A stretch of DNA of 64,000 nucleotides, taken from NCBI GenBank assembly GCA_965219415.1, contig CBDCNP010000002.1, positions 4,576,001 to 4,640,000 on the forward strand. Reading direction: 5' to 3'. Source of the DNA: Candidatus Marinacidobacterales bacterium. GTDB lineage: Bacteria; Acidobacteriota; Vicinamibacteria; Marinacidobacterales; DATDRI01. The translations under genes were made by a program, and so were the position numbers. A model generated the notes under the pieces. That model had not been told where the DNA came from. It did no database searches and saw nothing but the letters and a program-made list of their open reading frames with translations. Below, one piece after another: positions 1-64,000 of the stretch. Positions within the stretch are counted from its first letter, which is position 1; the number at the start of each line of letters is the position of its first letter.

Positions 1-615
1 GGTGATGACCTCACGGTGGCGAAGCGTGAAGGCGGCACGCCACTGCTCGCGCCACGCGTTGGCGTCACCGTCGTTTTTGGGCCAGGCGAGGTGCTCGGTT
101 AGCTCCGTGGCAACGGCGTCGAGGTGCAACGCGGTGTCGCGGTTGTCCCAGCCGAGCACCTTGAGGGTCGGCAGGTCGTGGCCGTACGTGGGCGTCGAGA
201 AGTGGGCGAAGCTGATCTGTCGCTCGTCACCCACGCCGTAGTTGGAGATGAAGAGCAGATCATCCTTGGCCCAGGCGGTCCGCTCGGCGCTGTTGGCGGA
301 GGCACGCTTCTTGAGTGCCACCTGGCTTAAGATGCGGCGTAGCGCCACGACGGGGAGCTTCTTCGGCTCGAACTTGACGAAGAAGATGCCCCAGGGCTGG
401 CGCGGCGAGAGGGGGCGTAGGCGCTTGATACTCTCGATTTTGGCCGCGGTCTTCGGGTCGATGCCGAGCTCATCGGCGGTGAAGTCGTAGAACAGATCGT
501 CCACGTCCTCGAACGAGTCCCGCGCAATCGGCCAGCCCATCTCGTCGCGCAGGTAGGCGATGAGCTGGTCGAAGCGCTTGATGCTCGCGAGGGCGCTACG
601 GTGGTCGGTCGGCAT
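1..615 (-). CDS. 5' part of a large DNA methylase / type IIG-like restriction-modification protein (runs off the window)
   Basis: Own translation MPTDHRSALASIKRFDQLIAYLRDEMGWPI...WGIFFVKFEPKKLPVVALRRIL; starts 4 bp after the helicase stop. N-terminus resembles methylases paired with PLD-helicases; catalytic motifs lie outside the window. Confidence 0.6.
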   Translation of the reverse strand, partial: MPTDHRSALASIKRFDQLIAYLRDEMGWPIARDSFEDVDDLFYDFTADELGIDPKTAAKIESIKRLRPLSPRQPWGIFFVKFEPKKLPVVALRRILSQVALKKRASANSAERTAWAKDDLLFISNYGVGDERQISFAHFSTPTYGHDLPTLKVLGWDNRDTALHLDAVATELTEHLAWPKNDGDANAWREQWRAAFTLRHREVIT

Positions 616-619
616 CGAC

Positions 620-3600
620 TCAGCCCTCGTTGAGTTCCATCCAGCACTTGAGCAACGGCTTCACGCCCACTGGGGCGTCGACACGCTTGAGATAGCTGTT
701 CTTGATGTGTTTCTCGATCGTGGTCCGAATCTCGACCAGGGTCTTCTCCTCGATGGTGCACTGGCGCGGCGTCTCGGATGTGGACCGGATGCTGCCAGCG
801 ATCTCGCCCGGATCTTCGAGAATCGCGCCGCGGTCGAGGTCATAGAGGTACCAGCGGGTCGTGCCCGCCTCCTCGGTGAACTCGCCCGTCTCCTTGTCGA
901 GGGCGGGAAGCGTGTAGCAGAAGAACACGCCGCGCGCCCCTTGGGCCACGCGCTTACGGCCGCTGAAGGTGGCGCCGGGCAGGCGCTTGATGCGCGCCTC
1001 CAGCTCGGGGTCGGCCTGAAGCAGCGCCTGGTACTCGAGGTGCATGTCTTCGACCGCGGTCTTGGTGCCCTCGTAGGTGTGATTGAACTCTTTGAGCGCG
1101 GCGAAGTTGTCCTGGGGAGTCAGGAGCTTTTTTCCCTCGATCCCGAGCGTTGTCGAGATCAGCAGCGTCTTCTGCGTGACCTTGGTGTAGAGCGTGAGGA
1201 TCGCGTTCAGCTCGGCGGGCGGCAGGAAGTTCCAGAAGCTCACCGTCCCCCGGGAGCCGGTGACCTCCGGGTGGTCGGCGACCAGTCGTTTCTCGATTTC
1301 CGGATTCATGCGCCGATCCACGCGGCCGATGCGCTGCATCAGACGAACCGGGTTCCAGTGGATGTCGTAGTTGATCATTCGCGACGCGTCCTGGAGGTTC
1401 AGGCCCTCGGACAGGACGTCCGTGGAAATGAGGACGCGGATCTCCGTGCGGCCTTTCTCCGCGAGCTCTGCCGAGGAGAGGCCGTTGTAGTAGGGCGAGA
1501 AGCGCTGGATGACGTCGGCGCGGTTGCCTTTGGAGGCGCTGTCGACCTGGGCGACGCCGTCAATGCCGGCTTGATCGAGTTGGCGCCTCAGGTAGCGGGC
1601 AGTGTCGGCGAACTCGGTGAAGATGAGGACCTTCTGGTCGGCAAGTTCTTTCGCCTTGAGCAGCCGGCTGAGCTTCTGGAGCTTATCGTCGTGCTTGGGC
1701 TCGAACTTCCGGGCCTCGGCAGTGAAGTGCGCAAGCTGGTCGAGATCACGAAAAGTTTCCGTGATCATGGCTGGTACATCAAACTGCTTTCTGTCCAGCC
1801 TTTTAACAGCGTTTAGCATCTCCGGGGGAACGATGTCTTCGTCCTCCGACTCGTCTCCGTCCTGACCCCAGAACTCGAGTTGCCGACTACGTGCGTAGCC
1901 AAGGATCTCAGCGTTGTCGGATTTCCAGTGCTCAAGCTTCTTCTTCTCCGCAGCGGTCTCGCTGTGAACCTCGAGGAAGGCCAGAAGCTTCCGGAGCAGC
2001 CGGTCGCAGGAGAGTTCGAACGCGACAACGGAGCTTTCGAAGCGCTTGAGGAAGTTCGTACGGATCAGGCCAACGACTTGCTTCTGCCGGTTCTGTTCGA
2101 ACGGATCGATGCTTGTGTCCGGTCCCTTGTACCAGGCGAGTGGGTAGTACATCGGGAGCGCGAACAGCGGGTTCAGCCGCGTGAACGCGTTCTCGAACAT
2201 GTCGAGCAGCCGCCCGTAGGTCTTACGAATGGAGTACGCGGCTACCTGCGGCGGCTTGCGCTCGGGGAAGGCGACCGTCTTCCCCGTCTCGCGGATCTGG
2301 CTTTCGCGCGCGTAGGCGCGGCTGCGCTGCACGACGAGGTGGCGGAAGATCTGGTCGGAGAAGAGGATCTCATGCGTCTCGGTCAACTGTTCGGAGACAT
2401 CGGTCAGGTCGTGTCCGACTCGATTACGCAGGGCCTTCTCCATCTGGTTGAAGTGCGCGCGCAGGTTGTTGACGCCCAACGTGCGGGCGAAGTACGTCTC
2501 GTCCCGGCGCGTGAACAGCTCGGCCATGTGCCGAAAGTCGCTCAGCCGGTTGTTGATCGGCGTGGCGGTGAGCATGAAAAGGGTTTTGGGCCGCTTCGCG
2601 TTGTCGAGCAGGTCGTAGAGGCGATAGTAGCGCGACGGCTCCGCGTCCTCATCATCGTCGCCCCGTGTCCCGGGGTTGCGGAAGTGGTGCGCTTCGTCGA
2701 TCACCACGATGTCTGCAAGCTCGGCGATACGTTGGAACCTCTCCGGGAAGTCGCCCTTGCGGCCGAGGTCCGTGTGGCTGAAGACCGCGAGGTTGCTGAA
2801 GTCCGCGTTTCCACCGATGCCGCCGATGTGTGGCAACCACTCGCGCAAGTGCGGTTCCCAGACGCCCTCCTTCGTCGCCTTGGGAGCGAAGAGCACCACG
2901 CGCTTCCCTTCGTGCAGCACCAACCGCTCGATCAGCATCAGGCCGACGAAGGTCTTGCCGAGGCCGACGCCGTCGCACAGGAACGCGCCGCCATGCTGGC
3001 GGGCAATCTTCATGAGCGCCCGGTAGGCCTCTTGCTGATAGCGGTCGACCCGGGAAAACATCTTCGAGCGGGTTTCATCCCACTCGGTCGCAGTCAGCTC
3101 GTGGCCGCGGAAATATTCCTGCAGCGCCTTGGCGTAGACCTCGAACGGCGTGTAGCGGTGCGTGTGGCGCGAGATGGTCTCGACGATCGAGTCAGTGACC
3201 ACGACTGCCTCGTTCCAGTGCGCCTCGAACCACTCCTGAAGTTGGGCAACTTCGCGTGCGCTCTGGACTTGGATGTTGAGCTCGATGTTCTTCGTAAGAC
3301 CAGGTGCGGTGAAGTTGCTCGACCCGACCAGCGCCTGCGAGCCGACCACCTCAAGCTTCGCGTGCGTGATGTACGCCTTGGCGTGGAACTTGTTCTTGTC
3401 GTAGACACGGCACTCGATCTGACCGGAGCGCAGCGCGTCGAGAATCGCCGGGACGCCGTGCAAGAACGGGTTGGTATTCTTGTTCGCCTCAAGGCTCCCG
3501 TCGAGGGTCTGAACCGCGTGCGCCCGCACAGCGTCGAGCAGCGCCGTGCGCGTGCGATACGTCGTCTCGGCGCCCATCAGAATCCGGATGTTGTCAAGTG

Positions 3601-3769
3601 ACTGCCACTGGCCATCGAGGGCGAGCAAGGCGCCGATCTCGAAGTACCCCGTTGCAATATCGAACGCCTTGGCGATGCCGGACCACTCTTCGAGATAGCG
3701 GAGCCCCGTCCAGCCGGAAACGCTGTTGTCGACGATGAAGAGGCCTCGACCTTTGGGGTCAGCGGTCAT
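620..3769 (-). CDS. PLD-nuclease + SNF2-type superfamily 2 helicase fusion
   Basis: 1049 aa; HKD-like FHAKAY...GSSNFT; Walker A DGVGLGKT; DEAH; LTATP; SEGLNLQ; QRIGRVDR. Confidence 0.9.
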   Translation of the reverse strand: MTADPKGRGLFIVDNSVSGWTGLRYLEEWSGIAKAFDIATGYFEIGALLALDGQWQSLDNIRILMGAETTYRTRTALLDAVRAHAVQTLDGSLEANKNTNPFLHGVPAILDALRSGQIECRVYDKNKFHAKAYITHAKLEVVGSQALVGSSNFTAPGLTKNIELNIQVQSAREVAQLQEWFEAHWNEAVVVTDSIVETISRHTHRYTPFEVYAKALQEYFRGHELTATEWDETRSKMFSRVDRYQQEAYRALMKIARQHGGAFLCDGVGLGKTFVGLMLIERLVLHEGKRVVLFAPKATKEGVWEPHLREWLPHIGGIGGNADFSNLAVFSHTDLGRKGDFPERFQRIAELADIVVIDEAHHFRNPGTRGDDDEDAEPSRYYRLYDLLDNAKRPKTLFMLTATPINNRLSDFRHMAELFTRRDETYFARTLGVNNLRAHFNQMEKALRNRVGHDLTDVSEQLTETHEILFSDQIFRHLVVQRSRAYARESQIRETGKTVAFPERKPPQVAAYSIRKTYGRLLDMFENAFTRLNPLFALPMYYPLAWYKGPDTSIDPFEQNRQKQVVGLIRTNFLKRFESSVVAFELSCDRLLRKLLAFLEVHSETAAEKKKLEHWKSDNAEILGYARSRQLEFWGQDGDESEDEDIVPPEMLNAVKRLDRKQFDVPAMITETFRDLDQLAHFTAEARKFEPKHDDKLQKLSRLLKAKELADQKVLIFTEFADTARYLRRQLDQAGIDGVAQVDSASKGNRADVIQRFSPYYNGLSSAELAEKGRTEIRVLISTDVLSEGLNLQDASRMINYDIHWNPVRLMQRIGRVDRRMNPEIEKRLVADHPEVTGSRGTVSFWNFLPPAELNAILTLYTKVTQKTLLISTTLGIEGKKLLTPQDNFAALKEFNHTYEGTKTAVEDMHLEYQALLQADPELEARIKRLPGATFSGRKRVAQGARGVFFCYTLPALDKETGEFTEEAGTTRWYLYDLDRGAILEDPGEIAGSIRSTSETPRQCTIEEKTLVEIRTTIEKHIKNSYLKRVDAPVGVKPLLKCWMELNEG

Positions 3770-3785
3770 CGAGGTCCGTTACCTC

Positions 3786-4214
3786 TCAGAACGTCCGGCG
3801 CGCTGACGGATCGGGGCGTGCCGTTGTCACTCGACCAGATCGGCCGCCGGCATCGACGCGCGACTGACCGCTTCCTGCCACGCCCGGCCTACGCTGCCGG
3901 GTACACCAGGGCTTGACGCACGCGGCGATTCGGTGGCCCACGGCGATTCGGTGGCCCTCGGCGATCTCCGCGCGGCGCATCTCATGGGTCTTTTGCAGGT
4001 TCAGCCAGACCTGCGGCGTCGTCCCGAAATAGCGCGCCAGCCGGACCGCCGTGTTGGCAGCCACGCCCCGTTGCCCGTGCAGGGTCGCCGTGGTCCGATT
4101 CACCGGCGCATCCAGCGCCTTGGACAACGCATTGGCCGACAGCCCGAGCGCCTGGAGTTCGTCACGCAAGATTTCTCCTGGATGCACCAGCCGCATATCG
4201 TTGTTCGCCGTCAT
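3786..4214 (-). CDS. higA: HigA-family antitoxin (XRE HTH), aberrant C-terminal extension
   Basis: HPGEILRDEL...LSKALD...RLARYFGTTPQVWLNLQ signature. Confidence 0.85.
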   Translation of the reverse strand: MTANNDMRLVHPGEILRDELQALGLSANALSKALDAPVNRTTATLHGQRGVAANTAVRLARYFGTTPQVWLNLQKTHEMRRAEIAEGHRIAVGHRIAACVKPWCTRQRRPGVAGSGQSRVDAGGRSGRVTTARPDPSARRTF

Positions 4215-4226
4215 CGGTTCGACCTC

Positions 4227-4332
4227 CTAGTGATAGTCCACGATCTCCATCTCGCCTGGCTCGTCATCTTACCATCGGAAACAAATCCGCCAGTGCGCGT
4301 TGATCCGGATGCTGTACTGTCTGGCCCGATTC
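4227..4332 (-). pseudogene. higB: HigB/RelE toxin 3' remnant with in-frame stop
   Basis: Translates NRARQYSIRINAHWRICFRW*DDEPGEMEIVDYH*, directly upstream of higA; 5' part replaced by an RT fragment. Confidence 0.8.
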
Positions 4333-4590
4333 GTGGACAATGCAAGCCCTCACACGAAGGGGAAATTCCTTTTAAAGATGGACTTCAAAGATTTTTTCCC
4401 TTCGCTGAAGGCGCACGATTTCAGGATGTTTCTTAGGAGAATCCAGTCGGATCTCGATGTGGCGGAGATCGCAGCGCTTTGCCAGATCCTCTTCTGGAGG
4501 CCGAAAGGCACCCGTGATCTGTGCCTGTCTATTGGCGCTCCAACATCCCCGATGCTCTCAAATATCTTGATGATGGAGTTCGATCGTCGT
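4330..4590 (+). pseudogene. Internal fragment of a retron-type reverse transcriptase
   Basis: NASPH...FLLKMDFKDFFPSL...LFW...LSIGAPTSPMLSNILMMEFD = RT motifs 3-4; no YADD, both ends truncated. Confidence 0.8.
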
Positions 4591-5100
4591 CGACCCGTGG
4601 TGAGCCCCAGATCTGGGGCGTGCCGGAGGCGATGTCGGCGATCCGGGTTCCCCGTACGCGCAGGGAAAACACCATCCAGCAACGGGATGCCACGCTCCCG
4701 GCGGAGACCTGGATCCAGGCCCGAGCCGTACCTGGACCAGAACGTGCTAGGCCAGCTACGCTGCGGTAGCCCCAACCTCAATTTTGGGCCTCTCGGGTGG
4801 CCTCTTTTCGGCCGCCGTACAGCCCCGTCAGCGCCTGTCTCCTATTTGGCGCAAACGTGTCCCTCGAAAATAGAGATTAGAGACGAAAACCGAAAATGAG
4901 GCCCGTTGAGCCCTTCTAGCGCGTCTCTGGTGCCACCCAATCCTGCAAAACCCCGCCAACCGCGCGGAAAATCTCATCCGTCTCTGCAGTGCCACAATTG
5001 GCCAGACTGGGTGGCGGATGGTGCAGTTCGGAGCTATCCGGTCTCGCCTGGAAACCATGAGAAACAGGGAATTAACAGGGAATTTGGGCCTTTTTTGTGC
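4579..5100. repeat. Long non-coding repeat, copy 1 (others ~49070-49377, ~59468-59691, ~61036-61350)
   Basis: Shared blocks cctggaccagaacgtgctag, tcgaaaat(a/c)gagattagagacgaa, ctgcagtgccacaattggccagactgggtggcgga. Confidence 0.85.
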
Positions 5101-5862
5101 TGATTTGGGCGTTTTCCCACCTTGTAACTCTTTATATTCCAAATGGTTAGATGGCGATTCCCTGTTCCGAAAGAACAGGGAATTCCAGATGACCGATCAG
5201 GGAATCGCTCTGGACGAACAGGGAATTGAGATGACCGATGAGGGAAATGTCACGAGCAGCGTGTACGGGTTCCATTCGAGTACACGAGCGGCGCCTCATA
5301 CTGTAGCGCGAGCGGCCGGAAGTTAGTTCTCACCCAGGGCGATGTTCCGGAAGGCGGCGTCGCTCAGATGCCAATTCATGCGGCTCGTGACCTCCAGCTC
5401 CGTTCGGATTCCGTAGCTGCACGGTTATACCAAGAACGGTTATATTCGAGCGGCCCCGCTGGGGCCATCATGCGCGAAATCTGGCTACTTGTTGCCCAGA
5501 TGCCCGCCGAATCGGCTGCGATGATGCTACGATCATCCCGTTATGCCCCGAACAACCAGGAAACACCCACCAGACCAGCTCTACATTGAGGTTCGCGCGT
5601 GGTTCCTTGAAATCATCCGCACGGACTGTCCGCAGGTACTCGATGACCGTTGGACGGAGGTTTTTCTGCCAAGGAGGGCGGCCCTGTCACAGACGGCAGC
5701 GGTCGAGGACATCGAGAAGATCGGGATTTGATGGGGCTAGACCGGCGGCCACGCTTGAGACACGTGCTCGACCTGCGCAGCGAGCGCGACCAGGACCGGG
5801 CACTGTTCGACCTCCCCGCCACACCAAAAGATGCCTGATTCGCAACCGAAGGAGTCTTCTAC

Positions 5863-6660
5863 ATGAGCGATGAGCTGAAGCGCGACTATCAGGAGAAGCT
5901 CGGCGAGAAGTTTGGGGCCATCGTTAACGGCGTCTCGTACGATTGGGCGAACGGATTGGTCAGACTCAACGAGTACCGGGCTCTTTTCGGTGACCCGGCC
6001 AATATCGAGTTCATCAATACGTTTAGTGGTCCGTTTATGTCGGAGGTGCAGCAACTTTTCTGGCGCGATCTATTGCTCCACATCACCCGGCTGACCGACC
6101 CTGTCAAGAGCGGAGACAAACAGAACATCACTGTTGGGCAGCTCCGGGGCTTTCGTGGCGACCTGGAGTTGCGTGCTCGGTTCCCGGACGTTTGTGACGA
6201 CCAAGAGTTGCTTGTTCGAGTGGAGTCTTTTGCTGCTACTGCAACTGAAAACGCTAAACCGGCACGTGACTGGCGTAATCAACGTATCAGTCACTCGGAT
6301 CTGAACCTGGCGATCGATCCCGATGCGAAGTCTCTAGATCCGGCTACCCTTGCCTCGATCCAGAGCGTACTCGACGCTGTTCATGCTGCTCTCGATGCCA
6401 TTTCGTCCGCTTTCCTGGACGTTCACATTTCAAATCGCGTTACTACGAGCGAGCCGTGGGCTACGGCGTTCTTGAACTATGCCCAGATGCTTGTGACTGC
6501 GGTTCGGTACGTGGACTCACTCGTAGATCCTTCCGGAAGCGCGTCGGCGAACGACACCGATGTTGCGGCCAATTTTCTTGCCAAGGTTGGCCGTGAACCC
6601 ACCATGGATGAGATTCTCCAAATCATCTACTTGCGCCAAGCTGTTCGCCGGTTCAGCTGA
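5863..6660 (+). CDS. HEPN (AbiU2-like) domain protein
   Basis: 265 aa; LLLHITRLTD helix and RNQRISH HEPN-type RNase motif; RBS aaggag upstream. Confidence 0.7.
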   Translation: MSDELKRDYQEKLGEKFGAIVNGVSYDWANGLVRLNEYRALFGDPANIEFINTFSGPFMSEVQQLFWRDLLLHITRLTDPVKSGDKQNITVGQLRGFRGDLELRARFPDVCDDQELLVRVESFAATATENAKPARDWRNQRISHSDLNLAIDPDAKSLDPATLASIQSVLDAVHAALDAISSAFLDVHISNRVTTSEPWATAFLNYAQMLVTAVRYVDSLVDPSGSASANDTDVAANFLAKVGREPTMDEILQIIYLRQAVRRFS

Positions 6661-6771
6661 CCCTTAGTTCTCCCCTTTCCTGGTTTGGCCTAAAGCCCTT
6701 TCAGGGGTGCTTCCATCGTGTTCTTCGGAAAGCACAAGAAGCGCCGGGCACTCAGTCATCAGAGTATCAGA

Positions 6772-7021
6772 TCAAGCGGCAACCTCCGCGTGTTCGAGAA
6801 CTTCGCTCAGACGTTGGTAGCCGTCGATGCGTCGTAGTTGAATCTGGCCAGAGGCGATAAGCCCAAACAGCAAAGCGACCGCGGACTCCTCGCTGGAGAA
6901 CGACGCTTGGGTTTTCGTCCGGCGTCGAAACTCGCGGTTAAGATTCTCCAGAGCATTGGTCGTTCGAATTGATTTCCACATGGCACGAGGGAATTCATAG
7001 AAGGTCAGCAGCTGATTACCG
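6772..7021 (-). pseudogene. IS256-family transposase 3' fragment
   Basis: LLTFYEFP...IRTTNALENLNREFRRRTK; cut by a CGT terminus at 7022; second remnant at ~38626-38750. Confidence 0.85.
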
Positions 7022-7174
7022 CGTCTGGTCAAAATACTCGAACGCCGAGCGGGTCAGCAGTTTGCACCTTTCCAAGGGCCGGCTGCTTCGTGCCGCGTCG
7101 GCTGGTCTCCGCGGATTTCGAGAACGCCTCCAGAATTCGAGCTTTCGGCTCCGTTCGTATTTTCGGACACGACG
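7022..7174. mobile_element. Mini-element bounded by two CGT-type termini
   Basis: Begins cgtctggtcaaaatactc, ends tattttcggacacgacg. Confidence 0.65.
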
Positions 7175-7419
7175 CGCTCTACGCCTGGATCGCGCCTGAG
7201 GAGAAAGCGAATAGCGGAATTCGAATTGGCCAAACTTCGAATTCATCCAGCGGAGCTTCATGGAAGAGAGGAAGATTCCTCCGCCAGACGGTCCAGTATA
7301 AGGAGCTATCCGAGTCTGGAAACGATGACAGAGAATTGGGGCCAGTTTGAGTCTGATTGGTGGAGGCCAGTGTCGGTTAGCAGCAAGCTGCTCTCCGACA
7401 CTGGGGTTGGATCTGGGGG

Positions 7420-8035
7420 CTCTGGGAAGAGGTCAGTCCAACGGGCTGGCGGCCATCCACAATGGCACGCACGATGTCGGGCGCCAGGAAGGCATAGCGG
7501 ATTGCCTTGCGCACCCGGGACGTTGGGATGGCGTCTTCGGTGGCAATCTCCTCATAGGTCTTGCCCGCTTTGACCCGGTCGAGCCAGGAGACGGCGTTCG
7601 CGATATTGCGCAGCAGGGTGCGGTCGATGGACTTCGGTGAGTTGCCCAGAACGAGCTTAGTCTCGACACCGCGTCGACGTAAGCGGAACGGCGCGTGAAT
7701 ACGGAGTGTATCTTCCCGAATGCGGTCGGGCCCCATGGACGGGCAAGCAGCAAACGCATCGCGGTCGAGCAGGATAGACATCGAGCCGGGGCTGATATCG
7801 ACTCGCCGAATGAGACGGAGCAGGCGGACTTCCGAGCCATTAACGTTACTCTCGGAACACAGCCCGTCCAAAGAACGATGCACCGAGGCGAGCTCTTCCA
7901 TGGTTGGAGTGTGGACCAGCGAGGCCGAGAAGTCCGGTGCTCCCACATGCTGTTGGACAAGGTGCACGACGGTCTGCTCCAGCGTGGGTGCGGACAGGCG
8001 CCAGCCGGAGAGGTCCTTTTGGCCACTGTGTTGCG
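7420..8035 (-). pseudogene. C-terminal fragment of a large serine recombinase (DUF2924-associated type)
   Basis: RLSAPTLEQTV...PFRLRRRGVETKLVL...DRTLLRNIA...AFLAPDIVRAIVDGRQPVGLT. Confidence 0.75.
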
Positions 8036-8100
8036 CGCCGCGGGCGGTGTCGAAGAAACGGATCCGGGAGCGTGCCGAGACGCGGGGTGCAGAGGCGACC

Positions 8101-8970
8101 TCAGAAACCGTGGAGGAGTTTCCCGTACTTGTCGAACAACCGGACGTTGAGCCGATCAACGCAGTCCAATACCTTGCCGATGTACGGATCGTCCAACTGG
8201 ACTCTCGTTGCCCATTTCCGAAAGGGCAGGGTGGCAAACGGGACGATCAAGGAGACGTTGCCAACGCTGACGCGAAGCGGCCGGTGCAGTGGGTAGAACC
8301 CGTGGGTTGGGTCCCCATGCAGGGAGTAGCTGCGGATGTCCTGCCACGAACCGTGAACGGACTCCGAGGGGGCGCCGTATGCGACGTCGTATAGGTTCTC
8401 GCCCATCACGTCCTCGAAGATGTGGCGGAACGTCTGGCCCCCCAGACGCCAACCGTTGGCGATCTGTTGTTCGAAGCTGTTCTCGTCCAACCCCTCCAAG
8501 GCCAGCTTGTCCTTGATCGAGCGTAGGAGCCGCCGCCCAGGCTTGCTGTGATAGTACACGGCCCCGGCAGCGGCTTGTTCGAGGATCTTGAACCTGTTCC
8601 CGTAGGAGCAGCGCCGGTAGTCTTCCATCGTGGATGCGCCCGAACGGAGCAGATAGGTTGCGGTGACGGCGACTTCCATGAGCGATCGTTCGGCGATTAC
8701 CGCGTACTCCGCGCTGTCCTCCTTGTAGATCCAGACGACGAGCTTCAGGAGTTTCCACGTGCGAACGAGCAGACCGAGTATAGGCGCGTCGTCGATGGAG
8801 AAACCCGTCGGATTCCGTTCGACGTTCTTCATGCGGGAGAGGATGTCGAGAATCTCCGCGACGTCCTCGTAAAAGGCCAGTGCCAGCCGGTCCGCCTCCG
8901 GCGTGGAGGCAAGGAACCGCGCCAAGTAGTCGCGCTTGTACTTCGCAAGAATTGCCTGGATTTCGTTCAT
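8101..8970 (-). CDS. DUF5677-like (HEPN-like) protein, paralog 2
   Basis: 289 aa; RSLME...ATYLL...EDYRRCSY...SESVHGSW. Confidence 0.6.
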   Translation of the reverse strand: MNEIQAILAKYKRDYLARFLASTPEADRLALAFYEDVAEILDILSRMKNVERNPTGFSIDDAPILGLLVRTWKLLKLVVWIYKEDSAEYAVIAERSLMEVAVTATYLLRSGASTMEDYRRCSYGNRFKILEQAAAGAVYYHSKPGRRLLRSIKDKLALEGLDENSFEQQIANGWRLGGQTFRHIFEDVMGENLYDVAYGAPSESVHGSWQDIRSYSLHGDPTHGFYPLHRPLRVSVGNVSLIVPFATLPFRKWATRVQLDDPYIGKVLDCVDRLNVRLFDKYGKLLHGF

Positions 8971-9011
8971 GACCGGAAGGTTGCGAGGGATCGCTCATAG
9001 AACGCCGTCGG

Positions 9012-9914
9012 CTAGGCTGAATCGGCGGCCGCGGACCCCTCGGCAGTCGGGCCGTCGTAGAGTTCGTCGAACTTGTAGTAGATCGTACGCGAGTAGACTT
9101 GGATTCGGTCGAGGGTCTGCCGCAGGGACTTGTCCGGCAGTCGAATTCTCTCGATCCAAAGGGCGTACGGGGGCGTCGCGTATCGGACTAACGGCAGTAT
9201 GGCACGGGCGTCTACGCCGACGAACGGCGCGTACGCGGAGAACGTGCCATCGTCGGTCCTCAAGAGGCACCAGTCCATGGATTCGTTCCACGAACCGTGT
9301 ATGGCTTCAGACATCATGCCGTAGACGAACGGGAATTCGTCCGGGCCGGCCACGTCGCCGAAGATATCGTACAGGGACTTCCCCTGGAGGCGCCAGTGAT
9401 TCCGCCTCTGCTGAGCGAAACTGTCCTGGGACAGGTCTTCGAGAGCGAGGTCGTCGAGGGCGGACTGCAGAACGCGCTGACCGGCAGCCGTTCGAAAGAA
9501 CTCGGATCCGCTCTCGCGCTTGCGGAGTATCCTGAGCGTGTCCTTGTACGAACACCGCCGGAAGTCCTCTACGGCCTCGTCTCCCTCGCACAGAAGGTAG
9601 GTGGCGATGATCGCCGATTCGATCAACGGGCGGGAGAACACGGAAAGGTACTCGCCGTTGCCGAGCTCGTAGAACCGGCAGATGAGTCGGAACAGCTTCG
9701 CGACGCGTGTCAGAAGACCGACGACGGGGGCGTCCGAAAGGTTGTACCCGGAAGGGTTCCGGCTTGGGTTGCGCATCAGCGTGAGCAGGCGAAAGGTCTG
9801 AGCTGCATCGCTGCCAAAGGTCAGCGCAAGGCGATTGACTTCGTCGAGCGACTCAAGACGGTCGAGAATTCGGCCTTCCTCGTACTTCAGCCAGATGCGG
9901 TCGATTTCTTGCAT
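9012..9914 (-). CDS. DUF5677-like (HEPN-like) protein, paralog 1
   Basis: RPLIE...ATYLL...EDFRRCSY...SEAIHGSW; collinear with the adjacent ORF. Confidence 0.6.
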   Translation of the reverse strand: MQEIDRIWLKYEEGRILDRLESLDEVNRLALTFGSDAAQTFRLLTLMRNPSRNPSGYNLSDAPVVGLLTRVAKLFRLICRFYELGNGEYLSVFSRPLIESAIIATYLLCEGDEAVEDFRRCSYKDTLRILRKRESGSEFFRTAAGQRVLQSALDDLALEDLSQDSFAQQRRNHWRLQGKSLYDIFGDVAGPDEFPFVYGMMSEAIHGSWNESMDWCLLRTDDGTFSAYAPFVGVDARAILPLVRYATPPYALWIERIRLPDKSLRQTLDRIQVYSRTIYYKFDELYDGPTAEGSAAADSA

Positions 9915-10080
9915 ATGAGGTCTCCCCCGTTGGGAGACGGATTCTGGCAGACACTTCACGAACCGTCAACGAACCGATCTGGATCCCGGTGCTTCTCGTC
10001 GATTCGCGTTGCTCGCGCCCACGGCCATCATGCCAGACCCGTCGATGGCGTTGGGATGCGCGACCAGACGCGACATTTTG

Positions 10081-10246
10081 GGTGCTTGCGCTGTTTGCTG
10101 TTGGTGATGTGTACGTATCCCATTGCAAAAAAAGCGCTTACGCTCTATTTAGCGCGCGGCGAAGGTCGTGAGCGCTATTTTGGCTGTAATTTAATGCAGC
10201 GTAAAGTCTTAGCGTTATCTCACCAACACTTAATAGCGGAAGCACC
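10081..10246. mobile_element. 166-bp MITE with IS1-family-like GGTGCTT(C/G)CGC ends (copies 32790-32955, 34126-34291)
   Basis: Terminal inverted repeats ggtgcttgcgc...gcggaagcacc matching the ends of the IS1-family element at 34406-35605; three similar copies. Confidence 0.8.
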
Positions 10247-10417
10247 GATTTGTGGTCTATTTCAAAAGGGCCGAGTTTTGGCACAGGACGGGTTGCTACG
10301 TTTCTACCATCGGGAAGCCGCATGAGTATTTTGACCTCACGGGAAGCACCGGAAGTTCGCCAATCTCATACAGCTCGAGTTTATGGAAGGGACAGGTCCA
10401 GATACGCTGTTGGTTCG

Positions 10418-12703
10418 TCATCTCAACGTGAGCGTGTAGGCGGTGGGTCCTGGCAGAAGCGGCGTGGGTCGGCCCTCCTCCCAGTCTTCGTGGCCGGCGC
10501 CGTAGAACGGGGAGAGCGGGTGGCCGCTTTGGCCGCCGGGCATGTGGAACAGGCCCTCGTCTTCGCGGCCCGGTGACACCACGAATCGCTCCGAGGCGCC
10601 TTGGGTTCGGCTTTGGACGCGGGGCATGTGGCTGTCGCCTGGCAGTGGCCGGGACGGCATGTCGAGCCAGCGGGAGAGAAACGGGACGGCGCGGCTCAAC
10701 GGGTGGCGGATGTCAGACATTCTCGCGTCGCCCCAGGTTCGCGTTTCCAGGGGCTCGTCCCACTCGGCGACGGTTTGGTCGACGATGGCGTTAATCCATG
10801 TGTTCCAGCTGTCGTAGCTCGACGGCAGCAGGTGCGCGGGTTGTTCGGTCACGAGCTTCCACACTGGTCCCTCCCACTGGCGTTGTGCCCAAATGTCGAA
10901 GCGCAGGTCGGCGGCGCGTACGTTGCGAGTGATCGACGAGAGTACGGCTTCGTACACGGCGAGCCGCAGCTCGCGAACGATGCGGTATCCTGCTGAGTCC
11001 GTGGAAGCGCGCCCGGTCCACTCGTTCTTGATTACGCTTCGGATCGACTCGTCTTCGATGGTGTCGAGAAAGAAGTCGCGCCACGTTCCTATGAAAAGTG
11101 CGCGATCGTCGAGCTGGATAGCGAGCAGGTCTTGCTCGCTCGCCTTGTCGAGAGCAAACAAGTTGTCGCGGATTTGCCGGGCGCGTGCGCCGAGGTCATA
11201 GCCGCCGTCGCCGAGCTTGTCGAGTTTTTCGCCGCCGACCACGCGCGCGTTGGCGGTCCAGATGGCACCGCCTTCGGGATTGCGGATGACGGGATAGTCG
11301 GCGGGGTCGAGCCAGCCGTTCCAGCCGCGCGATCCGTCCGCCCACGACGACGGAAGTCTTCCATCGAAGCCGAATCGTCGCGGGATGCGCCCGGCGATCG
11401 TCCATGCGATCGTGCCCGAGGTGTCGACGCCGACGAAGTTTTGCGGAGGGATCCCGCTTCGTTGCGCGATGGCTAGCGCTTCTTCGAGCGTTTTCGCAGT
11501 TTCGAGCTTGCCAAATGTAACGTTGATGCCGCCAGGCTCATGGGCAATCCATCGTACCGCGCGCGGAGTGCCTTCGTGGTCTTCGTCGAGAACGGGTCCC
11601 CAGATCGTCTCTCGTACGATGAACTTCTCGGGCTCGGCGGCGGCGACGTAGATCGTCTCCTCGTGCACTTCGAAGCTCGTCCAGCCCTCAGCCGTTCGAT
11701 ACGTGTCTGCCTCGTCGGGGTGCATCTCGATCTCCACGAGATCGACCCAATCGCCGTTGGAGTTGGTGAAGGCCCAGGCGACTTTGGTGTTGCTGCCGGC
11801 GACGAGAAACGGAGTGCCTGGGAGGGTGACGCCGACGGCGGTGTTCAACACTGCGCGATACCAGATGTTGGGAACGGCGTGACCGAGATGCATGTCGCTC
11901 GCGAGCAGAGCGCCGCCGTGAGTCGTGCGCACACCGGCGACGGCCCAGTTGTTGCTGCCGAACGTGATCCTCTCACGACGCGATTCGCTGACCGAAACGG
12001 GCTCGGCGCGCAGTGCGGTCGCTGGGATCGGCGGCATCACGATGACGTTGCCTTCGACGGGCGCGTCCCAGTCGGTTCCGATCGGAGACAAAAATGCGGC
12101 GAGATCCGGTGGGAGTACGTCGTGGAGCAAGCCTAGAGTCGATTCGTAGTGGCCGTCGGCGTCGTTGAGCTCGAAATACATCGACGCGATCACGAGGACG
12201 CAGTCTTCGACGACCCACGGCCTTGGCTCTTGTCGCAGCAGCAGGTACTCGAACGGCGAGGCACCCAGTGTTGCGAGACCCGCGTTTACGCCGTCGGTGT
12301 ACGCGTCGAGAAGCGCTCGCTCGGTGTTGCTCGCGGCAGCGACGTTTCTCGCAGCTCGGGCGCGCATGCGGTGCACGCGGTGGGCTCGATCGACCGTGAG
12401 CGCCCCGGCGCCGATGAGTTCGGCGAGTTCGCCCGCGGCGCGCCGCCGCATGAGATCCATTTGAAAGAAACGCTCTTGGCCGTGCACGAACCCGAGCGCG
12501 CGGCTCAAATCGAGGCGACTCTCGGCAGTGATCGTCGGGACGCCGAGCACGTCCCGTTCGACCGTGACCGGTTCCGACAGTCCAGCAAGGGCTACTTCGC
12601 CATCGACATTAGGAAGACTTGCCTTCACCAAGTAAATCGTGAGAATCGCAGCGAGTGCAATTGCGAGTAGGAGGAAAAGCGCGAGTCTCTTCACCCATTT
12701 CAT
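10418..12703 (-). CDS. Penicillin acylase family (Ntn-hydrolase) protein
   Basis: 761 aa; N-terminal membrane anchor; ERFFQMDL; GSNNW autocleavage motif; DMHL; PGGQSG. Confidence 0.95.
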   Translation of the reverse strand: MKWVKRLALFLLLAIALAAILTIYLVKASLPNVDGEVALAGLSEPVTVERDVLGVPTITAESRLDLSRALGFVHGQERFFQMDLMRRRAAGELAELIGAGALTVDRAHRVHRMRARAARNVAAASNTERALLDAYTDGVNAGLATLGASPFEYLLLRQEPRPWVVEDCVLVIASMYFELNDADGHYESTLGLLHDVLPPDLAAFLSPIGTDWDAPVEGNVIVMPPIPATALRAEPVSVSESRRERITFGSNNWAVAGVRTTHGGALLASDMHLGHAVPNIWYRAVLNTAVGVTLPGTPFLVAGSNTKVAWAFTNSNGDWVDLVEIEMHPDEADTYRTAEGWTSFEVHEETIYVAAAEPEKFIVRETIWGPVLDEDHEGTPRAVRWIAHEPGGINVTFGKLETAKTLEEALAIAQRSGIPPQNFVGVDTSGTIAWTIAGRIPRRFGFDGRLPSSWADGSRGWNGWLDPADYPVIRNPEGGAIWTANARVVGGEKLDKLGDGGYDLGARARQIRDNLFALDKASEQDLLAIQLDDRALFIGTWRDFFLDTIEDESIRSVIKNEWTGRASTDSAGYRIVRELRLAVYEAVLSSITRNVRAADLRFDIWAQRQWEGPVWKLVTEQPAHLLPSSYDSWNTWINAIVDQTVAEWDEPLETRTWGDARMSDIRHPLSRAVPFLSRWLDMPSRPLPGDSHMPRVQSRTQGASERFVVSPGREDEGLFHMPGGQSGHPLSPFYGAGHEDWEEGRPTPLLPGPTAYTLTLR

Positions 12704-12825
12704 ATGCTCTGATAGTAGTATTGTCGCCGTTACCGGACAACGCGGGGGAGGTGCTGTGTGGAAGGATTGGTAGGGTTTCTCGCGATCGGCCTCGTCGCCG
12801 GGTGGCTCGCAGCAGGTCAGCTGGT

Positions 12826-13194
12826 TGTGCCTTCTATTTATTTATCCGCGCGCACCAAACTTGAATAATCTCCGGTCTGCCAGCACCATGCCGGCATGAT
12901 TTCGTCGTTGGTTCCCGCTCTCATCTCCGCCTTCAAGGCTCGTCGCGAGCTGGCTCTCGAGAATGTCGCTCTTCGGCAGCAGCTCGCCGTCCTCCGCCGT
13001 TCCGTGAAACGGCCACGGCTCTCGAATGTCGACCGCGTGTTTTGGGTGCTGTTGCGCAGAATCTGGACTGACTGGGAGAGCGTCCTTGTCATCGTGAAAC
13101 CTGAGACGGTCATCCGCTGGCACCGTTGTGGGTTCAGACGATATTGGACTTGGAAGAGCCGACGGCGTAGGCCCGGACGACCAGGCGTCGCTCC
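12826..13194 (+). pseudogene. IS481-like element left end plus transposase 5' fragment
   Basis: End tgtgccttctatttat (also ~16968, and inverted ~37010, ~38898); LALENVALRQQL...PETVIRWHR; cut at a CGT terminus. Confidence 0.8.
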
Positions 13195-13528
13195 CGTCCT
13201 GTGCCAAAATTCGGCTCTTTTGAAATAGACCATCAATCAGCAGCTTAGTGTCTGTGTGTCCCGATGTCGGAAGTTCGGGAATTCGGGGCTGTGATTCTAA
13301 AAAAAGAAGATCGCGTACCGCTGGATCGACTTTTTGCGGAGCACAGGCTCCACCTTGCGAACAGCTTGGCTCGTCTGGGCAAGCTCGACGACCGTAAGCA
13401 GTGATTGCGCCGGCCCGGGGAGTGGTAGTACCATTTTGGGTAGTCTCGAATGAAACACATCAGACTAGTTGGGGCCTTCGTGCCAAAGAAAGATCGGTCG
13501 GAGGAACTGCATCGCCAAGTAAACGAGC

Positions 13529-13994
13529 TGTGCATCGTCAAAACTGCTCCGCCCACGAAATCAAGGACTTACGCTCCGCTTGAATTCCGGGCCGAAGACG
13601 GCGAAACTCCGCCGCTATGCTCAACGTTGTTGTCTTCCTCGTCTCACTTGGCGTCCGTGCCATTCACGTCGTGGTTCTCGGCGCATGTCATCTCATCCGG
13701 CTCGTGCGAGCTTACATCAGCTACTATCATGAGGACCGTTGCCACTTGGGGCTGAACAAGGACACACCGAGCTTGAGAACGGTCACGCACCGACCGTCTC
13801 CTACGGCGAAAGTCGTCGCACTGCCGCGAGTCGGTGGACTGCACCATCGATACGAGTGGCGAGAGGCAGCCTGAGTCAGCTTGGTCGCTCGCGTTACTCG
13901 GCTGGTCGCCGAGAAGTTCGTCCTCAGCACCTTCCCTCGCGCGCTGACCACGCTCTCCAGCATGTGCTCGAGGGCGGTCCGGGCCCTAGAGTCC
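13529..13994 (+). mobile_element. Internally deleted copy of the 349-aa-transposase IS
   Basis: Left end tgtgcatcgtcaaaac, then 5' codons fused to the 3' part (HVVVLGACH...WREAA). Confidence 0.85.
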
Positions 13995-14079
13995 CGTCCT
14001 GTGCCAAAACTCGGCCCTTTTGAAATAGACGATAAATCAGCAGCGTAGTGTCTGTGTTTTCGACCGGCCAGTGAGCGTA

Positions 14080-14315
14080 TTACTTCGGCCAGCGGCCGGA
14101 TACGATCCGGCGCTGTTTGATGCGGGTCGCCTCGACCGTGTAGACCCAGGCGAGTTCCCGGACTCCGTGGACCGTGACGGGCACCAGCACACGGCGGTAC
14201 AAGCTGGAACTGCCTGGACGGAAGCCCTCCAGGCGGTCGATGGCAGGCAGGCGGGATAGTGGGTCGTCGAAGGTGAGAAGCTCCCCGTACACGGCGCCCG
14301 AGGCGCCCACTGTGG
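14080..14315 (-). pseudogene. Gamma-glutamylcyclotransferase-like 3' fragment
   Basis: VYGELLTF...IDRLEGF...YRR...AWVY...SGRW. Confidence 0.75.
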
Positions 14316-15601
14316 TGTGCATCGTCAAAACTGCTCCGCCCACGAAATCAAGGACTTACGCTCCGCTTGAATTCCGGGCCGAAGACGGCGAAACTCCGCC
14401 GCTATGCTCAACGTTGTTGTCTTCCTCGTCTCACTTGGCGTCCGTGCCATTCGGGCGATGTGTCGGCGCCGCGCCGAGCTGGTGTTGGAGAACGTCGCTT
14501 TGCGGCAGCAAGTGACGGCGCTGAAGAAAGAGCGCCCACGCCCACCGCTCGACGACACGGAACGGGCTTTCTGGGTTGCCCTTCGAGGTTCGTGGCCCGT
14601 GTGGGCGAGCCGCCTGCTCATCGTCCACGCGGACACCGTAGCCCGTTGGCATCGCGACCGATTCCGACGGTACTGGGCAAATATCTCGCAGCGCCGCCAT
14701 CCCGGTCGGCCTCGGATTGATGCCGAGATTCGTCGCCTCGTCCGCACGATGGCGCAAGACGGCTGGGGGGCGCCACGCATCCATGCTGAGCTCACCAAGC
14801 TCGGTTTCATCATCTCCGAGAGCACGGTGTCGCGATACCTGCCGCGGCGTCCCGCGGAGCCCGACCAGCTGAAACGATGGATGGCTTTCTTGCGCAACCA
14901 TAAAGACGATATCGCCGCCATGGATCTGTTCACCGTGCCCACCGCGTCGCTCCGGCTGCTGTACGGCTTCTTCGTCATCGAGCACGGTCGCCGGCACATC
15001 GTTCACTTCAACGCCACGTTCCACCCGACGTCTGCTTGGGTTATTCAGCAACTACGCGAGGCGTTTCCCTACGACACCGCTCCGAGATATCTCATCTTCG
15101 ATCGCGACTTCATCTTTAACGCTGCGGTCATCGAGTTCATCAAAGCAACGGGCACAAAACCCGTTCGCACTTCGTTTCGCAGCCCATGGCAAAACGGAAC
15201 CGCGGAGCGGTGGGTCGGCAGCTGCCGTCGCGAGCTCCTTGAGCACGTCGTGGTTCTCGGCGCATGTCATCTCATCCGGTTCGTGCGAGCTTACATCAGC
15301 TACTATCATGAGGACCGTTGCCACTTGGGGCTGAACAAGGACACACCGAGCTTGAGAACGGTCACGCACCGACCGTCCTCCTACGGCGAAAGTAGTCGCA
15401 CTGCCGCGAGTCGGTGGACTGCACCATCGATACGAGTGGCGAGAGGCAGCCTGAGTCAGCTTGGTCGCTCGCGTTACTCGGCTGGTCGCCGAGAAGTTCG
15501 TCCTCAGCACCTTCCCTCGCGCGCTGACCACGCTCTCCAGCATGTGCTCGAGGGCAGTTCGGGCCTAGAGTCCAGTCCCGGACAAATAATGATGATGGAC
15601 A
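14316..15601 (+). mobile_element. IS481-like IS (integrase-core transposase), copy with 3' frameshift
   Basis: Ends TGTGCATCGTCA / TGATGATGGACA; DDE motifs DLFT, DRD, AER; extra C near 15378 relative to other copies; no TSD. Confidence 0.9.
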
Positions 15602-15841
15602 GGCGGCGCCGTTGCCTGGTGTTCCGTTCACCATGGCGGCCAGAGCGCGTCGGGTTGCGGCCGAATGCCCCCCATAGGTCCGGCACTGGCGTTCGTACGC
15701 GAGAACGCGGCACAGGAAAGCGCGTGAGAGCGAACTTGGCGGAGCAGCCTCGAAGGTCTGCTCCCAGACCCGCCGCAGGCTAGGAAGGTCCAAACCGTCC
15801 AGAACGATCCTCCGGCCAACTCTTGTATCCTGCGGCATCAC
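15602..15841 (-). pseudogene. DUF2924-like protein 5' fragment
   Basis: LDLPSLRRVW...PPSSLSRAFLCRVLAYERQ...GG; cut by the IS end. Confidence 0.7.
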
Positions 15842-16285
15842 CGGACGTTCGCTCTTTTGCGCCGTAAAGTCCAGTCCAATGGGCGCTTCCGCGGGTGCGC
15901 AGTTCGCGGCCTGCAGCTCGTCCTGCAGCCGATTTGAGCCAGCCAGCCGTGCGTACCCCAGTGGGCCTGTCGCCCGCCACCCGCAGCCCAGGGGGTCGGA
16001 AGCCAGCCCTGCGGCGCGAAATACCCAGGATTCTGCGCGGATTCCAAGGGCGTCTAAGCTGCTGATTTGTGGTCTATTTCAAAAGGGCCGAGTTTTGGCA
16101 CAGGACGGGGTTGTAGGTCAAGCGGGAGACGGTCAGGAAACGGCCTCTGTTGAAAGGGGTTTGCGCTTCATAATTCAGAGTGTGGTAAACTGTACTTGAC
16201 TTGTCATACCGCTTAGGTGTATAGCTTCCCTTCCGTTTCTAAACAGGAGCCGCTTATGAGTCTTAACCCAATGATTCGAGACGCT

Positions 16286-16867
16286 TTATCTCTTGAATAC
16301 AAACGAAATTATGGGTGTGCTCTCGGGAAGATCGAACTCTCGGATCTCGTGAACTATCCCCCGCTTGCGAGCGAATTCAGCCGTCTTGGTCTGAGCCGCT
16401 ATGAAGAATTTCTCAACCTCTTTTTCGGAAATATCTGTTCGTTCAGTGATGATGCTGCCGATGCGCCGCTGATCAGCAGTAAGCCCGTCCAACATTTCCC
16501 TTAACGCTTTCTCTTCGTATCGACCAGCGGGTCGGTCAAATCCTACGCCATGAAACATGAACGTTGAGTTCGGACAGGCGTACCGAACATCTGCTGCTAG
16601 AAAAATGGCATTTCCTATTGAGTCGACATTACCAATGTTGTGAACGATGAGTTTGAACGGTACTCCTCTCAGAAAGTTGTAGAGTGAAATGCCTTGGGCA
16701 ACATTCCCACCTGGCGTCGAGAATGCAAGATAGACCTCCTTAACCCCTTGCTGGGCCAGGTTGGATAATGCTTGAATCATTACTTCTACGGTTTGGGGCA
16801 CGATCTCCGAAGTGAACATCGCGTAGACAAGTGGAGGAGGCGACGGTGTAGGTGTAGGGCCGTTCAT
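16286..16867 (-). CDS. ClpP-like protease
   Basis: STPGGNV...LYNFL...NVDSIG...FMFHG; standalone, lower GC. Confidence 0.85.
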   Translation of the reverse strand: MNGPTPTPSPPPLVYAMFTSEIVPQTVEVMIQALSNLAQQGVKEVYLAFSTPGGNVAQGISLYNFLRGVPFKLIVHNIGNVDSIGNAIFLAADVRYACPNSTFMFHGVGFDRPAGRYEEKALREMLDGLTADQRRIGSIITERTDISEKEVEKFFIAAQTKTAEFARKRGIVHEIREFDLPESTPIISFVFKR

Positions 16868-17054
16868 TACTGCTTCAAATCCCGATAGCTAAGCCTTTTC
16901 CCGTCCATCCCTCGGACAACCTCGGCCATCTGGTCGATGGTATCAGATTCGCGGACGTTATGCCGCCTGTGCCTTCTATTTATTCATCCGCGCGCCCCGA
17001 ACCTGATCGGTCTCCGATCTTCCGGGACTATGCCTGCATGATTTCGTCGTTTGT

Positions 17055-17110
17055 TGTCAATGACAACCGAAAACTGCACACTTTAGACAACCGGAAACCG
17101 CACACTTTTC
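17055..17110. mobile_element. IS21-like terminal remnant
   Basis: tgtcaatgacaaccgaaaactgcacact followed by a second gacaaccggaaaccgcacact unit. Confidence 0.55.
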
Positions 17111-17302
17111 TAACGGTCCGGAGCGGTGCCGGGGTCCGCGTCGGAGTCGCCGTTCCGCGTTTGGTGCTGGACGCATGGAGCGGAACGACCGAAGGCCGGC
17201 ACCAAACGCATCGGTCGGTTCCCATGGACCGAGTTCACCCCACCACACGCTCGGCAGTCTTGTCGGAGGTGGCTCGCAGCAGGTTCCGGTGTTCTCGCAT
17301 CC

Positions 17303-17604
17303 CGTCCTGTGCCAAAACTCGGCCTTTTGAAACAGGACATCATATCAGCAGCTTAGAGTCTGTGTTTGCGCCCGGGCCAAGGGCCGCAGGCTTTACAATC
17401 GTCTGTCCCGAGGGTGTTATCTTCAGATCCATGATGACCTACCACGCGCAATTCCTACTGCTCGTTGTGGCTGGCTGGGTCAACCGCCAGCAACAGGATG
17501 TGATCGACTACCTGCAAGAGGAGAACCGTGTGCTCCGAACCGGGGCTTCGGGGCAAGCGTCTCAGGCTCTCTGACGACGACCGGCGTAGGCTCGCCGTCA
17601 AGGC
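17303..17604 (+). pseudogene. CGT-ended element: terminus plus transposase 5' fragment
   Basis: cgtcctgtgccaaaac end; AGWVNRQQQDVIDYLQEENRVLR; related fragments at 22441-22710 and 33780-34125. Confidence 0.8.
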
Positions 17605-17812
17605 CGTGAGGTCAAAATACTCATGCGGCTTCCCGATCTTCGATAAGTGCTTCCGCAGTCAAGTGTTGGCGGCCGGCGCGTAACCTGTTCGCGTGCTAGA
17701 GTCTTAGCCTGATTTCGAGAGGCGCAGTTCTTTCGTCAATGCCGGCTGGGCCGAGTTTTGGCACAGGACGGGCTCAATTCCTTAGAAGTTTGACAAGAGC
17801 GGGAGGGAAAAA

Positions 17813-17989
17813 ATGAGTCGCAAGATGGTTTGTAGCGAGTGCGAGTGCGGGGTCGATATCTGCGACGCGCTTTCCGACACCAAGCGGCTGTGCTGCGTCT
17901 GTTGGGCGCTTGAGCAGGAAACCGAGACGCCCTACGAGTCCATGTGCTCGAAGTGCTCCGAGCGCGTGAAAGAATGGAACGGACTATGA
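17813..17989 (+). CDS. Small Cys-rich protein, followed by a truncated ATPase-like start (MRLEVENLMGIEK)
   Basis: 58 aa with CxxC pairs, strong RBS, ATGA overlap with the next ORF, which is cut at 18069. Confidence 0.45.
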   Translation: MSRKMVCSECECGVDICDALSDTKRLCCVCWALEQETETPYESMCSKCSERVKEWNGL

Positions 17990-18130
17990 GGCTTGAGGTC
18001 GAAAACCTGATGGGAATCGAGAAGGTTGAGTTCGACCTTCTCCCGGGCCGGGTGGTCGAACTCGTGGGCGTCCGGTCAAAATACTCGAACGCCCAGCATC
18101 GGGAAGCCGCATGAGTATTTTGACCTCACG

Positions 18131-18356
18131 GCGTGGGCGCTCTTTCTTCAGCGCCGTCACTTGCTGCCGCAAAGCGACGTTCTCCAACACCAGGTCGGCG
18201 CGGCGCCGACACATCGCCCGAATGACACGGACGCCAAGTGAGACGAGGAATACAACAACGTCGAGCATAGCGGCAGAGTTTCGCCGTCTTCGGCCCGGAA
18301 TTCAAGCGGAGCGTAAGTCCTTGATTTCGTGGGCGGAGCAGTTTTGACGATGCACA
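18131..18356 (-). mobile_element. Left-end fragment of the 349-aa-transposase IS
   Basis: Inverted tgtgcatcgtcaaaac end and MLDVVVFLVSLG...; cut by a CGT terminus. Confidence 0.85.
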
Positions 18357-18569
18357 GGTGTTCGAAAGCTGCGTTTCGGGGCCTTGGGCCGTGGCAAGCA
18401 AGGCGGTGCGCGAGTGATCTACTTCTATGGTGGCGAAGACATGCCGGTCTATGCACTTCTCGCCTATGCAAAGTCGGCAAAGACAGACCTGAAACCGCAC
18501 GAGCGGCGAACGGTGTCCGCGCTTGTGGCGGCGATCAAGGCCGCCGGGAAGGAGAAGGAGAAGAAATGA
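18357..18569 (+). pseudogene. RelE/HigB-type toxin 3' fragment
   Basis: VRKLRF...GKQGGARVIYFY...LLAYAKSAKTDL. Confidence 0.8.
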
Positions 18570-18913
18570 GCACGTTCGGAGAGGACTTGATTCAATCGCT
18601 CGAAGAGGCTCTGGCCCATGCAAAGGGCGGAGGTCCCGCCATCGTTCATGCACCCGTAGTGCCACGCGAGGTTCGGAAGCAAGCGAAGCTTACGCAGGCA
18701 CAGATGGCGCTCCTGATGGGCATGAGCCTGTCCGGCTATCGGAAATGGGAGCAGGGCACACGCCGGGTCAGCGGCCCGGCGGCGACGCTCCTGTGCGTGA
18801 TCCAGAAGGAACCCGAGGCCGTCAGGCGCGCGTTGATGCACAGCAGGGGGACACGGACGAACTATACCCCCAAGATTGGAAAAGTCGTCGGGAAATCTCC
18901 AATCCCCAAGTAA
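18566..18913 (+). CDS. XRE-HTH antitoxin
   Basis: MSTFGEDLIQSLEEAL...LTQAQMA...WEQGTRRVSGPA; ATGA overlap with toxin. Confidence 0.85.
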   Translation: MSTFGEDLIQSLEEALAHAKGGGPAIVHAPVVPREVRKQAKLTQAQMALLMGMSLSGYRKWEQGTRRVSGPAATLLCVIQKEPEAVRRALMHSRGTRTNYTPKIGKVVGKSPIPK

Positions 18914-19257
18914 AGGACACGGCAGATCGGTACGAGCATGTCCGACTGATCCTAAGCGGTCAATCCTCTGGCACGGGTGTCGTCTTGCCCTTGATGAACG
19001 CCACCGGAATGGCTATCGAGTTCTATCTCAAGTGCCTTACAGCGAAAATCATTCACGTTCCCGAACAGGATATCTTCAGGACAGGCATCCGCCGTAAATA
19101 CGTCGACTACTATCATTCGTGCCGGACTCATTTGTCGCTTGAGAAGGACGCGCTTGAGCCTCGCCGGGTAGAGTCACCGGCGATGGGCAAAGTCAGTGTT
19201 CTACGCCTGCCACGGAGCCGCCTCACGCTGTCGGAAACGGTATTGCACGGTTTGACC

Positions 19258-20657
19258 GGTGATGTCTTAAGATTCCTGTCAAAGAAAAACGATGTATGGT
19301 TCCCCAAGCTCAAACCCGTCCCCGTCATGGGGACAGAAAAGGAGAACCATACATCATGGGAAAGGTACTACCGAGTCAGCGATTGCTCAAGCAGTTCGAG
19401 GAACAACTGGTATTTGGGGAGATGAATCTCTCGGAGATCGTCCGGTCGGGAGCTCAGATGATGCTTCAATATGCGTTGGAGCGCGAGGTGACGGAGGCGT
19501 TGGGTCGAAACTACTATGAGAACGCTCCGGCAACGACGAAGGAGAAGGGACGACGCAACGGGTATGAGTCGCATCGGGTCCTCACGGGCGAGGGAGCGGT
19601 GACGGTGCAAGTGCCGCGGGTACGAGAAACAGAGAAGGTGTTTCAGTCAAAGATTCTCGACGCCTACGTGAGCCGGACCGAGAAACTCGATGAACTGATC
19701 GCGCGGATGTACGTCCACGGGATGTCGACGCGTGACATTGAGGCGACGTTCGCGGACGTGCTGAGCGGCACGGGTGTCTCGAAGTCGGTGGTGAGCCGGG
19801 TCACACGGTGTCTGTCGGAGGATTTCGAGGCGTTTCGAAAACGGGATCTCTCGAACGAGAAGCTGTTGTATCTCGAGCTCGACGGCACGTACCTGCGCTA
19901 CCACCAAGGAGCGGAGAGGAAAGAGCCCATCCTCGTTGCGACCGGCTATCGCGCTGATGGGACGCGAGTTCTTCTTCATATCGGTGTCGGCAACCGAGAA
20001 TCCTACGAGAACTGGAAGGGGTTCTTGCAGGAGATAGTGGCCCGAGGAATGAGGGAGCCGTTGCTCATCGTGACGGACGGGAATCCTGGAGTGCTCAAAG
20101 CGATCGCAGAGGTCTTCCCTCGAAGCCTCAAGCAACGTTGCCAGAAGCACCGCCTCGAGAACATCCTGGGCAAGGCTCCGAAGGAAGTGCGCGACGAACT
20201 CAAGGCGGCCATCCTTGAGTCGTTCCATGCGAACAGCTACGAGCAAGGGCTGAAGAAGGGTCGGGAGGTGATCGCTCGGTACCGTCAACGATTCCCGAGC
20301 GCGATGAAGTGCATGGAAGAGACCCTCGAAGCATGTCTTCAGGCGCTACGCCTTCCTGCGGCGCATCACAAAAGGCTTCGCACGTCGAATCTACTTGAGC
20401 GCACGTTCGGAGAGCACAAACGTCGCACAAAGGTCATTCCTCACTTCTTCACCGAGGAGGCCGCGATGAAACTCTCGTTCGCTGTGCTCTTGGCCGCCGC
20501 AAACAAATGGCGCGGCGTGAGGATGGATGTCTTCGCCGCTAGGAAAGTCGAGGAGCTTCGCAACGAGCTTCTCCCGCAAGGCACGTCGGAGGAATCAGCA
20601 GCTTAACCGAGCGCGGGGAACCGTACGGAGATTTGACAGGAAAATTAAGACTTGACC
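19258..20657 (+). mobile_element. Complete IS256-family element
   Basis: Transposase ~19356-20606 (LDGTY, TDGNPG, QRCQKH, RTSNLLER); IRs ggtgatgtcttaagattcctgtcaaa / ggtcaagtcttaattttcctgtcaaa; 8-bp TSD GTTTGACC. Confidence 0.95.
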
Positions 20658-21056
20658 GTTTGACCCACCTGTACCTTCTATAGATCCTTCTGCCGAGTGG
20701 ACGGCGCACCAATGGTCAATGCTTTTCCATGGGATACGGCACCTCGGTATCCGGTACGAGATCGAGACCAGACCTACGGAGCGTACTTCGACAGTCGCGT
20801 CGACGGTCTTGGGATGGAGCAGGTCCTTCGTTTGACACGGGATGACACGCCTCACGCTGTCGGAAGCTGCGGCGGCTGATTTATGGTCTATTCTAAAAAG
20901 GCCGAGTTTTAGCACAGGACGCGGTCCCTACCGCGAAGGATCACAGGCCAATGCTCTCGATCCGCCTAACACTTAGCGCGGCTCGTGATCGCTAGCGGGC
21001 ACCTCGCGCGATGTATAGACGGGGGAACGTGGGAGAGAGTATTATTCACTTCCAAA

Positions 21057-22319
21057 ATGACCAGGCAAACACGTACTGTGTCAGAGCTAGCCCGATTAAC
21101 TGGACGCCCGCTCGACGATGTGCTTTTAGAGTTGGTCGATTGTGGCTTCGACGTTGAATCACCATCAGATTGCCTCAAAAATGGGCGATTGACTTCTGCA
21201 AAGGTAGCGCTGAAGCTGTCCTCTGGACCTTCACGCCTTGTAAGTGATCTGTCAAAAGAGGCCGGACTATCAGAAGGCCAAACGCGGCAAATACTCTACG
21301 AAAAAAAAGTTCTTGCTAAAAGGCGACTGAAGCGCGTACCGAGGCCATTATTAAAAGAGGCTAAAGCAGCTCTTGGAATTAGCAAGCCACAGGATCACAA
21401 AAAGGCCGAGGTTCCTATAGCGTCACAGCAACCTAAGCCGCGAAGGCCCAAACAACCTAAGCCGCGAAAGCCCAAACAACCTAAGCCGCGAAAGCCCAAA
21501 CAACCTAAGCCGCGAAAGCCCAAACGTCCGTCGAAAGAAGCCTGGCCGAAAGTTGGTAAGAAGGAAGACCTAGTACATTTGACCGCTGCCGACATCGTAG
21601 CGATACATGTTCTCTTGGTCAAAGATTTCGCCAAGTCAAAGGACCCGATTGTTCCGGCAGGAGTCAGGGATGAAAAATTACTTGAATCTGCAGTTTTTCG
21701 GCCGCATACATCACTCGGAGAAGAGGATAAGTACCCCACGGCATCCATGTCGGCCGCCGCTTTGCTGCACTCTATTGTTCAAGACCATCCGTTTTTCAAT
21801 GGAAACAAGCGCACAGCACTAGTTTCGATGCTAGTATTTCTCGATAAGAACGGTTGGGTATTCACCCTGGACGAGGATGACATCTATGACTTTGTGATCG
21901 CATTAGCGTCTCATCAGCTTATAGAGAATGTGTCAGCTGAGAAACAGCCTTCTTCTGATGAGGAAGTTCTCAAAGTGTCCCGTTGGCTTCAGAACCACAT
22001 TAGGAAGCTCAGAAAAGAAGAATACACCCTAAAATTCAGGGAATTTAGGGCAATTCTGAATTCCTATGGCTGCGAACTAGAGCTTGCTAGGCGTGTCGGG
22101 AACAGAATCAATGTCCGTAGAGACGACCTTCACTCGCAGATCGCCTACAGAAACGAGGGGGCTGATGTGGACCGAAATACTATACACAAAGTTCGGAAAG
22201 AGCTAGGCCTGGATGAGAAGAGCGGATATGACTCAGATATTTTCTACAACAAAGGACCCAAGATTCCGCGTTTCATCAACAAGTACCGTAAAGTGCTCGA
22301 TCGGCTGGCTAAAGTCTAG
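21057..22319 (+). CDS. Fic/Doc-family protein with N- and C-terminal extensions
   Basis: HPFFNGNKRTAL Fic motif; GVRDEKLLESAVFRP. Confidence 0.9.
   Translation: MTRQTRTVSELARLTGRPLDDVLLELVDCGFDVESPSDCLKNGRLTSAKVALKLSSGPSRLVSDLSKEAGLSEGQTRQILYEKKVLAKRRLKRVPRPLLKEAKAALGISKPQDHKKAEVPIASQQPKPRRPKQPKPRKPKQPKPRKPKQPKPRKPKRPSKEAWPKVGKKEDLVHLTAADIVAIHVLLVKDFAKSKDPIVPAGVRDEKLLESAVFRPHTSLGEEDKYPTASMSAAALLHSIVQDHPFFNGNKRTALVSMLVFLDKNGWVFTLDEDDIYDFVIALASHQLIENVSAEKQPSSDEEVLKVSRWLQNHIRKLRKEEYTLKFREFRAILNSYGCELELARRVGNRINVRRDDLHSQIAYRNEGADVDRNTIHKVRKELGLDEKSGYDSDIFYNKGPKIPRFINKYRKVLDRLAKV
21428..21524 (+). repeat. In-frame 24-bp tandem repeat x4 (QPKPRKPK)
   Basis: caacctaagccgcgaa(g/a)gcccaaa repeated four times. 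Confidence 0.95.
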
Positions 22320-22324
22320 GGAAA

Positions 22325-22373
22325 TCGTTTCCCGCGCACGCGCGGGGATGGACCCTCGGTAGTCGGCATTGCT
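22325..22373 (+). CRISPR. Solitary type I-E-like repeat with truncated spacer
   Basis: tcgtttcccgcgcacgcgcggggatggacc resembles the I-E consensus; followed ~19 bp later by terminus cgtatggtgcaaaaac. Confidence 0.6.
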
Positions 22374-22714
22374 CGTATGGTGCAAAAACTCAGCCGGTCA
22401 TCTTCCGCAGCGGTAAGTGATTTCGGCTAAGATGCTTGCGATGAGCACATTTGTCTCGCCACAAATCTTCCTGGTCTCGCTCCTGGCCGGTTGGCTGAAC
22501 CAGGAGCAGCAGAAGCTCCTCGAGTATCTTGCAGGAGGAGAACCGTCACCGTTTCGTCGGCGGAAGGACGACGTGGGGGCAGTTTCTTCGGAGTCACTGG
22601 GACACCCTTGCCGCTGCCGATTTCTTCACCACCGAAATCTGGACTCCCGCAGGTCTGGTTACGTTCTACGTCTTGTTCGCGATTCAGCTGAAGACCCGCC
22701 GGGTCCATATCTCG

Positions 22715-23122
22715 ATACCCGGACGCCAAGGCATCGCCCTTGCGGCTGTCCAGTACCGCCTGTCGTAACTCGTTGTACGTCCAGGTTGAGACGTGCGAGG
22801 CGTAGTCAATGAGCTGCGCGACGACGGTTCGGCGCGCCTCGGGATTCCGCCAGAGTTTCGTTTCGACGAGCGTCAAGTAGCCCTCGTCGTTCATGAAGAC
22901 CAGATCGATGAACCCACTCCCGACCCGCAACTCACGCGCCAGCGGGTGCAGCCGATCAAAGATCGGCTCGATGTCTCCGACAGGGATCAGCGTCGGGTGT
23001 GCGAACAGCAAAGCTTGCAGGTCGGCCTCCTTAAACGTTCGCTCGTCGAGTGGAACGTGACGAAGCACCGTTGCCGTGCCGTTGCGGATGAGAACTGGTG
23101 TCACGAACTGTCTGGCTTTCAT
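22715..23122 (-). pseudogene. PD-(D/E)xK (NucS-like) nuclease 5' fragment
   Basis: EADLQALL...RELRVGSGFIDLVF...LVETKLWRNPEARRTVVAQLIDYA. Confidence 0.75.
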
Positions 23123-23368
23123 CGGGGACCGCCCTTCTCATTGAAGCCAGCCAGCCAACGGGACTGCGATTGACCTTGTCCCCGCTCGGCGCAGAGTTGC
23201 TGCAAGGACACTTGCAACGTCTTGGACACGTCAACCATACAGATTCTCCTCTCGGCTCGGTGAACACGCGGCACGTGGTGCTTGCGCTGTTTACTGTTGG
23301 TGATGTGCACGCATCCGCGGATTCCAAGGGCGTCTAAGCTGCTGATTTGTGGTCTATTTCAAAAGGGC

Positions 23369-24626
23369 TGAAGTGACCCCGCTTTCGTGGACAGGTTAAG
23401 AGTTAGGGATCAAGCGTCGCGATAGTACCTCCTTTCGAATTGGATAGGCGAGCAATAGTCGATGGCGGAGTGTCGTCGTCGCGGGTTGTACCAGCCTTCG
23501 ATGAAATCGAAGGTCGCCATGCGCGCCTCAGCGTGGTAGCGAAACGACCGGCGCTCGATCAGCTCGCACTCGAGCGTCGCGAAGAAGCTCTCGCACATCG
23601 CATTGTCGTAACAGTCCCCGACCGAACCCATCGACGGTCGCACCCCGGCCTCCCGGCATCGCTGGCCGAACGCTAGTGACGTGTACTGCGTGCCCTGGTC
23701 CGAGTGATGGATGACGTCGCCGGGCTTGCGTTGGAACAGCGCCATGTCGAGGGCGCTCAAGACGAGCGACGTCCGCAGGTGGGTAGCCATTGCCCATCCG
23801 ACGATGCGTCGGCTGAAGGCGTCCAGCACGACGGCGAGGAACAAGAAGCCCGACCACGTGGGCACGTAGGTGATATCGGCGACCCACAGGCGGTCGGGCC
23901 GGTCCACCTCGAAATTCCTGTCGACGAGGTCGGGGGCGGGACGGGCGTCGTCACAGCGAATCGTAGTGTGCGCCCTCTTGCGCCGGTGAACACCTTGAAT
24001 GCCAGCCTCGCGCATCAGCCGCGCTACACGCTTGCGTGAGACGTGGAGCTCGTGTGTCTCTCGTAGCTCGTGGAGAATCCTCGGCGCGCCGTACGTGCTC
24101 CGCGACGCGGTGTGAATCGCCCGGATCTTCTCAAGCAACTCCGCATCCGACACCGCGCGGGCCGACGGGGCACGCTCAAGCCACGCATAGTAGCCGCTGG
24201 CGGAGACGTCCAGCAGTCGGCACATCGTGGCAACCGGTAGTGAATCCTGGTTCGCCCTCACGAATCGGAAGGCTTCGGTGGTACCGACTCGGTCTCCCGA
24301 GCGAACCAGGCCGCGGCTTTTGAGAGGATCTCCCGCTCCAACCGTAGTTGACGGTTCTCCCGTCGCAGGCGGCGGAGCTCCGCACGCTCCTCACTCGTCA
24401 GACCGTCCTGCCTGCGACCCTCGTCGAGATCCGCCTGGTTCACCCAGTTCCGGATCGTCTGGCCCGAGGGCTCAAACTCTCGCGCCAGCTCTTCGGAGCC
24501 GCGGCCAGCTCGCACCAGCTCTACCATTTGGCGCCGGAATTCGGCCGCGTATCTGTTTCCCTGCTTTGACATCGTGGACTCCTGTCTCCCAAAGGATTAG
24601 GTGTCCACGAAAGCGGGTCAAGTCCA
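23369..24626 (-). mobile_element. Complete IS3-family element (orfA 24258-24572, orfB 23410-24261)
   Basis: WVADITY, HHSDQG, DNAMCESFF; IRs TGAAGTGACCCCGCTTTCGTGGACA / TGGACTTGACCCGCTTTCGTGGACA; 4-bp TSD GGGC inside a CGT-type terminal repeat. Confidence 0.95.
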
Positions 24627-25066
24627 GGGCCGAGTTTTGGCACAGGACGGGAGCGCACCTTGCGCTCGGACTTGAGGTAACTATTCGCTGGCTGGGAACG
24701 GCAGTAGATTCTCCTTGCCTTGATGATTCCCGTCGTGTCCAAAAACACAAACGAACTCAAGACTCACGCGCCGGGCCGTTTCGTATTAGACGTGTCTACG
24801 CTTGGTTCGCCAATGGAAGCTAGAATCCTCAGTGATGAGCACGCCGAGCCAGCCCTTGACATTGTTGGTCCTCGCCATGGCTACATCCGTAGGAATCTGG
24901 ACCGTGTTTCAGTTCCAGTGTGGCCGTCTGCTCTTTTAGGGCAGCGATACCGTTCTGGTTTGTCAACTTCGTGTAAGGCCATTAGAATAGCGCCGTTTGA
25001 GTATCGCTCGAAGCTCAACCACCTAATACGTCGAGTTAGCTGCAAACGAAAAAGGAGACTTGAGGA

Positions 25067-25384
25067 ATGGCGAAAAAACCCATGACCCAAACCCAAATCG
25101 TGGCTCAGATGTCGGAAACAATGCAGGTTCCGAAGAAGCAGGCCGCTGCATGGTTCAAGTCGATTGCCGATCTCGCGGTAAAGGAAACGAAGCGAACGGG
25201 CCAGTTCGTCATTCCCGGAATCGGAAAACTCGTGAAGTCGAAACGAAAGGCTCGCAAGGGACGCAATCCCCGGACCGGCGAACAGATTCGAATCCCTAAA
25301 AAGACGGTGGTCAAGTTTCGAGTAGCGAAAGCTTACCAAGACGCCGTCGTCCCACCGAAGAAGAAGCTCACAAGCGACGCCTGA
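25067..25384 (+). CDS. hup: HU-family DNA-binding protein
   Basis: IPGIGKL...RKARKGRNPRTGEQIRIP...VKFR. Confidence 0.95.
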   Translation: MAKKPMTQTQIVAQMSETMQVPKKQAAAWFKSIADLAVKETKRTGQFVIPGIGKLVKSKRKARKGRNPRTGEQIRIPKKTVVKFRVAKAYQDAVVPPKKKLTSDA

Positions 25385-25607
25385 GAATGTTCTACTGATC
25401 CTGGCGGTCGTTTCCTGCACGAGTGTTGGGTTGTCGTGGCACTATAGTGCATCTCCTTGGAGGTAGAGCTGTTCAGACATTGCGCCACAGGTGCTTCCGC
25501 CATCAAGTGTTGGTAGCTGCCACGTAACCCGTTCGTGTGCTAGAGGTTGAGCCTGATTTCGAGAGAAGCAGTTCTTTCGGCGATGCGGGCTGGGCTGACC
25601 ACACGGT

Positions 25608-26097
25608 TGTCCATCATCATTGTTAATCCGAGACTGGACTCTAGGGCCCGGACCGCCCTCAAGCACATGCTGGAGAGCGTGGTCAGCGCGCGAGGGAAGG
25701 TGCTGAGGACGAACTTCTCGGCGACCAGCCGAGTAACGCGAGCGACCAAGCTGCCTCTCGCCACTCGTATCGATGGTGCAGTCCACCGACTCGCGGCAGT
25801 GCGACTACTTTCGCCGTAGGAGACGGTCGGTGCGTGACCGTTCTCAAGCTCGGTGTGTCCTTGTTCAGCCCCAAGTGGCAACGGTCCTCATGATAGTAGC
25901 TGATGTAAGCTCGCACGAGCCGGATGAGATGACATGCCCCGAGAACCACGACGTGCTCAAGGAGCTCGCGACGGCAGCTGCCGACCCACCGCTCCGCGGT
26001 TCCGTTTTGCCATGGGCTGCGAAACGAAGTGCGAACGGGTTTTGTGCCCGTTGCCTTGATGAACTCGATGACCGCAGCGTTAAAGATGAAGTCGCGA
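25608..26097 (-). mobile_element. 3' half and right end of the 349-aa-transposase IS
   Basis: tgtccatcatcatt end; inverted ...GGLHHRYEWREAA. Confidence 0.85.
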
Positions 26098-26923
26098 ATC
26101 GATGAGGAAGAGCGACGAGGAAAAGTACCTGAAGTTCTGGAGCCAGTTCGGCAAGGCCTTGAAAGAAGGGGTTACGGAGGATCTCGAGAATAAAGACAAG
26201 CTCGTCGAACTCCTGCTCTTTGCTTCTTCCAATGACGCCGAGAAGCTGGTGTCCCTGGCAGATTACGTGTCGCGAATGAAGGAGGGGCAGGAGGCAATTT
26301 ACTATCTGAGCGGTGAGTCCCGCGCTGCTATCGACAGTTCGCCTCACCTCGAGGCATTCCGGGCCCGAGACATCGAGGTCCTGTACCTCACCGATCCTGT
26401 CGACGAGTTCCTCGTCCAAGTCCTTGCCGACTACAAGGAGAAGAAGCTCCGGTCGGCGGCGAAGGGCGAAGTGGACCTCGGTTCAGAGGAAGAGCGTCAA
26501 GAGAAGAAGAGGGAGCTAGACTCTAAAGCGAAGAATTTTGCGGCTATGATGGAGAGAATTCAAAAGGTGCTCGACGACCGAGTCAAGGAAGTGCGCCTCT
26601 CGACCCGTCTCACGGATTCGCCGGCCTGCCTCGTGGGCGGCGAGGAGGATGTGAGCCCTCGTCTCGAGAAACTCCTGCGCCAGCAGGGCGACGTGCCTCC
26701 CCAGCGACGTATCCTCGAGCTGAATCCGTCGCACGACGTCGTGATCGCGCTCAAGGCGCGGTCCGACGTCAACGAGGACAGTGAAAGCGTTCCCGAATAC
26801 GCCGAGCTACTTTACGGCTACGCCCTACTGGCGGAGGGCGCCGATATTTCGGACCCGGCGAAGCTCGCCGCCCGCTTTGCGGAGCTGATGCGTCGCGGCC
26901 TTGGAATTGGCGGGGGCGGTTGA
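26098..26923 (+). pseudogene. htpG: Hsp90 (HtpG) C-terminal fragment
   Basis: YLKFWSQFGKALKEG...SLADYVSRMKEGQ...SPHLE...RLTDSPACLV...ILELNPSH; ATPase domain missing. Confidence 0.92.
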
Positions 26924-26937
26924 GCTCGTGAAGGCAT

Positions 26938-27093
26938 TGTCAAGTTTTCCACGGCCTGACGGCCACCCCGAATGCATGAAACGCGGTTAGTCGCTGGAGG
27001 TGGCACCGGCTCAACACGACGCCTGAGGGAGCTCGGTTTTGACGTCACTCTCACACCTCTTGACAACGTTACACCCTGAGTTTCTTATTAGTT
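26938..27093. repeat. ~150-bp repeat, probable IS end (second copy ~42560-42705)
   Basis: tgtcaagttttccacggcctgacggccacc...gagtttcttattagtt present twice. Confidence 0.75.
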
Positions 27094-27321
27094 AAGCAGA
27101 ATCGGGCTGTCATCGTACGGAAGCCTCGGGGCCGCCGTGTTCGGAGGACTGCCCGGACAGATAGGTCGCGCAATCATCGGCGGCATTGGTCCCGTCTGGT
27201 CAAAATACTCAAACGCCCAGTGGGTCAGCAGTTTGCACCTCACGGCTTGGCGGGTTGCTAAGTTTCTATCATCGGGAAGCCGCATGAGGGTGGGCTTGAT
27301 CCGGTTTCGTAGACGGTTTAG

Positions 27322-27961
27322 TTAAGCTGGCGAAGTCCTCATCCGTCGTTCAAACTCGGCCGGACTGACCTGGCCGAGGGTCGAGTGTCGTCGTCTCTGG
27401 TTGTAGAATACCTCGATGAAGTCGAAGAGGGCCATCTTGGCCTCGCCGCAACTTAGGAAATGCTCCCCAAGCTCGTGCTTGACCGTGGAGAACCAGCTCT
27501 CGATGACGGCGTTGTCATAGCAGTTGCCCCGTCGGCTCATGCTCCCGGTCATGCCATGCGTCTCAAGGAGACGTTGGTAGTCTTTGCTGGCATACGGACT
27601 GCCCTGATCGGAGTGATGCAAGAGCCCCGCGGCCGGTTGGCGACGTTTCAGTGCCATCCCGCAACGCCTTGATAACCAGGTGACGGTCGTTAATAGCACT
27701 TACGGCCCACCCAACGAGGAATCGCGAGTAGAGGTCGAGGAGCGCCGCGAGATAAAGCTTCCCGCCGCTGCCGATCACGAACTCGGTCGTGTCCCCGACC
27801 CACCGTTGGTTCGGCGCATCGGCGACGAAGTCTTGCCCGAGCACATTGGCCGCGACGGGCTGGCCATGACCGCTTACCGTCGCGCGCTTGAAGCGTTTTG
27901 CGTACTCGAGCAATGAGGCCTTCTGCCTGTTTCAACCGAATCACCCGCTTCCGACTCACTC
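27322..27961 (-). pseudogene. IS3-family orfB fragment, frameshifted
   Basis: WVGDTTEF...LDLYSR; HHSDQGS...DNAVIESWF; cut by the IS1-family end at 27962. Confidence 0.85.
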
Positions 27962-27981
27962 GGTGCTTCCGCCATCAAGTG

Positions 27982-29406
27982 ATGGAATGGACTCCTCCAC
28001 TGACATAGACGGCATCGATGTGCCAAAGTCAGTCGAATACGCATCGAAAAGGAGGAGTCCGAATGAAAGATACAACGATCGCTGTGGATCTTGCAAAGAA
28101 CGTCTTCGAGATTGCCATCTCGGGAGAAGCGGGGAAGGTGTCCAAGCGACTCCGTGTGAGTCGACCCAAATTGGTGTCGTTCTTTGCCAAACAGAGCGCT
28201 GCCACCGTGCTTCTCGAAGCCTGCGGCTCGGCTCACTTCTGGGCAAGGACGTTCCGAAGGTTGGGACACGACGTCGTCCTGCTCCCACCTCACCTCGTGA
28301 GGCCGTATCGACGCGGGAGCAAGAACGACCGCGCCGACACGAAGGCGTTGCTCGAGGCCTACAGGAACGAGGAGCTTCTTCCCGTACCCATCAAGTCCGT
28401 GCACCAGCACACCCTCGCCGCGCTCCATCGCCTGCGCTCAGGATGGCTCTCCACACGGACCGCACGCATCAATGCCGTACGCGGGCTCCTGCGCGAACTC
28501 GGATTCATCATCCCAAAGGGCGCTCACTTCGTCGTGCCCGCCCTCTTCGAACTCGTCGAAGACGCTGATTCTGATTTGCCCGACGTGCTCCGTTCGCATC
28601 TCCGTGATGCCTGCTCCGAGATTCGAGAACTCAAGGACAAGTGCGCTAGCATCGAGCACGAGCTCAAGGCGCTCACCAAGCAGCTTCCTGAAGTCCAACG
28701 ACTTCTCGCCATTCCCGGCATCGGACTTCTGACCGCGACCGCCATCGTGGGCTTCGTCGGCGATCTTCGCCGCTTCCCATCGGGGCGCCGCTTCTCGAGC
28801 TACCTCGGCCTAGTTCCCAAGGAAAACTCCAGTGGCGACATTCGCCGCCTCGGACGCATCACCAAGCGTGGCGACTCCTACCTCCGTATGCTCCTCACCC
28901 AGGGCGGGCGCGCCGTGCTCCGCGCGGCGAACGTCAGCAAGAGCCCGCCCGACAAGCTCCGCGCCTGGGCTCGGAAGGTCCACCGCTCGCGGGGACACAA
29001 CAAGGCCGTGATTGCTGTCGCCAACAAACTCGCCCGGATCGTCTGGGCCGTCTCCACCCGCGAGAGTGAATTCCAGTCGCCGGTGGCCGCTTAGACTTAG
29101 AGGCTCCACTTTCGTGTTTTCCTTTTTCCCTTCCAAAAGAGGCTGCGACGATACCCATCCAACTGATGGCGTACCGGTCGGACCGGCGCGGGGTCAAGCC
29201 AATAGCAACACTGGCCCTAAGAGGCCGTTCAAAGTGATTGGCTCCTCGCGCGCGGATTTTCCATCATGGCCCGGAGCACCCAAGACGCTCCTCACTGAGG
29301 CCGAAGATACGTTTGCAGTCTGACCCACCCGTCACGACGCGATGGATGCGCAGCTTCGATGGAAGATTTATTAAGAAAGGGGCTTGACTAGAGGAGTCCA
29401 GATATG
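27982..29406 (+). mobile_element. IS110-family (IS1111-type) element
   Basis: Transposase 28063-29094 (AVDLAK, LEACG, KNDRAD, IPGIG, LGLVPKENSSG); subterminal IRs TGGACTCCTC / GAGGAGTCCA; no TSD; boundaries from comparison with the empty site near 34425. Confidence 0.95.
29160..29325 (+). ncRNA. Predicted bridge/seek RNA of the IS1111-type element
   Basis: Non-coding region downstream of the transposase; stem gccaat/attggc enclosing segments matching the target; second loop matching the element ends. Confidence 0.8.
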
Positions 29407-30586
29407 TTGCTACGCGGCTGCGGGCAGTGGTACAGGTGCGGAAGAGACCGGGTTGCGCGCCCTACTGAGCACGAAAACCTCGATCCGCGACCACAAAGGA
29501 ATCGTCGTCGCCAAGAAGATGTCTCGAAAGGTGAGCCGTCGCGTGGTCAGACCAGCCTGCATAGCCGGAGTTCGGATCTCACGTCCGAACTTCAGAGTTC
29601 CGTGCGGTCGGACGAAGTTGTAATAGCAACGGAGCAACTCCAGGTGCTCATCGAGCCTCTCCGTCGAGCGAGCGTGGGAAAGCGTTCGTCTCGAAAGGTA
29701 TGCCGAGCTTTGCCGGATGGTCAGATTCAACCGCTCGATGAACGACGTGTTCAATGTCGAAGAGTCCTCGGAGTTATTCAGCGCGTCTTCGAATCGCCAC
29801 GCGGCTCCGTGCAGCGCTCTGCGTTCGACCTTGATGATGCGATCGTTCCTGCGCGTTTTTAGGACCTGGCCGTAGAGACACGCTGGACCGAAGAAGCGAC
29901 GGATGACCTTCTGGTAGAATTCGAATCCATCCGTGACGATCAAGGGAAGACGCTCGAAATTCATCCGCTTCGAAAGGTCGCGAAACAGAGCGTGAGTGTT
30001 CCGGTAGCTTCGCCTTCCCGTCACCGTCGATGGCCAGAGCCGAGACCAGACTTCGATTGTAACGAAGACCCAACTCGGTGTCTTCTTGTTGCCCGCGAAC
30101 GTGCGAATCTCGTCGGCTTGAAGCTCTTCGGCAGCGAAGCCAGCGATCCTCCTGTGATTGAATCGACGACACATTTGGGCTGCCTTCTCGAGCCAGCGGG
30201 CGACGGTGTTCCGGGCAATCCCTTTGATCCGGGAAATCGAGGAAATGCTGACACCCTCGACTCTGAGAGCGATGACCCCATCGAAAGTAGCTCTTCGATG
30301 TTGGAGACGGTAGTAGGGCGTGCCTTTCGTCGAGGAGAACGTCTTTCCGCACTCGCCGCACCGGTATCGACGGCGTTTCCCGGACCTGGTTCGGTAGAAT
30401 CCGTGGCGAACGATGTTTCCGGAACTGACTTTGCCCTGCAACGGACATGCGAGATTGAGACATCTGCGATTCTTCACTTTGGCTCGGCCCTGACGATGAG
30501 AGAACTGTGTCTTCGGAATTCTGGTCCAAACTCTAGCACGCAGACCGGTTAGGGGCTGGCCGCCAACACTTAATTGCGGAAGCACC

Positions 30587-31302
30587 CTTTCTTGCGCAAC
30601 CATAAAGACGATATCGCCGCCATGGATCTGTTCACCGTGCCCACCGCGTCGCTCCGGCTGCTGTACGGCTTCTTCGTCATCGAGCACGGCCGTCGGCACA
30701 TCGTTCACTTCAACGCCACGTTCCACCCGACGTCTGCTTGGGTTATTCAGCAACTGCGTGAGGCGTTTCCCTACGACACCGCTCCGAAATATCTCATCTT
30801 CGATCGCGACTTCATCTTTAGCGCTGCGGTCATCGAGTTCATCAAAGCAACGGGCACAAAACCCGTTCGCACTTCGTTTCGCAGCCCATGGCAAAACGGA
30901 ACCGCGGAGCGGTGGGTCGGCAGCTGCCGTCGCGAGCTCCTTGAGCACGTCGTGGTTCTCGGCGCATGTCATCTCATCCGGCTCGTGCGAGCTTACATCA
31001 GCTACTATCACGAGGACCGTTGCCACTTGGGGCTGAACAAGGACACACCGAGCTTGAGAGCGGTCACGCACCGACCGTCTCCTACGGCGAAAGTCGTCGC
31101 ACTGCCGCGAGTCGGTGGATTGCACCATCGATACGAGTGGCGAGAGGCAGCCTGAGTCAGCTTGGTCGCTCGCGTTACTCGGCTGGTCGCCGAGAAGTTC
31201 GTCCTCAACACTTTCCCTCGCGCGCTGACCACGCTCTCCAGCATGTGCTCAAGGGCGGTCCGGGCCTAGAGTCCAGTCCCGGACAAATAATGATGATGGA
31301 CA
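30587..31302 (+). mobile_element. 3' part and right end of the 349-aa-transposase IS
   Basis: FLRNHKDD...WREAA and gatgatggaca end; 5' part lost at the IS1 end. Confidence 0.88.
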
Positions 31303-31454
31303 ATCAACTCATGAGCGAAGACGCTGTTATCGTCGATGTCGGAGGCATCGATCTAAATGACGGGAACGTAAAAACCGCGTACGTTCGGATCCGGCTCCGA
31401 ATCATAGGAAATTTACCGTGGCCGCGTGAGCAAAAAACACTGAGTTTATGTTCG

Positions 31455-31659
31455 CCATCCATCCGGTGACCGCCTGCATGACGGTGTAGGCCACCAGAAA
31501 GCTGGAGAGGTTCCGCGCGTAGCCGAAGTTGGAGATACCTAGCTCGTCCCGCAACGTCGGCGCGACGACCGCAAGGGTCTGCCGATCGACGTAGCTGACG
31601 GCGGTGGCCAGGAAAAGAAGGGCTACGATCCACCAGCGCATGTTGGGGATTCTTCGCAC
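31455..31659 (-). pseudogene. MFS transporter 5' fragment
   Basis: RWWIVALLFLATAVSYVDRQTLAVVAP; only about two helices remain. Confidence 0.85.
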
Positions 31660-31675
31660 CAGGGCCGCGAGTCGG

Positions 31676-32584
31676 TTATGGAGCCTGAATCATCTTCAGC
31701 ACGGCGCGAAAGAGCTCGCTGTCTTCATCGCCTAGGGATAGTGCCGTCTGGGCGTGATCCTCGCCCTCTAGAACGAGGAACTCCGCCTCCACGCCCTTGG
31801 CCTTCAACTTGTCGGCGAACTCCCGAGATGCGTCTACGTACGCTTCCACGGAGCCGACGGCCACTACCGCTCGGGGCGGCGGGTTGTCCGGATCGGGGAC
31901 CTCCCCCGCCCGGCGAACGACGCGCGCCGTCGCTATCTCCGCCTCCGTCTCTGCATCTTCGCTGTCGTAGGGAGCGCTGACCGGTGCGACGCCCTTGAGC
32001 ACTCCGTCTGGTATTCCCTTTTTCTGTCGCCAGGCGCCCCGCACGCCAAGGTAGGCGGAGAGAATCGCGCCCGCCGAATGGCCCCCCACGTAGATGCGCT
32101 GCGGATCGCCGCCGTACTCCTCGACATGCTTATGAATCCAGGCTACCGCGGCGGCGACATCTTCGGGTTGCGCCGGATATTGGAATCCGTCGATGGCGAG
32201 CCGATAGCTAGCTACAGCCGTGATGATGCCGTTGGCGGCAAATGGCCGTGCGATGTATCCGTAATGGGCGCGGTCCCCTTCGCGCATACCGCCCCCGTGC
32301 AGGAACAAGAACGTGGGAGCGGCCTCCGCCTTTTCCTTGGGCAGATAAAGATCCAGCTTCTGCTTGGGATCGTTGCCGAAGGCCAAGTCCAGGTGATGGG
32401 GAAGCTCCTTGCGGGTCGCCGCCGTGCCCGCATCGATCTCGTCGTAGAATGCAATCCAGTCGAGGGGCAGGAACTCCTCCGGGTGCTGGTTCGTGTAGTA
32501 TTTCGACCTGTCCTGCGCCGTCGCAGCGGCTGCGAGTAAGAGACCTACCACTATTGGCAATACTCTTTCTTTCCTCACCGTCAC
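31676..32584 (-). CDS. Secreted alpha/beta hydrolase (esterase/arylformamidase-like)
   Basis: Signal peptide; QKLDLYLP, FLHGGG, GHSAG; RBS aggag before GTG. Confidence 0.88.
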   Translation of the reverse strand: MTVRKERVLPIVVGLLLAAAATAQDRSKYYTNQHPEEFLPLDWIAFYDEIDAGTAATRKELPHHLDLAFGNDPKQKLDLYLPKEKAEAAPTFLFLHGGGMREGDRAHYGYIARPFAANGIITAVASYRLAIDGFQYPAQPEDVAAAVAWIHKHVEEYGGDPQRIYVGGHSAGAILSAYLGVRGAWRQKKGIPDGVLKGVAPVSAPYDSEDAETEAEIATARVVRRAGEVPDPDNPPPRAVVAVGSVEAYVDASREFADKLKAKGVEAEFLVLEGEDHAQTALSLGDEDSELFRAVLKMIQAP

Positions 32585-33000
32585 ACTCCTTACGCGATGT
32601 CGATCACCATCGCGTCCTCCGCTAGAACGACCTGCCCGGAGAAATTCTTTCTTGCGTCCTGAACTATCTTGTCCCAGATCTAGGGCGAGCGACGCTCGCC
32701 CTAGTACATGGAGGCCATGTCGATCGCTGGCTGCGCCGAGGTGAATCATAGGTGGACTTGACCCGCTTTCGTGGACACCTAATCCTTTGGGTGCTTCCGC
32801 CATTAAGTGTTGGTGAGATGACGCTAAGACTTTACGGTGCACTAAATTACAGCCAAAATAGCGCTTACGACCTTCGCTGCACGCTAAATGGAGCGTAAGC
32901 GCCTCTTTTGCAAAGGGATGCGTACACATCACCAACACTTGATAGCGGAAGCACCCTGCACGCTGCCATTCAGCCTCTCTTTAGCCATAGACTTCCTCCT

Positions 33001-33474
33001 CTATTGAAGTGTTCGCCAGTTTTTAAGCTCAACTGTTTCCGACGCGGCTCCCCGATCGCCCGTGTCATCGGTGTATGCCGCTTCGAGTCTCAGGAACCAT
33101 CCTCCGTCGCCGTTGGGAATCGAACTCTCCACTCCGAACGTCACCATCTTATGGAATGCACCATGCCCATCGATACGGTTCGTTCCGTAGTTATCCAAAA
33201 TGCGGCGCTGGCTGATGCCTCTCTTCTCCACGATCTCGCCGTCTCGCCTCGATATATAAAGGCGAATCCGGTTCAGATCGATTCCGGTACCCGCTGTCTC
33301 CATCAATCCAAAATCGAAACGAATCTTGGCTTGGCTAGAATATACCGATGTCACGTAAGTCGCTTTGTAGACCGTGAGATCAACCATTGCTTTCGGGCTC
33401 TGGCTTGGGCTCTTAGAAGAGCTATCGCCACAACCCGCTACAAACAGGGCAGACGTCAAGATATAAACCTTCAT
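33001..33474 (-). CDS. Hypothetical lipoprotein
   Basis: MKVYILTSALFVAGC lipobox. Confidence 0.6.
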   Translation of the reverse strand: MKVYILTSALFVAGCGDSSSKSPSQSPKAMVDLTVYKATYVTSVYSSQAKIRFDFGLMETAGTGIDLNRIRLYISRRDGEIVEKRGISQRRILDNYGTNRIDGHGAFHKMVTFGVESSIPNGDGGWFLRLEAAYTDDTGDRGAASETVELKNWRTLQ

Positions 33475-34405
33475 CCTATCACCTACTCTGGGCCAGGCGG
33501 GTGGAGGAGGAATGAGGTTTCGAGCCCGTGAGGTCAAAATACTCATGCGGATTCCCGATGGTAGAAACGGAGCAACCCGCCAAGCCGTTCACGGGAGCTT
33601 ACTTTACGCTCGGACAGAAGTAATGGGTCGCTGGCTGGGAACAGCAGCAGGATTCTCCTTGCCTTGATGATTCCTCTTGTGATGATGGTAGACGACGTAC
33701 TCCGTCCTGTGCCAAAACTCGGCCCTTTTGAAATAGACCATAAATCAGCAGCTTAGTGTCTGTGTTTGAGGTTCTTGAGTGCGCCGCAGGCGCGTATATC
33801 CCCACGTCGGGTTCGCCTGCGTCACGCGTACAATGAGTTCACGGATGTCCTTCGCCGTCGGGGGTCGGCCTGGGCTCCGGTTCTTGCTGCCATCGTACTT
33901 GGCTGCAATGAGGTAGCGGTACCAACGCAGAATCGTAGCGGATGTGGCAACGGACGCAATCTGGGCCAGCGCCTCGCGGCCCAAAGCCTTGGCCTTGACA
34001 GCGAGCCTGCGCCGATCGTCGTCAGAGAGCCTGAGACGCTTGCCCCGAAGCCCGGCTCGAAGCACGCGGTTCTCCTCTCGCAGGTAGTCAATCACATCCT
34101 GTTGCTGGTGGTTGACCCAGCCAGCGGTGCTTGCGCTGTTTGCTGTTGGTGATGTGTACGTATCCCTTTGCAAAAAAAGCGCTTACGCTCCATTTAGCGT
34201 GCGGCGAAGGTCGCGAGCGCTATTTTGGCTGTAATTTAATGCAGTGTAAAGTCTTAGCGTCATCTCACCAACACTTAATAGCGGAAGCACCGTCCGAGCA
34301 CAAGGTGCGCTCCCGTGAACGGCTTGGCGGATTGCTGCGTTTCTACCATCGGGAAGCGCATAAGTATTTTGACCTCACGGGCAAGTGGAGCTATTCGGCT
34401 CTTGG

Positions 34406-35605
34406 GGTGCTTCCGCCATCAAGTGTTGCTACGCGGCTGCGGGCAGTGGTACAGGTGCGGAAGAGACCGGGTTGCGCGCCCTACTGAGCACGAAAACCTC
34501 GATCCGCGACCACAAAGGAATCGTCGTCGCCAAGAAGATGTCTCGAAAGGTGAGCCGTCGCGTGGTCAGACCAGCCTGCATAGCCGGAGTTCGGATCTCA
34601 CGTCCGAACTTCAGAGCTCCGTGCGGTCGGACGAAGTTGTAATAGCAACGGAGCAACTCCAGGTGCTCATCGAGCCTCTCCGTCGAGCGAGCGTGGGAAA
34701 GCGTTCGTCTCGAAAGGTATGCCGAGCTTTGCCGGATGGTCAGATTTAACCGCTCGATGAACGACGTGTTCAGTGTCGAGGAGTCCTCGGAGTTATTGAG
34801 CGCGTCTTCGAATCGCCACGCGGCTCCGTGCAGCGCTCTGCGTTCGACCTTGATGATACGATCGTTCCTGCGCGTCTTTAGGACCTGGCCGTAGAGACAC
34901 GCTGGCCCGAAGAAGCGACGGATGACCTTCTGGTAGAATTCGAATCCATCCGTGACGATCAAGGGAAGACGCTCGAAATTCATCCGTCTCGAAAGGTCGC
35001 GAAACAGAGCGTGAGTGTTCCGGTAGCTTCGCCTTCCCGTCACCGTCGATGGCCAGAGCCGAGACCAGACTTCGATTGTAACGAAGACCCAACTCGGTGT
35101 CTTCTTGTTGCCCGCGAACGTGCGAATCTCGTCGGCTTGAAGCTCTTCGGCAGCGAAGCCCGCGATCCTTCTGTGATTGAATCGACGACACACTTGGGCT
35201 GCCTTCTCGAGCCAGCGGGCGACGGTGTTCCAGGCAATCCCTTTGATCCGGGAAATCGCGGAAATGCTGACACCCTCGACTCTGAGAGCGATGACCCCAT
35301 CGAAAGTAGCTCTTCGATGTTGGAGACGGTAGTAGGGCGTGCCTTTCGTCGAGGAGAACGTCTTTCCGCACTCGCCGCACCGGTATCGACGGCGTTTCCC
35401 GGACCTCGTTCTGTAGAATCCGTGGCGAACGATGTTTCCGGAACTGACTTTGCCCCGCAACGGACATGCGAGATTGAGACATCTGCGATTCTTCACTTTG
35501 GCTCGGCCCTGACGATGAGAGAACTGTGTCTTCGGAATTCTGGTTCAAACTCTAGCACGCAGACCGGTTAGAGGCTGGCCGCCAACACTTAATTGCGGAA
35601 GCACC
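34406..35605 (-). mobile_element. IS1-family element, intact copy 2 (transposase 34429-35496)
   Basis: 355 aa, near-identical to copy 1; GGTGCTTCCGC IRs; no TSD. Confidence 0.9.
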
Positions 35606-35806
35606 ACTCCGACGATACAGGAACTCGCTGCGGCGTAGTTGGCCTAGCGCGTTCTACTTCAGGTGCGGCCCGGGCCTACTTGATGTTCTTTACTTGTCTC
35701 AGATTTGGGGTTGTGATTCGCAAGAAAGAAGATCGCGTAGCGCTGGATCGGCTTTTTGCAAAGCACAGGTACTGAATTTATACTTCGGCACTGGAGAGTG
35801 CACCGG

Positions 35807-36571
35807 ATGTTCAAGTCATGGCGCGCCTATTTGAATTTCGAACGGGGCATCATGTTCGATCGTCGATATGTTCGCTCCGCCGATAACGAGGAGTTTTTGG
35901 ATGCTGTACTCGCTACGGCTTCAGCGCGCAAAGTAAGTTTGAAGAAAGGCTCGATATACTGGCGGGCGCAGCTCGGTCATGATTTGCGCGAAGAAGGTGA
36001 AGGTAATGACGCGTTTGAGGTAAAGCGTGCCCTTCGGTCATCTCGAATGAAACCCCGTCAAGACCGTGCGTCCGAGGGTCGAGCCAATCCGAAGGGCATT
36101 CCTTACTTATACTTGGCAAATACTATAGAAACTGCAGTGGCAGAAGTGCGTCCCTGGATTGGATCGGATGTGTCGTTGGGTCAGTTTGAAGCCATTCGCC
36201 AGCTGCAGATCATTAACTGCTCTCACAATCACAGCGATCAATCCTACTTCTTCTCCTTCGGTCACGAACCGCAATTGTCACAGGAAGAAATTGAAAAGGC
36301 CGTGTGGTCCAATATCGACAAGGCGTTTGCTGCGCCTATCGTTCGTGACGACGATATCGCTGCATACGCGGCAACGCAGACCATCGCAGAGTTGTTCAAG
36401 AGCCACGACTATGACGGCTTGGCATATCGAAGTAATTTCGGAGAAAAGGGATACAACATTGCTCTCTTCGATATCAACGCGGCACGTTTACTCAATTGTG
36501 AACTGCACCGAGTCGATTCCATCGCGATAACGTCTTCCGTGCAAGACAACGCATACTTCGTAAAAAACTAA
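35807..36571 (+). CDS. RES-domain protein (putative NAD+ phosphorylase)
   Basis: YWRAQ...EGRANPKGIPYLYLA...AVAEVRP...DGLAYRS...NIALF. Confidence 0.88.
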   Translation: MFKSWRAYLNFERGIMFDRRYVRSADNEEFLDAVLATASARKVSLKKGSIYWRAQLGHDLREEGEGNDAFEVKRALRSSRMKPRQDRASEGRANPKGIPYLYLANTIETAVAEVRPWIGSDVSLGQFEAIRQLQIINCSHNHSDQSYFFSFGHEPQLSQEEIEKAVWSNIDKAFAAPIVRDDDIAAYAATQTIAELFKSHDYDGLAYRSNFGEKGYNIALFDINAARLLNCELHRVDSIAITSSVQDNAYFVKN

Positions 36572-37010
36572 GTCTCGGAGCTTGTCATGTCCGAAAACGC
36601 GAACGGAGCCGAAAGCTCGAATCCTGAGGTGTTGTCGAAATTCGCGGAGACCTGCCAACGAGGCACGGGCTCTGAGATATGTGAGCCCGAGCAGAAGCCG
36701 TCGTGTCCAAAAAGACAAACGTACTCAAGACCCGTCATTCCAAAAACTTGTAAGTAGGCGCTTCCGCGCACAGGCACCGCGACCTAGGCCGGCGCGCCCA
36801 GGACGGGATCTGGGTCGGCGGGTTGCCGACCCCGTCCTGTGCCAAAACTCGGCCCTTTTGAAATAGGCCATAAATCAGCAACTTAGTGTCTGTGTTTGCG
36901 GCCGTGCCAAGGGCCGAGCGCGAACAAACGACGAGATCATGCAGGCATCGTCCCGGGAGACCGGAGACCGATCAAGTTCGGCGCGCGCGGATGAATAAAT
37001 AGAAGGCACA

Positions 37011-37200
37011 GGGTGAGCTCGCGTGGGACGACGTCTCGGAGCTCGGTCAGCTGGCGTGTGGGAAAGCGTCGGGTCGCCGGACGGAGGAAGACATTACGCT
37101 TTTCGAATCGCAAGGAATCGCGATCGAGGACGTCGCGGTCGCTCGCCGGGTTCTTGAGTTAGGACGCGAGCGTGGACTAGGCCAAGCACTACCCTTTTGA
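37011..37200 (+). pseudogene. Ornithine cyclodeaminase/mu-crystallin 3' fragment
   Basis: Own translation ELGQLACGKASGRRTEEDITLFESQGIAIEDVAVA...RGLG. Confidence 0.8.
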
Positions 37201-37653
37201 CTTGGGAGTTTCTTCCAGCAAGGTGCGCGTGATTTGCTGCCCATGCTCGAGCACTTCCTCCAGACGACTTTGAAAGTGGATGCGGTTGGCCAGCTCCGCT
37301 AGCGGCCCGAGCGGGAGCTCATACTCGATGATGTCGGTCATGCGCGTTCCGGGCCCTTCGGGGGCGAACACGTGAGTGTGGCGGTAGCTCTGAAAAGGCC
37401 CGGCTGCCTGAACGTCCACGAACTGTGAAGGGGCTGCGTACTCGACGATCTCACCGGTCCAGTCGAACCGTAAGGGACCGACGTACATCGCGTACTTCAA
37501 GACGGACCCTCGCTTCAGGCTCTTGGGCACCTCGACGATGTCGATTCGAAGATAAGCAGGAAGGATCTTTAGGAGGTTACGTGGATCGTCGTGGAATTGA
37601 AAGACCAGCTCTGTCCGGCTATCGATTAGGGTAGTTCGCTCGACTCGACTCAT
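37189..37653 (-). CDS. SRPBCC-family protein
   Basis: VFQFHDDPRNL...FVDVQAAGPFQSYRHTHVF...MTDIIEY. Confidence 0.85.
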   Translation of the reverse strand: MSRVERTTLIDSRTELVFQFHDDPRNLLKILPAYLRIDIVEVPKSLKRGSVLKYAMYVGPLRFDWTGEIVEYAAPSQFVDVQAAGPFQSYRHTHVFAPEGPGTRMTDIIEYELPLGPLAELANRIHFQSRLEEVLEHGQQITRTLLEETPKSKG

Positions 37654-38129
37654 GACTGGTCGGTCTTCCCTCGTTCCAGTGCTACCCTCACGTTTTCCAG
37701 TCCGGTGCTGACTAGCTCTTCAAGTTTCTCTCGTACATAGAGTTTGTGGGCGAGCGAACTGAGAAGTCCATGAGGCATCTGATACTTCAACAGCTCGCGG
37801 ACCCACGTCGACGTCCCTTCCGGCTTGAAATGATGCTCATGGCTCCATTGTGTGAATCGACCACGGCGCTGAACGTTGACGAAGCGCGCGGGTGGTTGGT
37901 ATTCCGACACCAGTGCTTCCCAGCGGAACTCCAGTGGTCAACCGCGAAGACGGTATCCGAAGATTGCCCCGGGTCGAAGATCTTTCGGGAGCCGTTCCAG
38001 CTCGACGCCCGATGTGCTGGAGGTGATGAGCCGAAGGTTTTCCGGAGTGTCGTAGAACGCGAAGACCTCGCCGATTGGCCGTGCGATCTTGGTGCTGCGC
38101 TCGATGTGGAAGCTCCTTTCATTCCCCAT
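37650..38129 (-). pseudogene. SRPBCC-family paralog, frameshifted
   Basis: VFAFYDTPENL (37938-38129) and FVNVQRRGRFTQWSHEHHF (37650-37910) in different frames. Confidence 0.8.
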
Positions 38130-38141
38130 GGGGGCCCTATC

Positions 38142-38540
38142 CTATGTCTGGGGGCTGTCGGAATTCAACGAGGTACTTAACAGTGGTAGGAGTCGGGCCG
38201 TAGCCTGTTCGACTTGCTCGATGGCCTTTTGGCGAGGTTTGTCAGTCAGCGCTTCGGCGAGCACGATCGTCAGCAGCGCCCGCGAGCTTACCCGGTGCAC
38301 CAACACGGTCGGGTAGGGGTCTTCTTTTCCCTCACCAACGAGTGCCCCCAGTAGCGGCGTTAGAGACGAAAGGAGATGCGGGAGCGGAAAGTCAACGTTC
38401 CCGAAAGCGCCGAAGGGAGTGCCCGCCTCGTCTACTAGGAAGGCCGAGCGTGCACCGAGCTGCGACACCAGGTCGGCGAGCAGATCGCGAATCGGTGCGA
38501 TGGCTCCAGGGCGCGCAAGAATCTCGTCCGACAGAGACAC
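38142..38540 (-). CDS. Hypothetical protein (possible roadblock/profilin-like fold)
   Basis: 132 aa, co-directional with the SRPBCC genes; LADLVSQLGARSAFLVDEAG. Confidence 0.55.
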   Translation of the reverse strand: MSLSDEILARPGAIAPIRDLLADLVSQLGARSAFLVDEAGTPFGAFGNVDFPLPHLLSSLTPLLGALVGEGKEDPYPTVLVHRVSSRALLTIVLAEALTDKPRQKAIEQVEQATARLLPLLSTSLNSDSPQT

Positions 38541-38898
38541 TGTTTCACTCCAGTTGATATGTTATGGAGGATGTGTCCCGAGGTCCGTGGAAAAAGAACG
38601 GCGCCCTCCACTCCGTCATCGGAGTATCATACCAGGCGGTGACCTCCGCGTGTTCGAGAACCTCGCTCAGACGTTGGTAGCCGTCGATGCGTCGTAGTTG
38701 AATCTGGCCAGAGGCGATAAGCCCAAACAGCAAAGCGACCGCAGACTCCTCGTCCTGTGCCAAAACTCGGCCCTTTTGAAATAGACCACAAATCAGCAGC
38801 TTAGACGCCCTTGGAATCCGCGCAGAATCCAGGGTATTTCGCGCCGTAGGGCTGACTTCCGACCCATGGGGCTGGCGGATGAATAAATAGAAGGCACA

Positions 38899-39530
38899 GG
38901 CAAGAAACCTCACTGACATGTGGGATGGTTTCCTCCTTGGCAAGCGGTACCTCATCCACGACCGGGACCCACTATTCACCGAGGCGGTACGTGGGCTGTT
39001 GAGAGATTCAGGCGTGAAGCCCCTGCGCCTTCCCGCCAATAGTCCGAATCTGAACGCATACGCGGAAAGATTCGTTCTCTCCATACGTCGAGAGTGTCTG
39101 GACCGCTTCGTACCTCTCAGTGAGCGACACCTGCGCACAGCGGTAACCGAATACGTAGTGCACTATCACACCGAACGGAACCACCAAGGTCTCGGCAACG
39201 AGCTCATCACACCTCTGCCGGCAAGCGCGAATGACGCTGGCCCCATCGTGTCGCGAGAGCGACTTTTGGGCATTCTCAACTACTACTGCCGTGCCGCGTA
39301 GATGGTCGCCGGCGACGGTAGCCCCTCGGCGGGCTCGACCGGCGTAGCGTGGAAACCGCTTCAGGAACACGCTTGGATATTCGCTCTCGACTAGGTGGTC
39401 ATCTGCATGGTGACGACCCCCCCGCCCAAGACGATTGTACAGCCCACGGCCCTTGGCCCGGTCGCAAACACAGACACTAAGCTGCTGGTTTATGGCCTAT
39501 TTCAAAAGGGCCGAGTTTTGGCACAGGACG
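38899..39530 (+). mobile_element. CGT-ended element: transposase 3' fragment and right end
   Basis: YLIHDRD...[12 protein letters not shown]...ERNHQG...ILNYYCRAA, then terminal repeat ending ttttggcacaggacg. Confidence 0.85.
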
Positions 39531-39646
39531 GGACGCGGAAGTCAGCCCTGCGGCGCGAAATACCCTGGATTCTGCGCGGATTCCAAGGGCGTCTAAGCTG
39601 CTGATTTATGGTCTATTTCAAAAGGGCCGAGTTTTGGCACAGGACG

Positions 39647-40036
39647 GGGTCGGCAGCTGCCGTCGCGAGCTCCTTGAGCACGTGGTGGTTCTCGGCGCAT
39701 GTCATCTCATCCGGCTCGTGCGAGCTTACATCAGCTACTATCATGAGGACCGTTGCCACTTGGGGCTGAACAAGGACACACTGAGCTTGAGAGTGGTCAC
39801 GTACCGACCGTCTCCTACGGCGAAAGTAGTCGCACTGCCGCGAGTCGGTGGACTGCACCATCGATACGAGTGGCGAGAGGCAGCCTGAGTCAGCTTGGTC
39901 GCTCGCGTTACTCGGCTGGTCGCCGAGAAGTTCGTCCTCAGCACCTTCCCTCGCGCGCTGACCACGCTCTCAAGCAGTGGGCTCCAGGGCGGTCCGGGCC
40001 TAGATCCAGTCCCGGACTAATAATGATGATGGACAC
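39647..40036 (+). mobile_element. 3' fragment and right end of the 349-aa-transposase IS
   Basis: GSCRRELLEH...WREAA; gatgatggaca. Confidence 0.85.
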
Positions 40037-40260
40037 CCATCTGAAGTCCTCGGTCGTCCTCGAGGTAGAGCGTCGGAGCGACTTGAACCAGCACCGCCCG
40101 TGGATAGCCACGGCACATGCCGGGTTTGACACGCACCCGGGAATAGTCCAGTATGGCGCGGTCGGCTATCCGATGGCTCTTCGTAGTTTTTTTTGCTGGT
40201 GACTTCCACCACACCTCCGTCAGCCCTCGCTTAGGCCCTTTCCGTTCAGGAGTTCATTTC

Positions 40261-40554
40261 ATGGGTAAGATTTATGTAGGCAATTGTTCCTTCGACGTCA
40301 CCGAGCAACAGCTCAGAGACGTCTTCGGGACTTACGGCGAGGTGAGTAGCGTCAACGTGATCACCGATCGCGACACCGGTCGCGCGCGTGGTTTCGCTTT
40401 CGTTGAGATGTCGGACAGCTCGGCCGCGCAAGCGGCCATCCGTGGCGTCAATGGAACTGATCTCGGTGGTCGTACATTGAACGTCAACGAAGCCAGACCC
40501 CGGACCGAAGGTGGCGGTCGCGGTGGCGGTGGTGGTGGCGGGCGGCGCTGGTAA
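40261..40554 (+). CDS. RRM RNA-binding protein with Gly-rich tail
   Basis: KIYVGN (RNP2), RGFAFVEM (RNP1), LNVNEARPR, GGGRGGG. Confidence 0.95.
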   Translation: MGKIYVGNCSFDVTEQQLRDVFGTYGEVSSVNVITDRDTGRARGFAFVEMSDSSAAQAAIRGVNGTDLGGRTLNVNEARPRTEGGGRGGGGGGGRRW

Positions 40555-40864
40555 GCCCCACTCCTCGACTCGGACCAAATTTTTCCTTGCGACGAGCCCG
40601 AGACCTACGAAAGGTCTCGGGCTCTTTCCAATCGCGCTTCTCTTCCATGGAATCTGGTGCTTCCGCCATGAACTGTTGGCAGCCAGGCCTTAACCCGTGT
40701 GCGTGGTAGAGTTTGAGCTTGATTTCGAGAGACGTAGTTTCTCTCATAGACAAGGGGCCTGTGCTCCGCAACAAGTCTATCCCAGTGTTGATTGCGCGAT
40801 TTATGGCTGCCATGCTTGGCGACCAGTTACCTCAGTCCGAGCGCAAGGTGCGCTCCCGTGAACG

Positions 40865-40949
40865 CGTGAGGTCAAAATACTCATGCGGCTTCCCGTTGGA
40901 AAGGTGCAAACTGCTGACCCGATGGGCGTTCGAATATTTTGACCAGACG
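40865..40949. mobile_element. 85-bp mini-element with CGT termini (62-bp relative at 18069-18130)
   Basis: cgtgaggtcaaaatactc...gaatattttgaccagacg inverted ends. Confidence 0.8.
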
Positions 40950-40957
40950 ACCAAGAG

Positions 40958-41437
40958 ATGATGTACCCAAGCCCGAGCATGCTATCCGAACAAGTACGCC
41001 GCCGTGTCATCGAGAGCCTGAACGCACGGCTCGCGGACGGACTCGATCTGCACAGCCACATCAAAGTCGCGTACTGGAACATCCGGGGACCTCAGTTCCC
41101 GTCGCTCCATCCCCTGTTCGAGACGTTCGCGGTCAGCCTCGCCAACCACAACGATGCCGTTGCCGAGCGCGCGGTCACTCTCGGCGGCCAAGCGTACGGA
41201 ACCGCCCGGCACGTCGCCGGAGCGTCGGCACTGACCGAATACCCTCGAGACACGACCCGCGATATGGAGCACGTGAAGTTGCTGGCGGATCGGATCGAAG
41301 CCTACTTGATCGGTCTACGCGAATCGCGCGAAATCGCCAACGACACAGGCGATACCGATACCGCCGATTTGTTGACCGCCATCATCACCGAGTTCGAGAA
41401 GCACGACTGGTTCTTGCGGGCCTCGTTGGACGGCTAG
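40958..41437 (+). CDS. dps: Dps-family ferritin-like DNA protection protein
   Basis: LNARLAD...KVAYWNIRGPQFPSLHPLFE...DAVAER...GDTDTADL...EKHDWFL. Confidence 0.9.
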   Translation: MMYPSPSMLSEQVRRRVIESLNARLADGLDLHSHIKVAYWNIRGPQFPSLHPLFETFAVSLANHNDAVAERAVTLGGQAYGTARHVAGASALTEYPRDTTRDMEHVKLLADRIEAYLIGLRESREIANDTGDTDTADLLTAIITEFEKHDWFLRASLDG

Positions 41438-41449
41438 CTAGATCGTCCC

Positions 41450-41885
41450 CGTCCTGTGCCAAAACTCGGCCCTCTTGAAATAGCTGATAAATCAGCAGCT
41501 TAGCGTCTGTGTTTTGCGACCGACAGAACGAAACCACCAAGGTCTCGGCAACGAGCTCATCACCCCTCTGCCGGCAAGCGCGAAGGACGCTGGTCTCATC
41601 GTATCGCGAGAGCGACTTTGGGGCATTCTCAAGTACTACTACCGTGCCGCGTCGATTGTCGCCGACGATGGTAGCCCCTCGGTGGACTCGACCGGCGTAG
41701 CGTGGAAACACAACTTCAGGAACACGCTTGGATATTCGCTCTCGATTAGGTGGTCATCTGCATGGTGATGACCCGCCCGCCCAAGACGATTGTAGAGCCT
41801 ACAGCCCTTGGCCCAGTCGCAAACACAGACGCTAAGCTGCTGATTTATCAGCTATTTCAAGAGGGCCGAGTTTTGGCACAGGGCG
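41450..41885. mobile_element. ~435-bp MITE with ~65-bp terminal inverted repeats (CGT-type)
   Basis: cgtcctgtgccaaaactcggccctcttgaaatagctgataaatcagcagcttagcgtctgtgttt and its reverse complement flank a transposase 3' remnant. Confidence 0.88.
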
Positions 41886-41987
41886 ACCACGTTGTATCTC
41901 AGTCATTCGGTGCTGACAAGGGCTGATACCACACGGGGTTGCTACGTTTCTACCATCGGGAAGCCGCATGAATATTTTGACCTCACG

Positions 41988-42237
41988 GGATGCGGCTGTC
42001 ATCATCCACGCGTTGTCGACGACGGAGCGCGGCTAGGGAGTGAAGAGCGGGACCTTCCATCTGGTTGGCGAGTGCTGTCTCATCAGCTTCCTCGTAGTAG
42101 CCCGACTTCTGAGCCACTAGCTTGATCGGAAGGGACTTTGATGTCTTTGCGATCTTGTCGTATGTCCAAATCATTCCAGGCTGATCTGAAACCTCGAAAC
42201 CGCGTAGGTAGTGTTGAGGCACGTAGTGTTGACCCAT
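41988..42237 (-). pseudogene. DUF4238-like protein 5' fragment
   Basis: QHYVPQHYLRGF...IWTYDK; cut by a CGT terminus. Confidence 0.7.
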
Positions 42238-43321
42238 GGCTTACGAAGATGTCCTTCGGATCATCGTGGCTCCCGTGGTCGATAGGCTGCCGAAATAATA
42301 TCCCCAACCATTAATATGCAACGGTTTAGTATGTGCTACCTGCTTACTTTCTCGTTCGGTACGCCTCAATATGAACCGGCCTCGACTGAACCAAGAGCCG
42401 CCTGTGGACGAATCTAGAGCGGAATTCGGTTCGCGACGGTCGGCTCCTTGGCCGAGTAGTCTCGGCACCGGTGACGTTGGGTCGAACCAGTCTGGACCGA
42501 TGATGGCTGGCTGTCGATGGTGAATGTCGGCAAGCCCTGGAGAGGCCGTCGTCGGGTGCTGTCAAGTTTTCCACGGCCTGACGGCCACCCCGAATGAATG
42601 AAACGCGGTAGTCTCTGGAGGTGGCACCGGCTCAACACGACGCCTGAGGGAGCTCGGTTTTGACGTCACTGCCCCAAAACGCTACACCCTGAGTTTCTTA
42701 TTAGTTGAGATTTTGAGCTCGGAGCGGCCCGCTCAGAGTTCGAGACCTCAACTTGACAGTATCCTCCAAGCGCAAGGTGCGCTCCCGTCAACGGCTTGGC
42801 GGGTTGCTCCGTTTCTACGATCGGGAAACCGCATGAGTATTTTGACCTCACGGGGTTATCGACATGCGGCGAGGACCGCCCGACAAGTCCGGAGGGGCCA
42901 ACCTCTGTTCAGACTCCAGCGCCCGGAACGTGGCGAGGGCTAACGGTCGCTTCCGAGAACCACTGCTCTCCGTACAACCTTGACGACTACGCCTACCCGC
43001 AGTCCGTCAAAGATGACATCGTGCACGAGCCGGGTGGCATCTACAGCCCCTACACCTGTGAGGCGTTGACTCGACCCGCGACACAGACATCAAGCACATC
43101 GCGGCACGCTCAGAGGCACACGACGCCGGGCTGTGTGCGGCGGATGCCGACACGAATTGGTACAACACGCAACGACTCTCGGAGCCGATCGGAAATGTCT
43201 CCTCGGTCGAGTACGAAATGAACTATTATCGGTCGCAGGAAGGCTCGCTATAGATGGCGAGACTCAACTAAAACGGTCTCTGGAAAGCCCGGGGCGGTTC
43301 AATTCTCATGGCGGTCACAAT

Positions 43322-44674
43322 ATGAGACTTAGACGCATCACTATTCGTAAATTGTTCGGAATGTTCGATCATGACATCCAGCTCAACCAACGCGAGCGAA
43401 TCACCATAATTCATGGCCCGAACGGAGTCGGGAAAACCACAGTACTTAGGCTAATCGCGGACCTATTTTCACGGCGATACTTGTCGCTTCAAAGGGTGCC
43501 GTTTTCCTCCATGAGGGCCGAGCTTCGCAACGGAAGCGGGCGAGCGACTCTGACGGTTCGCCGTACCGTCACCAAAAAGAAGGATAAGCCGATCGAACTA
43601 AAGTTCCGATTGGAAGACGGTTCCGAGAGGGCCGAGGGCGCGGTGCCAAAGGAGCACGTCATCAGATGGTCCTCGCGTCAACATCGCCCGCCACCCGGTC
43701 TTCGGTTGGTCGAAGAGTACGTCCCCTTCCTTGAACGAATCGGGCCGCAGCGATGGCTAGACCGGCGGTTTGATGAGTCCTTAACTCTTGAGGAGGTCTT
43801 TCAACGATTCGGCGAAATGTTACCTCCGGAAGCTGGCCCAGCTGTGGACGCGGTGCCTGATTGGCTAGAAAACGCCCTCAAGTCTGTTCAGACTCACTTC
43901 ATTCAAACTCAGCGCCTCCTCGTCTCTCCTCGTCGGCGGAGACGGGCGCCCGATCCTGACACCCGGACGACCAGCACAGTTGAGCAGTACGCGGAGGACA
44001 TGGCTACCCTCATCCAAGAGAGGCTTCGGCAGTCCGGCACCCTTGCTGCCTCGCTCGATAGTACGTTCCCTCGACGTCTCATTGAGGGATCGCTGCCTGT
44101 TGCGATTGACGAGATTCAGATCCGGGATGAGTACAAGCGACAATCAGAGTTTCGAGAGCGGCTTATGGCCGCCGGCCTTATTGATCCCGGCGCACAGGTG
44201 CCATTACCCGCAGGCGAACTGGGGCTGAACGAAAGGAAGGTTCTCTGGTACTACCTGGAGGATGTGAGCAAGAAGTTTAAGGTCTTCGAGAACCTGCTGG
44301 ACCGAGTCGAACTGTTGCAGGATATCATCAATAGCCGATTTCTGTACAAGACAATGACCGTCGACAAAACGCACGGCTTTCTCTTTGAGACAGACACCAC
44401 GAAACAGAGGATTCCCCTGGCGTCGTTATCATCGGGCGAGCAGCATGAACTCGTGCTAGCGTTTGAGCTCCTCTTTAGGGTTACGGAACAGCCTTTGATT
44501 CTCATCGACGAGCCAGAGCTTTCGCTTCACGTCACTTGGCAGCACAAGTTCTTGGACGACATCGAACGGATTTCGGCGCTGGCCAATCTGGATTTTCTGG
44601 TCGCTACTCACTCGCCGTCCATAATCCACAATCGCCAGGACCTTATGGTTGAGCTAGCCGAGAATACTCGGTGA
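43322..44674 (+). CDS. ABC/AAA ATPase, PARIS AriA-like
   Basis: IHGPNGVGKTT Walker A; LSSGEQ signature; LIDEPELSLH; VATHSP. Confidence 0.85.
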   Translation: MRLRRITIRKLFGMFDHDIQLNQRERITIIHGPNGVGKTTVLRLIADLFSRRYLSLQRVPFSSMRAELRNGSGRATLTVRRTVTKKKDKPIELKFRLEDGSERAEGAVPKEHVIRWSSRQHRPPPGLRLVEEYVPFLERIGPQRWLDRRFDESLTLEEVFQRFGEMLPPEAGPAVDAVPDWLENALKSVQTHFIQTQRLLVSPRRRRRAPDPDTRTTSTVEQYAEDMATLIQERLRQSGTLAASLDSTFPRRLIEGSLPVAIDEIQIRDEYKRQSEFRERLMAAGLIDPGAQVPLPAGELGLNERKVLWYYLEDVSKKFKVFENLLDRVELLQDIINSRFLYKTMTVDKTHGFLFETDTTKQRIPLASLSSGEQHELVLAFELLFRVTEQPLILIDEPELSLHVTWQHKFLDDIERISALANLDFLVATHSPSIIHNRQDLMVELAENTR

Positions 44675-45555
44675 TTCAGTACATCACTGGCGCCGATGTA
44701 GCTGCCGAAGTCAGACTCGTGCGGGCAGCCTTTCGAGGCACGATCGCGATTGTCGAAGGCTCGACTGACTACAAGCTGTTCCAAAGATTTACTGACGAGC
44801 GACTCTGCCGATTGCTGCCGAGTCATAGTAAGGAAAACGCCCTTGAGGCTGTTCGACTGCTAGAGGAGACTGGATCAGAGGGCGTTCTATGCATCGTTGA
44901 TGCCGATTACTGGCACCTGGACGGTGGCGCACCCACTTCTGGAAACGTGATTCCTACCGATCGGCACGACATCGAAGTCGACATCATTTGCAGTAGAGCA
45001 CTTGATCGTTTCTTGCGCGAGTATGGATCGAAAACGAAGACCCAAAGCTTTGTCTCCGCAGAAGAAAACAAACCACTTTCAGAGATACTCCTCACTCGAC
45101 TTCTACCGCTCGGACACCTACGCCGACTTTCGCTCCTGAACAATTTTTCGCTTCGTTTCGAGGGCCTGAAATTTCGTCGCTTCGTCGATCCGGCGGCATT
45201 GCTGGTCGACATAGACGCTCTCGTCTCCCAGGTCCTTAACCTCACTCGCGACTCGTCGATCGACGAAGGAAGCTTGCTTAGCAAGCTAGCTGAGGCGGTA
45301 GAAGACGCTATCGACGCGGAGCAATGTTGCTGCGGACACGACGTAGTCGAGCTCCTCTCGCTCGGGCTCCGTCGCGCTCTCGGTAGCCAGAGAGCCGCTG
45401 TTTCATCAGTAGAGAACCTGGCGAGAGCGTTACGGCTCGCTTTTGACTGGCTGGACCTGTCGTCCATGCGCATGTTTCGCCTAGTCACTGCATGGGAAGA
45501 AGCCAATCCACCGTACGTCGTTTTCTCTCCCTCCCCGTCCTGTGCCAAAATTTGA
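44671..45555 (+). CDS. DUF4435/TOPRIM protein, PARIS AriB-like
   Basis: IVEGSTD, IVDADY, HDIE, CGHD motifs; GTGA overlap with the ATPase. Confidence 0.8.
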   Translation: MIQYITGADVAAEVRLVRAAFRGTIAIVEGSTDYKLFQRFTDERLCRLLPSHSKENALEAVRLLEETGSEGVLCIVDADYWHLDGGAPTSGNVIPTDRHDIEVDIICSRALDRFLREYGSKTKTQSFVSAEENKPLSEILLTRLLPLGHLRRLSLLNNFSLRFEGLKFRRFVDPAALLVDIDALVSQVLNLTRDSSIDEGSLLSKLAEAVEDAIDAEQCCCGHDVVELLSLGLRRALGSQRAAVSSVENLARALRLAFDWLDLSSMRMFRLVTAWEEANPPYVVFSPSPSCAKI

Positions 45556-45761
45556 TCCACTTGCAACGTTACAAGCGAACAGTTGACGCGGCGTGGGCGA
45601 CGCTTGGATATTCGCTCTCGACTAGGTGGTCATCTGCATGGTGACGACCCGTCCAAAGGGTAGCTCTGCTCAATGGTTGTCGCGGGCCTCACCGGCGCTT
45701 AGACGCTGGTCGGACTCGATCTGCCATTGCTGAAACTTCGCCAGTGTGAAGGTCGCTTTCG

Positions 45762-48611
45762 TCAGGCGCGCGTTTGACCGCGAGGCACTCGTCTTGTTCG
45801 GGCCCGGCGCTTGCCCTTGCCAGCAGCCTTTGCAGCCAGCGGGGCCTGCATGCGCTCGTACAAAGCAAAGAGGTACTCGACGCGCTCGCGCTCGGACATG
45901 AAGCGCGCACGGCGGTAGAGACGGTCGACGGCGCGGTCCAGCGCGTGATGTGCTCTTCGGAGGTTCGGCGGCATCAGGTCGGGGTCGTAGAGAGCGGCCA
46001 ATGTCGCGTCCGGGTGAGCGGCGCGGGCGTCGAGCACGGCCTGCGCAAGCAGCTCCAGTGCCAACAAACTCGCGTTCTCGCTCTTGAAGCCGGGCGGTGT
46101 CGGGAAAGCGTTGTAAACGACACCGATGGAGTAGCGGTAGTCGCTTTTCAACCGCCCGCCGATGTGGCGTAGCCATGCCATGTGCATGGCTGAGGTCAGC
46201 AGGGCGAAATCAGCTAATGTGGCGTCTTTCAGAACCCGAACAAGGTTGCTCGGGATTACCGGCGGCTTCAGCCAGTCTATAGGGACGTATTCACGCCGTT
46301 CAGAGCTGACCTCCGGCAGAACGAGGAACGGGGCGGCCGGCAGGATGTTCACTTGCCAGAGCGTGGGTGTCTCAGCCAGTTTCAGTGTGGACGTTCGTTT
46401 GCTGGTCCTTCGGTAAGCGCGAACGGCGGCGATGCGTTCTCTGACTCGTGGCAGTTGCGCCAGAGTAGCGGGCGAAGCGTCATGCAACGCAAGAATCCAG
46501 CGCTCGCCACCTTGTAGGTACTCACGAGCGCCGACGAAAGGACGCAACAAAGTCGCTGCGTCCGGTTCGGCATCCAGGAACGCGAGTCGTTCTTCAGCAT
46601 TGAAAATGTAGAGTCCATCGTCGATGGGCTGGGAGCCGGTGACCAGTTGAATCAGTCCGTTTATCGTCCTGCCCTCTTCTCGGACGACGAGGTGGGGATT
46701 GGCTAGTGCCCCGCCGTCGAACAGGTAGGGCGTGATCACGGCGTGGCGGCTTTCGAGCGGCTCCCCGTTGAGGTCCTCGTAGGCGAACAGCCTCCTGTCC
46801 CGTGGCGCATGCTCGGTCGTGTTTAGTCCGATGATGACCACATGCACGTGGGCTTTGCCGCGGGCGTCAGAACCCCAGGCAAACGTCCGGTGGGCAAAGG
46901 CGATTTCCAAACGGTAGCGATCGAGTAGCAGCGGCCACAGCTGCGCGACCTGCTCGCCCTGGGTAATCGAGTTGGTTGCGACGAAGCCGATCCCAGGTGG
47001 CCGACTGCTGTTTTCTGGCCGTGCTTGCCGCACATACTCGCCGGCGCGAATGAACCACGCGGCTACGTAGTCGAGCGTGCCGCCGCTACCGCCAAGCGCC
47101 GCGATACGGCGCACCTGCGACCGCTGCCCGGTCGACTGGAACTTGGCTCCACCAAATGGTGGATTGCCGAAGACATACGAGCACTCATTCGGCGGCAACA
47201 CTTCACCCCAGTCGATCTCCAGCGCGTCGGCGTGGTGAATATGCGGCGACTTCTCGATCGGAATCCGCGCGTAGGTCTGGCCGAACTCCAAGCTCAGCCG
47301 GTTGTTCATGATGTGGTCCATCATCCAGAGCGCGGTCGCGGCGATGCGCGCCGGGAACTCGCTGATCTCGATGCCGTAGAACTGATCCACATCGACTACC
47401 GACTGCACCTCCAGTTTCAGTTGGGTAGCGTCTGTGCGCGACGCCATCTCCCGCAACACTTCGATTTCCAGAGAGCGCAACTCCCGGTAGGCGATGATGA
47501 GGAAGTTGCCGCAACCGCACGCCGGATCGAACAGGCGAAGCGTGCCGAGTCGGTCCCGAAACTTCCGGAGATCGGCTATGCTGCGGCCGTCCCGGCGTTT
47601 CTGAAGCTTCTGGAACTCCGCGCGCAGATCGTCGAGAAACAACGGCTCGATCACCTTCAGGATGTTTTTCTCGGTGGTGTAGTGCGCACCCTGCGCGCGC
47701 CGGTCGGATGGTTCCATGACCGCCTGGAAGAGTGCACCGAAGATGGCTGGCGATATCGCCGTCCAGTCGAACCGGCTCGCGTCGAGGAGCGCCTGCCGCA
47801 TCGAGGCATTGAAATCCGGGATACGCAGGGTTTCGGCAAACAGCTCGCCGTTAACGTGCGGAAAGCGCGCCAAATCCTCATCGAGCGCCGCTTGACGGCG
47901 CTCAATCGGCGTGTTCAGCACCTGGAAGAGCCGCGCCAGCCATGGACCGAGGTCGGCTCCGTCGTCTGACGTGCGCTCCTCGATGAACTGCAGAAAGATG
48001 TCGCGCGGCTCGAAGATCCCGGTGTCGTCGGCGAACAGGCAGAACACGATTCGGACCAGAAACAACTCCAGGTCGTGGCCGTCGTAGCCGGATGATTTGA
48101 GCGCGTCGTGCAAGCGCGCGATCAGCTCGGACGCCTTGATGTTGACTGGATCCTGATCGCGGAACGCGCGGCGTTGCACACCGATGATGAACCCGAACTT
48201 CTCGACGTGCTGGGGCAGGTCGACAAGTGCGAGGCGGGTCTCTTCGCGCTCTTCCCGGTCGAGCAGCTCGAACGTCTGGAAATCGCAGAGTAGCTGGTAG
48301 CGGGGGCGGTCCCGCTCGGGAAGCGCATCGAAGTACCGGCCAGCTTGACGGCGAGCAATGGCTAAATCGCGACCGGCGCTCTTCTGCTCGACTAGCAGGA
48401 CGCCAGGCCAGAACAGATCGATGAAACCGGAGGTGTTGTCCAGTCGACGGATGTGTTCCTCGTACCGCGCGACGGTGCGCCGCCGGACACCGAAGATGTC
48501 GAAGAACTCGTTGTAGAAGCTCTGCGTCTCGCCCTTCTCGTACGTAGCGTCCGCCCATTCACGGGCGAAGTCGGCGGCGCGCGCTCGAATCTCGTTCCAG
48601 GAAAGCCTCAT
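45762..48611 (-). CDS. MmeI-like type IIL restriction-modification fusion
   Basis: FIDLFWPG..LVEQKS nuclease; GAHYT; DPACGCGNFL; GNPPF; RLKSDYRYS; HHALDRAVD. Confidence 0.92.
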   Translation of the reverse strand: MRLSWNEIRARAADFAREWADATYEKGETQSFYNEFFDIFGVRRRTVARYEEHIRRLDNTSGFIDLFWPGVLLVEQKSAGRDLAIARRQAGRYFDALPERDRPRYQLLCDFQTFELLDREEREETRLALVDLPQHVEKFGFIIGVQRRAFRDQDPVNIKASELIARLHDALKSSGYDGHDLELFLVRIVFCLFADDTGIFEPRDIFLQFIEERTSDDGADLGPWLARLFQVLNTPIERRQAALDEDLARFPHVNGELFAETLRIPDFNASMRQALLDASRFDWTAISPAIFGALFQAVMEPSDRRAQGAHYTTEKNILKVIEPLFLDDLRAEFQKLQKRRDGRSIADLRKFRDRLGTLRLFDPACGCGNFLIIAYRELRSLEIEVLREMASRTDATQLKLEVQSVVDVDQFYGIEISEFPARIAATALWMMDHIMNNRLSLEFGQTYARIPIEKSPHIHHADALEIDWGEVLPPNECSYVFGNPPFGGAKFQSTGQRSQVRRIAALGGSGGTLDYVAAWFIRAGEYVRQARPENSSRPPGIGFVATNSITQGEQVAQLWPLLLDRYRLEIAFAHRTFAWGSDARGKAHVHVVIIGLNTTEHAPRDRRLFAYEDLNGEPLESRHAVITPYLFDGGALANPHLVVREEGRTINGLIQLVTGSQPIDDGLYIFNAEERLAFLDAEPDAATLLRPFVGAREYLQGGERWILALHDASPATLAQLPRVRERIAAVRAYRRTSKRTSTLKLAETPTLWQVNILPAAPFLVLPEVSSERREYVPIDWLKPPVIPSNLVRVLKDATLADFALLTSAMHMAWLRHIGGRLKSDYRYSIGVVYNAFPTPPGFKSENASLLALELLAQAVLDARAAHPDATLAALYDPDLMPPNLRRAHHALDRAVDRLYRRARFMSERERVEYLFALYERMQAPLAAKAAGKGKRRARTRRVPRGQTRA

Positions 48612-49896
48612 CGACGTCCGCCGATCGTCGTGCAGTTCGGAAGGTGGCTGAACTCGCTGGTGGCAATGCAGATGTCGAAATGGACGGCTAGCATCGCGTC
48701 TGTTACCGCTCGAGTCTTGAGGTAGGCGCGGTCGTAGAACGGCTCCTCGAGCGTCGCCACCCCGACGTGGCGCCAATCCTGGCGCGGGCTATTGTTGAGA
48801 TGGACTGACCGAAAGACGACGGCGGTTACCCCCAACGCCATCGACGGCGTTCGCTGCACGTTGTAGTTACGGATGCCCCATCGCCAGGATCTTGCGCACC
48901 GCCATCGGGCATGCTCAGCTTCATATCACGAGCCGGACGGACGGCCAACACCTGTGCGCCTCCGTCGTCCTGTCTCGTGGACTGTAGTCAGAGGGCGGAT
49001 GATCGATCTCCGCTCGGAAATCAAGATAGAGGCCAAATCTGAGACAAGTAAGGACATCTAGGTGGAAACGTACCTGGACCAGAACGTGCTAGCCCGATAC
49101 GCCGAAGTAGCCCGGGCCTCAATTCTGGCCTCTTTTCCGCTGCCGCACGACCCCCGGTCAGCGCCCGTTACCCTCTGTGGCGCAAACTTGGCACTCGAAA
49201 ATCGAGATTAGAGACGAATGCCGAAAATGAGGCCCGTTCCGCCCTTCTAGCGCGTCTCTGGTGACACCTATCCCTGCAAAACCCCGCCAACCGCGCGGAA
49301 AATCTCATCCGTCTCTGCAGTGCCACAATTGGCCAGACTGGGTGGCGGATGGTGCAGTTCGGAGCTATCCGGTCTCGGTAAAAGGTATTTATAGAGTTTA
49401 TAGAGTGTTACTTCGCCCTTTCGCCGCGCGCGTGGTGGGGCAATGTAGCGAAAACTCAGAGAAGCTCTGGTGCCCACGTCGTTCTATCCTCTTGTACTAC
49501 AGTGATTTAAAGCCATCCGTCACGTGCTGATCCCCGCACGCCTCATCGACGGGGGGTCATTCGAGTTTATTTGCGAATTGACATTAAATCTGATTTTCTA
49601 GACGGCAATCTCAACCTCCTTGACGCCTGTAAGAGGACCGTGTTGTAAACCCTCCGACGGAGGCTCCGCTCGTAAATCATTGTAGTGAAAAGCTCTTACG
49701 CCTCATCGATGGACGCGTCGTTGACGGGAACACCTTTCCGACTATCGCAGTCGTAAGGCTCAAGTGGGGGCAAGTGGAGCTATTCGGCTCTTGGCAGCAA
49801 ACAAGCAGTAACGGTGCAAAACAGGTCATAAAAATGCAATTGGAGGGCATTTCGGGGCCGAATCGAGCGCTAATCGCTCAGCTAGTGAGAAGACGC

Positions 49897-50383
49897 CGTC
49901 GTGTCCAAAAACACAAACGAACTCAAGACCGGCGCGCCAAGACGTTTCGGTCGGTGGCCCGGCGGCGACAGCGTGCAGAATCTCCACCCGCGATGGCAGA
50001 TTCAAGCGGCCCTTGGAAAGGTGCAAACTGCTGACCCGCTCGGCGTTCGAGTATTTTGAGCAGACGGGTTGGCGTCGCGCCCGTCAAGCTGCCCGCACGC
50101 AGCCCGGATTTGAACTCGTTCGCGGAGCGCTGGGTGAAGTCAGTCAAAGAGGAATGTCTCTCGAAGCTCATCCTGTTCGGCGAGAAGTCGCTCCGTCATG
50201 CGCTTAGGGAGTACGTCGTCTACTATCATCATGAGAGGAATCATCAAGGCAAGGAGAATCTGCTGCTGTTCCCAGCCAGCGACCCGTTACCTCAGTCCGA
50301 GCGCAAGGTGCGCTCCCGTGAACGGCTTGGCGGGTTGCTCCGTTTCTACCATCGGGAAGCCGCATGAGTATTTTGACCTCACG
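49897..50383 (+). mobile_element. CGT-ended mini-element (49897-50066) followed by transposase 3' fragment and right end
   Basis: SPDLNSFAERWV...ERNHQG...RERLGGLLRFYHREAA* then gtattttgacctcacg. Confidence 0.85.
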
Positions 50384-50612
50384 GGTTACGCCGCGGCAAT
50401 CCTGGTTCGGTCGTCGATTATGACGATGACGGATTCGTCGTCGTCGGTGTGCCGCTCAGGATTGAGCTCGACGTCACGTTCGGCGACATGTTGGCAAAGA
50501 GGCGGCGGTGGATCTCGAAGGACGACCCGGAGTGGCAGATGCTGGCGGTTTGGGCGCGTGGCGAAGAGCCTACGTGCCTGAGCTACTGAACCAACAGGAA
50601 CTCCGCCGTCGG

Positions 50613-50729
50613 TACTGTCAAGTTGAGGCATTCAGGGCCGATCCGACCCCAAGATGTTGGCAACGCGGTGCGCTCAAGCCCCATTATCTAGCGGCCCACT
50701 CCGAGCTTGAGACCTCAACTTGACACTAC
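50613..50729. mobile_element. ~117-bp MITE
   Basis: Inverted ends tgtcaagttgagg / cctcaacttgaca; one end recurs at ~42745-42761. Confidence 0.6.
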
Positions 50730-50851
50730 CCTGCGTCATGACGGGGGAGCCTGTCAACCGAGGCCGCGACGACGGCGCCGAGTCGGCTGGAGCCGGCTGA
50801 TCGAGGTCGCCACCAGAAGAACGTCGTCTGTGCTATAAGGGACTTGATCCC

Positions 50852-51553
50852 ATGACGGTTCTTCGCGTACGTCATCACGTCGCATCGATCAACGTCAACT
50901 TCAAGCTGAGCCGATTCATTGCCGATTGGCCGACCGCCCAGCAGACGTTCATCGGCGGAATCGCTGACCGGTTTCACGACTGGCATCCGATTCACCCGAG
51001 GGACTTTAGCGTGACGCCGGCCTTGTCGCTGGAGGACCTGCGGTGCAAGTGCCAGCTCTTTGAAGGCGCTTGCAGCATCGTTCTTGCGCCAGACTCGTTG
51101 CAACTCAGTTTTGCAGGTGTGAAGCAGCCTGTTCATCCAAACGTTCTGGAGACAATTAAACGTTCCGAGAAATGGCTTTCGTCGGCGCTTGACGGTCATG
51201 AACGAGAGTGGTTTTCATTCCACACCCGCGCGCATCTGCAGGCACTGGACGATGGCGCCGTCGACATATACCTGGATCAGTTCGTGTCGGGAGAGACTAA
51301 CGAAGTGGTGAAATCGAAACCGAATGTGAGGCTCGTTCCCTCGACTCACATGATTCTTTCCGACGAAGAGGAAACGTGGGAGTTGCGACGCATGGTTGAG
51401 AAGTCTGCGTTTGTCGAGAACGGTATCTTCATGGACACATGGGTTCAGGTCCGTTCTTCAGGTCTTGCAAGTTTCGATGATCACATCGCGCTTATCGAGC
51501 ATCTCGACAGGCTTGCAGATCGAGCCGTCGGGCTGCAGTGCGAGGAAATGTAA
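50852..51553 (+). CDS. Hypothetical protein (possibly TIGR04255-like), gene 1 of a three-gene operon
   Basis: 233 aa; TAATG coupling to gene 2; family resemblance from memory only. Confidence 0.6.
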   Translation: MTVLRVRHHVASINVNFKLSRFIADWPTAQQTFIGGIADRFHDWHPIHPRDFSVTPALSLEDLRCKCQLFEGACSIVLAPDSLQLSFAGVKQPVHPNVLETIKRSEKWLSSALDGHEREWFSFHTRAHLQALDDGAVDIYLDQFVSGETNEVVKSKPNVRLVPSTHMILSDEEETWELRRMVEKSAFVENGIFMDTWVQVRSSGLASFDDHIALIEHLDRLADRAVGLQCEEM

Positions 51554-52275
51554 TGGCAACAATACAGTACGGGGACGGCTCGGCATACGATACCCTCCGA
51601 TATCCTCATTCGCAGATTGCGGAGGAAGGCCCAATGACGGCGCCGTTTCAGGTGAAAAGCCGCACGATGCATGAGCTTGCGCCGGAAGATCCCATGACGG
51701 TGCCGTTTCGAGCGAAAAGCCGCGTGATACACGTAGCGCCAAGTGCGACTCCGCACCTCTGGGTGTCATGGGCCAACGTGAATGCACCGTCATTGAGTGG
51801 AACAGGTGCACCTGAAGCGTATCGGCAATTACACGCGCCGGCATCGCTCTGGCTTGCGGATGCCTTGGTGGCATTGGGGGAGGTCGACGACGAAATTGCG
51901 GAGGAGAATCTCCCAGAAATCAATGATGCCATAAAGACCGAAGCGAGAAGGATCGTCACGGCGTTGGCGCGGCACCCGTGGGCTCCTACCGTCTATCCTA
52001 CGCAGGATGCCGAGATCGCTATCCATTTCAAGTCACGGGACTTGCCGAATTCCGTCGTCATTCTGTTGAACAACGGTGGGCAGGCGGAGTGCTATGCCTA
52101 CACAAGTGGAAAGAGTCGGCGCGCCCACTATGATGTTTCGTCGGATCTTCCCGATGGCTTCGTCATGGAGCAGTTGCGCGCGTTGACACGCAGACAGCGT
52201 GCTACTTGGGCGGCGTCGGGAGCAATCGATCCGTTCGCGATGATATACTATCCGGGTCTTCCGACGATGTGGTGA
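51553..52275 (+). CDS. Hypothetical protein with internal 20-aa duplication, gene 2
   Basis: 240 aa; EEGPMTAPFQVKSRTMH / PEDPMTVPFRAKSRVIH; PTVYPTQDAEIAIHF. Confidence 0.65.
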   Translation: MATIQYGDGSAYDTLRYPHSQIAEEGPMTAPFQVKSRTMHELAPEDPMTVPFRAKSRVIHVAPSATPHLWVSWANVNAPSLSGTGAPEAYRQLHAPASLWLADALVALGEVDDEIAEENLPEINDAIKTEARRIVTALARHPWAPTVYPTQDAEIAIHFKSRDLPNSVVILLNNGGQAECYAYTSGKSRRAHYDVSSDLPDGFVMEQLRALTRRQRATWAASGAIDPFAMIYYPGLPTMW

Positions 52276-52324
52276 GCACACAGTTGCGGCAACCTTTAGC
52301 ACGAATCCCGCAGCAGCGGAATCA

Positions 52325-52738
52325 TTGACAGCACCGACACAATTGGATCCTGATGAAGATCTCGGCAGATCCGTGTTCTCTCGACGTAGGAGCAATCGTG
52401 CGCGCAACAGCCACATTGATATGGACATTTTTCTGGAGCGAGAAGAAGCCGAGTCGATCTCGGTCGACCGGATGCGACATGCGTCGCTCGGTGAACTGGC
52501 TGAATGGTCCATAGTGCGGGGGCGGAACAGAACACCGCCTCGAGATTTCCATGGATGGGCGGTGCTGGCGGTCCGGCACGCGGAGATGGATGGAAGGACC
52601 GTCACCGCCACTCCAACTCCCGAGAACAGGTGCCACGCGGACATCTTCCTGAACATCACTGGAGACGAGAGAAGGCGCAAACAAAAGCAACATGCGAACG
52701 AATTGGCGGCGAACTCCCGGTGGCTGGAGTTGCCGTAG
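52325..52738 (+). CDS. Hypothetical protein with ADP-ribosyltransferase/RES-like motif order, gene 3
   Basis: 137 aa; LGRSVF...SISVDR...ENRCHADI. Confidence 0.55.
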   Translation: MTAPTQLDPDEDLGRSVFSRRRSNRARNSHIDMDIFLEREEAESISVDRMRHASLGELAEWSIVRGRNRTPPRDFHGWAVLAVRHAEMDGRTVTATPTPENRCHADIFLNITGDERRRKQKQHANELAANSRWLELP

Positions 52739-53467
52739 AATCAGATTGCCGTGATCTCATGCGTTTGATCCGACGCGCCTGACTGTCATGCCCGCCGCGA
52801 CCGCCGCCACCTTCGCCGGCCCTCGAAAAACAGAAGGTATGGGTGCGCCGGGTGTCGGACACGGAAGCGGCAATTCTGTCGCTTCCGTTTACATGCATCG
52901 CCCGGCGGGCCCCTCCAGAAAGGAAACCGATGGATCACGAGAAGCTGTATCACTACACCTTCAATACGAAATCGTCTCGGGTATGTTTGCGATCAGAGGC
53001 CCTTCTGGCGCTTACAATTGTAAAGCCGAATTTAATGGTAGCGAGGGCCGCGCCGGTCAATCTTGCAGTGCCGGGCCTCCAGAGCAAAGGGCGACTCCAA
53101 ATAGAACGCGATTTCGATGGCGGCGCTCTATTCGTGATTGCCGGCGAGTCTCCTTTGCCATTGGTGCGATGTGGCCTCGCCTGGACAACTGATGGGGAGA
53201 GAGAGGTTGCGGAAGCCATGTTGTGCCAACTGCCTACGGAACGATTTCTACCAGGGTGCTACGTACAACACATAGGCACGCCGCCTACATATGACGATGC
53301 CGAGCTCTGCGTGGTCTGGGCTTTGCTGGCTTCAGGCTAACTAGAACGAGAGACTTCTATATAACGGGCTTCTTGCATGGGTTGCGCCGAGCGTCGGAAG
53401 GGGATTAGAACAACCCGTGCATTAGCTTCGCAAATGAGCGAATCCATAGGAACTGAACTGTATCACA

Positions 53468-53689
53468 ATGACCACTGACATCAACGATCTAATTCCCTCG
53501 TATCCCTGCGGGAATTGCGGCAAGGAGCTTGGCAAGAGCTACGCATGGATGAAGTCTCACAATCACTTTGTCTGCGATTGCGGTGCTCGTAATGAGTGGT
53601 TCCCCGATGACATCGAGGAGCTCGTCCAGGGAATCATGAAATTTAGAGAGGATGGCCGCGCGTTGCTCCGTCAGCTCAAGAAGAAGTGA
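53468..53689 (+). CDS. Small zinc-ribbon protein
   Basis: 73 aa; CGNC...CDC. Confidence 0.5.
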   Translation: MTTDINDLIPSYPCGNCGKELGKSYAWMKSHNHFVCDCGARNEWFPDDIEELVQGIMKFREDGRALLRQLKKK

Positions 53690-54013
53690 CAGCTCTTCGC
53701 AAGCGGCTTTCCATTCCGATCCGTCGAACTCAAACTTAGTGTGGAAGGTTTTCATGGGAGGATGATATCAAATTGAGCGGTGTCTTGATTGTGGCCGGGA
53801 TGCTGGCGGGGCTCGCCTTTCAGACTGACCCTGACCGCTTCGATCTTTTCAACAAGTGCAGGCCGATGGATTTAATAGTGGACGTCAGTAGCCTTGGGGG
53901 AGACTCCTCCGCACCGCGCGAGGATATTCAAAAACGCCTTAAAGTTATTGCCGAAAGCCGTTTACGGGCCGCTCGGCTGTACCCTTTCGAGCTTCGCGGC
54001 GGCGACCTATCGC

Positions 54014-55298
54014 TGTGCATCGTCAAAACTGCTCCGCCCACGAAATCAAGGACTTACGCTCCGCTTGAATTCCGGGCCGAAGACGGCGAAACTCCGCCGC
54101 TATGCTCGACGTTGTTGTCTTCCTCGTCTCACTTGGCGTCCGTGTCATTCGGGCGATGTGTCGGCGCCGCGCCGACCTGGTGTTGGAGAACGTCGCTTTG
54201 CGGCAGCAAGTGACGGCGCTGAAGAAAGAGCGCCCACGCCCACCGCTCGAAGACACGGAACGGGCTTTCTGGGTTGCTCTTCGAGGTTCGTGGCCCGTGT
54301 GGGCGAGCCGCCTGCTCATCGTCCACGCGGACACCGTGGCCCGTTGGCATCGCGACCGATTCCGACGGTACTGGGCAAAGATCTCGCAGCGCCGCTATCC
54401 CGGTCGGCCTCGGATTGATGCCGAGATTCGCCGCCTCGTCCGCACGATGGCGCAAGACGGCTGGGGGGCGCCACGCATCCATGCTGAGCTCACCAAGCTC
54501 GGTTTCATCATCTCCGAGATTACGGTGTCGCGATACCTGCCGCGGCATCCCGCGGAGCCCGACCAGCTGAAGCGATGGATGGCTTTCTTGCGCAACCATA
54601 AAGACGATATCGCCGCCATGGATCTGTTCACCGTGCCCACCGCTTCGCTCCGGCTGCTGTACGGTTTCTTCGTCATCGAGCACGGCCGTCGGCACATCGT
54701 TCACTTCAACGCCACGTTCCACCCGACGTCTGCTTGGGTTATTCAGCAACTGCGTGAGGCGTTTCCCTACGACACCGCTCCGAAATATCTCATCTTCGAT
54801 CGCGACTTCATCTTTAGCGCTGCGGTCATCGAGTTCATCAAGGCAACGGGCACAAAACCCACTCGCACTTCGTTTCGCAGCCCATGGCAAAACGGAACCG
54901 CGGAGCGGTGGGTCGGCAGCTGCCGTCGCGAGCTCCTTGAGCACGTCGTGGTTCTCGGCGCATGTCATCTCATCCGGCTCGTGCGGGCTTACATCAGCTA
55001 CTATCACGAGGACCGTTGCCACTTGGGGCTGAACAAGGACACACCGAGCTTGAGAGCGGTCACGCACCGACCGTCTCCTACGGCGAAAGTCGTCGCACTG
55101 CCGCGAGTCGGTGGATTGCACCATCGATACGAGTGGCGAGAGGCAGCCTGAGTCAGCTTGGTTGCTCGCGTTACTCGGCTGGTCGCCGAGAAGTTCGTCC
55201 TCAGCACCTTCCCTCGCGCGCTGACCACGCTCTCCAGCATGTGCTCAAGGGCAGTCCGGGCCTAGAGTCCAGTCCCGGATTAATAATGATGATGGACA
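54014..55298 (+). mobile_element. Intact IS481-like IS (349-aa transposase 54102-55151)
   Basis: TGT...ACA ends with imperfect IR; full DDE ORF; interrupts a secreted-protein ORF on the left and abuts the CRISPR array on the right. Confidence 0.92.
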
Positions 55299-56985
55299 AC
55301 GGTATTTCCCCGCGTACTCAAGAAGCTTTCCAGTTTCAATCCGCTCCCCCTGCCGAAGCAAGGGGAGATACGGTACGCTTCCCTACGGGCGCTTTCACCC
55401 TTACGATGTTTCAATCCGCTCCCCCTGCCGAAGCAAGGGGAGATATCTGCCATCTGCATCCCGCCGAGCACGAGATAACGTAGGCAAGTTTCAATCCGCT
55501 CCCCCTGCCGAAGCAAGGGGAGATATCCAGATCGTGGCGGCACAGACTCCCCGCTCGACGTTTCAATCCGCTCCCCCTGCCGAAGCAAGGGGAGATGTTC
55601 CAAGCGACGTGAATTGAGCGCGGTTCCCTTTGGTTTCAATCCGCTCCCCCTGCCGAAGCAAGGGGAGATATCTCAGATTCGCGTTCACAACCACCTGCGA
55701 CATCTCGGTTTCAATCCGCTCCCCCTGCCGAAGCAAGGGGAGATTAGCGTCCGTACGTGATGGTTGCTTCCGCATCAGAGTTTCAATCCGCTCCCCCTGC
55801 CGAAGTAAGGGGAGATACAACAGCATCACCGGAGAAGACGATCCCAATGTCCTGTTTCAATCCGCTCCCCCTGCCGAAGCAAGGGGAGATTACGGATCTG
55901 CTCGCGATTATCGCGGACCATATAGAGTTTCAATCCGCTCCCCCTGCCGAAGCAAGGGGAGATCTTGCCTAGTTCGACGTTGGCGCCGGCATGAGCCTTG
56001 TTTCAATCCGCTCCCCCTGCCGAAGCAAGGGGAGATGGTTTTGCCTGCGCTTGTAAGCCGCGCCACGGCCCGGTTTCAATCCGCTCCCCCTGCCGAAGCA
56101 AGGGGAGATCAAACTCCACCGCAAAGTACGCGATAACCCACTCTGTTTCAATCCGCTCCCCCTGCCGAAGCAAGGGGAGATAACTCGGCGGTCTACTCGT
56201 CTAGCCATCCGGCCGTTGTTTCAATCCGCTCCCCCTGCCGAAGCAAGGGGAGATGCGCCGGGGCTCAATCCTTACCAAAGATCAGGTCGAGTTTCAATCC
56301 GCTCCCCCTGCCGAAGCAAGGGGAGATGGTCGACGGCGTTTCTTACCCCGTCTACGCTACCTTGTTTCAATCCGCTCCCCCTGCCGAAGCAAGGGGAGAT
56401 ATCTCGTTTTTGAAGGTTCGCTCGATTTACAAATGTTTCAATCCGCTCCCCCTGCCGAAGCAAGGGGAGATACGCCAAAGCTCGACGAGCCCGGGCTAAT
56501 TCTAGAGGTTTCAATCCGCTCCCCCTGCCGAAGCAAGGGGAGATGGGCCGGTTAGGATCTCTCCGGAGTCGTTGTCGTAGGCGTTTCAATCCGCTCCCCC
56601 TGCCGAAGCAAGGGGAGATACGCCAAAGCTCGACGAGCCCGGGCTAATTCTAGAGGTTTCAATCCGCTCCCCCTGCCGAAGCAAGGGGAGATGGGCCGGT
56701 TAGGATCTCTCCGGAGTCGTTGTCGTAGGCGTTTCAATCCGCTCCCCCTGCCGAAGCAAGGGGAGATTTCGCAGCCTGAGCGGCTTGTCGCACGGCCTGC
56801 TTCCGTTTCAATCCGCTCCCCCTGCCGAAGCAAGGGGAGATTTATTTTCTTGGATTCGATAGAAGCGGAAGGTTCGAGTTTCAATCCGCTCCCCCTGCCG
56901 AAGCAAGGGGAGATCCTCGTCTGGACGGAGTTCACGCCCTCGATCGAAGTTTCAATCCGCTCCCCCTGCCGAAGCAAGGGGAGAT
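55299..56985 (-). CRISPR. CRISPR array, 23 repeats of 37 bp, trailer end cut by IS
   Basis: GTTTCAATCCGCTCCCCCTGCCGAAGCAAGGGGAGAT from 55333 to 56985; spacers ~34-43 bp; orientation inferred from cas2 and the leader. Confidence 0.98.
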
Positions 56986-57164
56986 GCCAGTTGCTATAAC
57001 CAGCAAGTTTTCAACAGGTTATACAGGCAGATGCGCGATTCGATCAAATAGATCATTAAGCTCTCTCTTGATCTTTCAAAGAACTTGGTAACCTATTGCT
57101 GTACAGATGTTTTCGAGCTGCGCGAAAGCACGGGAGAAACTCCGTGACCCTACCTTCGCGCAAG
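56986..57164 (-). promoter_or_regulatory. CRISPR leader
   Basis: AT-richer non-coding stretch between the cas2 stop and the first repeat. Confidence 0.75.
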
Positions 57165-57455
57165 CTACAATATTAGAGGTGTGCTTAGGTCCAACGGTTC
57201 CATGACCCCATGGTGTTCGGTCTCGTTTTTGGCATCTTCGTCCAGATAATAGATCCTGAGGGAATCCTGTTTGGGATCGATTTCCTTCAGCAGCCGATTC
57301 CTGAACACTGCCCATTCAGTTTTTCCAACCTGACATTCAAAAAGCGATTTTTGAACCCGAACACCGTAATCCTCACAGGCTCTCGCCACGCGGCGTAGCC
57401 GCTTTTGGCCCAGTTTATCGACCGTGGAGACATCATACGCGATCAAGATGAACAT
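57165..57455 (-). CDS. cas2: Cas2
   Basis: MFILIAYDVST...RLRRVARACEDYGVRVQKSLFEC...DSLRIYYL. Confidence 0.95.
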   Translation of the reverse strand: MFILIAYDVSTVDKLGQKRLRRVARACEDYGVRVQKSLFECQVGKTEWAVFRNRLLKEIDPKQDSLRIYYLDEDAKNETEHHGVMEPLDLSTPLIL

Positions 57456-58513
57456 TACTTTGGGATAAAAGGGATATAGTCGGGGATGTCGCCGCGGAGT
57501 TTTCGGGCCAATAGCTTGGATTGGACGCTGAACACTAGCCCTAAACGGATATTTTTCTTGAACAGTGCGTGCTTTACTTCCGTTTGCTTGCGCTTTTGCC
57601 AGGACTGGATGACCTCTCTCCTGCCCCGGTCGGTCAACTCCACGGCACCGCCCTCTCGTTGGCGAAAATGTTTGGACAAGATTTGGCGGCGGTTGACGAG
57701 AGTCAACGCTAGCCTCTCTGCTAAACACGGCCGAAATTCTTCCATCAGATCCAAGGCACAGGCGGGCCTTCCCGCGCGCGTCGCATGGAGCCACCCAACG
57801 TATGGATCCAGTCCAGCAGTCGTCAACGCGGCCAAACAATCGTGGCGAATCAAGGCGTAGATGAAGGAAAGCAAGCAGTTTATCCGGTCTCGGGGCGGCC
57901 ACCGCGTGCGGGTTACGAAACGGAAATCCTCTCGTTGTTGTTTGAGCATGTACTGGAACACCGAGAAGTAGATCTTGGCACCCATACCTTCGATTCCTCT
58001 GATCGGGTCAAGTGCTTCCCGGAGCCCACAACCTTGGGAAACGGGCAGGTCATCGCTGAGTTGGTGGATTAGTCGGGCGAGCCCCGCGGCCGCGCCCACC
58101 AGTTTCTCGCGATCCGAATCGTCGGCTTCCCGGCCAGACCGTAAGAGGTTAGAGCGCGCGTTTTGCAGTTTTCCGGCAACGAACTGCCGGGCAATGCGTG
58201 AAGCATCACCTGGACTGTCCGCCGTGGCATACTGAGCCCGGCGCAGCAAGTAGCGAGTGTCTCCACTTCCCAGGACCTGCGCCAACAAATAGCCGTTCTC
58301 CGTGTGATAATGCACCGCCACCTGATGCTTCCAGCACAAGGCCATTGCCGGAGGCGTAACCACGACTTGCCCGAATGTGCAGATGCTGTCCAGGTGGTGA
58401 ATCGGCACCTTCAAGCGGGTTTCCTTTTCGATCTCGATCCGGAGCGTCAAATGCTCCTTGAGCACTATGGTTCCCGGTGTTGTCAGGTAAAGGGTGTTTT
58501 GGATGACGGCCAT
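57455..58513 (-). CDS. cas1: Cas1 (type I-C-like)
   Basis: NTLYLTTPG...RGIEG...INCLLSFIY...GLDPYVGWLH...LALDLMEEFR-type motif. Confidence 0.95.
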   Translation of the reverse strand: MAVIQNTLYLTTPGTIVLKEHLTLRIEIEKETRLKVPIHHLDSICTFGQVVVTPPAMALCWKHQVAVHYHTENGYLLAQVLGSGDTRYLLRRAQYATADSPGDASRIARQFVAGKLQNARSNLLRSGREADDSDREKLVGAAAGLARLIHQLSDDLPVSQGCGLREALDPIRGIEGMGAKIYFSVFQYMLKQQREDFRFVTRTRWPPRDRINCLLSFIYALIRHDCLAALTTAGLDPYVGWLHATRAGRPACALDLMEEFRPCLAERLALTLVNRRQILSKHFRQREGGAVELTDRGRREVIQSWQKRKQTEVKHALFKKNIRLGLVFSVQSKLLARKLRGDIPDYIPFIPK

Positions 58514-58557
58514 GATGCGTCTTGTCGACTCGCACCGCACGCGGAGCTTGGCAATCG

Positions 58558-59178
58558 CTACTTGGAGGTATCGAACACGTCCCGATAGGCCAAGGCCAGC
58601 GTAGGCGGAGCGCTGGTGATCTCTGGCAAACAGTCTTCAAAAAGCGAACACTCTGAACATTGGGGTTTGTGCACAGCTTGTGGGACCGCTTCCTCTTCGA
58701 TCAGCCGGTGCAAGGCCCTGATGGCCTGCTCAGTGAGGTGGCGTAAATCACTGGTAAACAGAACCTCTCGGCGGCATTTGCTTTTGGCGTGGAAGATCGC
58801 GGCCCGCGGTATATTCATTCCAAACATTTCTTCGAGGCATAGGGCTTGCGCGCAAAGCTGGGCCTCGTCGTTCTCGAACTTGCGGCGTCTGCCCTTTTTA
58901 AACTCGACCGGTGCCAACGAACCGTTGGGATGGCGCTCGACGATATCGCATTTGCCGCTGAGCCCGAGTCGTTCTGACCAAATGGGCAAGGCGCGCAGCA
59001 GGGTCACTCCCCTGACAGTCTCGTAGCCGGAAACGTCGGTCAGCTCGTGGACGATATCGCCGAGCACGGTGTGCTCGTTAGATCTGCGCCACCCCTCAAT
59101 CGCCTTTAATGCCGCCCGTCTCTGGCAAAAAAGGTAGTCGTTGAGGAGAGAGAGTGGGATGGGATCGGGCGATTTCAT
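58558..59178 (-). CDS. cas4: Cas4
   Basis: YLFCQRR...GKCDIVE...VEFKKG...QLCAQALCLEE...CSECSLFEDC. Confidence 0.95.
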   Translation of the reverse strand: MKSPDPIPLSLLNDYLFCQRRAALKAIEGWRRSNEHTVLGDIVHELTDVSGYETVRGVTLLRALPIWSERLGLSGKCDIVERHPNGSLAPVEFKKGRRRKFENDEAQLCAQALCLEEMFGMNIPRAAIFHAKSKCRREVLFTSDLRHLTEQAIRALHRLIEEEAVPQAVHKPQCSECSLFEDCLPEITSAPPTLALAYRDVFDTSK

Positions 59179-59691
59179 AATATCGTCAAGTCTGTCTCAG
59201 AGTAAACGAAAGCACCGACGATGAATTCCGCACGCTGTTGAATCGACTCATCAAAGTAGAAAAATCCCACGCACTCTCCGGAGAAGGCTAACGGCTCGTG
59301 ACTGAGTTGCAGTGATCGTACCAATGATATCGAAGGATAACCACGACCTTCGTACCGAGTTGCGAACTCGTGCGGCGTCCTGTCCCCCAGCCTCTGTGAG
59401 GACGCCCCTAGTTGTACGCCGTCCTGTCCAAAAACACAAACGAACTCAAGACTGGCGCGCCAGGCCGTTTCGATCGTCATCACCCCGTGGCGAGCCCCAG
59501 ATCAGGGGCGTGTCGGAGGCGATGTCGGCGATTCGGGTTCTCCGCACGCGCAGCGAAAACACCGTCCAGCAACGGGATGCTACGCTCCCTGGGCGAAGAC
59601 CTGGATCCAGGTCCTGGGCAAAGATGGACATTAAGGAGGCCAGGGCCACACCTGGACCAGAACGTGCTAGGCCGGCTACGCGGCAGTAGCC

Positions 59692-60974
59692 TGTCCATCA
59701 TCATCATTATTAATCCGGGACTGGAGGCCCGGACCGCCCTCGAGCACATGCTGGAGAGCGTGGTCAGCGGGCGAGGGAAGCTGCTGAGGACGAACTTCTC
59801 GGCGACCAGCCGAGTAACGCGAGCGACCAAGCTGACTCAGGCTGCCTCTCGCCACTCGTATCGATGGTGCAGTCCACCGACTCGCGGCAGTGCGACTACT
59901 TTCGCCGTAGGAGACGGTCGGTGCGTGACCGTTCTCAAGCTCGGTGTGTCCTTGTTCAGTCCCAAGTGGCAACGGTCCTCATGATAGTAGCTGATGTAAG
60001 CTCGCACGAGCCGGATGAGATGACATGCACCGAGAACCACGACGTGCTCAAGGAGCTCGCGACGGCAGCTGCCGACCCACCGCTCCGCGGTTCCGTTTTG
60101 CCATGGGCTGCGAAACGAAGTGCGAACGGGTTTTGTGCCCGTTGCCTTGATGAACTCGATGACCGCAGCGTTAAAGATGAAGTCGCGATCGAAGATGAGA
60201 TATCTCGGAGCGGTGTCGTAGGGAAACGCCTCGCGTAGTTGCTGAATAACCCAAGCAGACGTCGGGTGGAACGTGGCGTTGAAGTGAACGATGTGCCGGC
60301 GACCGTGCTCGATGACGAAGAAGCCGTACAGCAGCCGGAGCGACGCGGTGGGCACGGTGAACAGATCCATGGCGGCGATATCGTCTTTATGGTTGCGCAA
60401 GAAAGCCATCCATCGTTTCAGCTGGTCGGGCTCCGCGGGACGCCGCGGCAGGTATCGCGACACCGTGATCTCGGAGATGATGAAACCGAGCTTGGTGAGC
60501 TCAGCATGGATGCGTGGCGCCCCCCAGCCGTCTTGCGCCATCGTGCGGACGAGGCGACGAATCTCGGCATCAATCCGAGGCCGACCGGGATGGCGGCGCT
60601 GCGAGATATTTGCCCAGTACCGTCGGAATCGGTCGCGATGCCAACGGGCTACGGTGTCCGCGTGGACGATGAGCAGGCGGCTCGCCCACACGGGCCACGA
60701 ACCTCGAAGGGCAACCCAGAAAGCCCGTTCCGTGTCTTCGAGCGGTGGGCGTGGGCGCTCTTTCTTCAGCGCCGTCACTTGCTGCCGCAAAGCGACGTTC
60801 TCCAACACCAGGTCGGCGCGGCGCCGACACATCGCCCGAATGGCACGGACGCCAAGTGAGACGAGGAAGACAACAACGTTGAGCATAGCGGCGGAGTTTC
60901 GCCGGCTTCGGCCCGGAATTCAAGCGGAGCGTAAGTCCTTGATTTCGTGGGCGGAGCAGTTTTGACGATGCACA
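59692..60974 (-). mobile_element. Intact IS481-like IS (349-aa transposase 59837-60886), inverted relative to the 54014 copy
   Basis: Same ends and near-identical ORF. Confidence 0.92.
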
Positions 60975-61559
60975 GCCGCAGAAAGGGCCGCAACAGGACG
61001 ATACCCGCATCGGCCATTTCTGAGATCGGCTCCCCGTCTGCGGTAGCCCGACCTCGATTCTGGGCCTCTCGGGCGGCCTCTTTTCCGCCGCCGCACGGCC
61101 CGGTCAGCGGCCCGCTCCCCCCTTTGGCGCGAACGTGGCACTCGAAAATCGAGATTAGAGACGAAAACCGAAAATGAGGCCAGATCAGCCCTTCTAGCGC
61201 GTCTCTGGTGACACCTGATCCTGCAAAACCGCGCCAACGGCGCGGAAAATCTCACCCGTCTCTGCAGTGCCACAATTGGCCAGACTGGGTGGCGGATAGT
61301 GTAGTTTGGAGCTATCCGGTCTCGGCTGGCAACCGTGAAAAACAGGGAGTTTACAGAGAAGAATGGACACAAAATGACCCCCGAGCGCCAAAAAACCATC
61401 CGGGAGTGCGTTCTGGCTAAGGATGCCGGGGGTAGGTCGCAGACGTCGCAGGCGTCAATAAAGCCAAGTTCTACGCCTGTTTAGCGCGTGGGGAGCAGGC
61501 CAAGAGTGGCCTATATCGTCAATTTTATCAAGAGCGAAACCTATGGTAGAATTCCAAAA

Positions 61560-62759
61560 ATGGCTGGGCGGAAAACCAAACTCACCCCCGAGCGCCAAGA
61601 GAAGATCCTCAAGTGCGTTCGAGCAGGGATGACCTATAAGGCGGCAGCGGAGTCCGCTGGCATAGCCCTAGAGACGCTTTGTAGGTGGATCGCACGTGGG
61701 GAGAAGGCGGAGAGCGGCCTATTTCATGAATTTTACGAGTCCGTCCAGGAGGCCCTGGCACACTTCGAATGGGTTCACCTCGAGAACATCGAGCGGAGCG
61801 CCCTCGGGGAGAGCAAGATTATCCAGCAGACGGTGAAATACGAGGTCGGCGAAATCCTAAACGGCCAGTTGAAAGACGGGAAGGTCAAGTACGCTACGAC
61901 CGCGACGAAGTCTCGCCCACGGAACTGGAAGAGGTCGGCGTGGCTGCTCGCGCGGCGGTTGCCCGAGAGGTGGGCGCCACGAGCAAGAGGAGAGGCTCGC
62001 GATAGACAACCCACCGTCATTTGGCTCCTACCGGATAATGGACGTATGCGCCGAATGCCGGGGGTTAAGACTGTGCAATTGCCAGGAAAGAGGCCAAGAG
62101 CGGACAATTCCGTGAATTTTAAGATTCCCCCAAACATGGCTGGACGGAAAACTAAACTCACCCCCGAGCGCCAAGAGAAGATCCTCAGGTGCGTTCGAGC
62201 AGGGATGATCTATAAGAATGCAGCGCAGTCCGCTGGCATAACCCCAGAGACACTTTGCAGGTGGCTCGCACGTGGGAAGGTAGAGAGCGGCCTATTTCAT
62301 GAATTTTACGAGTCCGTCCGGAAGGCCCTGGTACACTTCGAATTGGTTCACCTCGAGAACATCGAGCGGAGCGCCCTCGGGGAGAGCAAGATTATCCAGC
62401 AGACGGTGAAATACAAGGGCGGCGAAATTCTAAACGGCCAGTTGAAAGACGGGAAGGTCAAGTACGCTACGATCGTGTCGAAGTTTACCCCGCCGAAGGC
62501 GGATGCTTCGATGTGGCTGCTCGCGCGGCGGTTCCCCGAGAGGTGGGGGGCACAAGCAAAAGGAGAAGCTCACGAAGGAAAGGCTCCCGATAGACAAGCC
62601 ACTGTCATACTCTACAAACTGGATAAAAGTGGACGTGTATGCGACTTGGTGCTCCCCTCCGATCCTCACTTTAGTAGCGAAATGCTGAAATCACCCGATT
62701 TTCTGCGGAGAGTTCAGAAGACGCTATTGGCGGCGGGGCATCCGCGTCCGACTGCATAG
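61560..62759 (+). CDS. Tandemly duplicated HTH protein resembling phage terminase small subunits
   Basis: Two ~190-aa units each starting MAGRKTKLTPERQEKIL and containing WLLARR.PERW. Confidence 0.65.
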   Translation: MAGRKTKLTPERQEKILKCVRAGMTYKAAAESAGIALETLCRWIARGEKAESGLFHEFYESVQEALAHFEWVHLENIERSALGESKIIQQTVKYEVGEILNGQLKDGKVKYATTATKSRPRNWKRSAWLLARRLPERWAPRARGEARDRQPTVIWLLPDNGRMRRMPGVKTVQLPGKRPRADNSVNFKIPPNMAGRKTKLTPERQEKILRCVRAGMIYKNAAQSAGITPETLCRWLARGKVESGLFHEFYESVRKALVHFELVHLENIERSALGESKIIQQTVKYKGGEILNGQLKDGKVKYATIVSKFTPPKADASMWLLARRFPERWGAQAKGEAHEGKAPDRQATVILYKLDKSGRVCDLVLPSDPHFSSEMLKSPDFLRRVQKTLLAAGHPRPTA

Positions 62760-62922
62760 AGTTCGTGTCCGCCCCGCCTATCGCGGAGCACCCGTGGCCG
62801 AATCACGGCGGAGGACAACGATGGAGCCTGACCAGAAGCCCGCTGCGCCGGACGGTTCCCCCGCTGATGCTCAGGGTGCCGATAATAATGATGATGAAGA
62901 ACACGCAACCGATGCACCGATG

Positions 62923-63047
62923 GGTGCTTCCGCAGTCAAGTGTTGGCGGCCGCCGCGTAACCTGTTCGCGTGCTAGAGTCTTAGCCTGATTTCGAGAGGC
63001 GCAGTTCTTTCGTCGATGCCGGCTGGGCCGAGTTTTGGCACAGGACG
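62923..63047. mobile_element. Hybrid mini-element: IS1-like end joined to a CGT-type end (copy at 17647-17770)
   Basis: gtgcttccgcagtcaagtgttgg...ggctgggccgagttttggcacaggacg nearly identical at both loci. Confidence 0.8.
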
Positions 63048-64000
63048 GGGTCGAGGTGCTCGATCCTCACGCTCCCGAACTTCGCATCGCCGCCCGGAGC
63101 CAACACATCCGCCGCCGCCGGAAACTGGAAAGCCGCCCGCATGGTGGCCCACTACTACGCCGGTACCGCCACCGAACCGGGGCTGTCAAGAAATACCTCT
63201 AGGCTTGACTTCGGGTGGCGCCCGCGATAGTCGTTGCTCTCCAGGAGGCGCTGTATGGAGAGGATACACAAGAGCATCACGACCGAGCGGGTCGACCGCG
63301 CCATAGAGCATGATAGGGGGGGAGTCATCATTCCAGCGTTTTGTCTCGTATGCGGCGCTGACCAAGAGTGCAGAGTGGGCCATGAGGAACACGGCGAGTG
63401 CAACGTCTGCGGCGCTCCCCAGGTGTACGCAGCCCACCGTCTCGCCTCCTCCGATTAGCAAATGGAGCTAGATCTGTAGAGGGGGGCTCCATTACGATTG
63501 CCGGTTGTCACGCGTCGCCTGACTGACCTAGCTTCTAGCGGCGGACAAAGCGTTCTTTCTCCAGCACATTATTGCGTCGGTGGCCCGACGGCTACAGAGT
63601 GCAGAACTTCCACCGAGGCGAAGACGAGTTTGCAGGACCTCAACTCCCATGTCTGTCCTGCTCGTCAATACGCGATCTTCTTTTTTACGGATCACAGAGG
63701 GCTGGAAACGGACTTACGGTGCGGCTAGTGAGGCACTCCCACAGGAAACGGGGAGAAACAGATAGGCCGCGCCTACGGAGCACCGCGCCAGCCCTCGACC
63801 CTGACGGTCTTTGTCAGCCCAGAGGTTGTTTCGAAACAGATGTTTAGGTTGAACTTCTCCTTTAGGATCTCCTCAAGCTCAGCCAAGAGTTTTTGCGGAT
63901 AAGCAGCCACTGGCATTACGACGTCCGTCTTGATCAAAATACTCTCGGCAGTTTCCTATCGGGTCGTTCATTAGGCGGCGGTTGCAGACACGCGCTGAAA

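Follow-up and report, generated by a model that had tools for sequence, protein, structure and literature searches.

The 64,000-nucleotide stretch of DNA analysed here, referred to below as the window, contains many short, related termini that begin with 5'-CGT, and this raises the question of what kind of mobile unit ends in this way and how it moves. The dinucleotide found at the 3' ends of IS3, IS481 and IS21 elements, of Mu and of retroviruses is CA. We consider it probable (roughly 0.6) that the CGT termini belong to single-ORF insertion sequences (ISs) with a DDE (rve-type) transposase that form a lineage of their own in the IS481/IS3 superfamily, together with their miniature and truncated derivatives, and that this lineage transfers CG-3' ends and leaves products other than simple insertions.

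Ends and transposase remnants in the window

We searched the window for four motifs, permitting at most one mismatch and using dinucleotide-preserving shuffles as the control. This search returned 36 ends, of which 17 match the A motif CGTCCTGTGCCAAAA, 9 the B motif CGTGAGGTCAAAATA, 5 the C motif CGTCYGGTCAAAATA and 5 the D motif CGTCSTGTCCAAAAA, while about 0 were expected by chance (mean of 0.00-0.01 matches per motif in the shuffled window). All of the ends reported in a first-pass annotation of this DNA were recovered, including its four D ends, to which a fifth was added on the minus strand at 7160-7174. The ends are given below with two copies of a sister IS that has TGT ends; each end was placed by motif match, with any further evidence in brackets.

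10276-10290 (-): A-type end CGTCCTGTGCCAAAA, exact match
13195-13209 (+): A-type end, exact match
13995-14009 (+): A-type end, exact match
16093-16107 (-): A-type end, exact match
17303-17317 (+): A-type end; the transposase remnant after it, at 17431-17605, is N-terminal (aa 1-58; tblastn)
17756-17770 (-): A-type end, interleaved with the B ends at 17605 and 18130 (end map)
20907-20921 (-): A-type end, 1 mismatch
24635-24649 (-): A-type end
33703-33717 (+): A-type end within a B...B unit; A transposase remnant (aa 14-127) at 33784-34125 (-) (tblastn)
36833-36847 (+): A-type end
38751-38765 (+): A-type end adjoining an IS256-like copy truncated at about base 182 of that copy (alignment)
38849-39298: A transposase C-terminal remnant (aa 210-356), by the A end at 38751 (tblastn)
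39516-39530 (-): A-type end
39632-39646 (-): A-type end, flanked by the 3' part of a TGT-ended sister IS copy (alignment)
41450-41464 (+): A-type end of a 436-bp A...A unit (41450-41885) with a transposase C-terminal remnant at 41523-41651 (tblastn)
41871-41885 (-): A-type end, CGC variant
45536-45550 (+): A-type end
63033-63047 (-): A-type end
10327-10341 (-): B-type end CGTGAGGTCAAAATA; the A end at 10290 interrupts it after 51 bases
17605-17619 (+): B-type end
18116-18130 (-): B-type end, one terminus of a 62-bp miniature element (18069-18130) whose other terminus is the C end at 18069
33527-33541 (+): B-type end of the B...B unit (33527-34379); B/C transposase remnant (aa 316-355) at 33546-33665 (tblastn)
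34365-34379 (-): B-type end
40865-40879 (+): B-type end of an 85-bp B-C miniature element (40865-40949)
41973-41987 (-): B-type end
42838-42852 (-): B-type end
50369-50383 (-): B-type end by a B/C transposase C-terminal remnant (aa 257-355, 100% identical) at 50068-50364 (tblastn)
7022-7036 (+): C-type end CGTCTGGTCAAAATA, the opposite end of the B/C element
18069-18083 (+): C-type end, CGTCC variant
27193-27207 (+): C-type end
40935-40949 (-): C-type end of the 85-bp miniature element
50052-50066 (-): C-type end, 1 mismatch
7160-7174 (-): D-type end, 1 mismatch, absent from the first-pass annotation
24731-24745 (+): D-type end CGTCGTGTCCAAAAA
36699-36713 (+): D-type end
49897-49911 (+): D-type end
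59420-59434 (+): D-type end, CGTCC variant
54014-55298 (+): sister IS, canonical ends TGTGCATCG...GGACA, transposase of 349 aa at 54102-55151; limits approximate to 1-2 bases
59695-60974 (-): sister IS, second copy, transposase at 59837-60886; limits approximate, from alignment

Between 17605 and 18130 the A end at 17756-17770 is interleaved with two B ends, and A and B are improperly nested there. More generally, the region is a patchwork of IS fragments. Transposase remnants had been described as adjoining the ends, and tblastn places them at four A-type loci (17431-17605, 33784-34125, 38849-39298 and 41523-41651) and three B/C-type loci (22568-22714, 33546-33665 and 50068-50364). The same search found no near-full-length family transposase within the 64 kb, in agreement with what had been claimed. 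These data support the view that the window copies, which are broken or miniature, must depend on transposase from elsewhere.

Full-length elements and their boundaries

Copies were collected across the genome, as had been proposed, yielding 844 ends of the CGT family and full-length members outside the window. C3 carries 788 of these ends, nearly all at 2.5-5.7 Mb. Each full-length element has one rve-type DDE transposase ORF of ~355 aa. The A element (1423-1431 bp) encodes a 356-aa transposase with the C-terminus ...NYYCRAA, the B/C element (1199 bp) one of ~355 aa ending in ...RFYHREAA, and the D element (~1.37 kb) one ending in ...SYYHRDAA; the A and B/C transposases share 48% identity. 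B and C had been treated as separate motif families and are instead the two ends of one 1199-bp element. Units counted genome-wide comprise 12 of A (1423-1431 bp) and 8 of B/C (1196-1200 bp), and of the near-full-length transposase frames free of stops, 9 are A, 10 are B/C and 1 is D. Since intact transposase genes are present in the same genome, the family is autonomous, and the earlier proposal of mobilisation in trans applies to the window copies, which lack an intact transposase, but not to the family as a whole.

Miniature derivatives of 62-828 bp are common. We counted 9 copies of the 85-bp B-C unit (40865-40949 included), 12 of a 315-318-bp A-A unit, 5 of a 127-129-bp D-D unit and 8 of a 307-311-bp unit that pairs one C with one A end. 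These units qualify as MITEs, being short, non-coding and multicopy and carrying the terminal repeats of an autonomous element. Abutted ends or tandem dimers that might be relics of circle junctions were not found, no two ends lying closer than 11 bp.

End conservation, homology stops and relatives in other phyla all set the element boundary at the C of CGT, as the first-pass annotation had held. Positions 1-3 are C, G and T in 94-98% of distinct ends (A 451, B 87, C 77, D 141), whereas position -1 is C in only 55-78%, depending on type, which still fits the earlier remark that the flanking base is usually C; from -7 outward there is no bias. When flanks were compared with paralogous copies, the commonest single point at which homology stopped was element base 1, in 307 of 1112 distinct comparisons (A 165/727, B 44/101, C 35/96, D 63/188). 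For the IS256-like copy left of 38751, the alignment to paralogues runs exactly to base 38750, in line with the earlier remark that homology stops within 1-2 bases of the CGT. Related transposases (56-84% identical) lie between CGT...ACG ends at 10 loci in Gemmatimonadota, Myxococcota, Acidobacteriota and Gammaproteobacteria MAGs, and a 1166-bp relative in the Vicinamibacterales genome G024 has such ends in 13 of the 15 copies listed. Across phyla, CGT is better conserved than the next two bases. One Planctomycetaceae relative has ends without CGT, and a simple inverted-repeat finder left the ends unresolved or returned spurious pairs at 28 of 39 loci of other taxa. The mobile unit is exactly 5'-CGT to ACG-3' with CG as its 3' terminal dinucleotide; because CGT lies within the element, the ends are 5'-CG...CG-3' and not TG...CA. 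Judging from this boundary, the CG-3' ends are presumably those that the transposase chemically cleaves and transfers.

Two other placements of the boundary were weighed. It is extremely improbable that the true end is an internal TG (TGTGCC in A, TGAGGTC in B) preceded by a conserved CGT(N0-2) target: although TG occurs 2-5 bases inside every end type and a Streptomyces relative (38% identical) has inverted repeats beginning with TG, CGT is constant beside more than 450 different flanks, and across phyla the two bases after it are less conserved. The first-pass annotation had named a boundary at an internal TG as the outcome that would count against it, and the paralogous-site comparison stops at the C of CGT instead. 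Alternatively, the element proper could be T...A, with the terminal CG a 2-bp duplication in CCCGGG-like sites comparable to the TA of IS630/Tc1. All copies do begin and end with CG, their flanks read C^CG...CG^G (^ marks the junction), the orthologous site in G000 C1 reads GATCC^CGTC, and the N-terminal HTH region, which is the only part to match the IS630 model (residues 54-160), does so at E 1e-13 (50.7 bits against 100). However, CG directly follows the flank in only 45 of 256 distinct paralogous sites as against 94-98% of ends, and on this ground we rejected the duplication, which is highly unlikely also given that CGT is kept as a unit across phyla and that the catalytic core is rve/IS481-like, not IS630-like.

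Flanking sequences and target sites

The half-site abutting each end is asymmetric, roughly GAYCC^. Profiles of flanks and of paralogous "empty" sites, the latter taken as putative pre-insertion sites, give approximately S-G-A-Y-C-C^N-G-T for A, and at B, C and D ends the flank reads W-N-S-C^, so the C-rich target preference that had been suggested is borne out. The flank tetranucleotide shows no dependence on the internal haplotype (the observed statistic was reached in 752 of 1000 permutations), which argues for a target preference and not for inherited sequence; flank bases carried from the parent copy were rejected for lack of this association. A palindromic 6-7 bp duplication was also rejected from the flank profile, as positions -6/-7 do not mirror -1/-2.

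None of 156 adjacent end pairs showed a target duplication: direct repeats of 1-10 nt at shifts 0-5 were never above shuffled pairs, and repeats of up to 34 nt at offsets of up to 6 were likewise not above them. A target duplication was also absent from all 44 copies of the TGT-ended sister IS. In the same genome, an 8-bp duplication is kept in 8 of 22 IS256-like copies, and a 4-bp duplication in 10 of 21 IS3-like copies, which have TG...CA ends. By eye, no duplication was seen in the flanks listed for 21 full-length A copies in related MAGs, in those listed for 15 copies of the relative in G024, or at the 10 loci from other phyla. Further, the flanks lay within 40 bp of each other in none of the 64 pairs with paralogues for both flanks; the flanks of one copy do not come from one contiguous site. 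For five distant end pairs, both ends fall on a single reference site and overlap there by 16, 7, 7, 6 and 2 bp; these could be split duplications of variable length, and partner junctions within 25 bp amount to only ~16 events among ~235 testable junctions with no dominant overlap length. The absence of a duplication, in the CGT family and the sister IS alike, and the non-contiguity of the flanks are new here and go beyond the first-pass annotation.

Searches for empty sites in relatives yielded no true empty site with both flanks. The flanks of an 85-bp element at C3:3577509, used as an empty-site test, proved to be mobile themselves. An isolated A copy at C3:657803 has its right junction in common with G001 and lacks synteny in its left flank; only 4 long segments are common to G000 and the IS-rich end of G001. 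No orthologous empty site was found among the relatives of G021, and the flanks of 95 ends from related MAGs matched G000 on one side only, the orthologous C1 site included. We also compared contigs from 4 of 16 public runs, which are short and end at repeats, and found no clean element-skipping joint or end-to-end joint among the 15 joints listed (129 more lay beyond this list). One X1 contig follows the left flank to base 862 of L118 and then continues with 217 letters off the stretch.

Could these be ordinary IS481-like elements whose 2-15 bp duplications have all been erased by inter-copy recombination and adjacent deletions? The region is a mosaic of IS fragments, the five distant end pairs do overlap by 2-16 bp, and the duplication is missing from 14 of 22 IS256-like and 11 of 21 IS3-like copies (52-64%), so this genome often erases duplications; recombination and adjacent deletion are named as frequent causes of missing duplications in a recent report (PMC11708052). 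We nevertheless regard such erasure as unlikely, since complete loss from the end pairs and the sister IS contrasts with retention in two other families, the copies from related MAGs, Vicinamibacterales and other phyla show no duplication either, and reciprocal recombination would retain partner junctions, of which so few were seen. Simple insertion by blunt joining (0 bp) in the middle of a palindrome such as ACCS^SGGT would produce no duplication and flanks resembling extended inverted repeats. The left flanks of intact copies indeed end in ...A-Y-C-C and the right flanks begin with G-G-R-T... in this genome, related MAGs and G024. Yet blunt joining is quite unlikely, because after the flank the paralogues show N-G-T (A) or S-C-C (B, C) and not S-G-G-T, none of the 64 testable copies has contiguous flanks, and at the sole orthologous site found (G000 C1 versus L026) only the left flank continues.

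Family relationships and mode of movement

The family transposases contain the Pfam domains rve_3 and HTH_21/HTH_32. Their best NCBIfam match is IS481 (NF033577; A 95.6 and B/C 103.9 bits against a cut-off of 224), followed by IS3 (NF033516; 81.2 and 70.2 bits against a cut-off of 160), and the Vicinamibacterales relative (95.9 bits) and the sister IS (78.9 bits) also fall below the IS481 cut-off. The earlier assignment to IS3/IS481-type DDE (rve) elements is therefore supported as to type, with scores below the cut-offs of both families. In a protein search for relatives, 8000 of 8000 scored candidates matched, with members in several phyla.

IS3 family elements have two overlapping ORFs (orfA/orfB) joined by a -1 frameshift and make 3-5 bp duplications. 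The CGT family shares a related rve catalytic core with them but has a single ORF, scores 70-81 bits where at least 160 is expected, and lacks both TG...CA ends and a 3-5 bp duplication. A DDE_3-type core and a dinucleotide (TA) target duplication, which characterise IS630 and Tc1-mariner elements, are not found here. The usual termini of the IS481 family are 5'-TG(T)...(A)CA-3'. With that family the CGT elements share a single rve-type DDE ORF without frameshift (~350 aa), a length of 1.2-1.4 kb that falls within its ~1-1.5 kb, and terminal inverted repeats of 20-25 bp, and they differ in scoring 96-104 bits against 224, in their CGT...ACG ends and in the absence of a duplication. IS481-type termini are given as TG..CA / TGT...ACA and the duplication as 2-15 bp, mostly 6 bp, in one paper (PMC10045372). 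The same paper describes the IS1202 group and IS481EU, rve-type IS481 relatives whose duplication lengths also behave unusually, with discrete duplications of 4-6, ~15 and ~25 bp and TG..CA-type ends in IS481EU (PMC10045372); the CGT family differs in lacking repeats of up to 34 nt. Ngan et al. (mBio 2024, PMC11708052) reported an IS481-family element that moved without duplicating its target, in the middle of a large duplication. There, too, IS copies join non-contiguous DNA, but this was reportedly a rare event for a normally duplicating element, whereas in the CGT family it is the sole pattern seen. The literature searched, which did not extend to ISfinder or to paper supplements, where an earlier listing is possible, gave no account of CGT-ended IS481-like elements.

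If the ends do belong to a CG-3' transferring lineage, the transposase would cleave the CG-3' end and transfer that end, and the usual products would be junctions between a single element end and a single side of the target, the opposite side being lost or found at another place. The elements may move by one end only or in connection with rearrangements; strand transfer that is one-ended or intramolecular would, once replication or repair has resolved it, lead to deletions, duplications or fusions. The broken and miniature copies in the window would be mobilised in trans by intact genes elsewhere on the same replicon. Absent duplications and non-contiguous flanks beside normally behaving IS256-like and IS3-like copies suggest a transposition outcome that standard IS annotation would mis-delimit or miss, because it seeks duplications, and that may explain why half of a chromosome in this genome is saturated with IS mosaics.

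A stronger and more doubtful version, which we offer tentatively, is that this widespread IS481-like clade never inserts simply and that each CG-3' end is joined alone to an asymmetric half-site, with replication or repair then resolving the branched product. A deletion, duplication or fusion would result from every move. Such a family would be specialised in rearranging genomes, and it would offer a natural model for IS movements at rearrangement centres that leave no duplication and are as yet unexplained. Few features of rve-type transposases and integrases are as conserved as the terminal CA-3', so a large CG-3' lineage would test the requirements of their active site.

The sister IS offers a close comparison, its transposase being 33% identical to that of A. 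Its inverted repeats likewise consist of three terminal bases, 6-8 bases and AAAA, and it shares the lack of a duplication and the regional confinement on C3, but it differs in its canonical 5'-TG...CA-3' termini and in its weaker flank preference (S-Y).

Terminal motifs, element boundary and genomic spread

We are confident that the four CGT-starting terminal motifs (ends A, B, C and D) mark a separate lineage within the IS481/IS3 superfamily, one that has 5'-CGT...ACG-3' termini, prefers a target half-site, includes many miniatures and is spread over several phyla. Our scan of the window, allowing one mismatch, placed the four motifs at every position named in the first-pass annotation and counted 17 A, 9 B, 5 C and 5 D ends, against a mean of 0.00-0.01 matches per motif in the shuffled window; one D end (7160-7174, one mismatch) was additional to that list. 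When the ends were printed with their surroundings, the family consensus continued inside the motif while the sequence outside varied between copies.

The window is part of contig C3 in an 8.05 Mb genome (three contigs, 59% G+C), in which a 12-base core, slightly looser than the window motifs, identified 844 ends (497 A, 176 D, 93 B and 78 C). C3 carries 788 of these, just 33 of them in its first 2.5 Mb, and the others are on C2 (54 in 0.28 Mb) and C1 (2 in 2.07 Mb). Together with the ends of the sister IS, a TGT-ended element with a 349-aa transposase, the CGT family is almost confined to C3 2.5-5.7 Mb and C2; IS256-like ends are scattered across every contig and IS3-like ends are present on C1 too. 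This regional confinement of the CGT family fits either local spread or a tolerant accessory region.

The first-pass annotation had proposed that the CGT motif belongs to the element and that the flanking base is preferentially C, and both proposals are borne out. C, G and T occupy positions 1-3 in 94-98% of distinct ends. On the flank side, C is found at -1 in 55-78%, C or G at -2 in nearly all and A or T at -4 in about 80%, with no bias from -7 outward. When flanks were compared with paralogues, that is, other copies of the flank sequence in the same genome that lack the element, the most frequent homology stop was element base 1 (307 of 1112 distinct comparisons), in agreement with the end conservation and with the ends of relatives in other taxa. 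Another 439 comparisons stopped earlier, and these reflect divergence among paralogues. Nearly all of the remaining signal for B, C and D falls at +1, and the A stops tail to +5 because A sites often resemble CGTCC. An internal TG as the true end is disfavored, as CGT is more constant than the next two bases across relatives.

Units, transposases and relatives in other taxa

Distances between neighboring inward-facing ends defined the following units, including the full-length members that the first-pass annotation had proposed to seek genome-wide.

Units bounded by CGT-family ends
A...A unit, 1423-1431 bp, 12 copies
B...C unit, 1196-1200 bp, 8 copies
Miniature B-C, 85 bp, 9 copies
Miniature A-A, 315-318 bp, 12 copies
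Miniature A-A, 828 bp, 3 copies
Miniature D-D, 127-129 bp, 5 copies
Miniature with one C and one A end, 307-311 bp, 8 copies (e.g. C3:2932209-2932519)

The discrete B...C spacing indicates that B and C are the two ends of a single element. The A unit product has 356 aa and ends in ...NYYCRAA, and the B/C unit product has about 355 aa, ends in ...RFYHREAA and is 48% identical to that of A; a third relative, ending in ...SYYHRDAA, is encoded by a D unit split by an IS3-like element. Pfam assigns the domains rve_3, HTH_21 and HTH_32, and the top NCBIfam models were IS481 (95.6 and 103.9 bits versus a curated cut-off of 224) and then IS3 (81.2 and 70.2 bits versus 160). Searches by tblastn found only fragments of the family transposases within the window, as had been stated from the sequence, and 9 A, 10 B/C and 1 D stop-free near-full-length frames in the whole genome. 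Since such frames exist outside the window, the family is autonomous in this genome.

Besides the A/C miniatures, many A...D end combinations were observed on C3. These mixed-type pairs could be either the result of cross-mobilization between subfamilies or products of rearrangement. We also observed interleaved, non-nested ends at 17303-18130 of the window (A+ 17303, B+ 17605, A- 17770, C+ 18069, B- 18130), an arrangement that a series of simple insertions would not produce.

Transposases of this kind are widely distributed: each of the 8000 candidates scored in the protein search matched, and 531 of 552 candidate stretches were confirmed in our genome collection. None of our conclusions depends on the unpublished genome G007. 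Clear terminal repeats were found in 10 of 39 scanned loci of other taxa, and all 10, from Gemmatimonadota, Myxococcota, several Acidobacteriota orders and a gammaproteobacterial MAG, begin with CGT (e.g. CGTAGTGTGCCAAAAC and CGTATGGTGCCAAAAC). One Planctomycetaceae locus has terminal repeats without CGT, and the ends of the remaining 28 were not resolved by our crude repeat finder. Of the 15 copies printed for a 1166-bp relative in the Vicinamibacterales genome G024, 13 have CGT...ACG termini. Farther removed is a Streptomyces relative (38% identical) whose sole annotation is "integrase core domain-containing protein"; its repeats start with TG, one base further in. The TG start in this relative is consistent with CGT as the derived state.

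Target duplications and flanks

Across 156 adjacent end pairs, the sharing of 1-10 nt words did not rise above that of shuffled pairs, whatever the boundary shift, apart from the trivial match of the CG that all ends contain. Repeats of up to 34 nt, at offsets of up to 6 and with one mismatch per eight, likewise did not exceed shuffles. By eye, we saw no duplication in 21 full-length A copies from related Marinacidobacterales MAGs, nor in the G024 copies or the 10 loci of other phyla. The same procedure was applied to two control elements.

Control elements
IS256-like element, e.g. C3 1594180, 1367 bp, ends GGATG...GGATCC, 8-bp duplication
IS3-like element, e.g. C3 5129744-5131002, 1259 bp, ends TGAAGT...AGTCCA, 4-bp duplication

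Perfect 8-bp duplications were kept in 8 of 22 IS256-like copies and perfect 4-bp duplications in 10 of 21 IS3-like copies, one of which is a simple insertion within an A element. This genome does erase duplications, though not to zero. The sister IS (TGTGCATCG...GGACA), whose transposase is 33% identical to that of A, had a target duplication in none of 44 intact copies. Given that this TGT-ended element also lacks duplications, CG-type ends and duplication loss may be separable.

The 80-nt flank has element-free paralogues for 391 ends, and both flanks do for 64 units, yet in none of these 64 did the two flanks map within 40 bp. Where both flanks fell on one reference copy, gaps ranged from -5707 to +5432. 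As an example from the window, an IS256-like copy broken off at about base 182 is linked by the A...A segment at 38751-39646 to the final 390 bp of a copy of the sister IS. Taking all end pairs genome-wide, about 16 distinct events had partner junctions within 25 bp on one reference site, with gaps of -16, -7 (twice), -6, -2 and +2 to +24 and no dominant value. A single orthologous site was recovered, GATCC|CGTCGACC on C1 of the source genome versus GATCC|CGTCCTGTGCC in a related MAG, and the right flank of its element is unrelated. Neither an empty site with both flanks nor a circle junction was obtained from genome comparisons or from public runs as short contigs.

Target preference and proposed one-sided junctions

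The retained flank reads approximately S-G-A-Y-C-C for A and W-N-S-C for B, C and D. One possibility is that these bases are carried along with the element, but flank tetranucleotides were independent of the internal haplotype (the observed statistic was reached in 752 of 1000 permutations), so we reject it; the flank bases are a target preference. At 235 distinct paralogous sites the bases beyond the flank are also non-random, reading N-G-T-N-C at A sites, like the A end itself, G-C-C at B sites and N-C-C-T-C at C sites. The flank is not mirrored in these bases, so the sites lend no support to a symmetric two-ended attack, whatever the stagger up to about 12 bp.

A single end at the preferred side, together with the absence of partner junctions and duplications, rather suggests that this lineage usually yields one-sided junctions, not simple insertions, a pattern common to several genomes and to the canonical-ended sister IS. 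We hypothesize that one end joins the preferred side of the target site and that strand transfer of a one-ended or intramolecular kind, once processed by replication or repair, may result in adjacent deletions, duplications or fusions. Members of IS481 have been reported to generate duplications of 2-15 bp, mostly 6 bp, and their eukaryotic IS481EU relatives to have TG..CA-type termini (PMC10045372). One study describes duplication-less IS movements, one of them by an IS481-family element, at the center of a deletion and a duplication, and states that duplications are commonly missing because of recombination or deletion next to the element (PMC11708052). Literature searches, ISfinder and paper supplements apart, turned up no account of comparable elements with CGT ends.

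Several further arrangements were observed. Sister-IS ends (four left, three right) adjoin the outer 21 bp of an A-type repeat (CGTCC...CTCGGC) at seven places on C3, e.g. 3567670, 3435063, 4243925 and 4446385; the outer flank differs each time and none of the seven is on the inner side of an A element. In the window, copies of the sister IS lie at about 54014-55298 and 59695-60974. In a Vicinamibacterales genome (G021, that of locus L072), C1:900201-901651 and 3008400-3009850 form a 100% identical duplication in which 1027 bp of left flank and the first 424 bp of a related IS were copied together. Finally, outside the window, a 560-bp nadA-like fragment (quinolinate synthase, read by eye) at C3:3577594-3578153 (locus L096, 2186-2745) has CGT-family ends on both sides and is 99% identical in other genera (G003, with three copies, G002 and G018); it resembles a piece of a gene that was captured or transported between IS ends.

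Follow-up and report, generated by a model that had tools for sequence, protein, structure and literature searches.

Unrelated genes stand one after another between positions 10343 and 45555 of the window, a 64,000-nucleotide stretch of DNA from a Candidatus Marinacidobacterales genome, each seemingly cut to size by the termini of IS elements. Does such an arrangement call for an integron-like system that captures gene-sized pieces, or can it arise from the turnover of the ISs themselves? The original prediction leaned toward the former and named as its neutral alternative an IS graveyard, in which serial deletions accumulate and selection keeps some ORFs whole. The neutral alternative fits our results best: the region is probably representative, on the dense side, of a megabase plasticity region saturated with ISs and MITEs and formed by repeated insertion, deletion, and import, without any dedicated capture machinery.

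Anatomy of the Mosaic

Eleven segments carrying genes (10343–45555) directly adjoin IS/MITE ends on both sides, and these ends come from nine or more families, bearing out the description of unrelated genes individually delimited by IS termini. Repeated DNA makes up 43% of this region (43.3% by 20-mers present in at least three copies). On either side every cargo is bordered by a true IS tip, the two tips coming from different families, and none of the 11 segments has the same family on both flanks. Cargo genes are found on both strands, several ORFs are bounded on their 3' side within 6–21 nt, and 6 or 7 of the ~20 non-IS genes (about one-third) are fragments, called from partial coverage of their Pfam profiles; many have no partner half. 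We label terminus types T1–T6: T1 is an IS481/IS3-like "CGT" element, T3 is the "CGT" terminus ending at 40949, and T5 ends belong to an IS1-like element and a 166-bp MITE, while IS-A denotes a separate IS family.

The left edge is a nest of repeat ends (10081–10396) containing a 166-bp T5 MITE (10081–10246), a piece of T1 terminus (10247–10292, tip at 10292), a T2 terminus with its tip at 10343, and 46 nt from the end of a repeat present in 26 copies (10351–10396). The adjacent penicillin amidase gene is intact (10418–12703, minus strand; Pfam 1–667 of 675); the repeat edge (10396) lies 21 nt from its stop and a T6 tip (12826) 122 nt from its start. It has no close copy elsewhere in the genome and was not found in the related genomes G001, G002, and G003. 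The gamma-glutamyl cyclotransferase-like gene (GGACT) is a 3' fragment (14083–14355, minus strand; Pfam 50–119 of 120), truncated at 14316 by the left tip of an IS-A copy (14316–15602). Between a T1 tip at 16111 and a T6 tip at 16968 lies a ClpP-like gene (16286–16867, minus strand) whose highest-scoring models are those of phage head-maturation proteases; its relative in G003 is 88–90% identical and is interrupted by ~1.4 kb skipped in the match. An IS256-family element (19258–20657, plus strand; NCBIfam IS256, 295 bits) is a simple insertion with an 8-bp target duplication (TSD), GTTTGACC. The following Fic/Doc-family gene (20985–22319, plus strand) is 59 nt from a T1 tip at 20925 and has a repeat edge 42 nt after its stop; five relatives yielded only two matches to it, of 29–31 nt and both in G003. 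An IS3-family element (23369–24626, minus strand) with the 4-bp TSD GGGC sits within a T1 inverted repeat.

The HU gene (25067–25384, plus strand) has a T4 terminus upstream and occupies a segment (24647–25400) of a multicopy unit, truncated here 16 nt past the HU stop. Next comes a 3' fragment of htpG (26102–26923, plus strand; Pfam HSP90 223–492 of 518), truncated on its 5' side by an IS-A piece at 26108 and followed by a repeat edge 6 nt past its stop. Its description as a housekeeping gene is doubtful because we found no other HSP90 in the genome and no close DNA match to the piece (E ≤ 0.001) in two same-genus genomes. A stack of elements (27962–31302) consists of an IS110-family element (27962–29404), an IS1-like element missing its first 18 nt (29405–30586), and the 3' part of an IS-A (30587–31302). 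It is followed by a segment (31405–32938, minus strand) with a 5' stub of an MFS gene (31405–31689; Pfam 1–57 of 347) and an alpha/beta-hydrolase esterase. G001 and G002, of the same genus, match this segment at ~92% identity, and the place in G001 that aligns with the stub after the esterase holds just a 71-codon ORF with no Pfam match.

The lipoprotein gene (33001–33474, minus strand) lies, as predicted, between two ends, those of a 166-bp T5 MITE (32790–32956) and a T2 element (tip at 33526). Its full ORF spans 33001–33546 on the minus strand, and a lipobox (FVAGC) after an internal Met places the true start at ~33474. A full-length IS1-like element with T5 ends and no TSD (34406–35605, minus strand) precedes the RES-domain gene (35756–36571, plus strand), which stops 12 nt before a T4-type terminus starting at 36584, close to the distance anticipated. 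Farther right, an RRM-domain gene (40153–40554, plus strand) lies between an IS-A fragment (end ~40035) and a T5 tip at 40656, and a 5' fragment of a DUF4238 gene (41986–42240, minus strand; Pfam 2–62 of 281) is truncated at a T2 tip at 41989; a DUF2924 piece is another fragment of the region by Pfam. The last cargo is a PARIS-like pair (43301–45555, plus strand) of AriA (from ~43301), whose start is adjoined by a 34-copy repeat (43156–43301), and AriB (44671–45555), whose stop is overlapped by a T1-like motif (45532–45566).

The penicillin amidase, ClpP-like, Fic/Doc, HU, and RRM genes are all intact, and each is the sole recognizable gene of its own unique segment. Of the lone genes originally listed, the amidase, ClpP-like, and RRM genes were as described; HU is alone in its segment, yet it belongs to a multicopy unit, with tblastn matches at 12 genomic sites counting the one in the window. 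The predicted pieces of htpG (3'), OCD (3'), MFS (5'), and GGACT (3') were all confirmed by Pfam.

Copies and Borders of Cargo

The dps gene fits its borders as tightly as claimed. Its segment (40950–41447, plus strand) holds a Ferritin-domain ORF (40958–41437) whose ATG follows 8 nt after the T3 terminus, and 10 nt after the stop comes the T1 terminus CCCGTCCTGTGCC, the start of a T1 MITE (41448–41885). The copy has neither promoter nor ribosome-binding site. A second genome copy is 98.8% identical, and across six dps loci the start points differ. Differing IS ends lie 4–11 nt past the stop in five of the six, and the terminator hairpin is uninterrupted in the remaining one. T1 and T4 ends fall on the identical nucleotide past dps in two loci, a coincidence that must reflect either chance or a weak site preference; no preference of junctions for hairpins was found genome-wide. 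Among 20 relatives searched, three genomes of other genera or families carry the 497 bp of dps at 99–100% identity, and the junction between dps and T1 is identical in the window and G014 across 567 bp.

A copied chromosomal piece (37011–38568) has a T6 tip immediately at one end and the tip of a 52-copy repeat immediately at the other. It contains the 3' end of OCD (Pfam 265–308 of 314), an SRPBCC gene (Pfam) with a neighbor that is 35% identical, and one more ORF. It is 99.4% identical to a locus on contig C1 (866045–867606) that continues on both sides, looks native, and is flush with no IS. A further copy on contig C3 (3549612–3550856) has different ends, and the three copies together end at four different IS tips; the same-genus G001 and G002 carry the piece at 84–86% identity. 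Second genome copies were found for dps, OCD-SRPBCC, HTH, and HU, part of what a capture process would lead one to expect; the amidase is single copy. Pieces such as OCD3'-SRPBCC and dps really are copied into the repeat-rich compartment.

IS and MITE Families

The original prediction noted that full-length IS481-like and IS1-like copies lack clear TSDs. This holds and extends genome-wide, whereas young IS256-like and IS3-like elements do have TSDs. No TSD was found in 25 intact T1 copies (lengths 2–40, tip shifts –6 to +6; the sole signal was a trivial CG inside the repeat), in 149 T5 MITEs, in 31 full IS1-like copies (8–9 bp), or in 48 IS-A copies. The genome thus harbors four abundant families with target duplications in 0 of 253 copies beside two others that behave normally: TSDs of 8–9 bp flank all eight IS256-like copies, and 27 of 36 IS3-like copies have TSDs in a hand count of flanks. 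Empty-site paralogues tell the same story. None of the testable copies of the abundant TSD-less families had contiguous flanks (0/82, 0/13, and 0/27; 0/122 in total), against 23 of 28 young controls (IS256-like 6/6, IS3-like 17/22). Scaling on IS3-like elements predicts that ~3 of 27 IS-A and 2.5 of 13 IS1-like empty sites should be kept, and none was seen (P of zero, 0.035 and 0.06); decay with age is thus no more than a marginal explanation for old families having no TSDs or empty sites at all.

The TSD-less state recurs in other genomes (IS-A 0/7, one 3-nt match aside; T5 MITE 0/14), which makes an intrinsic, noncanonical mode of moving or joining possible. Five other genomes carry these families too, with identities reaching 99%, and within this genome the abundant old families always lie at breakpoints. 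Inside the T1 repeat, T5 and IS-A tips are found repeatedly at the same positions, the two halves lying at separate loci, and an 8-nt overlap occurs only at such T5 tips. At k = 8, TSD partners on other copies turned up for 8 of the 208 T5 tips, and k = 7 added four, the examples listed lying at one hot spot; for IS-A the count was 2 of 157.

Two families fell short of the model cut-offs of known groups. T1 scored 97 bits against the IS481 model NF033577 (cut-off 224) and 79–84 bits against IS3 (cut-off 160), and its transposase is a distant rve_3 relative only; IS481 elements make TSDs of 4–15 bp, seen in none of the 25 T1 copies. The T5 element scored 85 bits against the IS1 model NF033558 (cut-off 100), IS1 being a family with TSDs of 8–9 bp.

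Junctions and ORF Ends

The distances between termini and ORFs are indeed closer than at random positions but show no excess over the genome's other IS junctions. Among 372 IS-tip junctions, 148 (40%) fell in a coding-like frame, compared with 255–270 (~70%) when the same junctions were moved 150–300 nt outward, and a stop codon lay within 25 nt of 38 of the 372 versus 6–13 in these controls. Within the region itself, 6 of ~30 3' junctions are at most ~21 nt from a stop, about twice the genome-wide 38/372, in a count made by hand under definitions not identical to the genome-wide ones (P ~0.07 by our own binomial estimate). Closeness to ORF ends is a genome-wide property, not peculiar to this locus, and the bias would be made by deletion and selection rather than by insertion preference. 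A bias toward intergenic positions and CDS ends is already known and published for most IS families. PMC13548323 reports that 29 of 30 families prefer intergenic DNA and that in 28 of 30 an excess of ISs lies 1–3 bp from the end of a CDS; it also reports terminator-like sequences beside ISs, clustering in plastic regions, and defense and mobilome neighbors. PMC2942039 describes an IS excess between convergent genes.

A Megabase Compartment

The repeats are concentrated in a sharply bounded megabase compartment of a bacterial chromosome. T1 terminus matches number 512, of which 475 are on C3, 36 on contig C2, and 1 on C1. From 4.1 to 5.7 Mb of C3, mostly 20–49% of 20-mers are present in at least three copies, and ~1.6 Mb of the contig consists of 30–49% repeats. 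The repeat level of our region is attained by 12.8% of 35-kb windows in this zone, whose median is 33.7%.

Most non-IS genes of the region belong either to defense and toxin-antitoxin modules or to imported accessory DNA. By PADLOC and Pfam, the former include AriA/AriB, a type IIG restriction-modification enzyme (1125 bits), HKD+Snf2, AbiU2, Doc/Fic, and RES, together with a CRISPR adaptation module (Cas1c/Cas4c with Cas2 and an array). Several unrelated defense systems lie side by side, as in defense islands, and, as in genome-plasticity regions, accessory content is missing from close relatives, the esterase and OCD-SRPBCC excepted. The amidase, the htpG piece, and window positions 1–4600 have at most a stray match of 32–89 nt in two same-genus genomes; positions 50650–54000 have no full-length match in G001 or G002 and three pieces of 76–366 nt in G002. 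Some cargo is common to genomes of other genera and families at 97–100% identity. ISs, and likewise a LysR-dps module, keep 99–100% identity between different genera and families of a single acidobacterial order, compared with a vertical identity of 84–86% within the genus; this contrast points to a mobile gene pool that is now being shared.

Weighing the Explanations

We propose that genes stand alone between IS ends through import, serial insertion, deletion, and filtering. Foreign and duplicated DNA would build up in the compartment, where at least nine IS/MITE families would insert repeatedly, often in one another's ends. IS-associated deletions and rearrangements would strip one flank of nearly every older element and reduce neighboring genes to stubs. 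A persistence filter would then act: intergenic insertions and deletion endpoints, chiefly those just past stop codons, would survive, and broken genes would shrink.

Capture of gene-sized functional cassettes at IS termini, integron-like or by one-ended transposition, would account for the ORFs bounded 6–21 nt past their 3' ends and for the second copies of cargo, but it is largely refuted and we regard it as highly improbable. No integrase was found, in agreement with the original prediction: no tyrosine recombinase (Phage_integrase-type) Pfam domain is present in 102 ORFs of at least 100 aa (8936–48776) or in another 18 ORFs taken from the window and from copies of the ISs. Nor was any attC-like site, the window having no match to any Rfam family at gathering score, in a database that may hold no attC model. 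Cargo on both strands, the fragments, the dps copy stripped of its expression signals, borders that differ between copies, and cargo lying between true tips of different families rather than between a tip and a surrogate end all speak against capture, and neither the lipoprotein nor the RES unit, the two searched for with both junctions, turned up in 54 further genomes of the order. It is scarcely credible that the mosaic is an assembly artifact, with chimeric joins made through repeats common to several organisms of the metagenome. A contamination score of 8.45%, the 99–100% identity of ISs across genomes, and junction support from contigs rather than long reads would allow it. The young ISs of 1.26–1.4 kb have perfect TSDs and empty sites elsewhere, however, so that joins across such repeats are right, and the 166-bp elements are much shorter than any long read. 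Contigs (k = 31) of two runs, X9 and X10, cross eight cargo/repeat junctions at depth 9–16 with no differences, reaching ~30 nt past those of the htpG, esterase, lipoprotein, and RES segments; these runs may be the source sample. The local assembly is sound.

A different objection comes from the TSD-less families. T1, T5/IS1-like, and IS-A may be joining modules, so that the mosaic was put together segment by segment, not carved out, by IS26-type cointegrate or targeted-conservative reactions or by homologous exchange on IS/MITE copies common to genomes. The absence of TSDs here and elsewhere, the lack of contiguous flanks, the sharing of families with five other genomes, the dps junction shared with G014, and the T5 and IS-A tips at fixed T1 points agree with this. 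We still consider it unlikely: unlike an IS26-type unit, no segment is flanked by one family, TSD partners on other copies are almost lacking, the lipoprotein and RES units do not recur, and many fragments lack a partner half. Among the seven transposases scanned with NCBIfam, none belonged to the IS6 family, which gave just a 27-bit side match of the IS256-family protein. In its broadest form, which we find doubtful, the four families would not be ordinary cut-and-paste or copy-and-paste elements; their ends would be portable joints that fuse or exchange unrelated DNA, and the compartment a community-wide gene-shuffling platform with single-gene segments as exchange units. Such joining might go through cointegrate or conservative reactions, or through homologous exchange between IS copies that co-occurring genomes have in common. 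If the absence of TSDs reflects a mode of movement, it would bear on how accessory regions are assembled.

Insertion, deletion, and selection remain our preferred account, and they counsel caution against seeing design in dense IS mosaics: lone genes and ORF-tight borders arise from these processes, and the tight borders here are genome-wide background.

Comparison with Known Systems

Like integron arrays, the region lines up small, functionally unrelated units, most of them one gene long; unlike them, it has no IntI, no attC-like border site, cargo on both strands, variable borders at the inverted-repeat tips of nine or more IS/MITE families, and many fragments. The IS clusters of plasticity regions, as described in Gaudilliere-Jami et al. 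2026 (PMC13548323) and Plague 2010 (PMC2942039), pile up in variable regions, show mutual dependence, and lie in intergenic DNA, often a few base pairs from CDS ends, near terminator-like sequences and defense and mobilome neighbors; the present region displays every one of these features. Relative to those descriptions, the ~1.6 Mb at 30–49% repeats is denser and larger, with at least nine families nested in one another's ends and the older ones without any TSD. IS26 arrays, pseudo-compound transposons, and translocatable units (Harmer, Moran and Hall 2014, PMC4196232) also place unrelated segments among IS copies, single copies lacking TSDs as do T1, the T5 MITE, the IS1-like element, and IS-A. 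There, one family flanks both sides in direct orientation; here, 0 of the 11 segments have one family on both sides, and none of the seven scanned transposases is of the IS6 family.

As in defense islands, defense and toxin-antitoxin modules adjoin mobile elements, but the region also holds the amidase, dps, RRM, HU, and esterase genes and the htpG stub. Host-restricted bacteria such as Shigella and Bordetella pertussis have undergone IS expansions, with hundreds of copies, pseudogenes, and deletions between copies. The present genome shares these features; it differs in that its load is compartmentalized, as the single T1 terminus on C1 against 475 on C3 illustrates, and in that its ISs are common to other genera at 99–100% identity.

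Gene content and genomic setting

Pfam, NCBIfam and PADLOC bore out the gene list of the original prediction. Between window positions 10343 and 45555, the minus strand carries genes for a penicillin amidase (10418–12703), a ClpP-like protein (16286–16867), an esterase (31676–32938), a lipoprotein (33001–33474) and an SRPBCC protein (37189–37653), and the stretch further contains HTH (18329–18913), Fic/Doc (20985–22319), HU (25067–25384), RES (35756–36571), RRM (40153–40554) and dps (40958–41437) genes and an AriA/AriB-like pair (about 43301–45555). Fragments of GGACT, DUF2924, htpG, MFS, OCD and DUF4238 genes are also present, such stubs making up six or seven of the about twenty non-IS genes. 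Just outside lie a PLD/HKD+Snf2 helicase gene (620–3769), AbiU2 (5863–6660), an MmeI-like type IIG enzyme (45762–48776) and a CRISPR array (55314–56986) with cas1, cas2 and cas4. The whole forms an island of defence and accessory genes. Rfam at the gathering score and a tRNA scan gave no match within the window.

The CRISPR array has 23 repeats of ~37 nt, one repeat–spacer pair being doubled at 56435–56730, and cas2, cas1 and cas4 follow at 57165–59178, with Cas1c and Cas4c as the top-scoring models; no effector cas genes were found within the window. Array and cas genes are flanked by an inverted pair of copies of the IS family IS-A (54012–55270 and 59718–60976, 97% identical). The top models for the ClpP-like gene were ClpP-related phage head-maturation proteases, with scores under their cut-offs, and the gene may be a prophage remnant and not a housekeeping protease.

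The genome comprises 8.05 Mb in three contigs (C1 to C3) with 59% G+C. The 20-mers present at least three times account for 7% of C1, 20% of C2 and 16% of the whole of C3, on which the window occupies positions 4576001–4640000; between 4.1 and 5.7 Mb of C3 they mostly reach 20–49% per 50-kb bin, with a few islands before 4.1 Mb. In the stretch itself, 43.3% of the 20-mers occur in at least three copies, a level reached by 12.8% of the zone's 35-kb windows (median 33.7%). The stretch is thus not special within the C3 repeat zone, and the apparent "scrapbook" is one view of a compartment of ~1.6 Mb.

Repeat families and their termini

The window was aligned on the whole genome, and element tips were defined by sharp pile-ups of alignment ends. 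The terminus type T1 (CCCGTCCTGTGCC...) gave 512 matches of a 56-nt repeat; T2, T3 and T4 are related "CGT" ends; T5 (GGTGCTTCCGC...) bounds a 1.2-kb IS1-like element and a 166-bp MITE with 149 near-full copies; and T6 (TGTGCCTTCTA...) has 160 tips. IS-A (1285 bp) is present in 48–50 full copies, an IS3-family element in 36 and an IS256-family element in 8, and an IS110-family element is also found. The T1 and IS-A transposases are no more than distant relatives of IS481 (97 bits against an NCBIfam cut-off of 224) and IS3 (79–85 bits against 160). T1 forms 11 full elements of ~1431 bp and 14 MITEs of ~320 bp, and the remaining ~450 tips lie in nests, with only 35–50 copies of the IS body. The idea that solo T1 termini are a discrete short repeat was rejected, unique DNA lying within 80 nt of the tip in only 58 of 449 cases, as was a sequence-specific target, 504 T1 tips showing only a weak CGAC-like preference at –4 to –1. 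The T1 load is compartmentalised: C1 (2.07 Mb) has a single terminus, C2 has 36 (34 within its first 100 kb) and C3 has 475, almost all beyond 1.8 Mb.

Several further features of the termini were observed. At the T2 terminus, the transposase stop overlaps an outward ATG (ATGA) ~18 nt from the tip (window 33526–33546, 10323–10343, 41969–41989 and 50365–50385), so that an open frame leaves the element into the adjoining DNA; the ORF 33001–33546 on the minus strand begins at such an ATG, ahead of the true lipoprotein start. A ~129-nt repeat bounded by a T5 tip on one side and a T1 tip on the opposite side (17647–17775 and 62923–63053) resembles a miniature hybrid between two families. Across the genome, certain positions within the T1 repeat are used by other elements as well: 7–8 T5 tips fall at TCCTGTGC, IS-A tips follow ...AAAACTCGGC in two copies here and one in the same-genus genome G002, and IS3-like elements, with target-site duplications (TSDs), are inserted at GGGC and TAG.

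Copies of the IS256-family element (19258–20657) are 99.9–100% identical within the genome, and dozens of copies at 99–100% identity occur in G002, a second same-genus genome (G001) and two other relatives (G003 and G018), a set that includes members of the same genus, of a second genus and of a second family. Vertically inherited DNA is 84–86% identical within the genus, so this identity points to a very recent spread between lineages. Neither the element nor window 40000–42000 had a match in a plasmid collection.

Target-site duplications and empty sites

The young families behave normally: TSDs of 8–9 bp flank 8 of 8 IS256-like copies and TSDs of 3–5 bp flank 27 of 36 IS3-like copies (flanks read by hand), and of the testable copies, 6 of 6 and 17 of 22, respectively, have an empty site, an uninterrupted target elsewhere in the genome. 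The lack of TSDs reported in the original prediction for IS481-like and IS1 copies was confirmed and extends across the abundant older families, with none in 25 T1 elements, 149 T5 MITEs, 31 IS1-like and 48 IS-A copies. Empty sites of these families numbered 0 of 82, 0 of 13 (IS1-like) and 0 of 27 (IS-A), and other copies, when searched, supplied almost no partner flanks, the listed T5 pairs falling at a single 8-nt site of the T1 repeat. For T1, a TSD-partner peak at k = 7 (339 tips) looks like an artefact, since every tip would find a match in a single pair of back-to-back tips spaced by 7 nt. In other genomes, TSDs were equally absent from 14 MITE copies and 7 full IS-A copies, one of the latter having a possible 3-nt match.

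A possible, if borderline, explanation is age together with frequent IS-associated deletion: decay at the IS3-like rate predicts no empty sites for the 8%-diverged MITE but ~3/27 and 2.5/13 kept for the other two samples, and the probabilities of seeing none are 0.035 and 0.06. A non-canonical joining reaction in the older families would account for TSDs and empty sites never being seen there while the young families are normal, yet we regard it as unlikely. The TSD-less older families are a family-level puzzle worth a separate look.

Distances between IS tips and ORFs

The original prediction described lone genes between IS termini, some almost ORF-exact, and this holds. In the window, six 3' ends (amidase, GGACT, HU, htpG, RES and dps) lie 6–21 nt from the repeat edge, and the intact amidase, ClpP-like, Fic, RRM and lipoprotein genes retain 51–122 nt of upstream DNA, which is what selection for a promoter plus ORF would leave. 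For a comparison with chance, we took the 372 junctions of a T1, T5, T6, T2 or IS-A tip with at least 400 nt of unique DNA and, as controls, moved the same junctions 150–300 nt outward. Coding-like frames of at least 100 codons contained 148 (40%) of the real junctions against 255–270 (69–73%) of the shifted ones, and frames ended within 25 nt before the junction in 38 against 6–13 cases and within 100 nt in 107 against 30–43. The proximity of tips to ORF ends is therefore real, as predicted, but it is genome-wide and not peculiar to this stretch. Targeting of hairpins or terminators was rejected as the cause of the stop-tight ends: in the 40-nt outer flanks of 254 T1, 105 T5, 82 IS-A, 79 T6 and 54 T2 tips, folding was no stronger than in flanks lying another 60 nt away or in randomly placed windows, –12 kcal/mol being reached by 20% of T1 flanks against 17% and 20%.

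Origin of the cargo segments

Second copies of the non-IS segments, predicted under gene capture, exist for part of the cargo. Near-identical copies were found for dps (98.8%, C3:1838529–1839047), the OCD3'–SRPBCC piece (99.4% on C1 and 99.1% on C3), the HTH segment (99.4%) and part of a NucS-like segment (99.7%); HU occurs in 12 places, including the window's own, and the MmeI-like gene has copies at 96% and 87%. The genome holds no near-identical copy of the amidase, ClpP-like, Fic, lipoprotein, RES, RRM and AriA/B genes or the htpG stub, the last being its only HSP90 match. A distant amidase paralogue (33–42% identity) at C1:856223–859214 is split by a 1.46-kb element with 31 copies.

The C1 copy of the OCD–SRPBCC piece continues on both sides into native-looking sequence and has an 84% orthologue in G001. 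Its origin from a composite transposon was rejected, no IS being present within 5 kb of this donor locus. The two C3 copies end at four different IS tips, each reaching further than the other on one side. Five of the 15 variable sites group them against C1, which fits a history in which the piece would have been exported once from C1, duplicated a second time and then trimmed separately.

The 497-bp dps segment is 99–100% identical in three other genomes (one of another genus and two of another family) and neither same-genus genome has it. Upstream of it, those three genomes and the second locus here carry the dps promoter and a LysR-type gene, the homology starting variably at positions 342, 475, 535 and 1032 of the dps locus L005; the window copy, unlike the others, breaks off 8 nt ahead of its ATG, and its promoter and Shine–Dalgarno sequence are gone. 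An IS end lies 4–11 nt past the stop in five of six loci: T1 at two and T4 at one, at the same nucleotide, and other types, after CTAG, at two further loci. One locus in G003 retains an uninterrupted site with a terminator hairpin. The tight 3' boundary was thus created by ISs that inserted independently, time and again, into a very short spacer, and is not a cassette end.

Some of the other cargo occurs in G003, G018 or a further relative (G014) at 88–98% identity with differing truncation points. The HKD+Snf2 gene, a candidate defence gene, has three copies in G003 (92–98%), cut at different points, and is absent from both same-genus genomes. In those two genomes, the amidase gene, the htpG fragment and the first 4.6 kb of the window gave at most a stray match of 32–89 nt, and Fic gave only two matches of 29–31 nt in five genomes, both in G003. 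The lipoprotein and RES units, queried with both flanking tips, were absent from all 54 other genomes of the order in a search that scored 8–10 first-look candidates per genome out of as many as several hundred, a depth at which weak relatives could be missed. The esterase with the MFS stub is ~92% identical in both same-genus genomes; after the esterase in G001, the stub aligns only partly and with gaps, over a region with only a 71-codon ORF lacking a Pfam match, so the MFS fragment is probably old.

These observations bear on how the segments came together. The original prediction favored an integron-like capture of gene-sized pieces, and this reading is not supported: no tyrosine recombinase domain was found among the ORFs scanned with Pfam, boundaries vary, many genes are stubs, and the two flanks of a cargo segment share an IS family in 0 of 11 cases. 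The mismatched flanks likewise speak against composite transposons and IS26-type units, and the true IS tips on both sides of each cargo speak against one-ended capture with a surrogate end. The neutral alternative, an IS graveyard shaped by serial deletions with selection keeping some ORFs whole, is supported.

Assembly quality

Elements of 1.26–1.4 kb have clean TSDs and empty sites, which shows that the assembly is correct across repeats of this length. In two runs, possibly of the source sample, k = 31 contigs at depths of 9–16 reach ~30 nt across junctions of the htpG, esterase, lipoprotein and RES segments and show no differences; these contigs are short and speak, in the parts they cover, to single junctions and not to long-range order. 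Among other public runs, several labelled as sponge metagenomes had small shares (0.11–0.15), from which no habitat is concluded. The left dps junction (40949/40950) was not seen bridged among the contig pieces listed, and the dps contigs listed for runs X1 and X13 continue upstream into sequence that does not lie on the window.

Comparison with known systems

Features like those found here have been described on a large scale. As reported in excerpts of a survey of 30,499 genomes, 29 of 30 IS families prefer intergenic sites and 28 of 30 show an excess of ISs 1–3 bp from CDS ends (PMC13548323); in an earlier study, ISs were in excess between convergent genes (Plague 2010, PMC2942039). The survey excerpts also report terminator-like sequences beside ISs (PMC13548323), whereas the tips here show no hairpin enrichment. 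The same excerpts place ISs in clusters within plastic regions, with defence and mobilome neighbours (PMC13548323), and the region studied here belongs to a known type, being a region of genome plasticity saturated with ISs and a defence island.

Follow-up and report, generated by a model that had tools for sequence, protein, structure and literature searches.

At one point in the 64,000-nucleotide stretch of Candidatus Marinacidobacterales DNA analysed here (the window), one insertion sequence (IS) lies inside the end of another, and the question is how it came to be in exactly that position. We put at about 85% the probability that it is an IS of the IS1111 group, distantly related to ISPa25, whose recombinase is guided by an RNA from the 312-nt region 3' of its gene into aagTG/ttgcta (here and below a slash marks the join). 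It belongs to a kind already known, the RNA-guided IS110/IS1111 elements, of which it is a clear natural example, and the mechanism is not new. The features are collected in Table 1.

Table 1. Features of the element, of its host and of the unoccupied site, in window coordinates
Feature	Position	Strand	Basis
Host terminal repeat, outer 20 bp (GGTGCTTCCGCCATCAAGTG), separated by the insertion from the rest of the host IS	27962-27981	+	Identical to 34406-34425 of the empty copy
IS1111-group element, 1,425 bp including the right-hand TG (29405-29406)	27982-29406	+	Empty-site comparison; 30 full-length genome copies, 99-100% identity
Left subterminal inverted repeat TGGACTCCTC, after the 6-nt extension ATGGAA (27982-27987)	27988-27997	+	Reverse complement of 29391-29400
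Transposase/recombinase gene, 343 aa	28063-29094	+	Pfam DEDD_Tnp_IS110 and Transposase_20; NCBIfam NF033542
Scaffold of the predicted bridge/seek RNA: two hairpins within a closing stem, 29176-29183 with 29318-29325	29176-29325	+	MFE fold, z -3.1 and -3.95; covariation
Target loop, putative 5' guide TAGCAACAC; complement of top strand G-TG-TTGCTA (right target and core)	29203-29211	+	
Target loop, putative 3' guide UCAAAGUG; AAGTG (29232-29236) is left target and core and abuts the stem strand ATTGGC	29229-29236	+	
Donor loop, putative 5' guide TTCCATCAT; complement of A-TG-ATGGAA (last base of right end, core, left end)	29259-29267	+	
Donor loop, putative 3' guide AGATACG; right end AGATA and core, with C where the element DNA has T	29306-29312	+	
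TTGACT, candidate -35 that would be completed only in a circle with joined ends	29384-29389	+	
Right subterminal repeat GAGGAGTCCA (29391-29400), extension GATA (29401-29404), right core TG (29405-29406)	29391-29406	+	
Rest of the host 1.2-kb IS1-like element; far end approximate, set by the modal length (1,200 bp)	29407-30586	-	Far terminus in range
Unoccupied target copy in the window's second IS1-like element, ggtgcttccgccatcaagtg/ttgctacgcggctgcgggcag; join 34425/34426	34406-34446	+	

The element and its host

The transposase matches PF01548 (DEDD, RuvC-like, N-terminal; E 6.6e-12) and PF02371 (C-terminal; E 5.9e-25), and scores 306 bits against the NCBIfam model NF033542, 'IS110 family RNA-guided transposase', for which the cutoff is 140. 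Residues D9, E52, D89 and D92 are invariant across three transposase sequences, down to 46% identity, as are S256, S257 and G258. The motif GLVPKENSSG follows the IS1111 pattern GL-P----S(t)G, the length lies within the 330-350 aa expected, and the C-terminal part matches the solved structures of ISCro4 (E 5e-9) and IS621 (E 2e-8). The layout is also that of IS1111, with 312 nt of non-coding DNA downstream of the gene (29095-29406) and 81 nt upstream (27982-28062). An earlier reading made from the letters alone (the sequence-only reading) had assigned the element to the IS1111 type, and the Pfam and NCBIfam matches, the subterminal repeats and the downstream non-coding region all uphold this. 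The only paralogues in the element's own genome are two distant fragments of 28-32% identity, useless for the comparison of guides.

The second IS1-like copy in the window does hold the empty site that had been claimed for it. The left junction of the element reads ...ccatcaagTG/ATGGAATGGACTCC and the right junction ...GGAGTCCAGATATG/ttgctacg, which places the start at 27982 and the end, with one TG counted, at 29406; the left copy of the TG core (27980-27981) is the last two bases of the host's outer 20 bp. The left flanks of all 30 genome copies begin to diverge exactly upstream of this outer 20-mer.

The subterminal repeats form a perfect 10-bp pair (11/12 on extension) that is conserved in about 50 relatives. 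Lengths given for IS1111 elements are 11-13 bp (PMC11187229) and 7-17 bp (PMC11208160). The terminal extensions sum to 12 nt, divided as 6+6, 7+5 or 8+4 according to where the TG is placed, against the 10 nt (7 left and 3 right) of the IS1111 convention. Among relatives with a CG right junction the 7/3 convention fits once TG is assigned to the IS and CG to the target; what differs is the bookkeeping and the core base, and the architecture is unchanged.

The host is best described as IS1-like. Its twin copy (34429-35496) scores 85.3 bits (E 5e-24) against the NCBIfam IS1 model NF033558, below the equivalog cutoff of 100, and the host transposase scores 22 bits against Pfam DDE_Tnp_IS1, where the cutoff is 24.1. 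The modal length of 1200 or 1201 bp is that of 18 of 47 empty copies, and none of 32 copies has a target duplication of 4 bp or more. Reading CTA on the + strand, the host stop codon occupies 29410-29412, so that the element does lie 3 bp past the end of the host transposase gene, as had been proposed.

The predicted guide RNA

Folding of the downstream region, as the sequence-only reading had suggested, gives two hairpins, each a stem with an internal loop, whose loop strands are the guides it had named. RNAalifold run on the MAFFT alignment alone kept 11 pairs, and the single-sequence fold was therefore tested on the alignment. Over 43 sequences 77.1% of cells are paired, against 67.6% in shuffles, and when the partners are slid as a control only 33-44% of cells pair; 32 of the 44 pairs have changed on both sides. 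A scan of 27800-29600 against Rfam 15, with E up to 1, returned no bridge-RNA family, the only hit being a chance miRNA match within the gene.

The target hairpin has the stem gccaat (29198-29203) with attggc (29237-29242). This stem, TAGCAACAC, AAGTG and TTCCATCAT are all where the sequence-only reading had put them; AGATACG is present and matches the right end, but one position further on than the 29305-29311 it had given.

Chance was assessed with 1000 dinucleotide shuffles of the non-coding region. A 10-nt complement of the target (TAGCAACACT) was reached in 3 of them and a 9-nt complement of the joined ends in 11, and no shuffle had both. Taken by themselves, the same-sense segments AAGTG and AGATAcG do not reach significance: the longest matches of this sense (other strings) are equalled in 576 and 164 of the 1000; as putative guides they are supported by their position in the fold and by the relatives. 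The fit is not perfect throughout: the 3' target guide UCAAAGUG needs a bulge for any match to tcaagtg beyond AAGTG, and the donor 3' guide has one mismatch to the right end (C against T). Compared with the relatives L048 and L076 discussed below, the pairing of the 5' target guide is shifted onward by one position, and across relatives the best register ranges from -1 to +1.

Guides and DNA in relatives

All four guide segments vary with the flanking or end DNA in L048 (transposase 94% identical), in L076 (46%) and in about 50 metagenomic relatives. L048 lies at ctccagTG/attgtta and differs only in its target loop (AACAATCG, GCAGCG): the 5' target guide AACAATCG faces the right junction TGATTGTT, and the 3' target guide has CAGCG for the CAGTG of the left flank. 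For L076, with the 5' target guide AAGGATCG, the right flank ATCCTT was predicted from the guide and then found adjoining the right end (junction CGATCCTT); the left flank and the 3' target guide both read GTCTTTG, and its four guides match at 8/8, 7/7, 7/7 and 6/6 positions. The retargeting of L048, together with the sites in the present genome, provides ready pairs of guide and target with which to test how IS1111-type bridge RNAs pair; the rules for these have received far less study than those for IS621.

The wider set was treated with permutation tests on 42-49 relatives. The calls L169, L125 and L146 were excluded before alignment for wrong ends, as were nine rows with a misaligned target hairpin from the target-guide test and two rows from the donor test; one of the misaligned rows was L076, which was instead worked through by hand. 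The 3' target guide agrees with the left flank at 203 of 336 positions (permuted 144 +/- 5.7), the 5' guide with the right junction at 169 of 378 (137 +/- 5.3), and the donor 3' guide with the right end at 236 of 245 (196 +/- 4.2). The z-values of these tests are inflated, as they ignore shared descent, and guide and end sit on one molecule and are co-inherited.

This last point bears on a narrower reading, that the first hairpin works alone, as a short target-reading seekRNA, while the protein reads the ends through the subterminal repeats and the matches in the second loop reflect shared descent. An 82-nt seekRNA is sufficient for ISEc11, and end recognition may differ in IS1111 (Siddiquee et al., PMC11187229). 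Co-inheritance of guide and end means that the end permutation tests overstate, and at the left end the signal is weak, the donor 5' guide agreeing at 232 of 294 positions against 218.5 +/- 3.6, with a highest permutation also of 232. However the right ends are of five types (GATA, TATA, TACA, TACC and TGTA), each with a matching guide, and at the left end the donor 5' guide changes with the DNA, as in TACCAT with ATGGTA, and by a double compensatory change in L076, which has TCTCAT with ATGAGA where the present element has TTCCAT with ATGGAA. The stems of the second hairpin also covary (helices 6-8), and donor-binding nucleotides are reported for IS1111 bridge RNAs by Durrant et al. We consider it unlikely that the second hairpin plays no part in reading the ends, and return to the two-loop RNA as the preferred reading.

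The core base

The sequence-only reading had set AGATACG against the right end AGATATG. The match is not a sloppy one: CG is the family-wide state of the donor 3' guide, and it is the right end of this lineage that has T. The same-sense 3' guides of both loops end in CG in 44 of 51 relatives each, while both target guides of the present element specify a TG core. The donor 5' guide of this element and that of an ISPa25-family copy carry the complement of TG; natural copies have TG at the left junction in 43 of 51 cases and CG at the right in 28 of 51. It is possible, and we offer it tentatively, that guides of the ISPa25-like clade are made to fit a donor and a target with different first core bases, the footprint to be expected either of an essentially top-strand-only transfer or of a circle with a T.G heteroduplex. 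With as little confidence we suggest that the element in the window is an exception within that clade, having adopted a TG target. If true, the differing core would be natural-sequence support in IS1111 for the model of top-strand insertion that has been put forward for one IS110 element.

Choice of target

All 30 full-length copies in the genome are at caagTG/ttgcta, in one orientation and 20 bp inside a terminal repeat, and the claim that copies would share the aagTG/ttgcta motif thus survives a check that could have overturned it. The target is a 20-nt tip common to about 481 termini of several element classes. Tips of the TTGCTA type include 28 occupied and 87 empty, and the other types 2 occupied and 361 empty (Fisher 8e-17). 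With the left side fixed at CCATCAAGTG, the counts are 27/74 for TTGCTA against 2/45 for the others (p 8e-4). The genome thus amounts to a natural specificity experiment: 30 insertions stand beside 87 perfect sites left empty and 361 near-identical ones, which differ chiefly at two or three of the bases paired by the guides and are hardly ever used. The ends used are the transposase-stop side only of the 1.2-kb IS1-like element, and those of at least two other element classes that share its tip; one occupied end is of the TTGGCG type. The suggestion that the element is programmed for the subterminal region of an IS1-family element is therefore right as to position, 20 bp inside an IS1-like end, but too narrow, the target being the tip of several classes.

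Of 50 left ends in other genomes, 41 fall within this same tip. Even at unrelated sites, six copies that carry the same guides end in (A/G)AGTG, two of them reading tcaagtg/ttgct.

A shared site could also arise with no targeting at all, if one old insertion had been multiplied as the passenger of a transposing host, one sense in which an IS could be said to hitch-hike on an IS. The host is multicopy, and 20 of the roughly 24 conserved tip bases lie outside the insert. Against this, most occupied hosts have an empty one as their closest relative (12 of 15 and 7 of 10), which points to repeated independent insertions; the insertions are in at least three host classes and in the one TTGGCG end; another genome has the same guides at sites that are not ISs but share the 12-nt core; and L048 and L076 have been retargeted with matching guides. 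Spread with the host is not supported, and we regard the passenger explanation as very improbable. Recognition of the terminal repeat by protein-DNA contacts alone, with the complementarities due to chance, has nothing specific in its favour beyond the insignificance of the short guides taken alone, and is scarcely credible given the covariation of guide and flank, the absence of both long matches from every shuffle, and the experimental reprogramming of relatives (PMC11187229).

Comparison with known systems

Among annotated matches the transposase is closest to that of ISPa25, also of the IS1111 group (46.5% identity over 99%). The layout of ISPa25 is alike, with ..gagTG/ATGGAATGGACTCCTCC on the left and TTGACGGAGGAGTCCATATA-CG/ on the right, as is the 3' non-coding region, with loops GCCGATAAC...ATAGGC and TTCCATGATGGCC...GAATATACG, and many of the metagenomic relatives adjoin ..GTTAGGC-type flanks, as in the ISPa25 family. 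ISPa25 targets integron attC sites (PMC11187229), and the copy that we examined lies between qacEdelta1 and a blaOXA cassette. In contrast the present element targets an IS terminal repeat, and fewer than half of the residues are identical. A clade that targets attC can thus be turned towards another IS and its ends, one mobile element using, and perhaps damaging, a second.

For one mobile element aiming at the end of another there is a direct precedent in IS4321 and IS5075 of the IS1111 group. These are reportedly (the work is said to be that of Partridge and Hall in 2003) found at a single position and in a single orientation within the terminal inverted repeats that transposons of the Tn21 family carry. 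In that case the host is a Tn3-family transposon with 38-bp repeats, whereas here it is an IS1-like IS and elements that share its tip. Among the matches listed in our literature search there was no IS110/IS1111 element aimed at an IS1-type repeat, which is not proof of absence in print.

The seekRNAs of ISEc11, ISPa11 and ISKpn4 (Siddiquee et al. 2024) lie 3' of the gene, have overlapping target matches and lack an internal promoter, as here; those RNAs were purified, sequenced and reprogrammed, while the present guide RNA is read from DNA alone. In IS1111 seekRNAs the complement of the top strand comes first (PMC11187229), which is the order that we find, and IS1111 bridge RNAs lie in the right end (PMC11208160), as here. 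The bridge RNA of IS621 (Durrant et al. 2024; Hiraizumi et al. 2024) likewise has target and donor loops in which each strand pairs with one DNA strand and the core is covered, and the C-terminal domain of its recombinase is homologous, the sequence search aligning the C-terminal part only. It differs in that the RNA is in the left end, the order of the guides is reversed, the core is CT and there are no long subterminal repeats.

Proposed mechanism and the circle junction

The anatomy, the site specificity, the complementarity of guide and DNA and its covariation in relatives are observed here; published work on ISEc11, ISPa11, ISKpn4 and IS621 supplies the model for the RNA itself, its binding by the recombinase, the circle and the junction promoter. 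We envisage an RNA of about 29176-29325, between the transposase stop and the right end, that would form two internal-loop hairpins, the first loop reading the target and the second reading the joined ends likewise, with target matches that would cover the TG of strand exchange. The element would leave as a circle with abutted ends, which probably activates transcription through a junction promoter, and would then recombine into aagTG/ttgcta, 20 bp inside the terminal repeat of the IS1-like element or of the few elements that share its tip.

Twenty-four sequencing runs are listed, 3 of them recorded as RNA, and four were examined as contigs only. These contigs cover parts of the gene and of the non-coding region, but no circle junction or element end is among them; one holds the empty-site join (27981 to 29406), and there is also a join that 'goes back 533'. 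The promoter scan found no sigma-70-like site within the linear element. The TTGACT that the sequence-only reading had proposed as a junction -35 is present and plausible, but the -10 that would match it, TGGAAT at an 18-nt spacing, is weak, its second position not being A. Of 51 relatives, 18 have TTGAC at a distance of 16-17 nt from the end.

The element and its junctions

The limits of the insert (Table) follow from comparison of its junctions with the second, uninterrupted copy that the window has of the flanking element, and it has TG on both sides, one of the two being that of the target. The transposase scores 306 bits against NCBIfam 'IS110 family RNA-guided transposase', carries the GL-P----SG motif as GLVPKENSSG, and in its C-terminal part matches the recombinases of ISCro4 and IS621, for which there are solved structures. 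The insertion is 3 bp beyond the stop codon of the host transposase, as claimed in the sequence-only reading, and the coordinates in that reading are correct throughout with the exception of AGATACG, which lies at 29306-29312.

Features of the element and its surroundings in the window (a slash marks a junction)
Feature	Position	Details
Left junction	27962-27998	...ggtgcttccgccatcaagTG/ATGGAATGGACTCCTCC...
Right junction	29391-29423	...GAGGAGTCCAGATATG/ttgctacgcggctgcgg...
Empty site, second copy of flanking element	from 34406	ggtgcttccgccatcaagtg/ttgctacgcggctgcgg
Insert	27982-29406	1,425 bp
Element ends		6-nt extension, then 10-bp subterminal inverted repeat, TGGACTCCTC with GAGGAGTCCA
Transposase gene	28063-29094	343 aa; Pfam DEDD_Tnp_IS110 and Transposase_20
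Non-coding DNA		312 nt, 3' of transposase gene
Closing stem of predicted fold	29176-29183 with 29318-29325	encloses two hairpins
Candidate junction promoter	29384-29389	TTGACT at these positions, then 18 nt, then TG-n-TGGAAT
Single 20-bp right-end unit	29373-29392	
Frameshifted IS3-type transposase	27322-27960, minus strand	two overlapping frames
Stretch between inverted termini	~32790-34293	1.5 kb

Just inside the right repeat, 27 of the 30 full-length copies in the genome have a 20-bp tandem duplication, AAGAAAGGGGC(G/T)TGACTAGA, and one has three units; the window's copy, one further copy in the genome and the 98% relatives have a single unit. The candidate -35 is part of the unit and, where the unit is duplicated, is altered to GTGACT in the inner copy.

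Site specificity in the genome

Besides fragments, there are 30 full-length copies in the 8.05-Mb assembly, with identities of 99-100%. In all 30 the left flank is identical, diverging exactly 20 bp upstream, and TG is present at the left junction. These 20 nt are the outer part of the host terminal repeat, which we refer to as the tip. The right flank begins ttgcta in 28 copies and ttggcg in one, and in the remaining copy the right end is followed by part of its own non-coding region, repeated in tandem.

Allowing up to 3 mismatches the tip has 481 matches in the genome, of which 33 are occupied (30 by full copies and 3 by truncated copies). Tips continuing TTGCTA are empty in 87 cases and occupied in 28, while the corresponding figures are 185 and 0 for TTGGTG, 90 and 1 for TTGGCG, and 33 and 0 for TTGGTA. 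Over all tip types occupancy is 28/115 for TTGCTA versus 2/363 for the others (Fisher 8e-17), and where the left side is exactly CCATCAAGTG it is 27/74 versus 2/45 (p 8e-4). This is the pattern predicted by the 5' target guide, as the tip types differ at the bases that it pairs with, and we see this built-in specificity experiment as the most useful aspect of the element.

The predicted guide RNA

The non-coding region folds better than its shuffles (z -3.95 for 309 nt and z -3.1 for 181 nt). The first hairpin of the predicted fold has an internal loop flanked by the stem AGCCAAU/AUUGGCU on one side and by the apical hairpin UGGCC-CUAAGA-GGCC(G) on the other, with AGCAACAC as its 5' strand and (G)UUCAAAGUG as its 3' strand. 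The loop of the second hairpin, with UUUCCAUCAU as 5' strand and GAAGAUAC as 3' strand, lies between a GCGGAU/GUUUGC stem and an apical hairpin GGCC...GGCC. In 43 aligned relatives 77.1% of cells are paired, against 67.6% for shuffles and 33-44% with partners slid, and there are changes on both sides in 32 of the 44 pairs, six pairs of the single-sequence fold that were inside the guide loops having been taken out before the covariation test.

By analogy with relatives that have been studied experimentally, the first loop would hold the target and the second the circle junction, with strand exchange at the TG. The guide RNA would bind the recombinase, and its transcription would start at a promoter created by the joining of the ends. 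There is a candidate for this promoter (Table), and 18 of 51 relatives have TTGAC at the same distance.

Among 1000 shuffles, 3 reached the 10-nt complement of the target (TAGCAACACT), 11 reached the 9-nt complement of the joined ends, and none reached both; by themselves AAGTG and AGATA(C)G are too short to carry weight. Compared with tcaagtg, the 3' target guide contains one A more. In the 3' donor guide C stands in place of the T of the element DNA, which is explained by CG being the guide state at that position in 44 of 51 relatives; in the 91-94% variants, which likewise have AGATATG as right end, the guide is changed to AGAUAUG.

Guides in relatives

Scans of genomes and of metagenomes yielded 70 and 80 loci. 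Near-identical copies occur in MAGs labelled Candidatus Marinacidobacterales, with the same tip in 41 of the 50 distinct left ends there. The guides are unchanged in six copies at unrelated places, which end in (A/G)AGTG, two of them being tttcaagtg/ttgcttg and tatcaagtg/ttgctga.

Two relatives are informative as well. L048, with a protein 94% identical, has the same donor loop and is inserted at ctgctccagTG/attgttatcc, and its target loop has AACAAUCG and GCAGCG as against AGCAACAC and AAAGUG in the window's element. In L076 (46% protein identity) the 3' target guide GUCUUUG equals the left flank at 7/7, and a right flank starting ATCCTT was predicted from the 5' guide AAGGAUCG and then found, 1.6 kb downstream of the left end, as GGCGTCCATACA-CG/ATCCTTGACC. 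The donor guides of L076, AUACACG and UCUCAU, fit the ends of that element, ATACA-CG and ATGAGA.

Both ends were found for 54 relatives; the alignment holds 51 of these, and each test could use 42-49. Element-flank pairings were shuffled, which ignores descent and so overstates significance, and the observed and permuted values were 203/336 against 144 +/- 5.7 for the 3' target guide with the left flank, 169/378 against 137 +/- 5.3 for the 5' target guide with the right junction, 236/245 against 196 +/- 4.2 for the 3' donor guide with the right end, and 232/294 against 218.5 +/- 3.6 for the 5' donor guide with the left end. More telling than these tests are the five right-end types (GATA, TATA, TACA, TACC and TGTA), with a matching guide for each. 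Among relatives the best register of the 5' target guide varies from -1 to +1, and the pairing in the window's element is shifted onward by one position from that in L048 and L076. What the sequence-only reading observed is confirmed, and its interpretation, of an element programmed by its RNA for the end of another IS, is right in its core; the sequences show the anatomy, the specificity, the complementarity, and the covariation of guides and stems.

Two short contigs labelled Longimicrobium and Gemmatimonadales (L093 and L094) encode a transposase with just 45% identity (over 71 aa), yet have a 17-nt left end, ATGGGATGGACTCCTCC, that is the same as in the 92-94% relatives and one base off that of the window's element; the insertion point is after cctgcagtg.

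Relation to known elements

The element adds a new member to a known kind. Its features match those given for IS1111-group elements and their seekRNAs and for bridge RNAs in PMC11187229 and PMC11208160 respectively. The IS1111 group resembles the window's element in having the RNA 3' of the gene, the top-strand complement placed first, two target matches that overlap at the exchanged dinucleotide, subterminal repeats, a transposase like that of 343 aa with the SG motif found here, and no internal promoter, none having been found on a scan within the window's element. The terminal extension of 7/3 bp is the sole family feature to fail, since the extensions here add up to 12 nt, the right junction having T and not C as its core base.

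Among annotated elements the nearest relative belongs to the ISPa25 family (46.5% identity); it lies between integron cassettes, and its ends and loops are laid out in the same way. Many metagenomic relatives adjoin GTTAGGC-type sequences. The window's element therefore appears to belong to the attC-targeting clade and to have been redirected to the end of an IS. Insertion of IS4321/IS5075 into Tn21-family transposons is reportedly a precedent for aiming at the terminal repeat of another mobile element.

The host elements

The main host, an element of 1,200 bp, has a single transposase of 355 aa, for which the best match is NCBIfam 'IS1 family transposase' at 85 bits, under the 100-bit cutoff. 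Its two ends are alike over the first ~24 bp of the tip (22/24 identical) and then differ, the next bases being TTGCTACGCGG on the transposase-stop side and CAATTAAGTG-TTGGCGGCC on the other, and only the transposase-stop side is used. There are at least two other occupied classes of TTGCTA tip, continuing CGCCGTGTTTGAATG or CGCCGCTAGAGGC. When 300 bp were compared from host to host, the nearest relative of an occupied host was mostly an empty one (12/15 for IS1-like hosts and 7/10 for the second class), which argues for many separate insertions and not for spread of a host carrying one insert.

Target duplications of 4 bp or more were found in none of 32 intact IS1-like copies. The intact 1.2-kb body is present in 3 of 15 occupied IS1-like hosts and 29 of 58 empty ones (Fisher p 0.045). 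The occupied hosts are either of greater age, or their decay is promoted by the insert. Over the whole genome ~481 termini with the common tip GGTGCTTCCGCCAT(C/T)AAGTGTTG lead into several unrelated bodies. In the window the two frames of the broken IS3-type transposase have rve integrase-core matches and adjoin the 20-bp tip directly, and the stretch between inverted copies (>100 bp) of a TTGGTGAG-type terminus contains a 142-aa N-terminal transposase fragment and a 181-aa ORF.

The core dinucleotide and partial tandem forms

The most novel lead is a family-wide T/C asymmetry at the core. The left junction has TG in 43 of the 51 aligned relatives (L045-L180), and the two bases after the right end are CG in 28, TG in 7, GG in 7, CC in 4 and others in 5. 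Both same-sense guides have a final CG in 44 of 51, and in 37 elements a left-junction TG is opposite a guide CG; in the window the comparison is of 29311 with 29405. The asymmetry could have been left by transfer of the top strand alone or by a heteroduplex circle (compare bioRxiv 10.1101/2025.10.25.684509).

Tandem partial units of the non-coding (guide RNA) region alone are present in the same genome (G000:C3:3315128-3316853) and at L031, L032, L040, L041, L045, L046, L047 and L057. In these the right end is joined to internal target look-alikes, for example at gtg/attgctgtcgcc within the transposase gene and at AGATACG/tgttttcc at the start of the non-coding region. They resemble the solo ssr9 copies of ISPpu9 described in PMC12288879. 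Another partial tandem form, distinct from the circle junction, has 29404 joined to 28872 inside the transposase gene, going back 533, and is found on one contig in each of two sequencing runs (X17 and X18).
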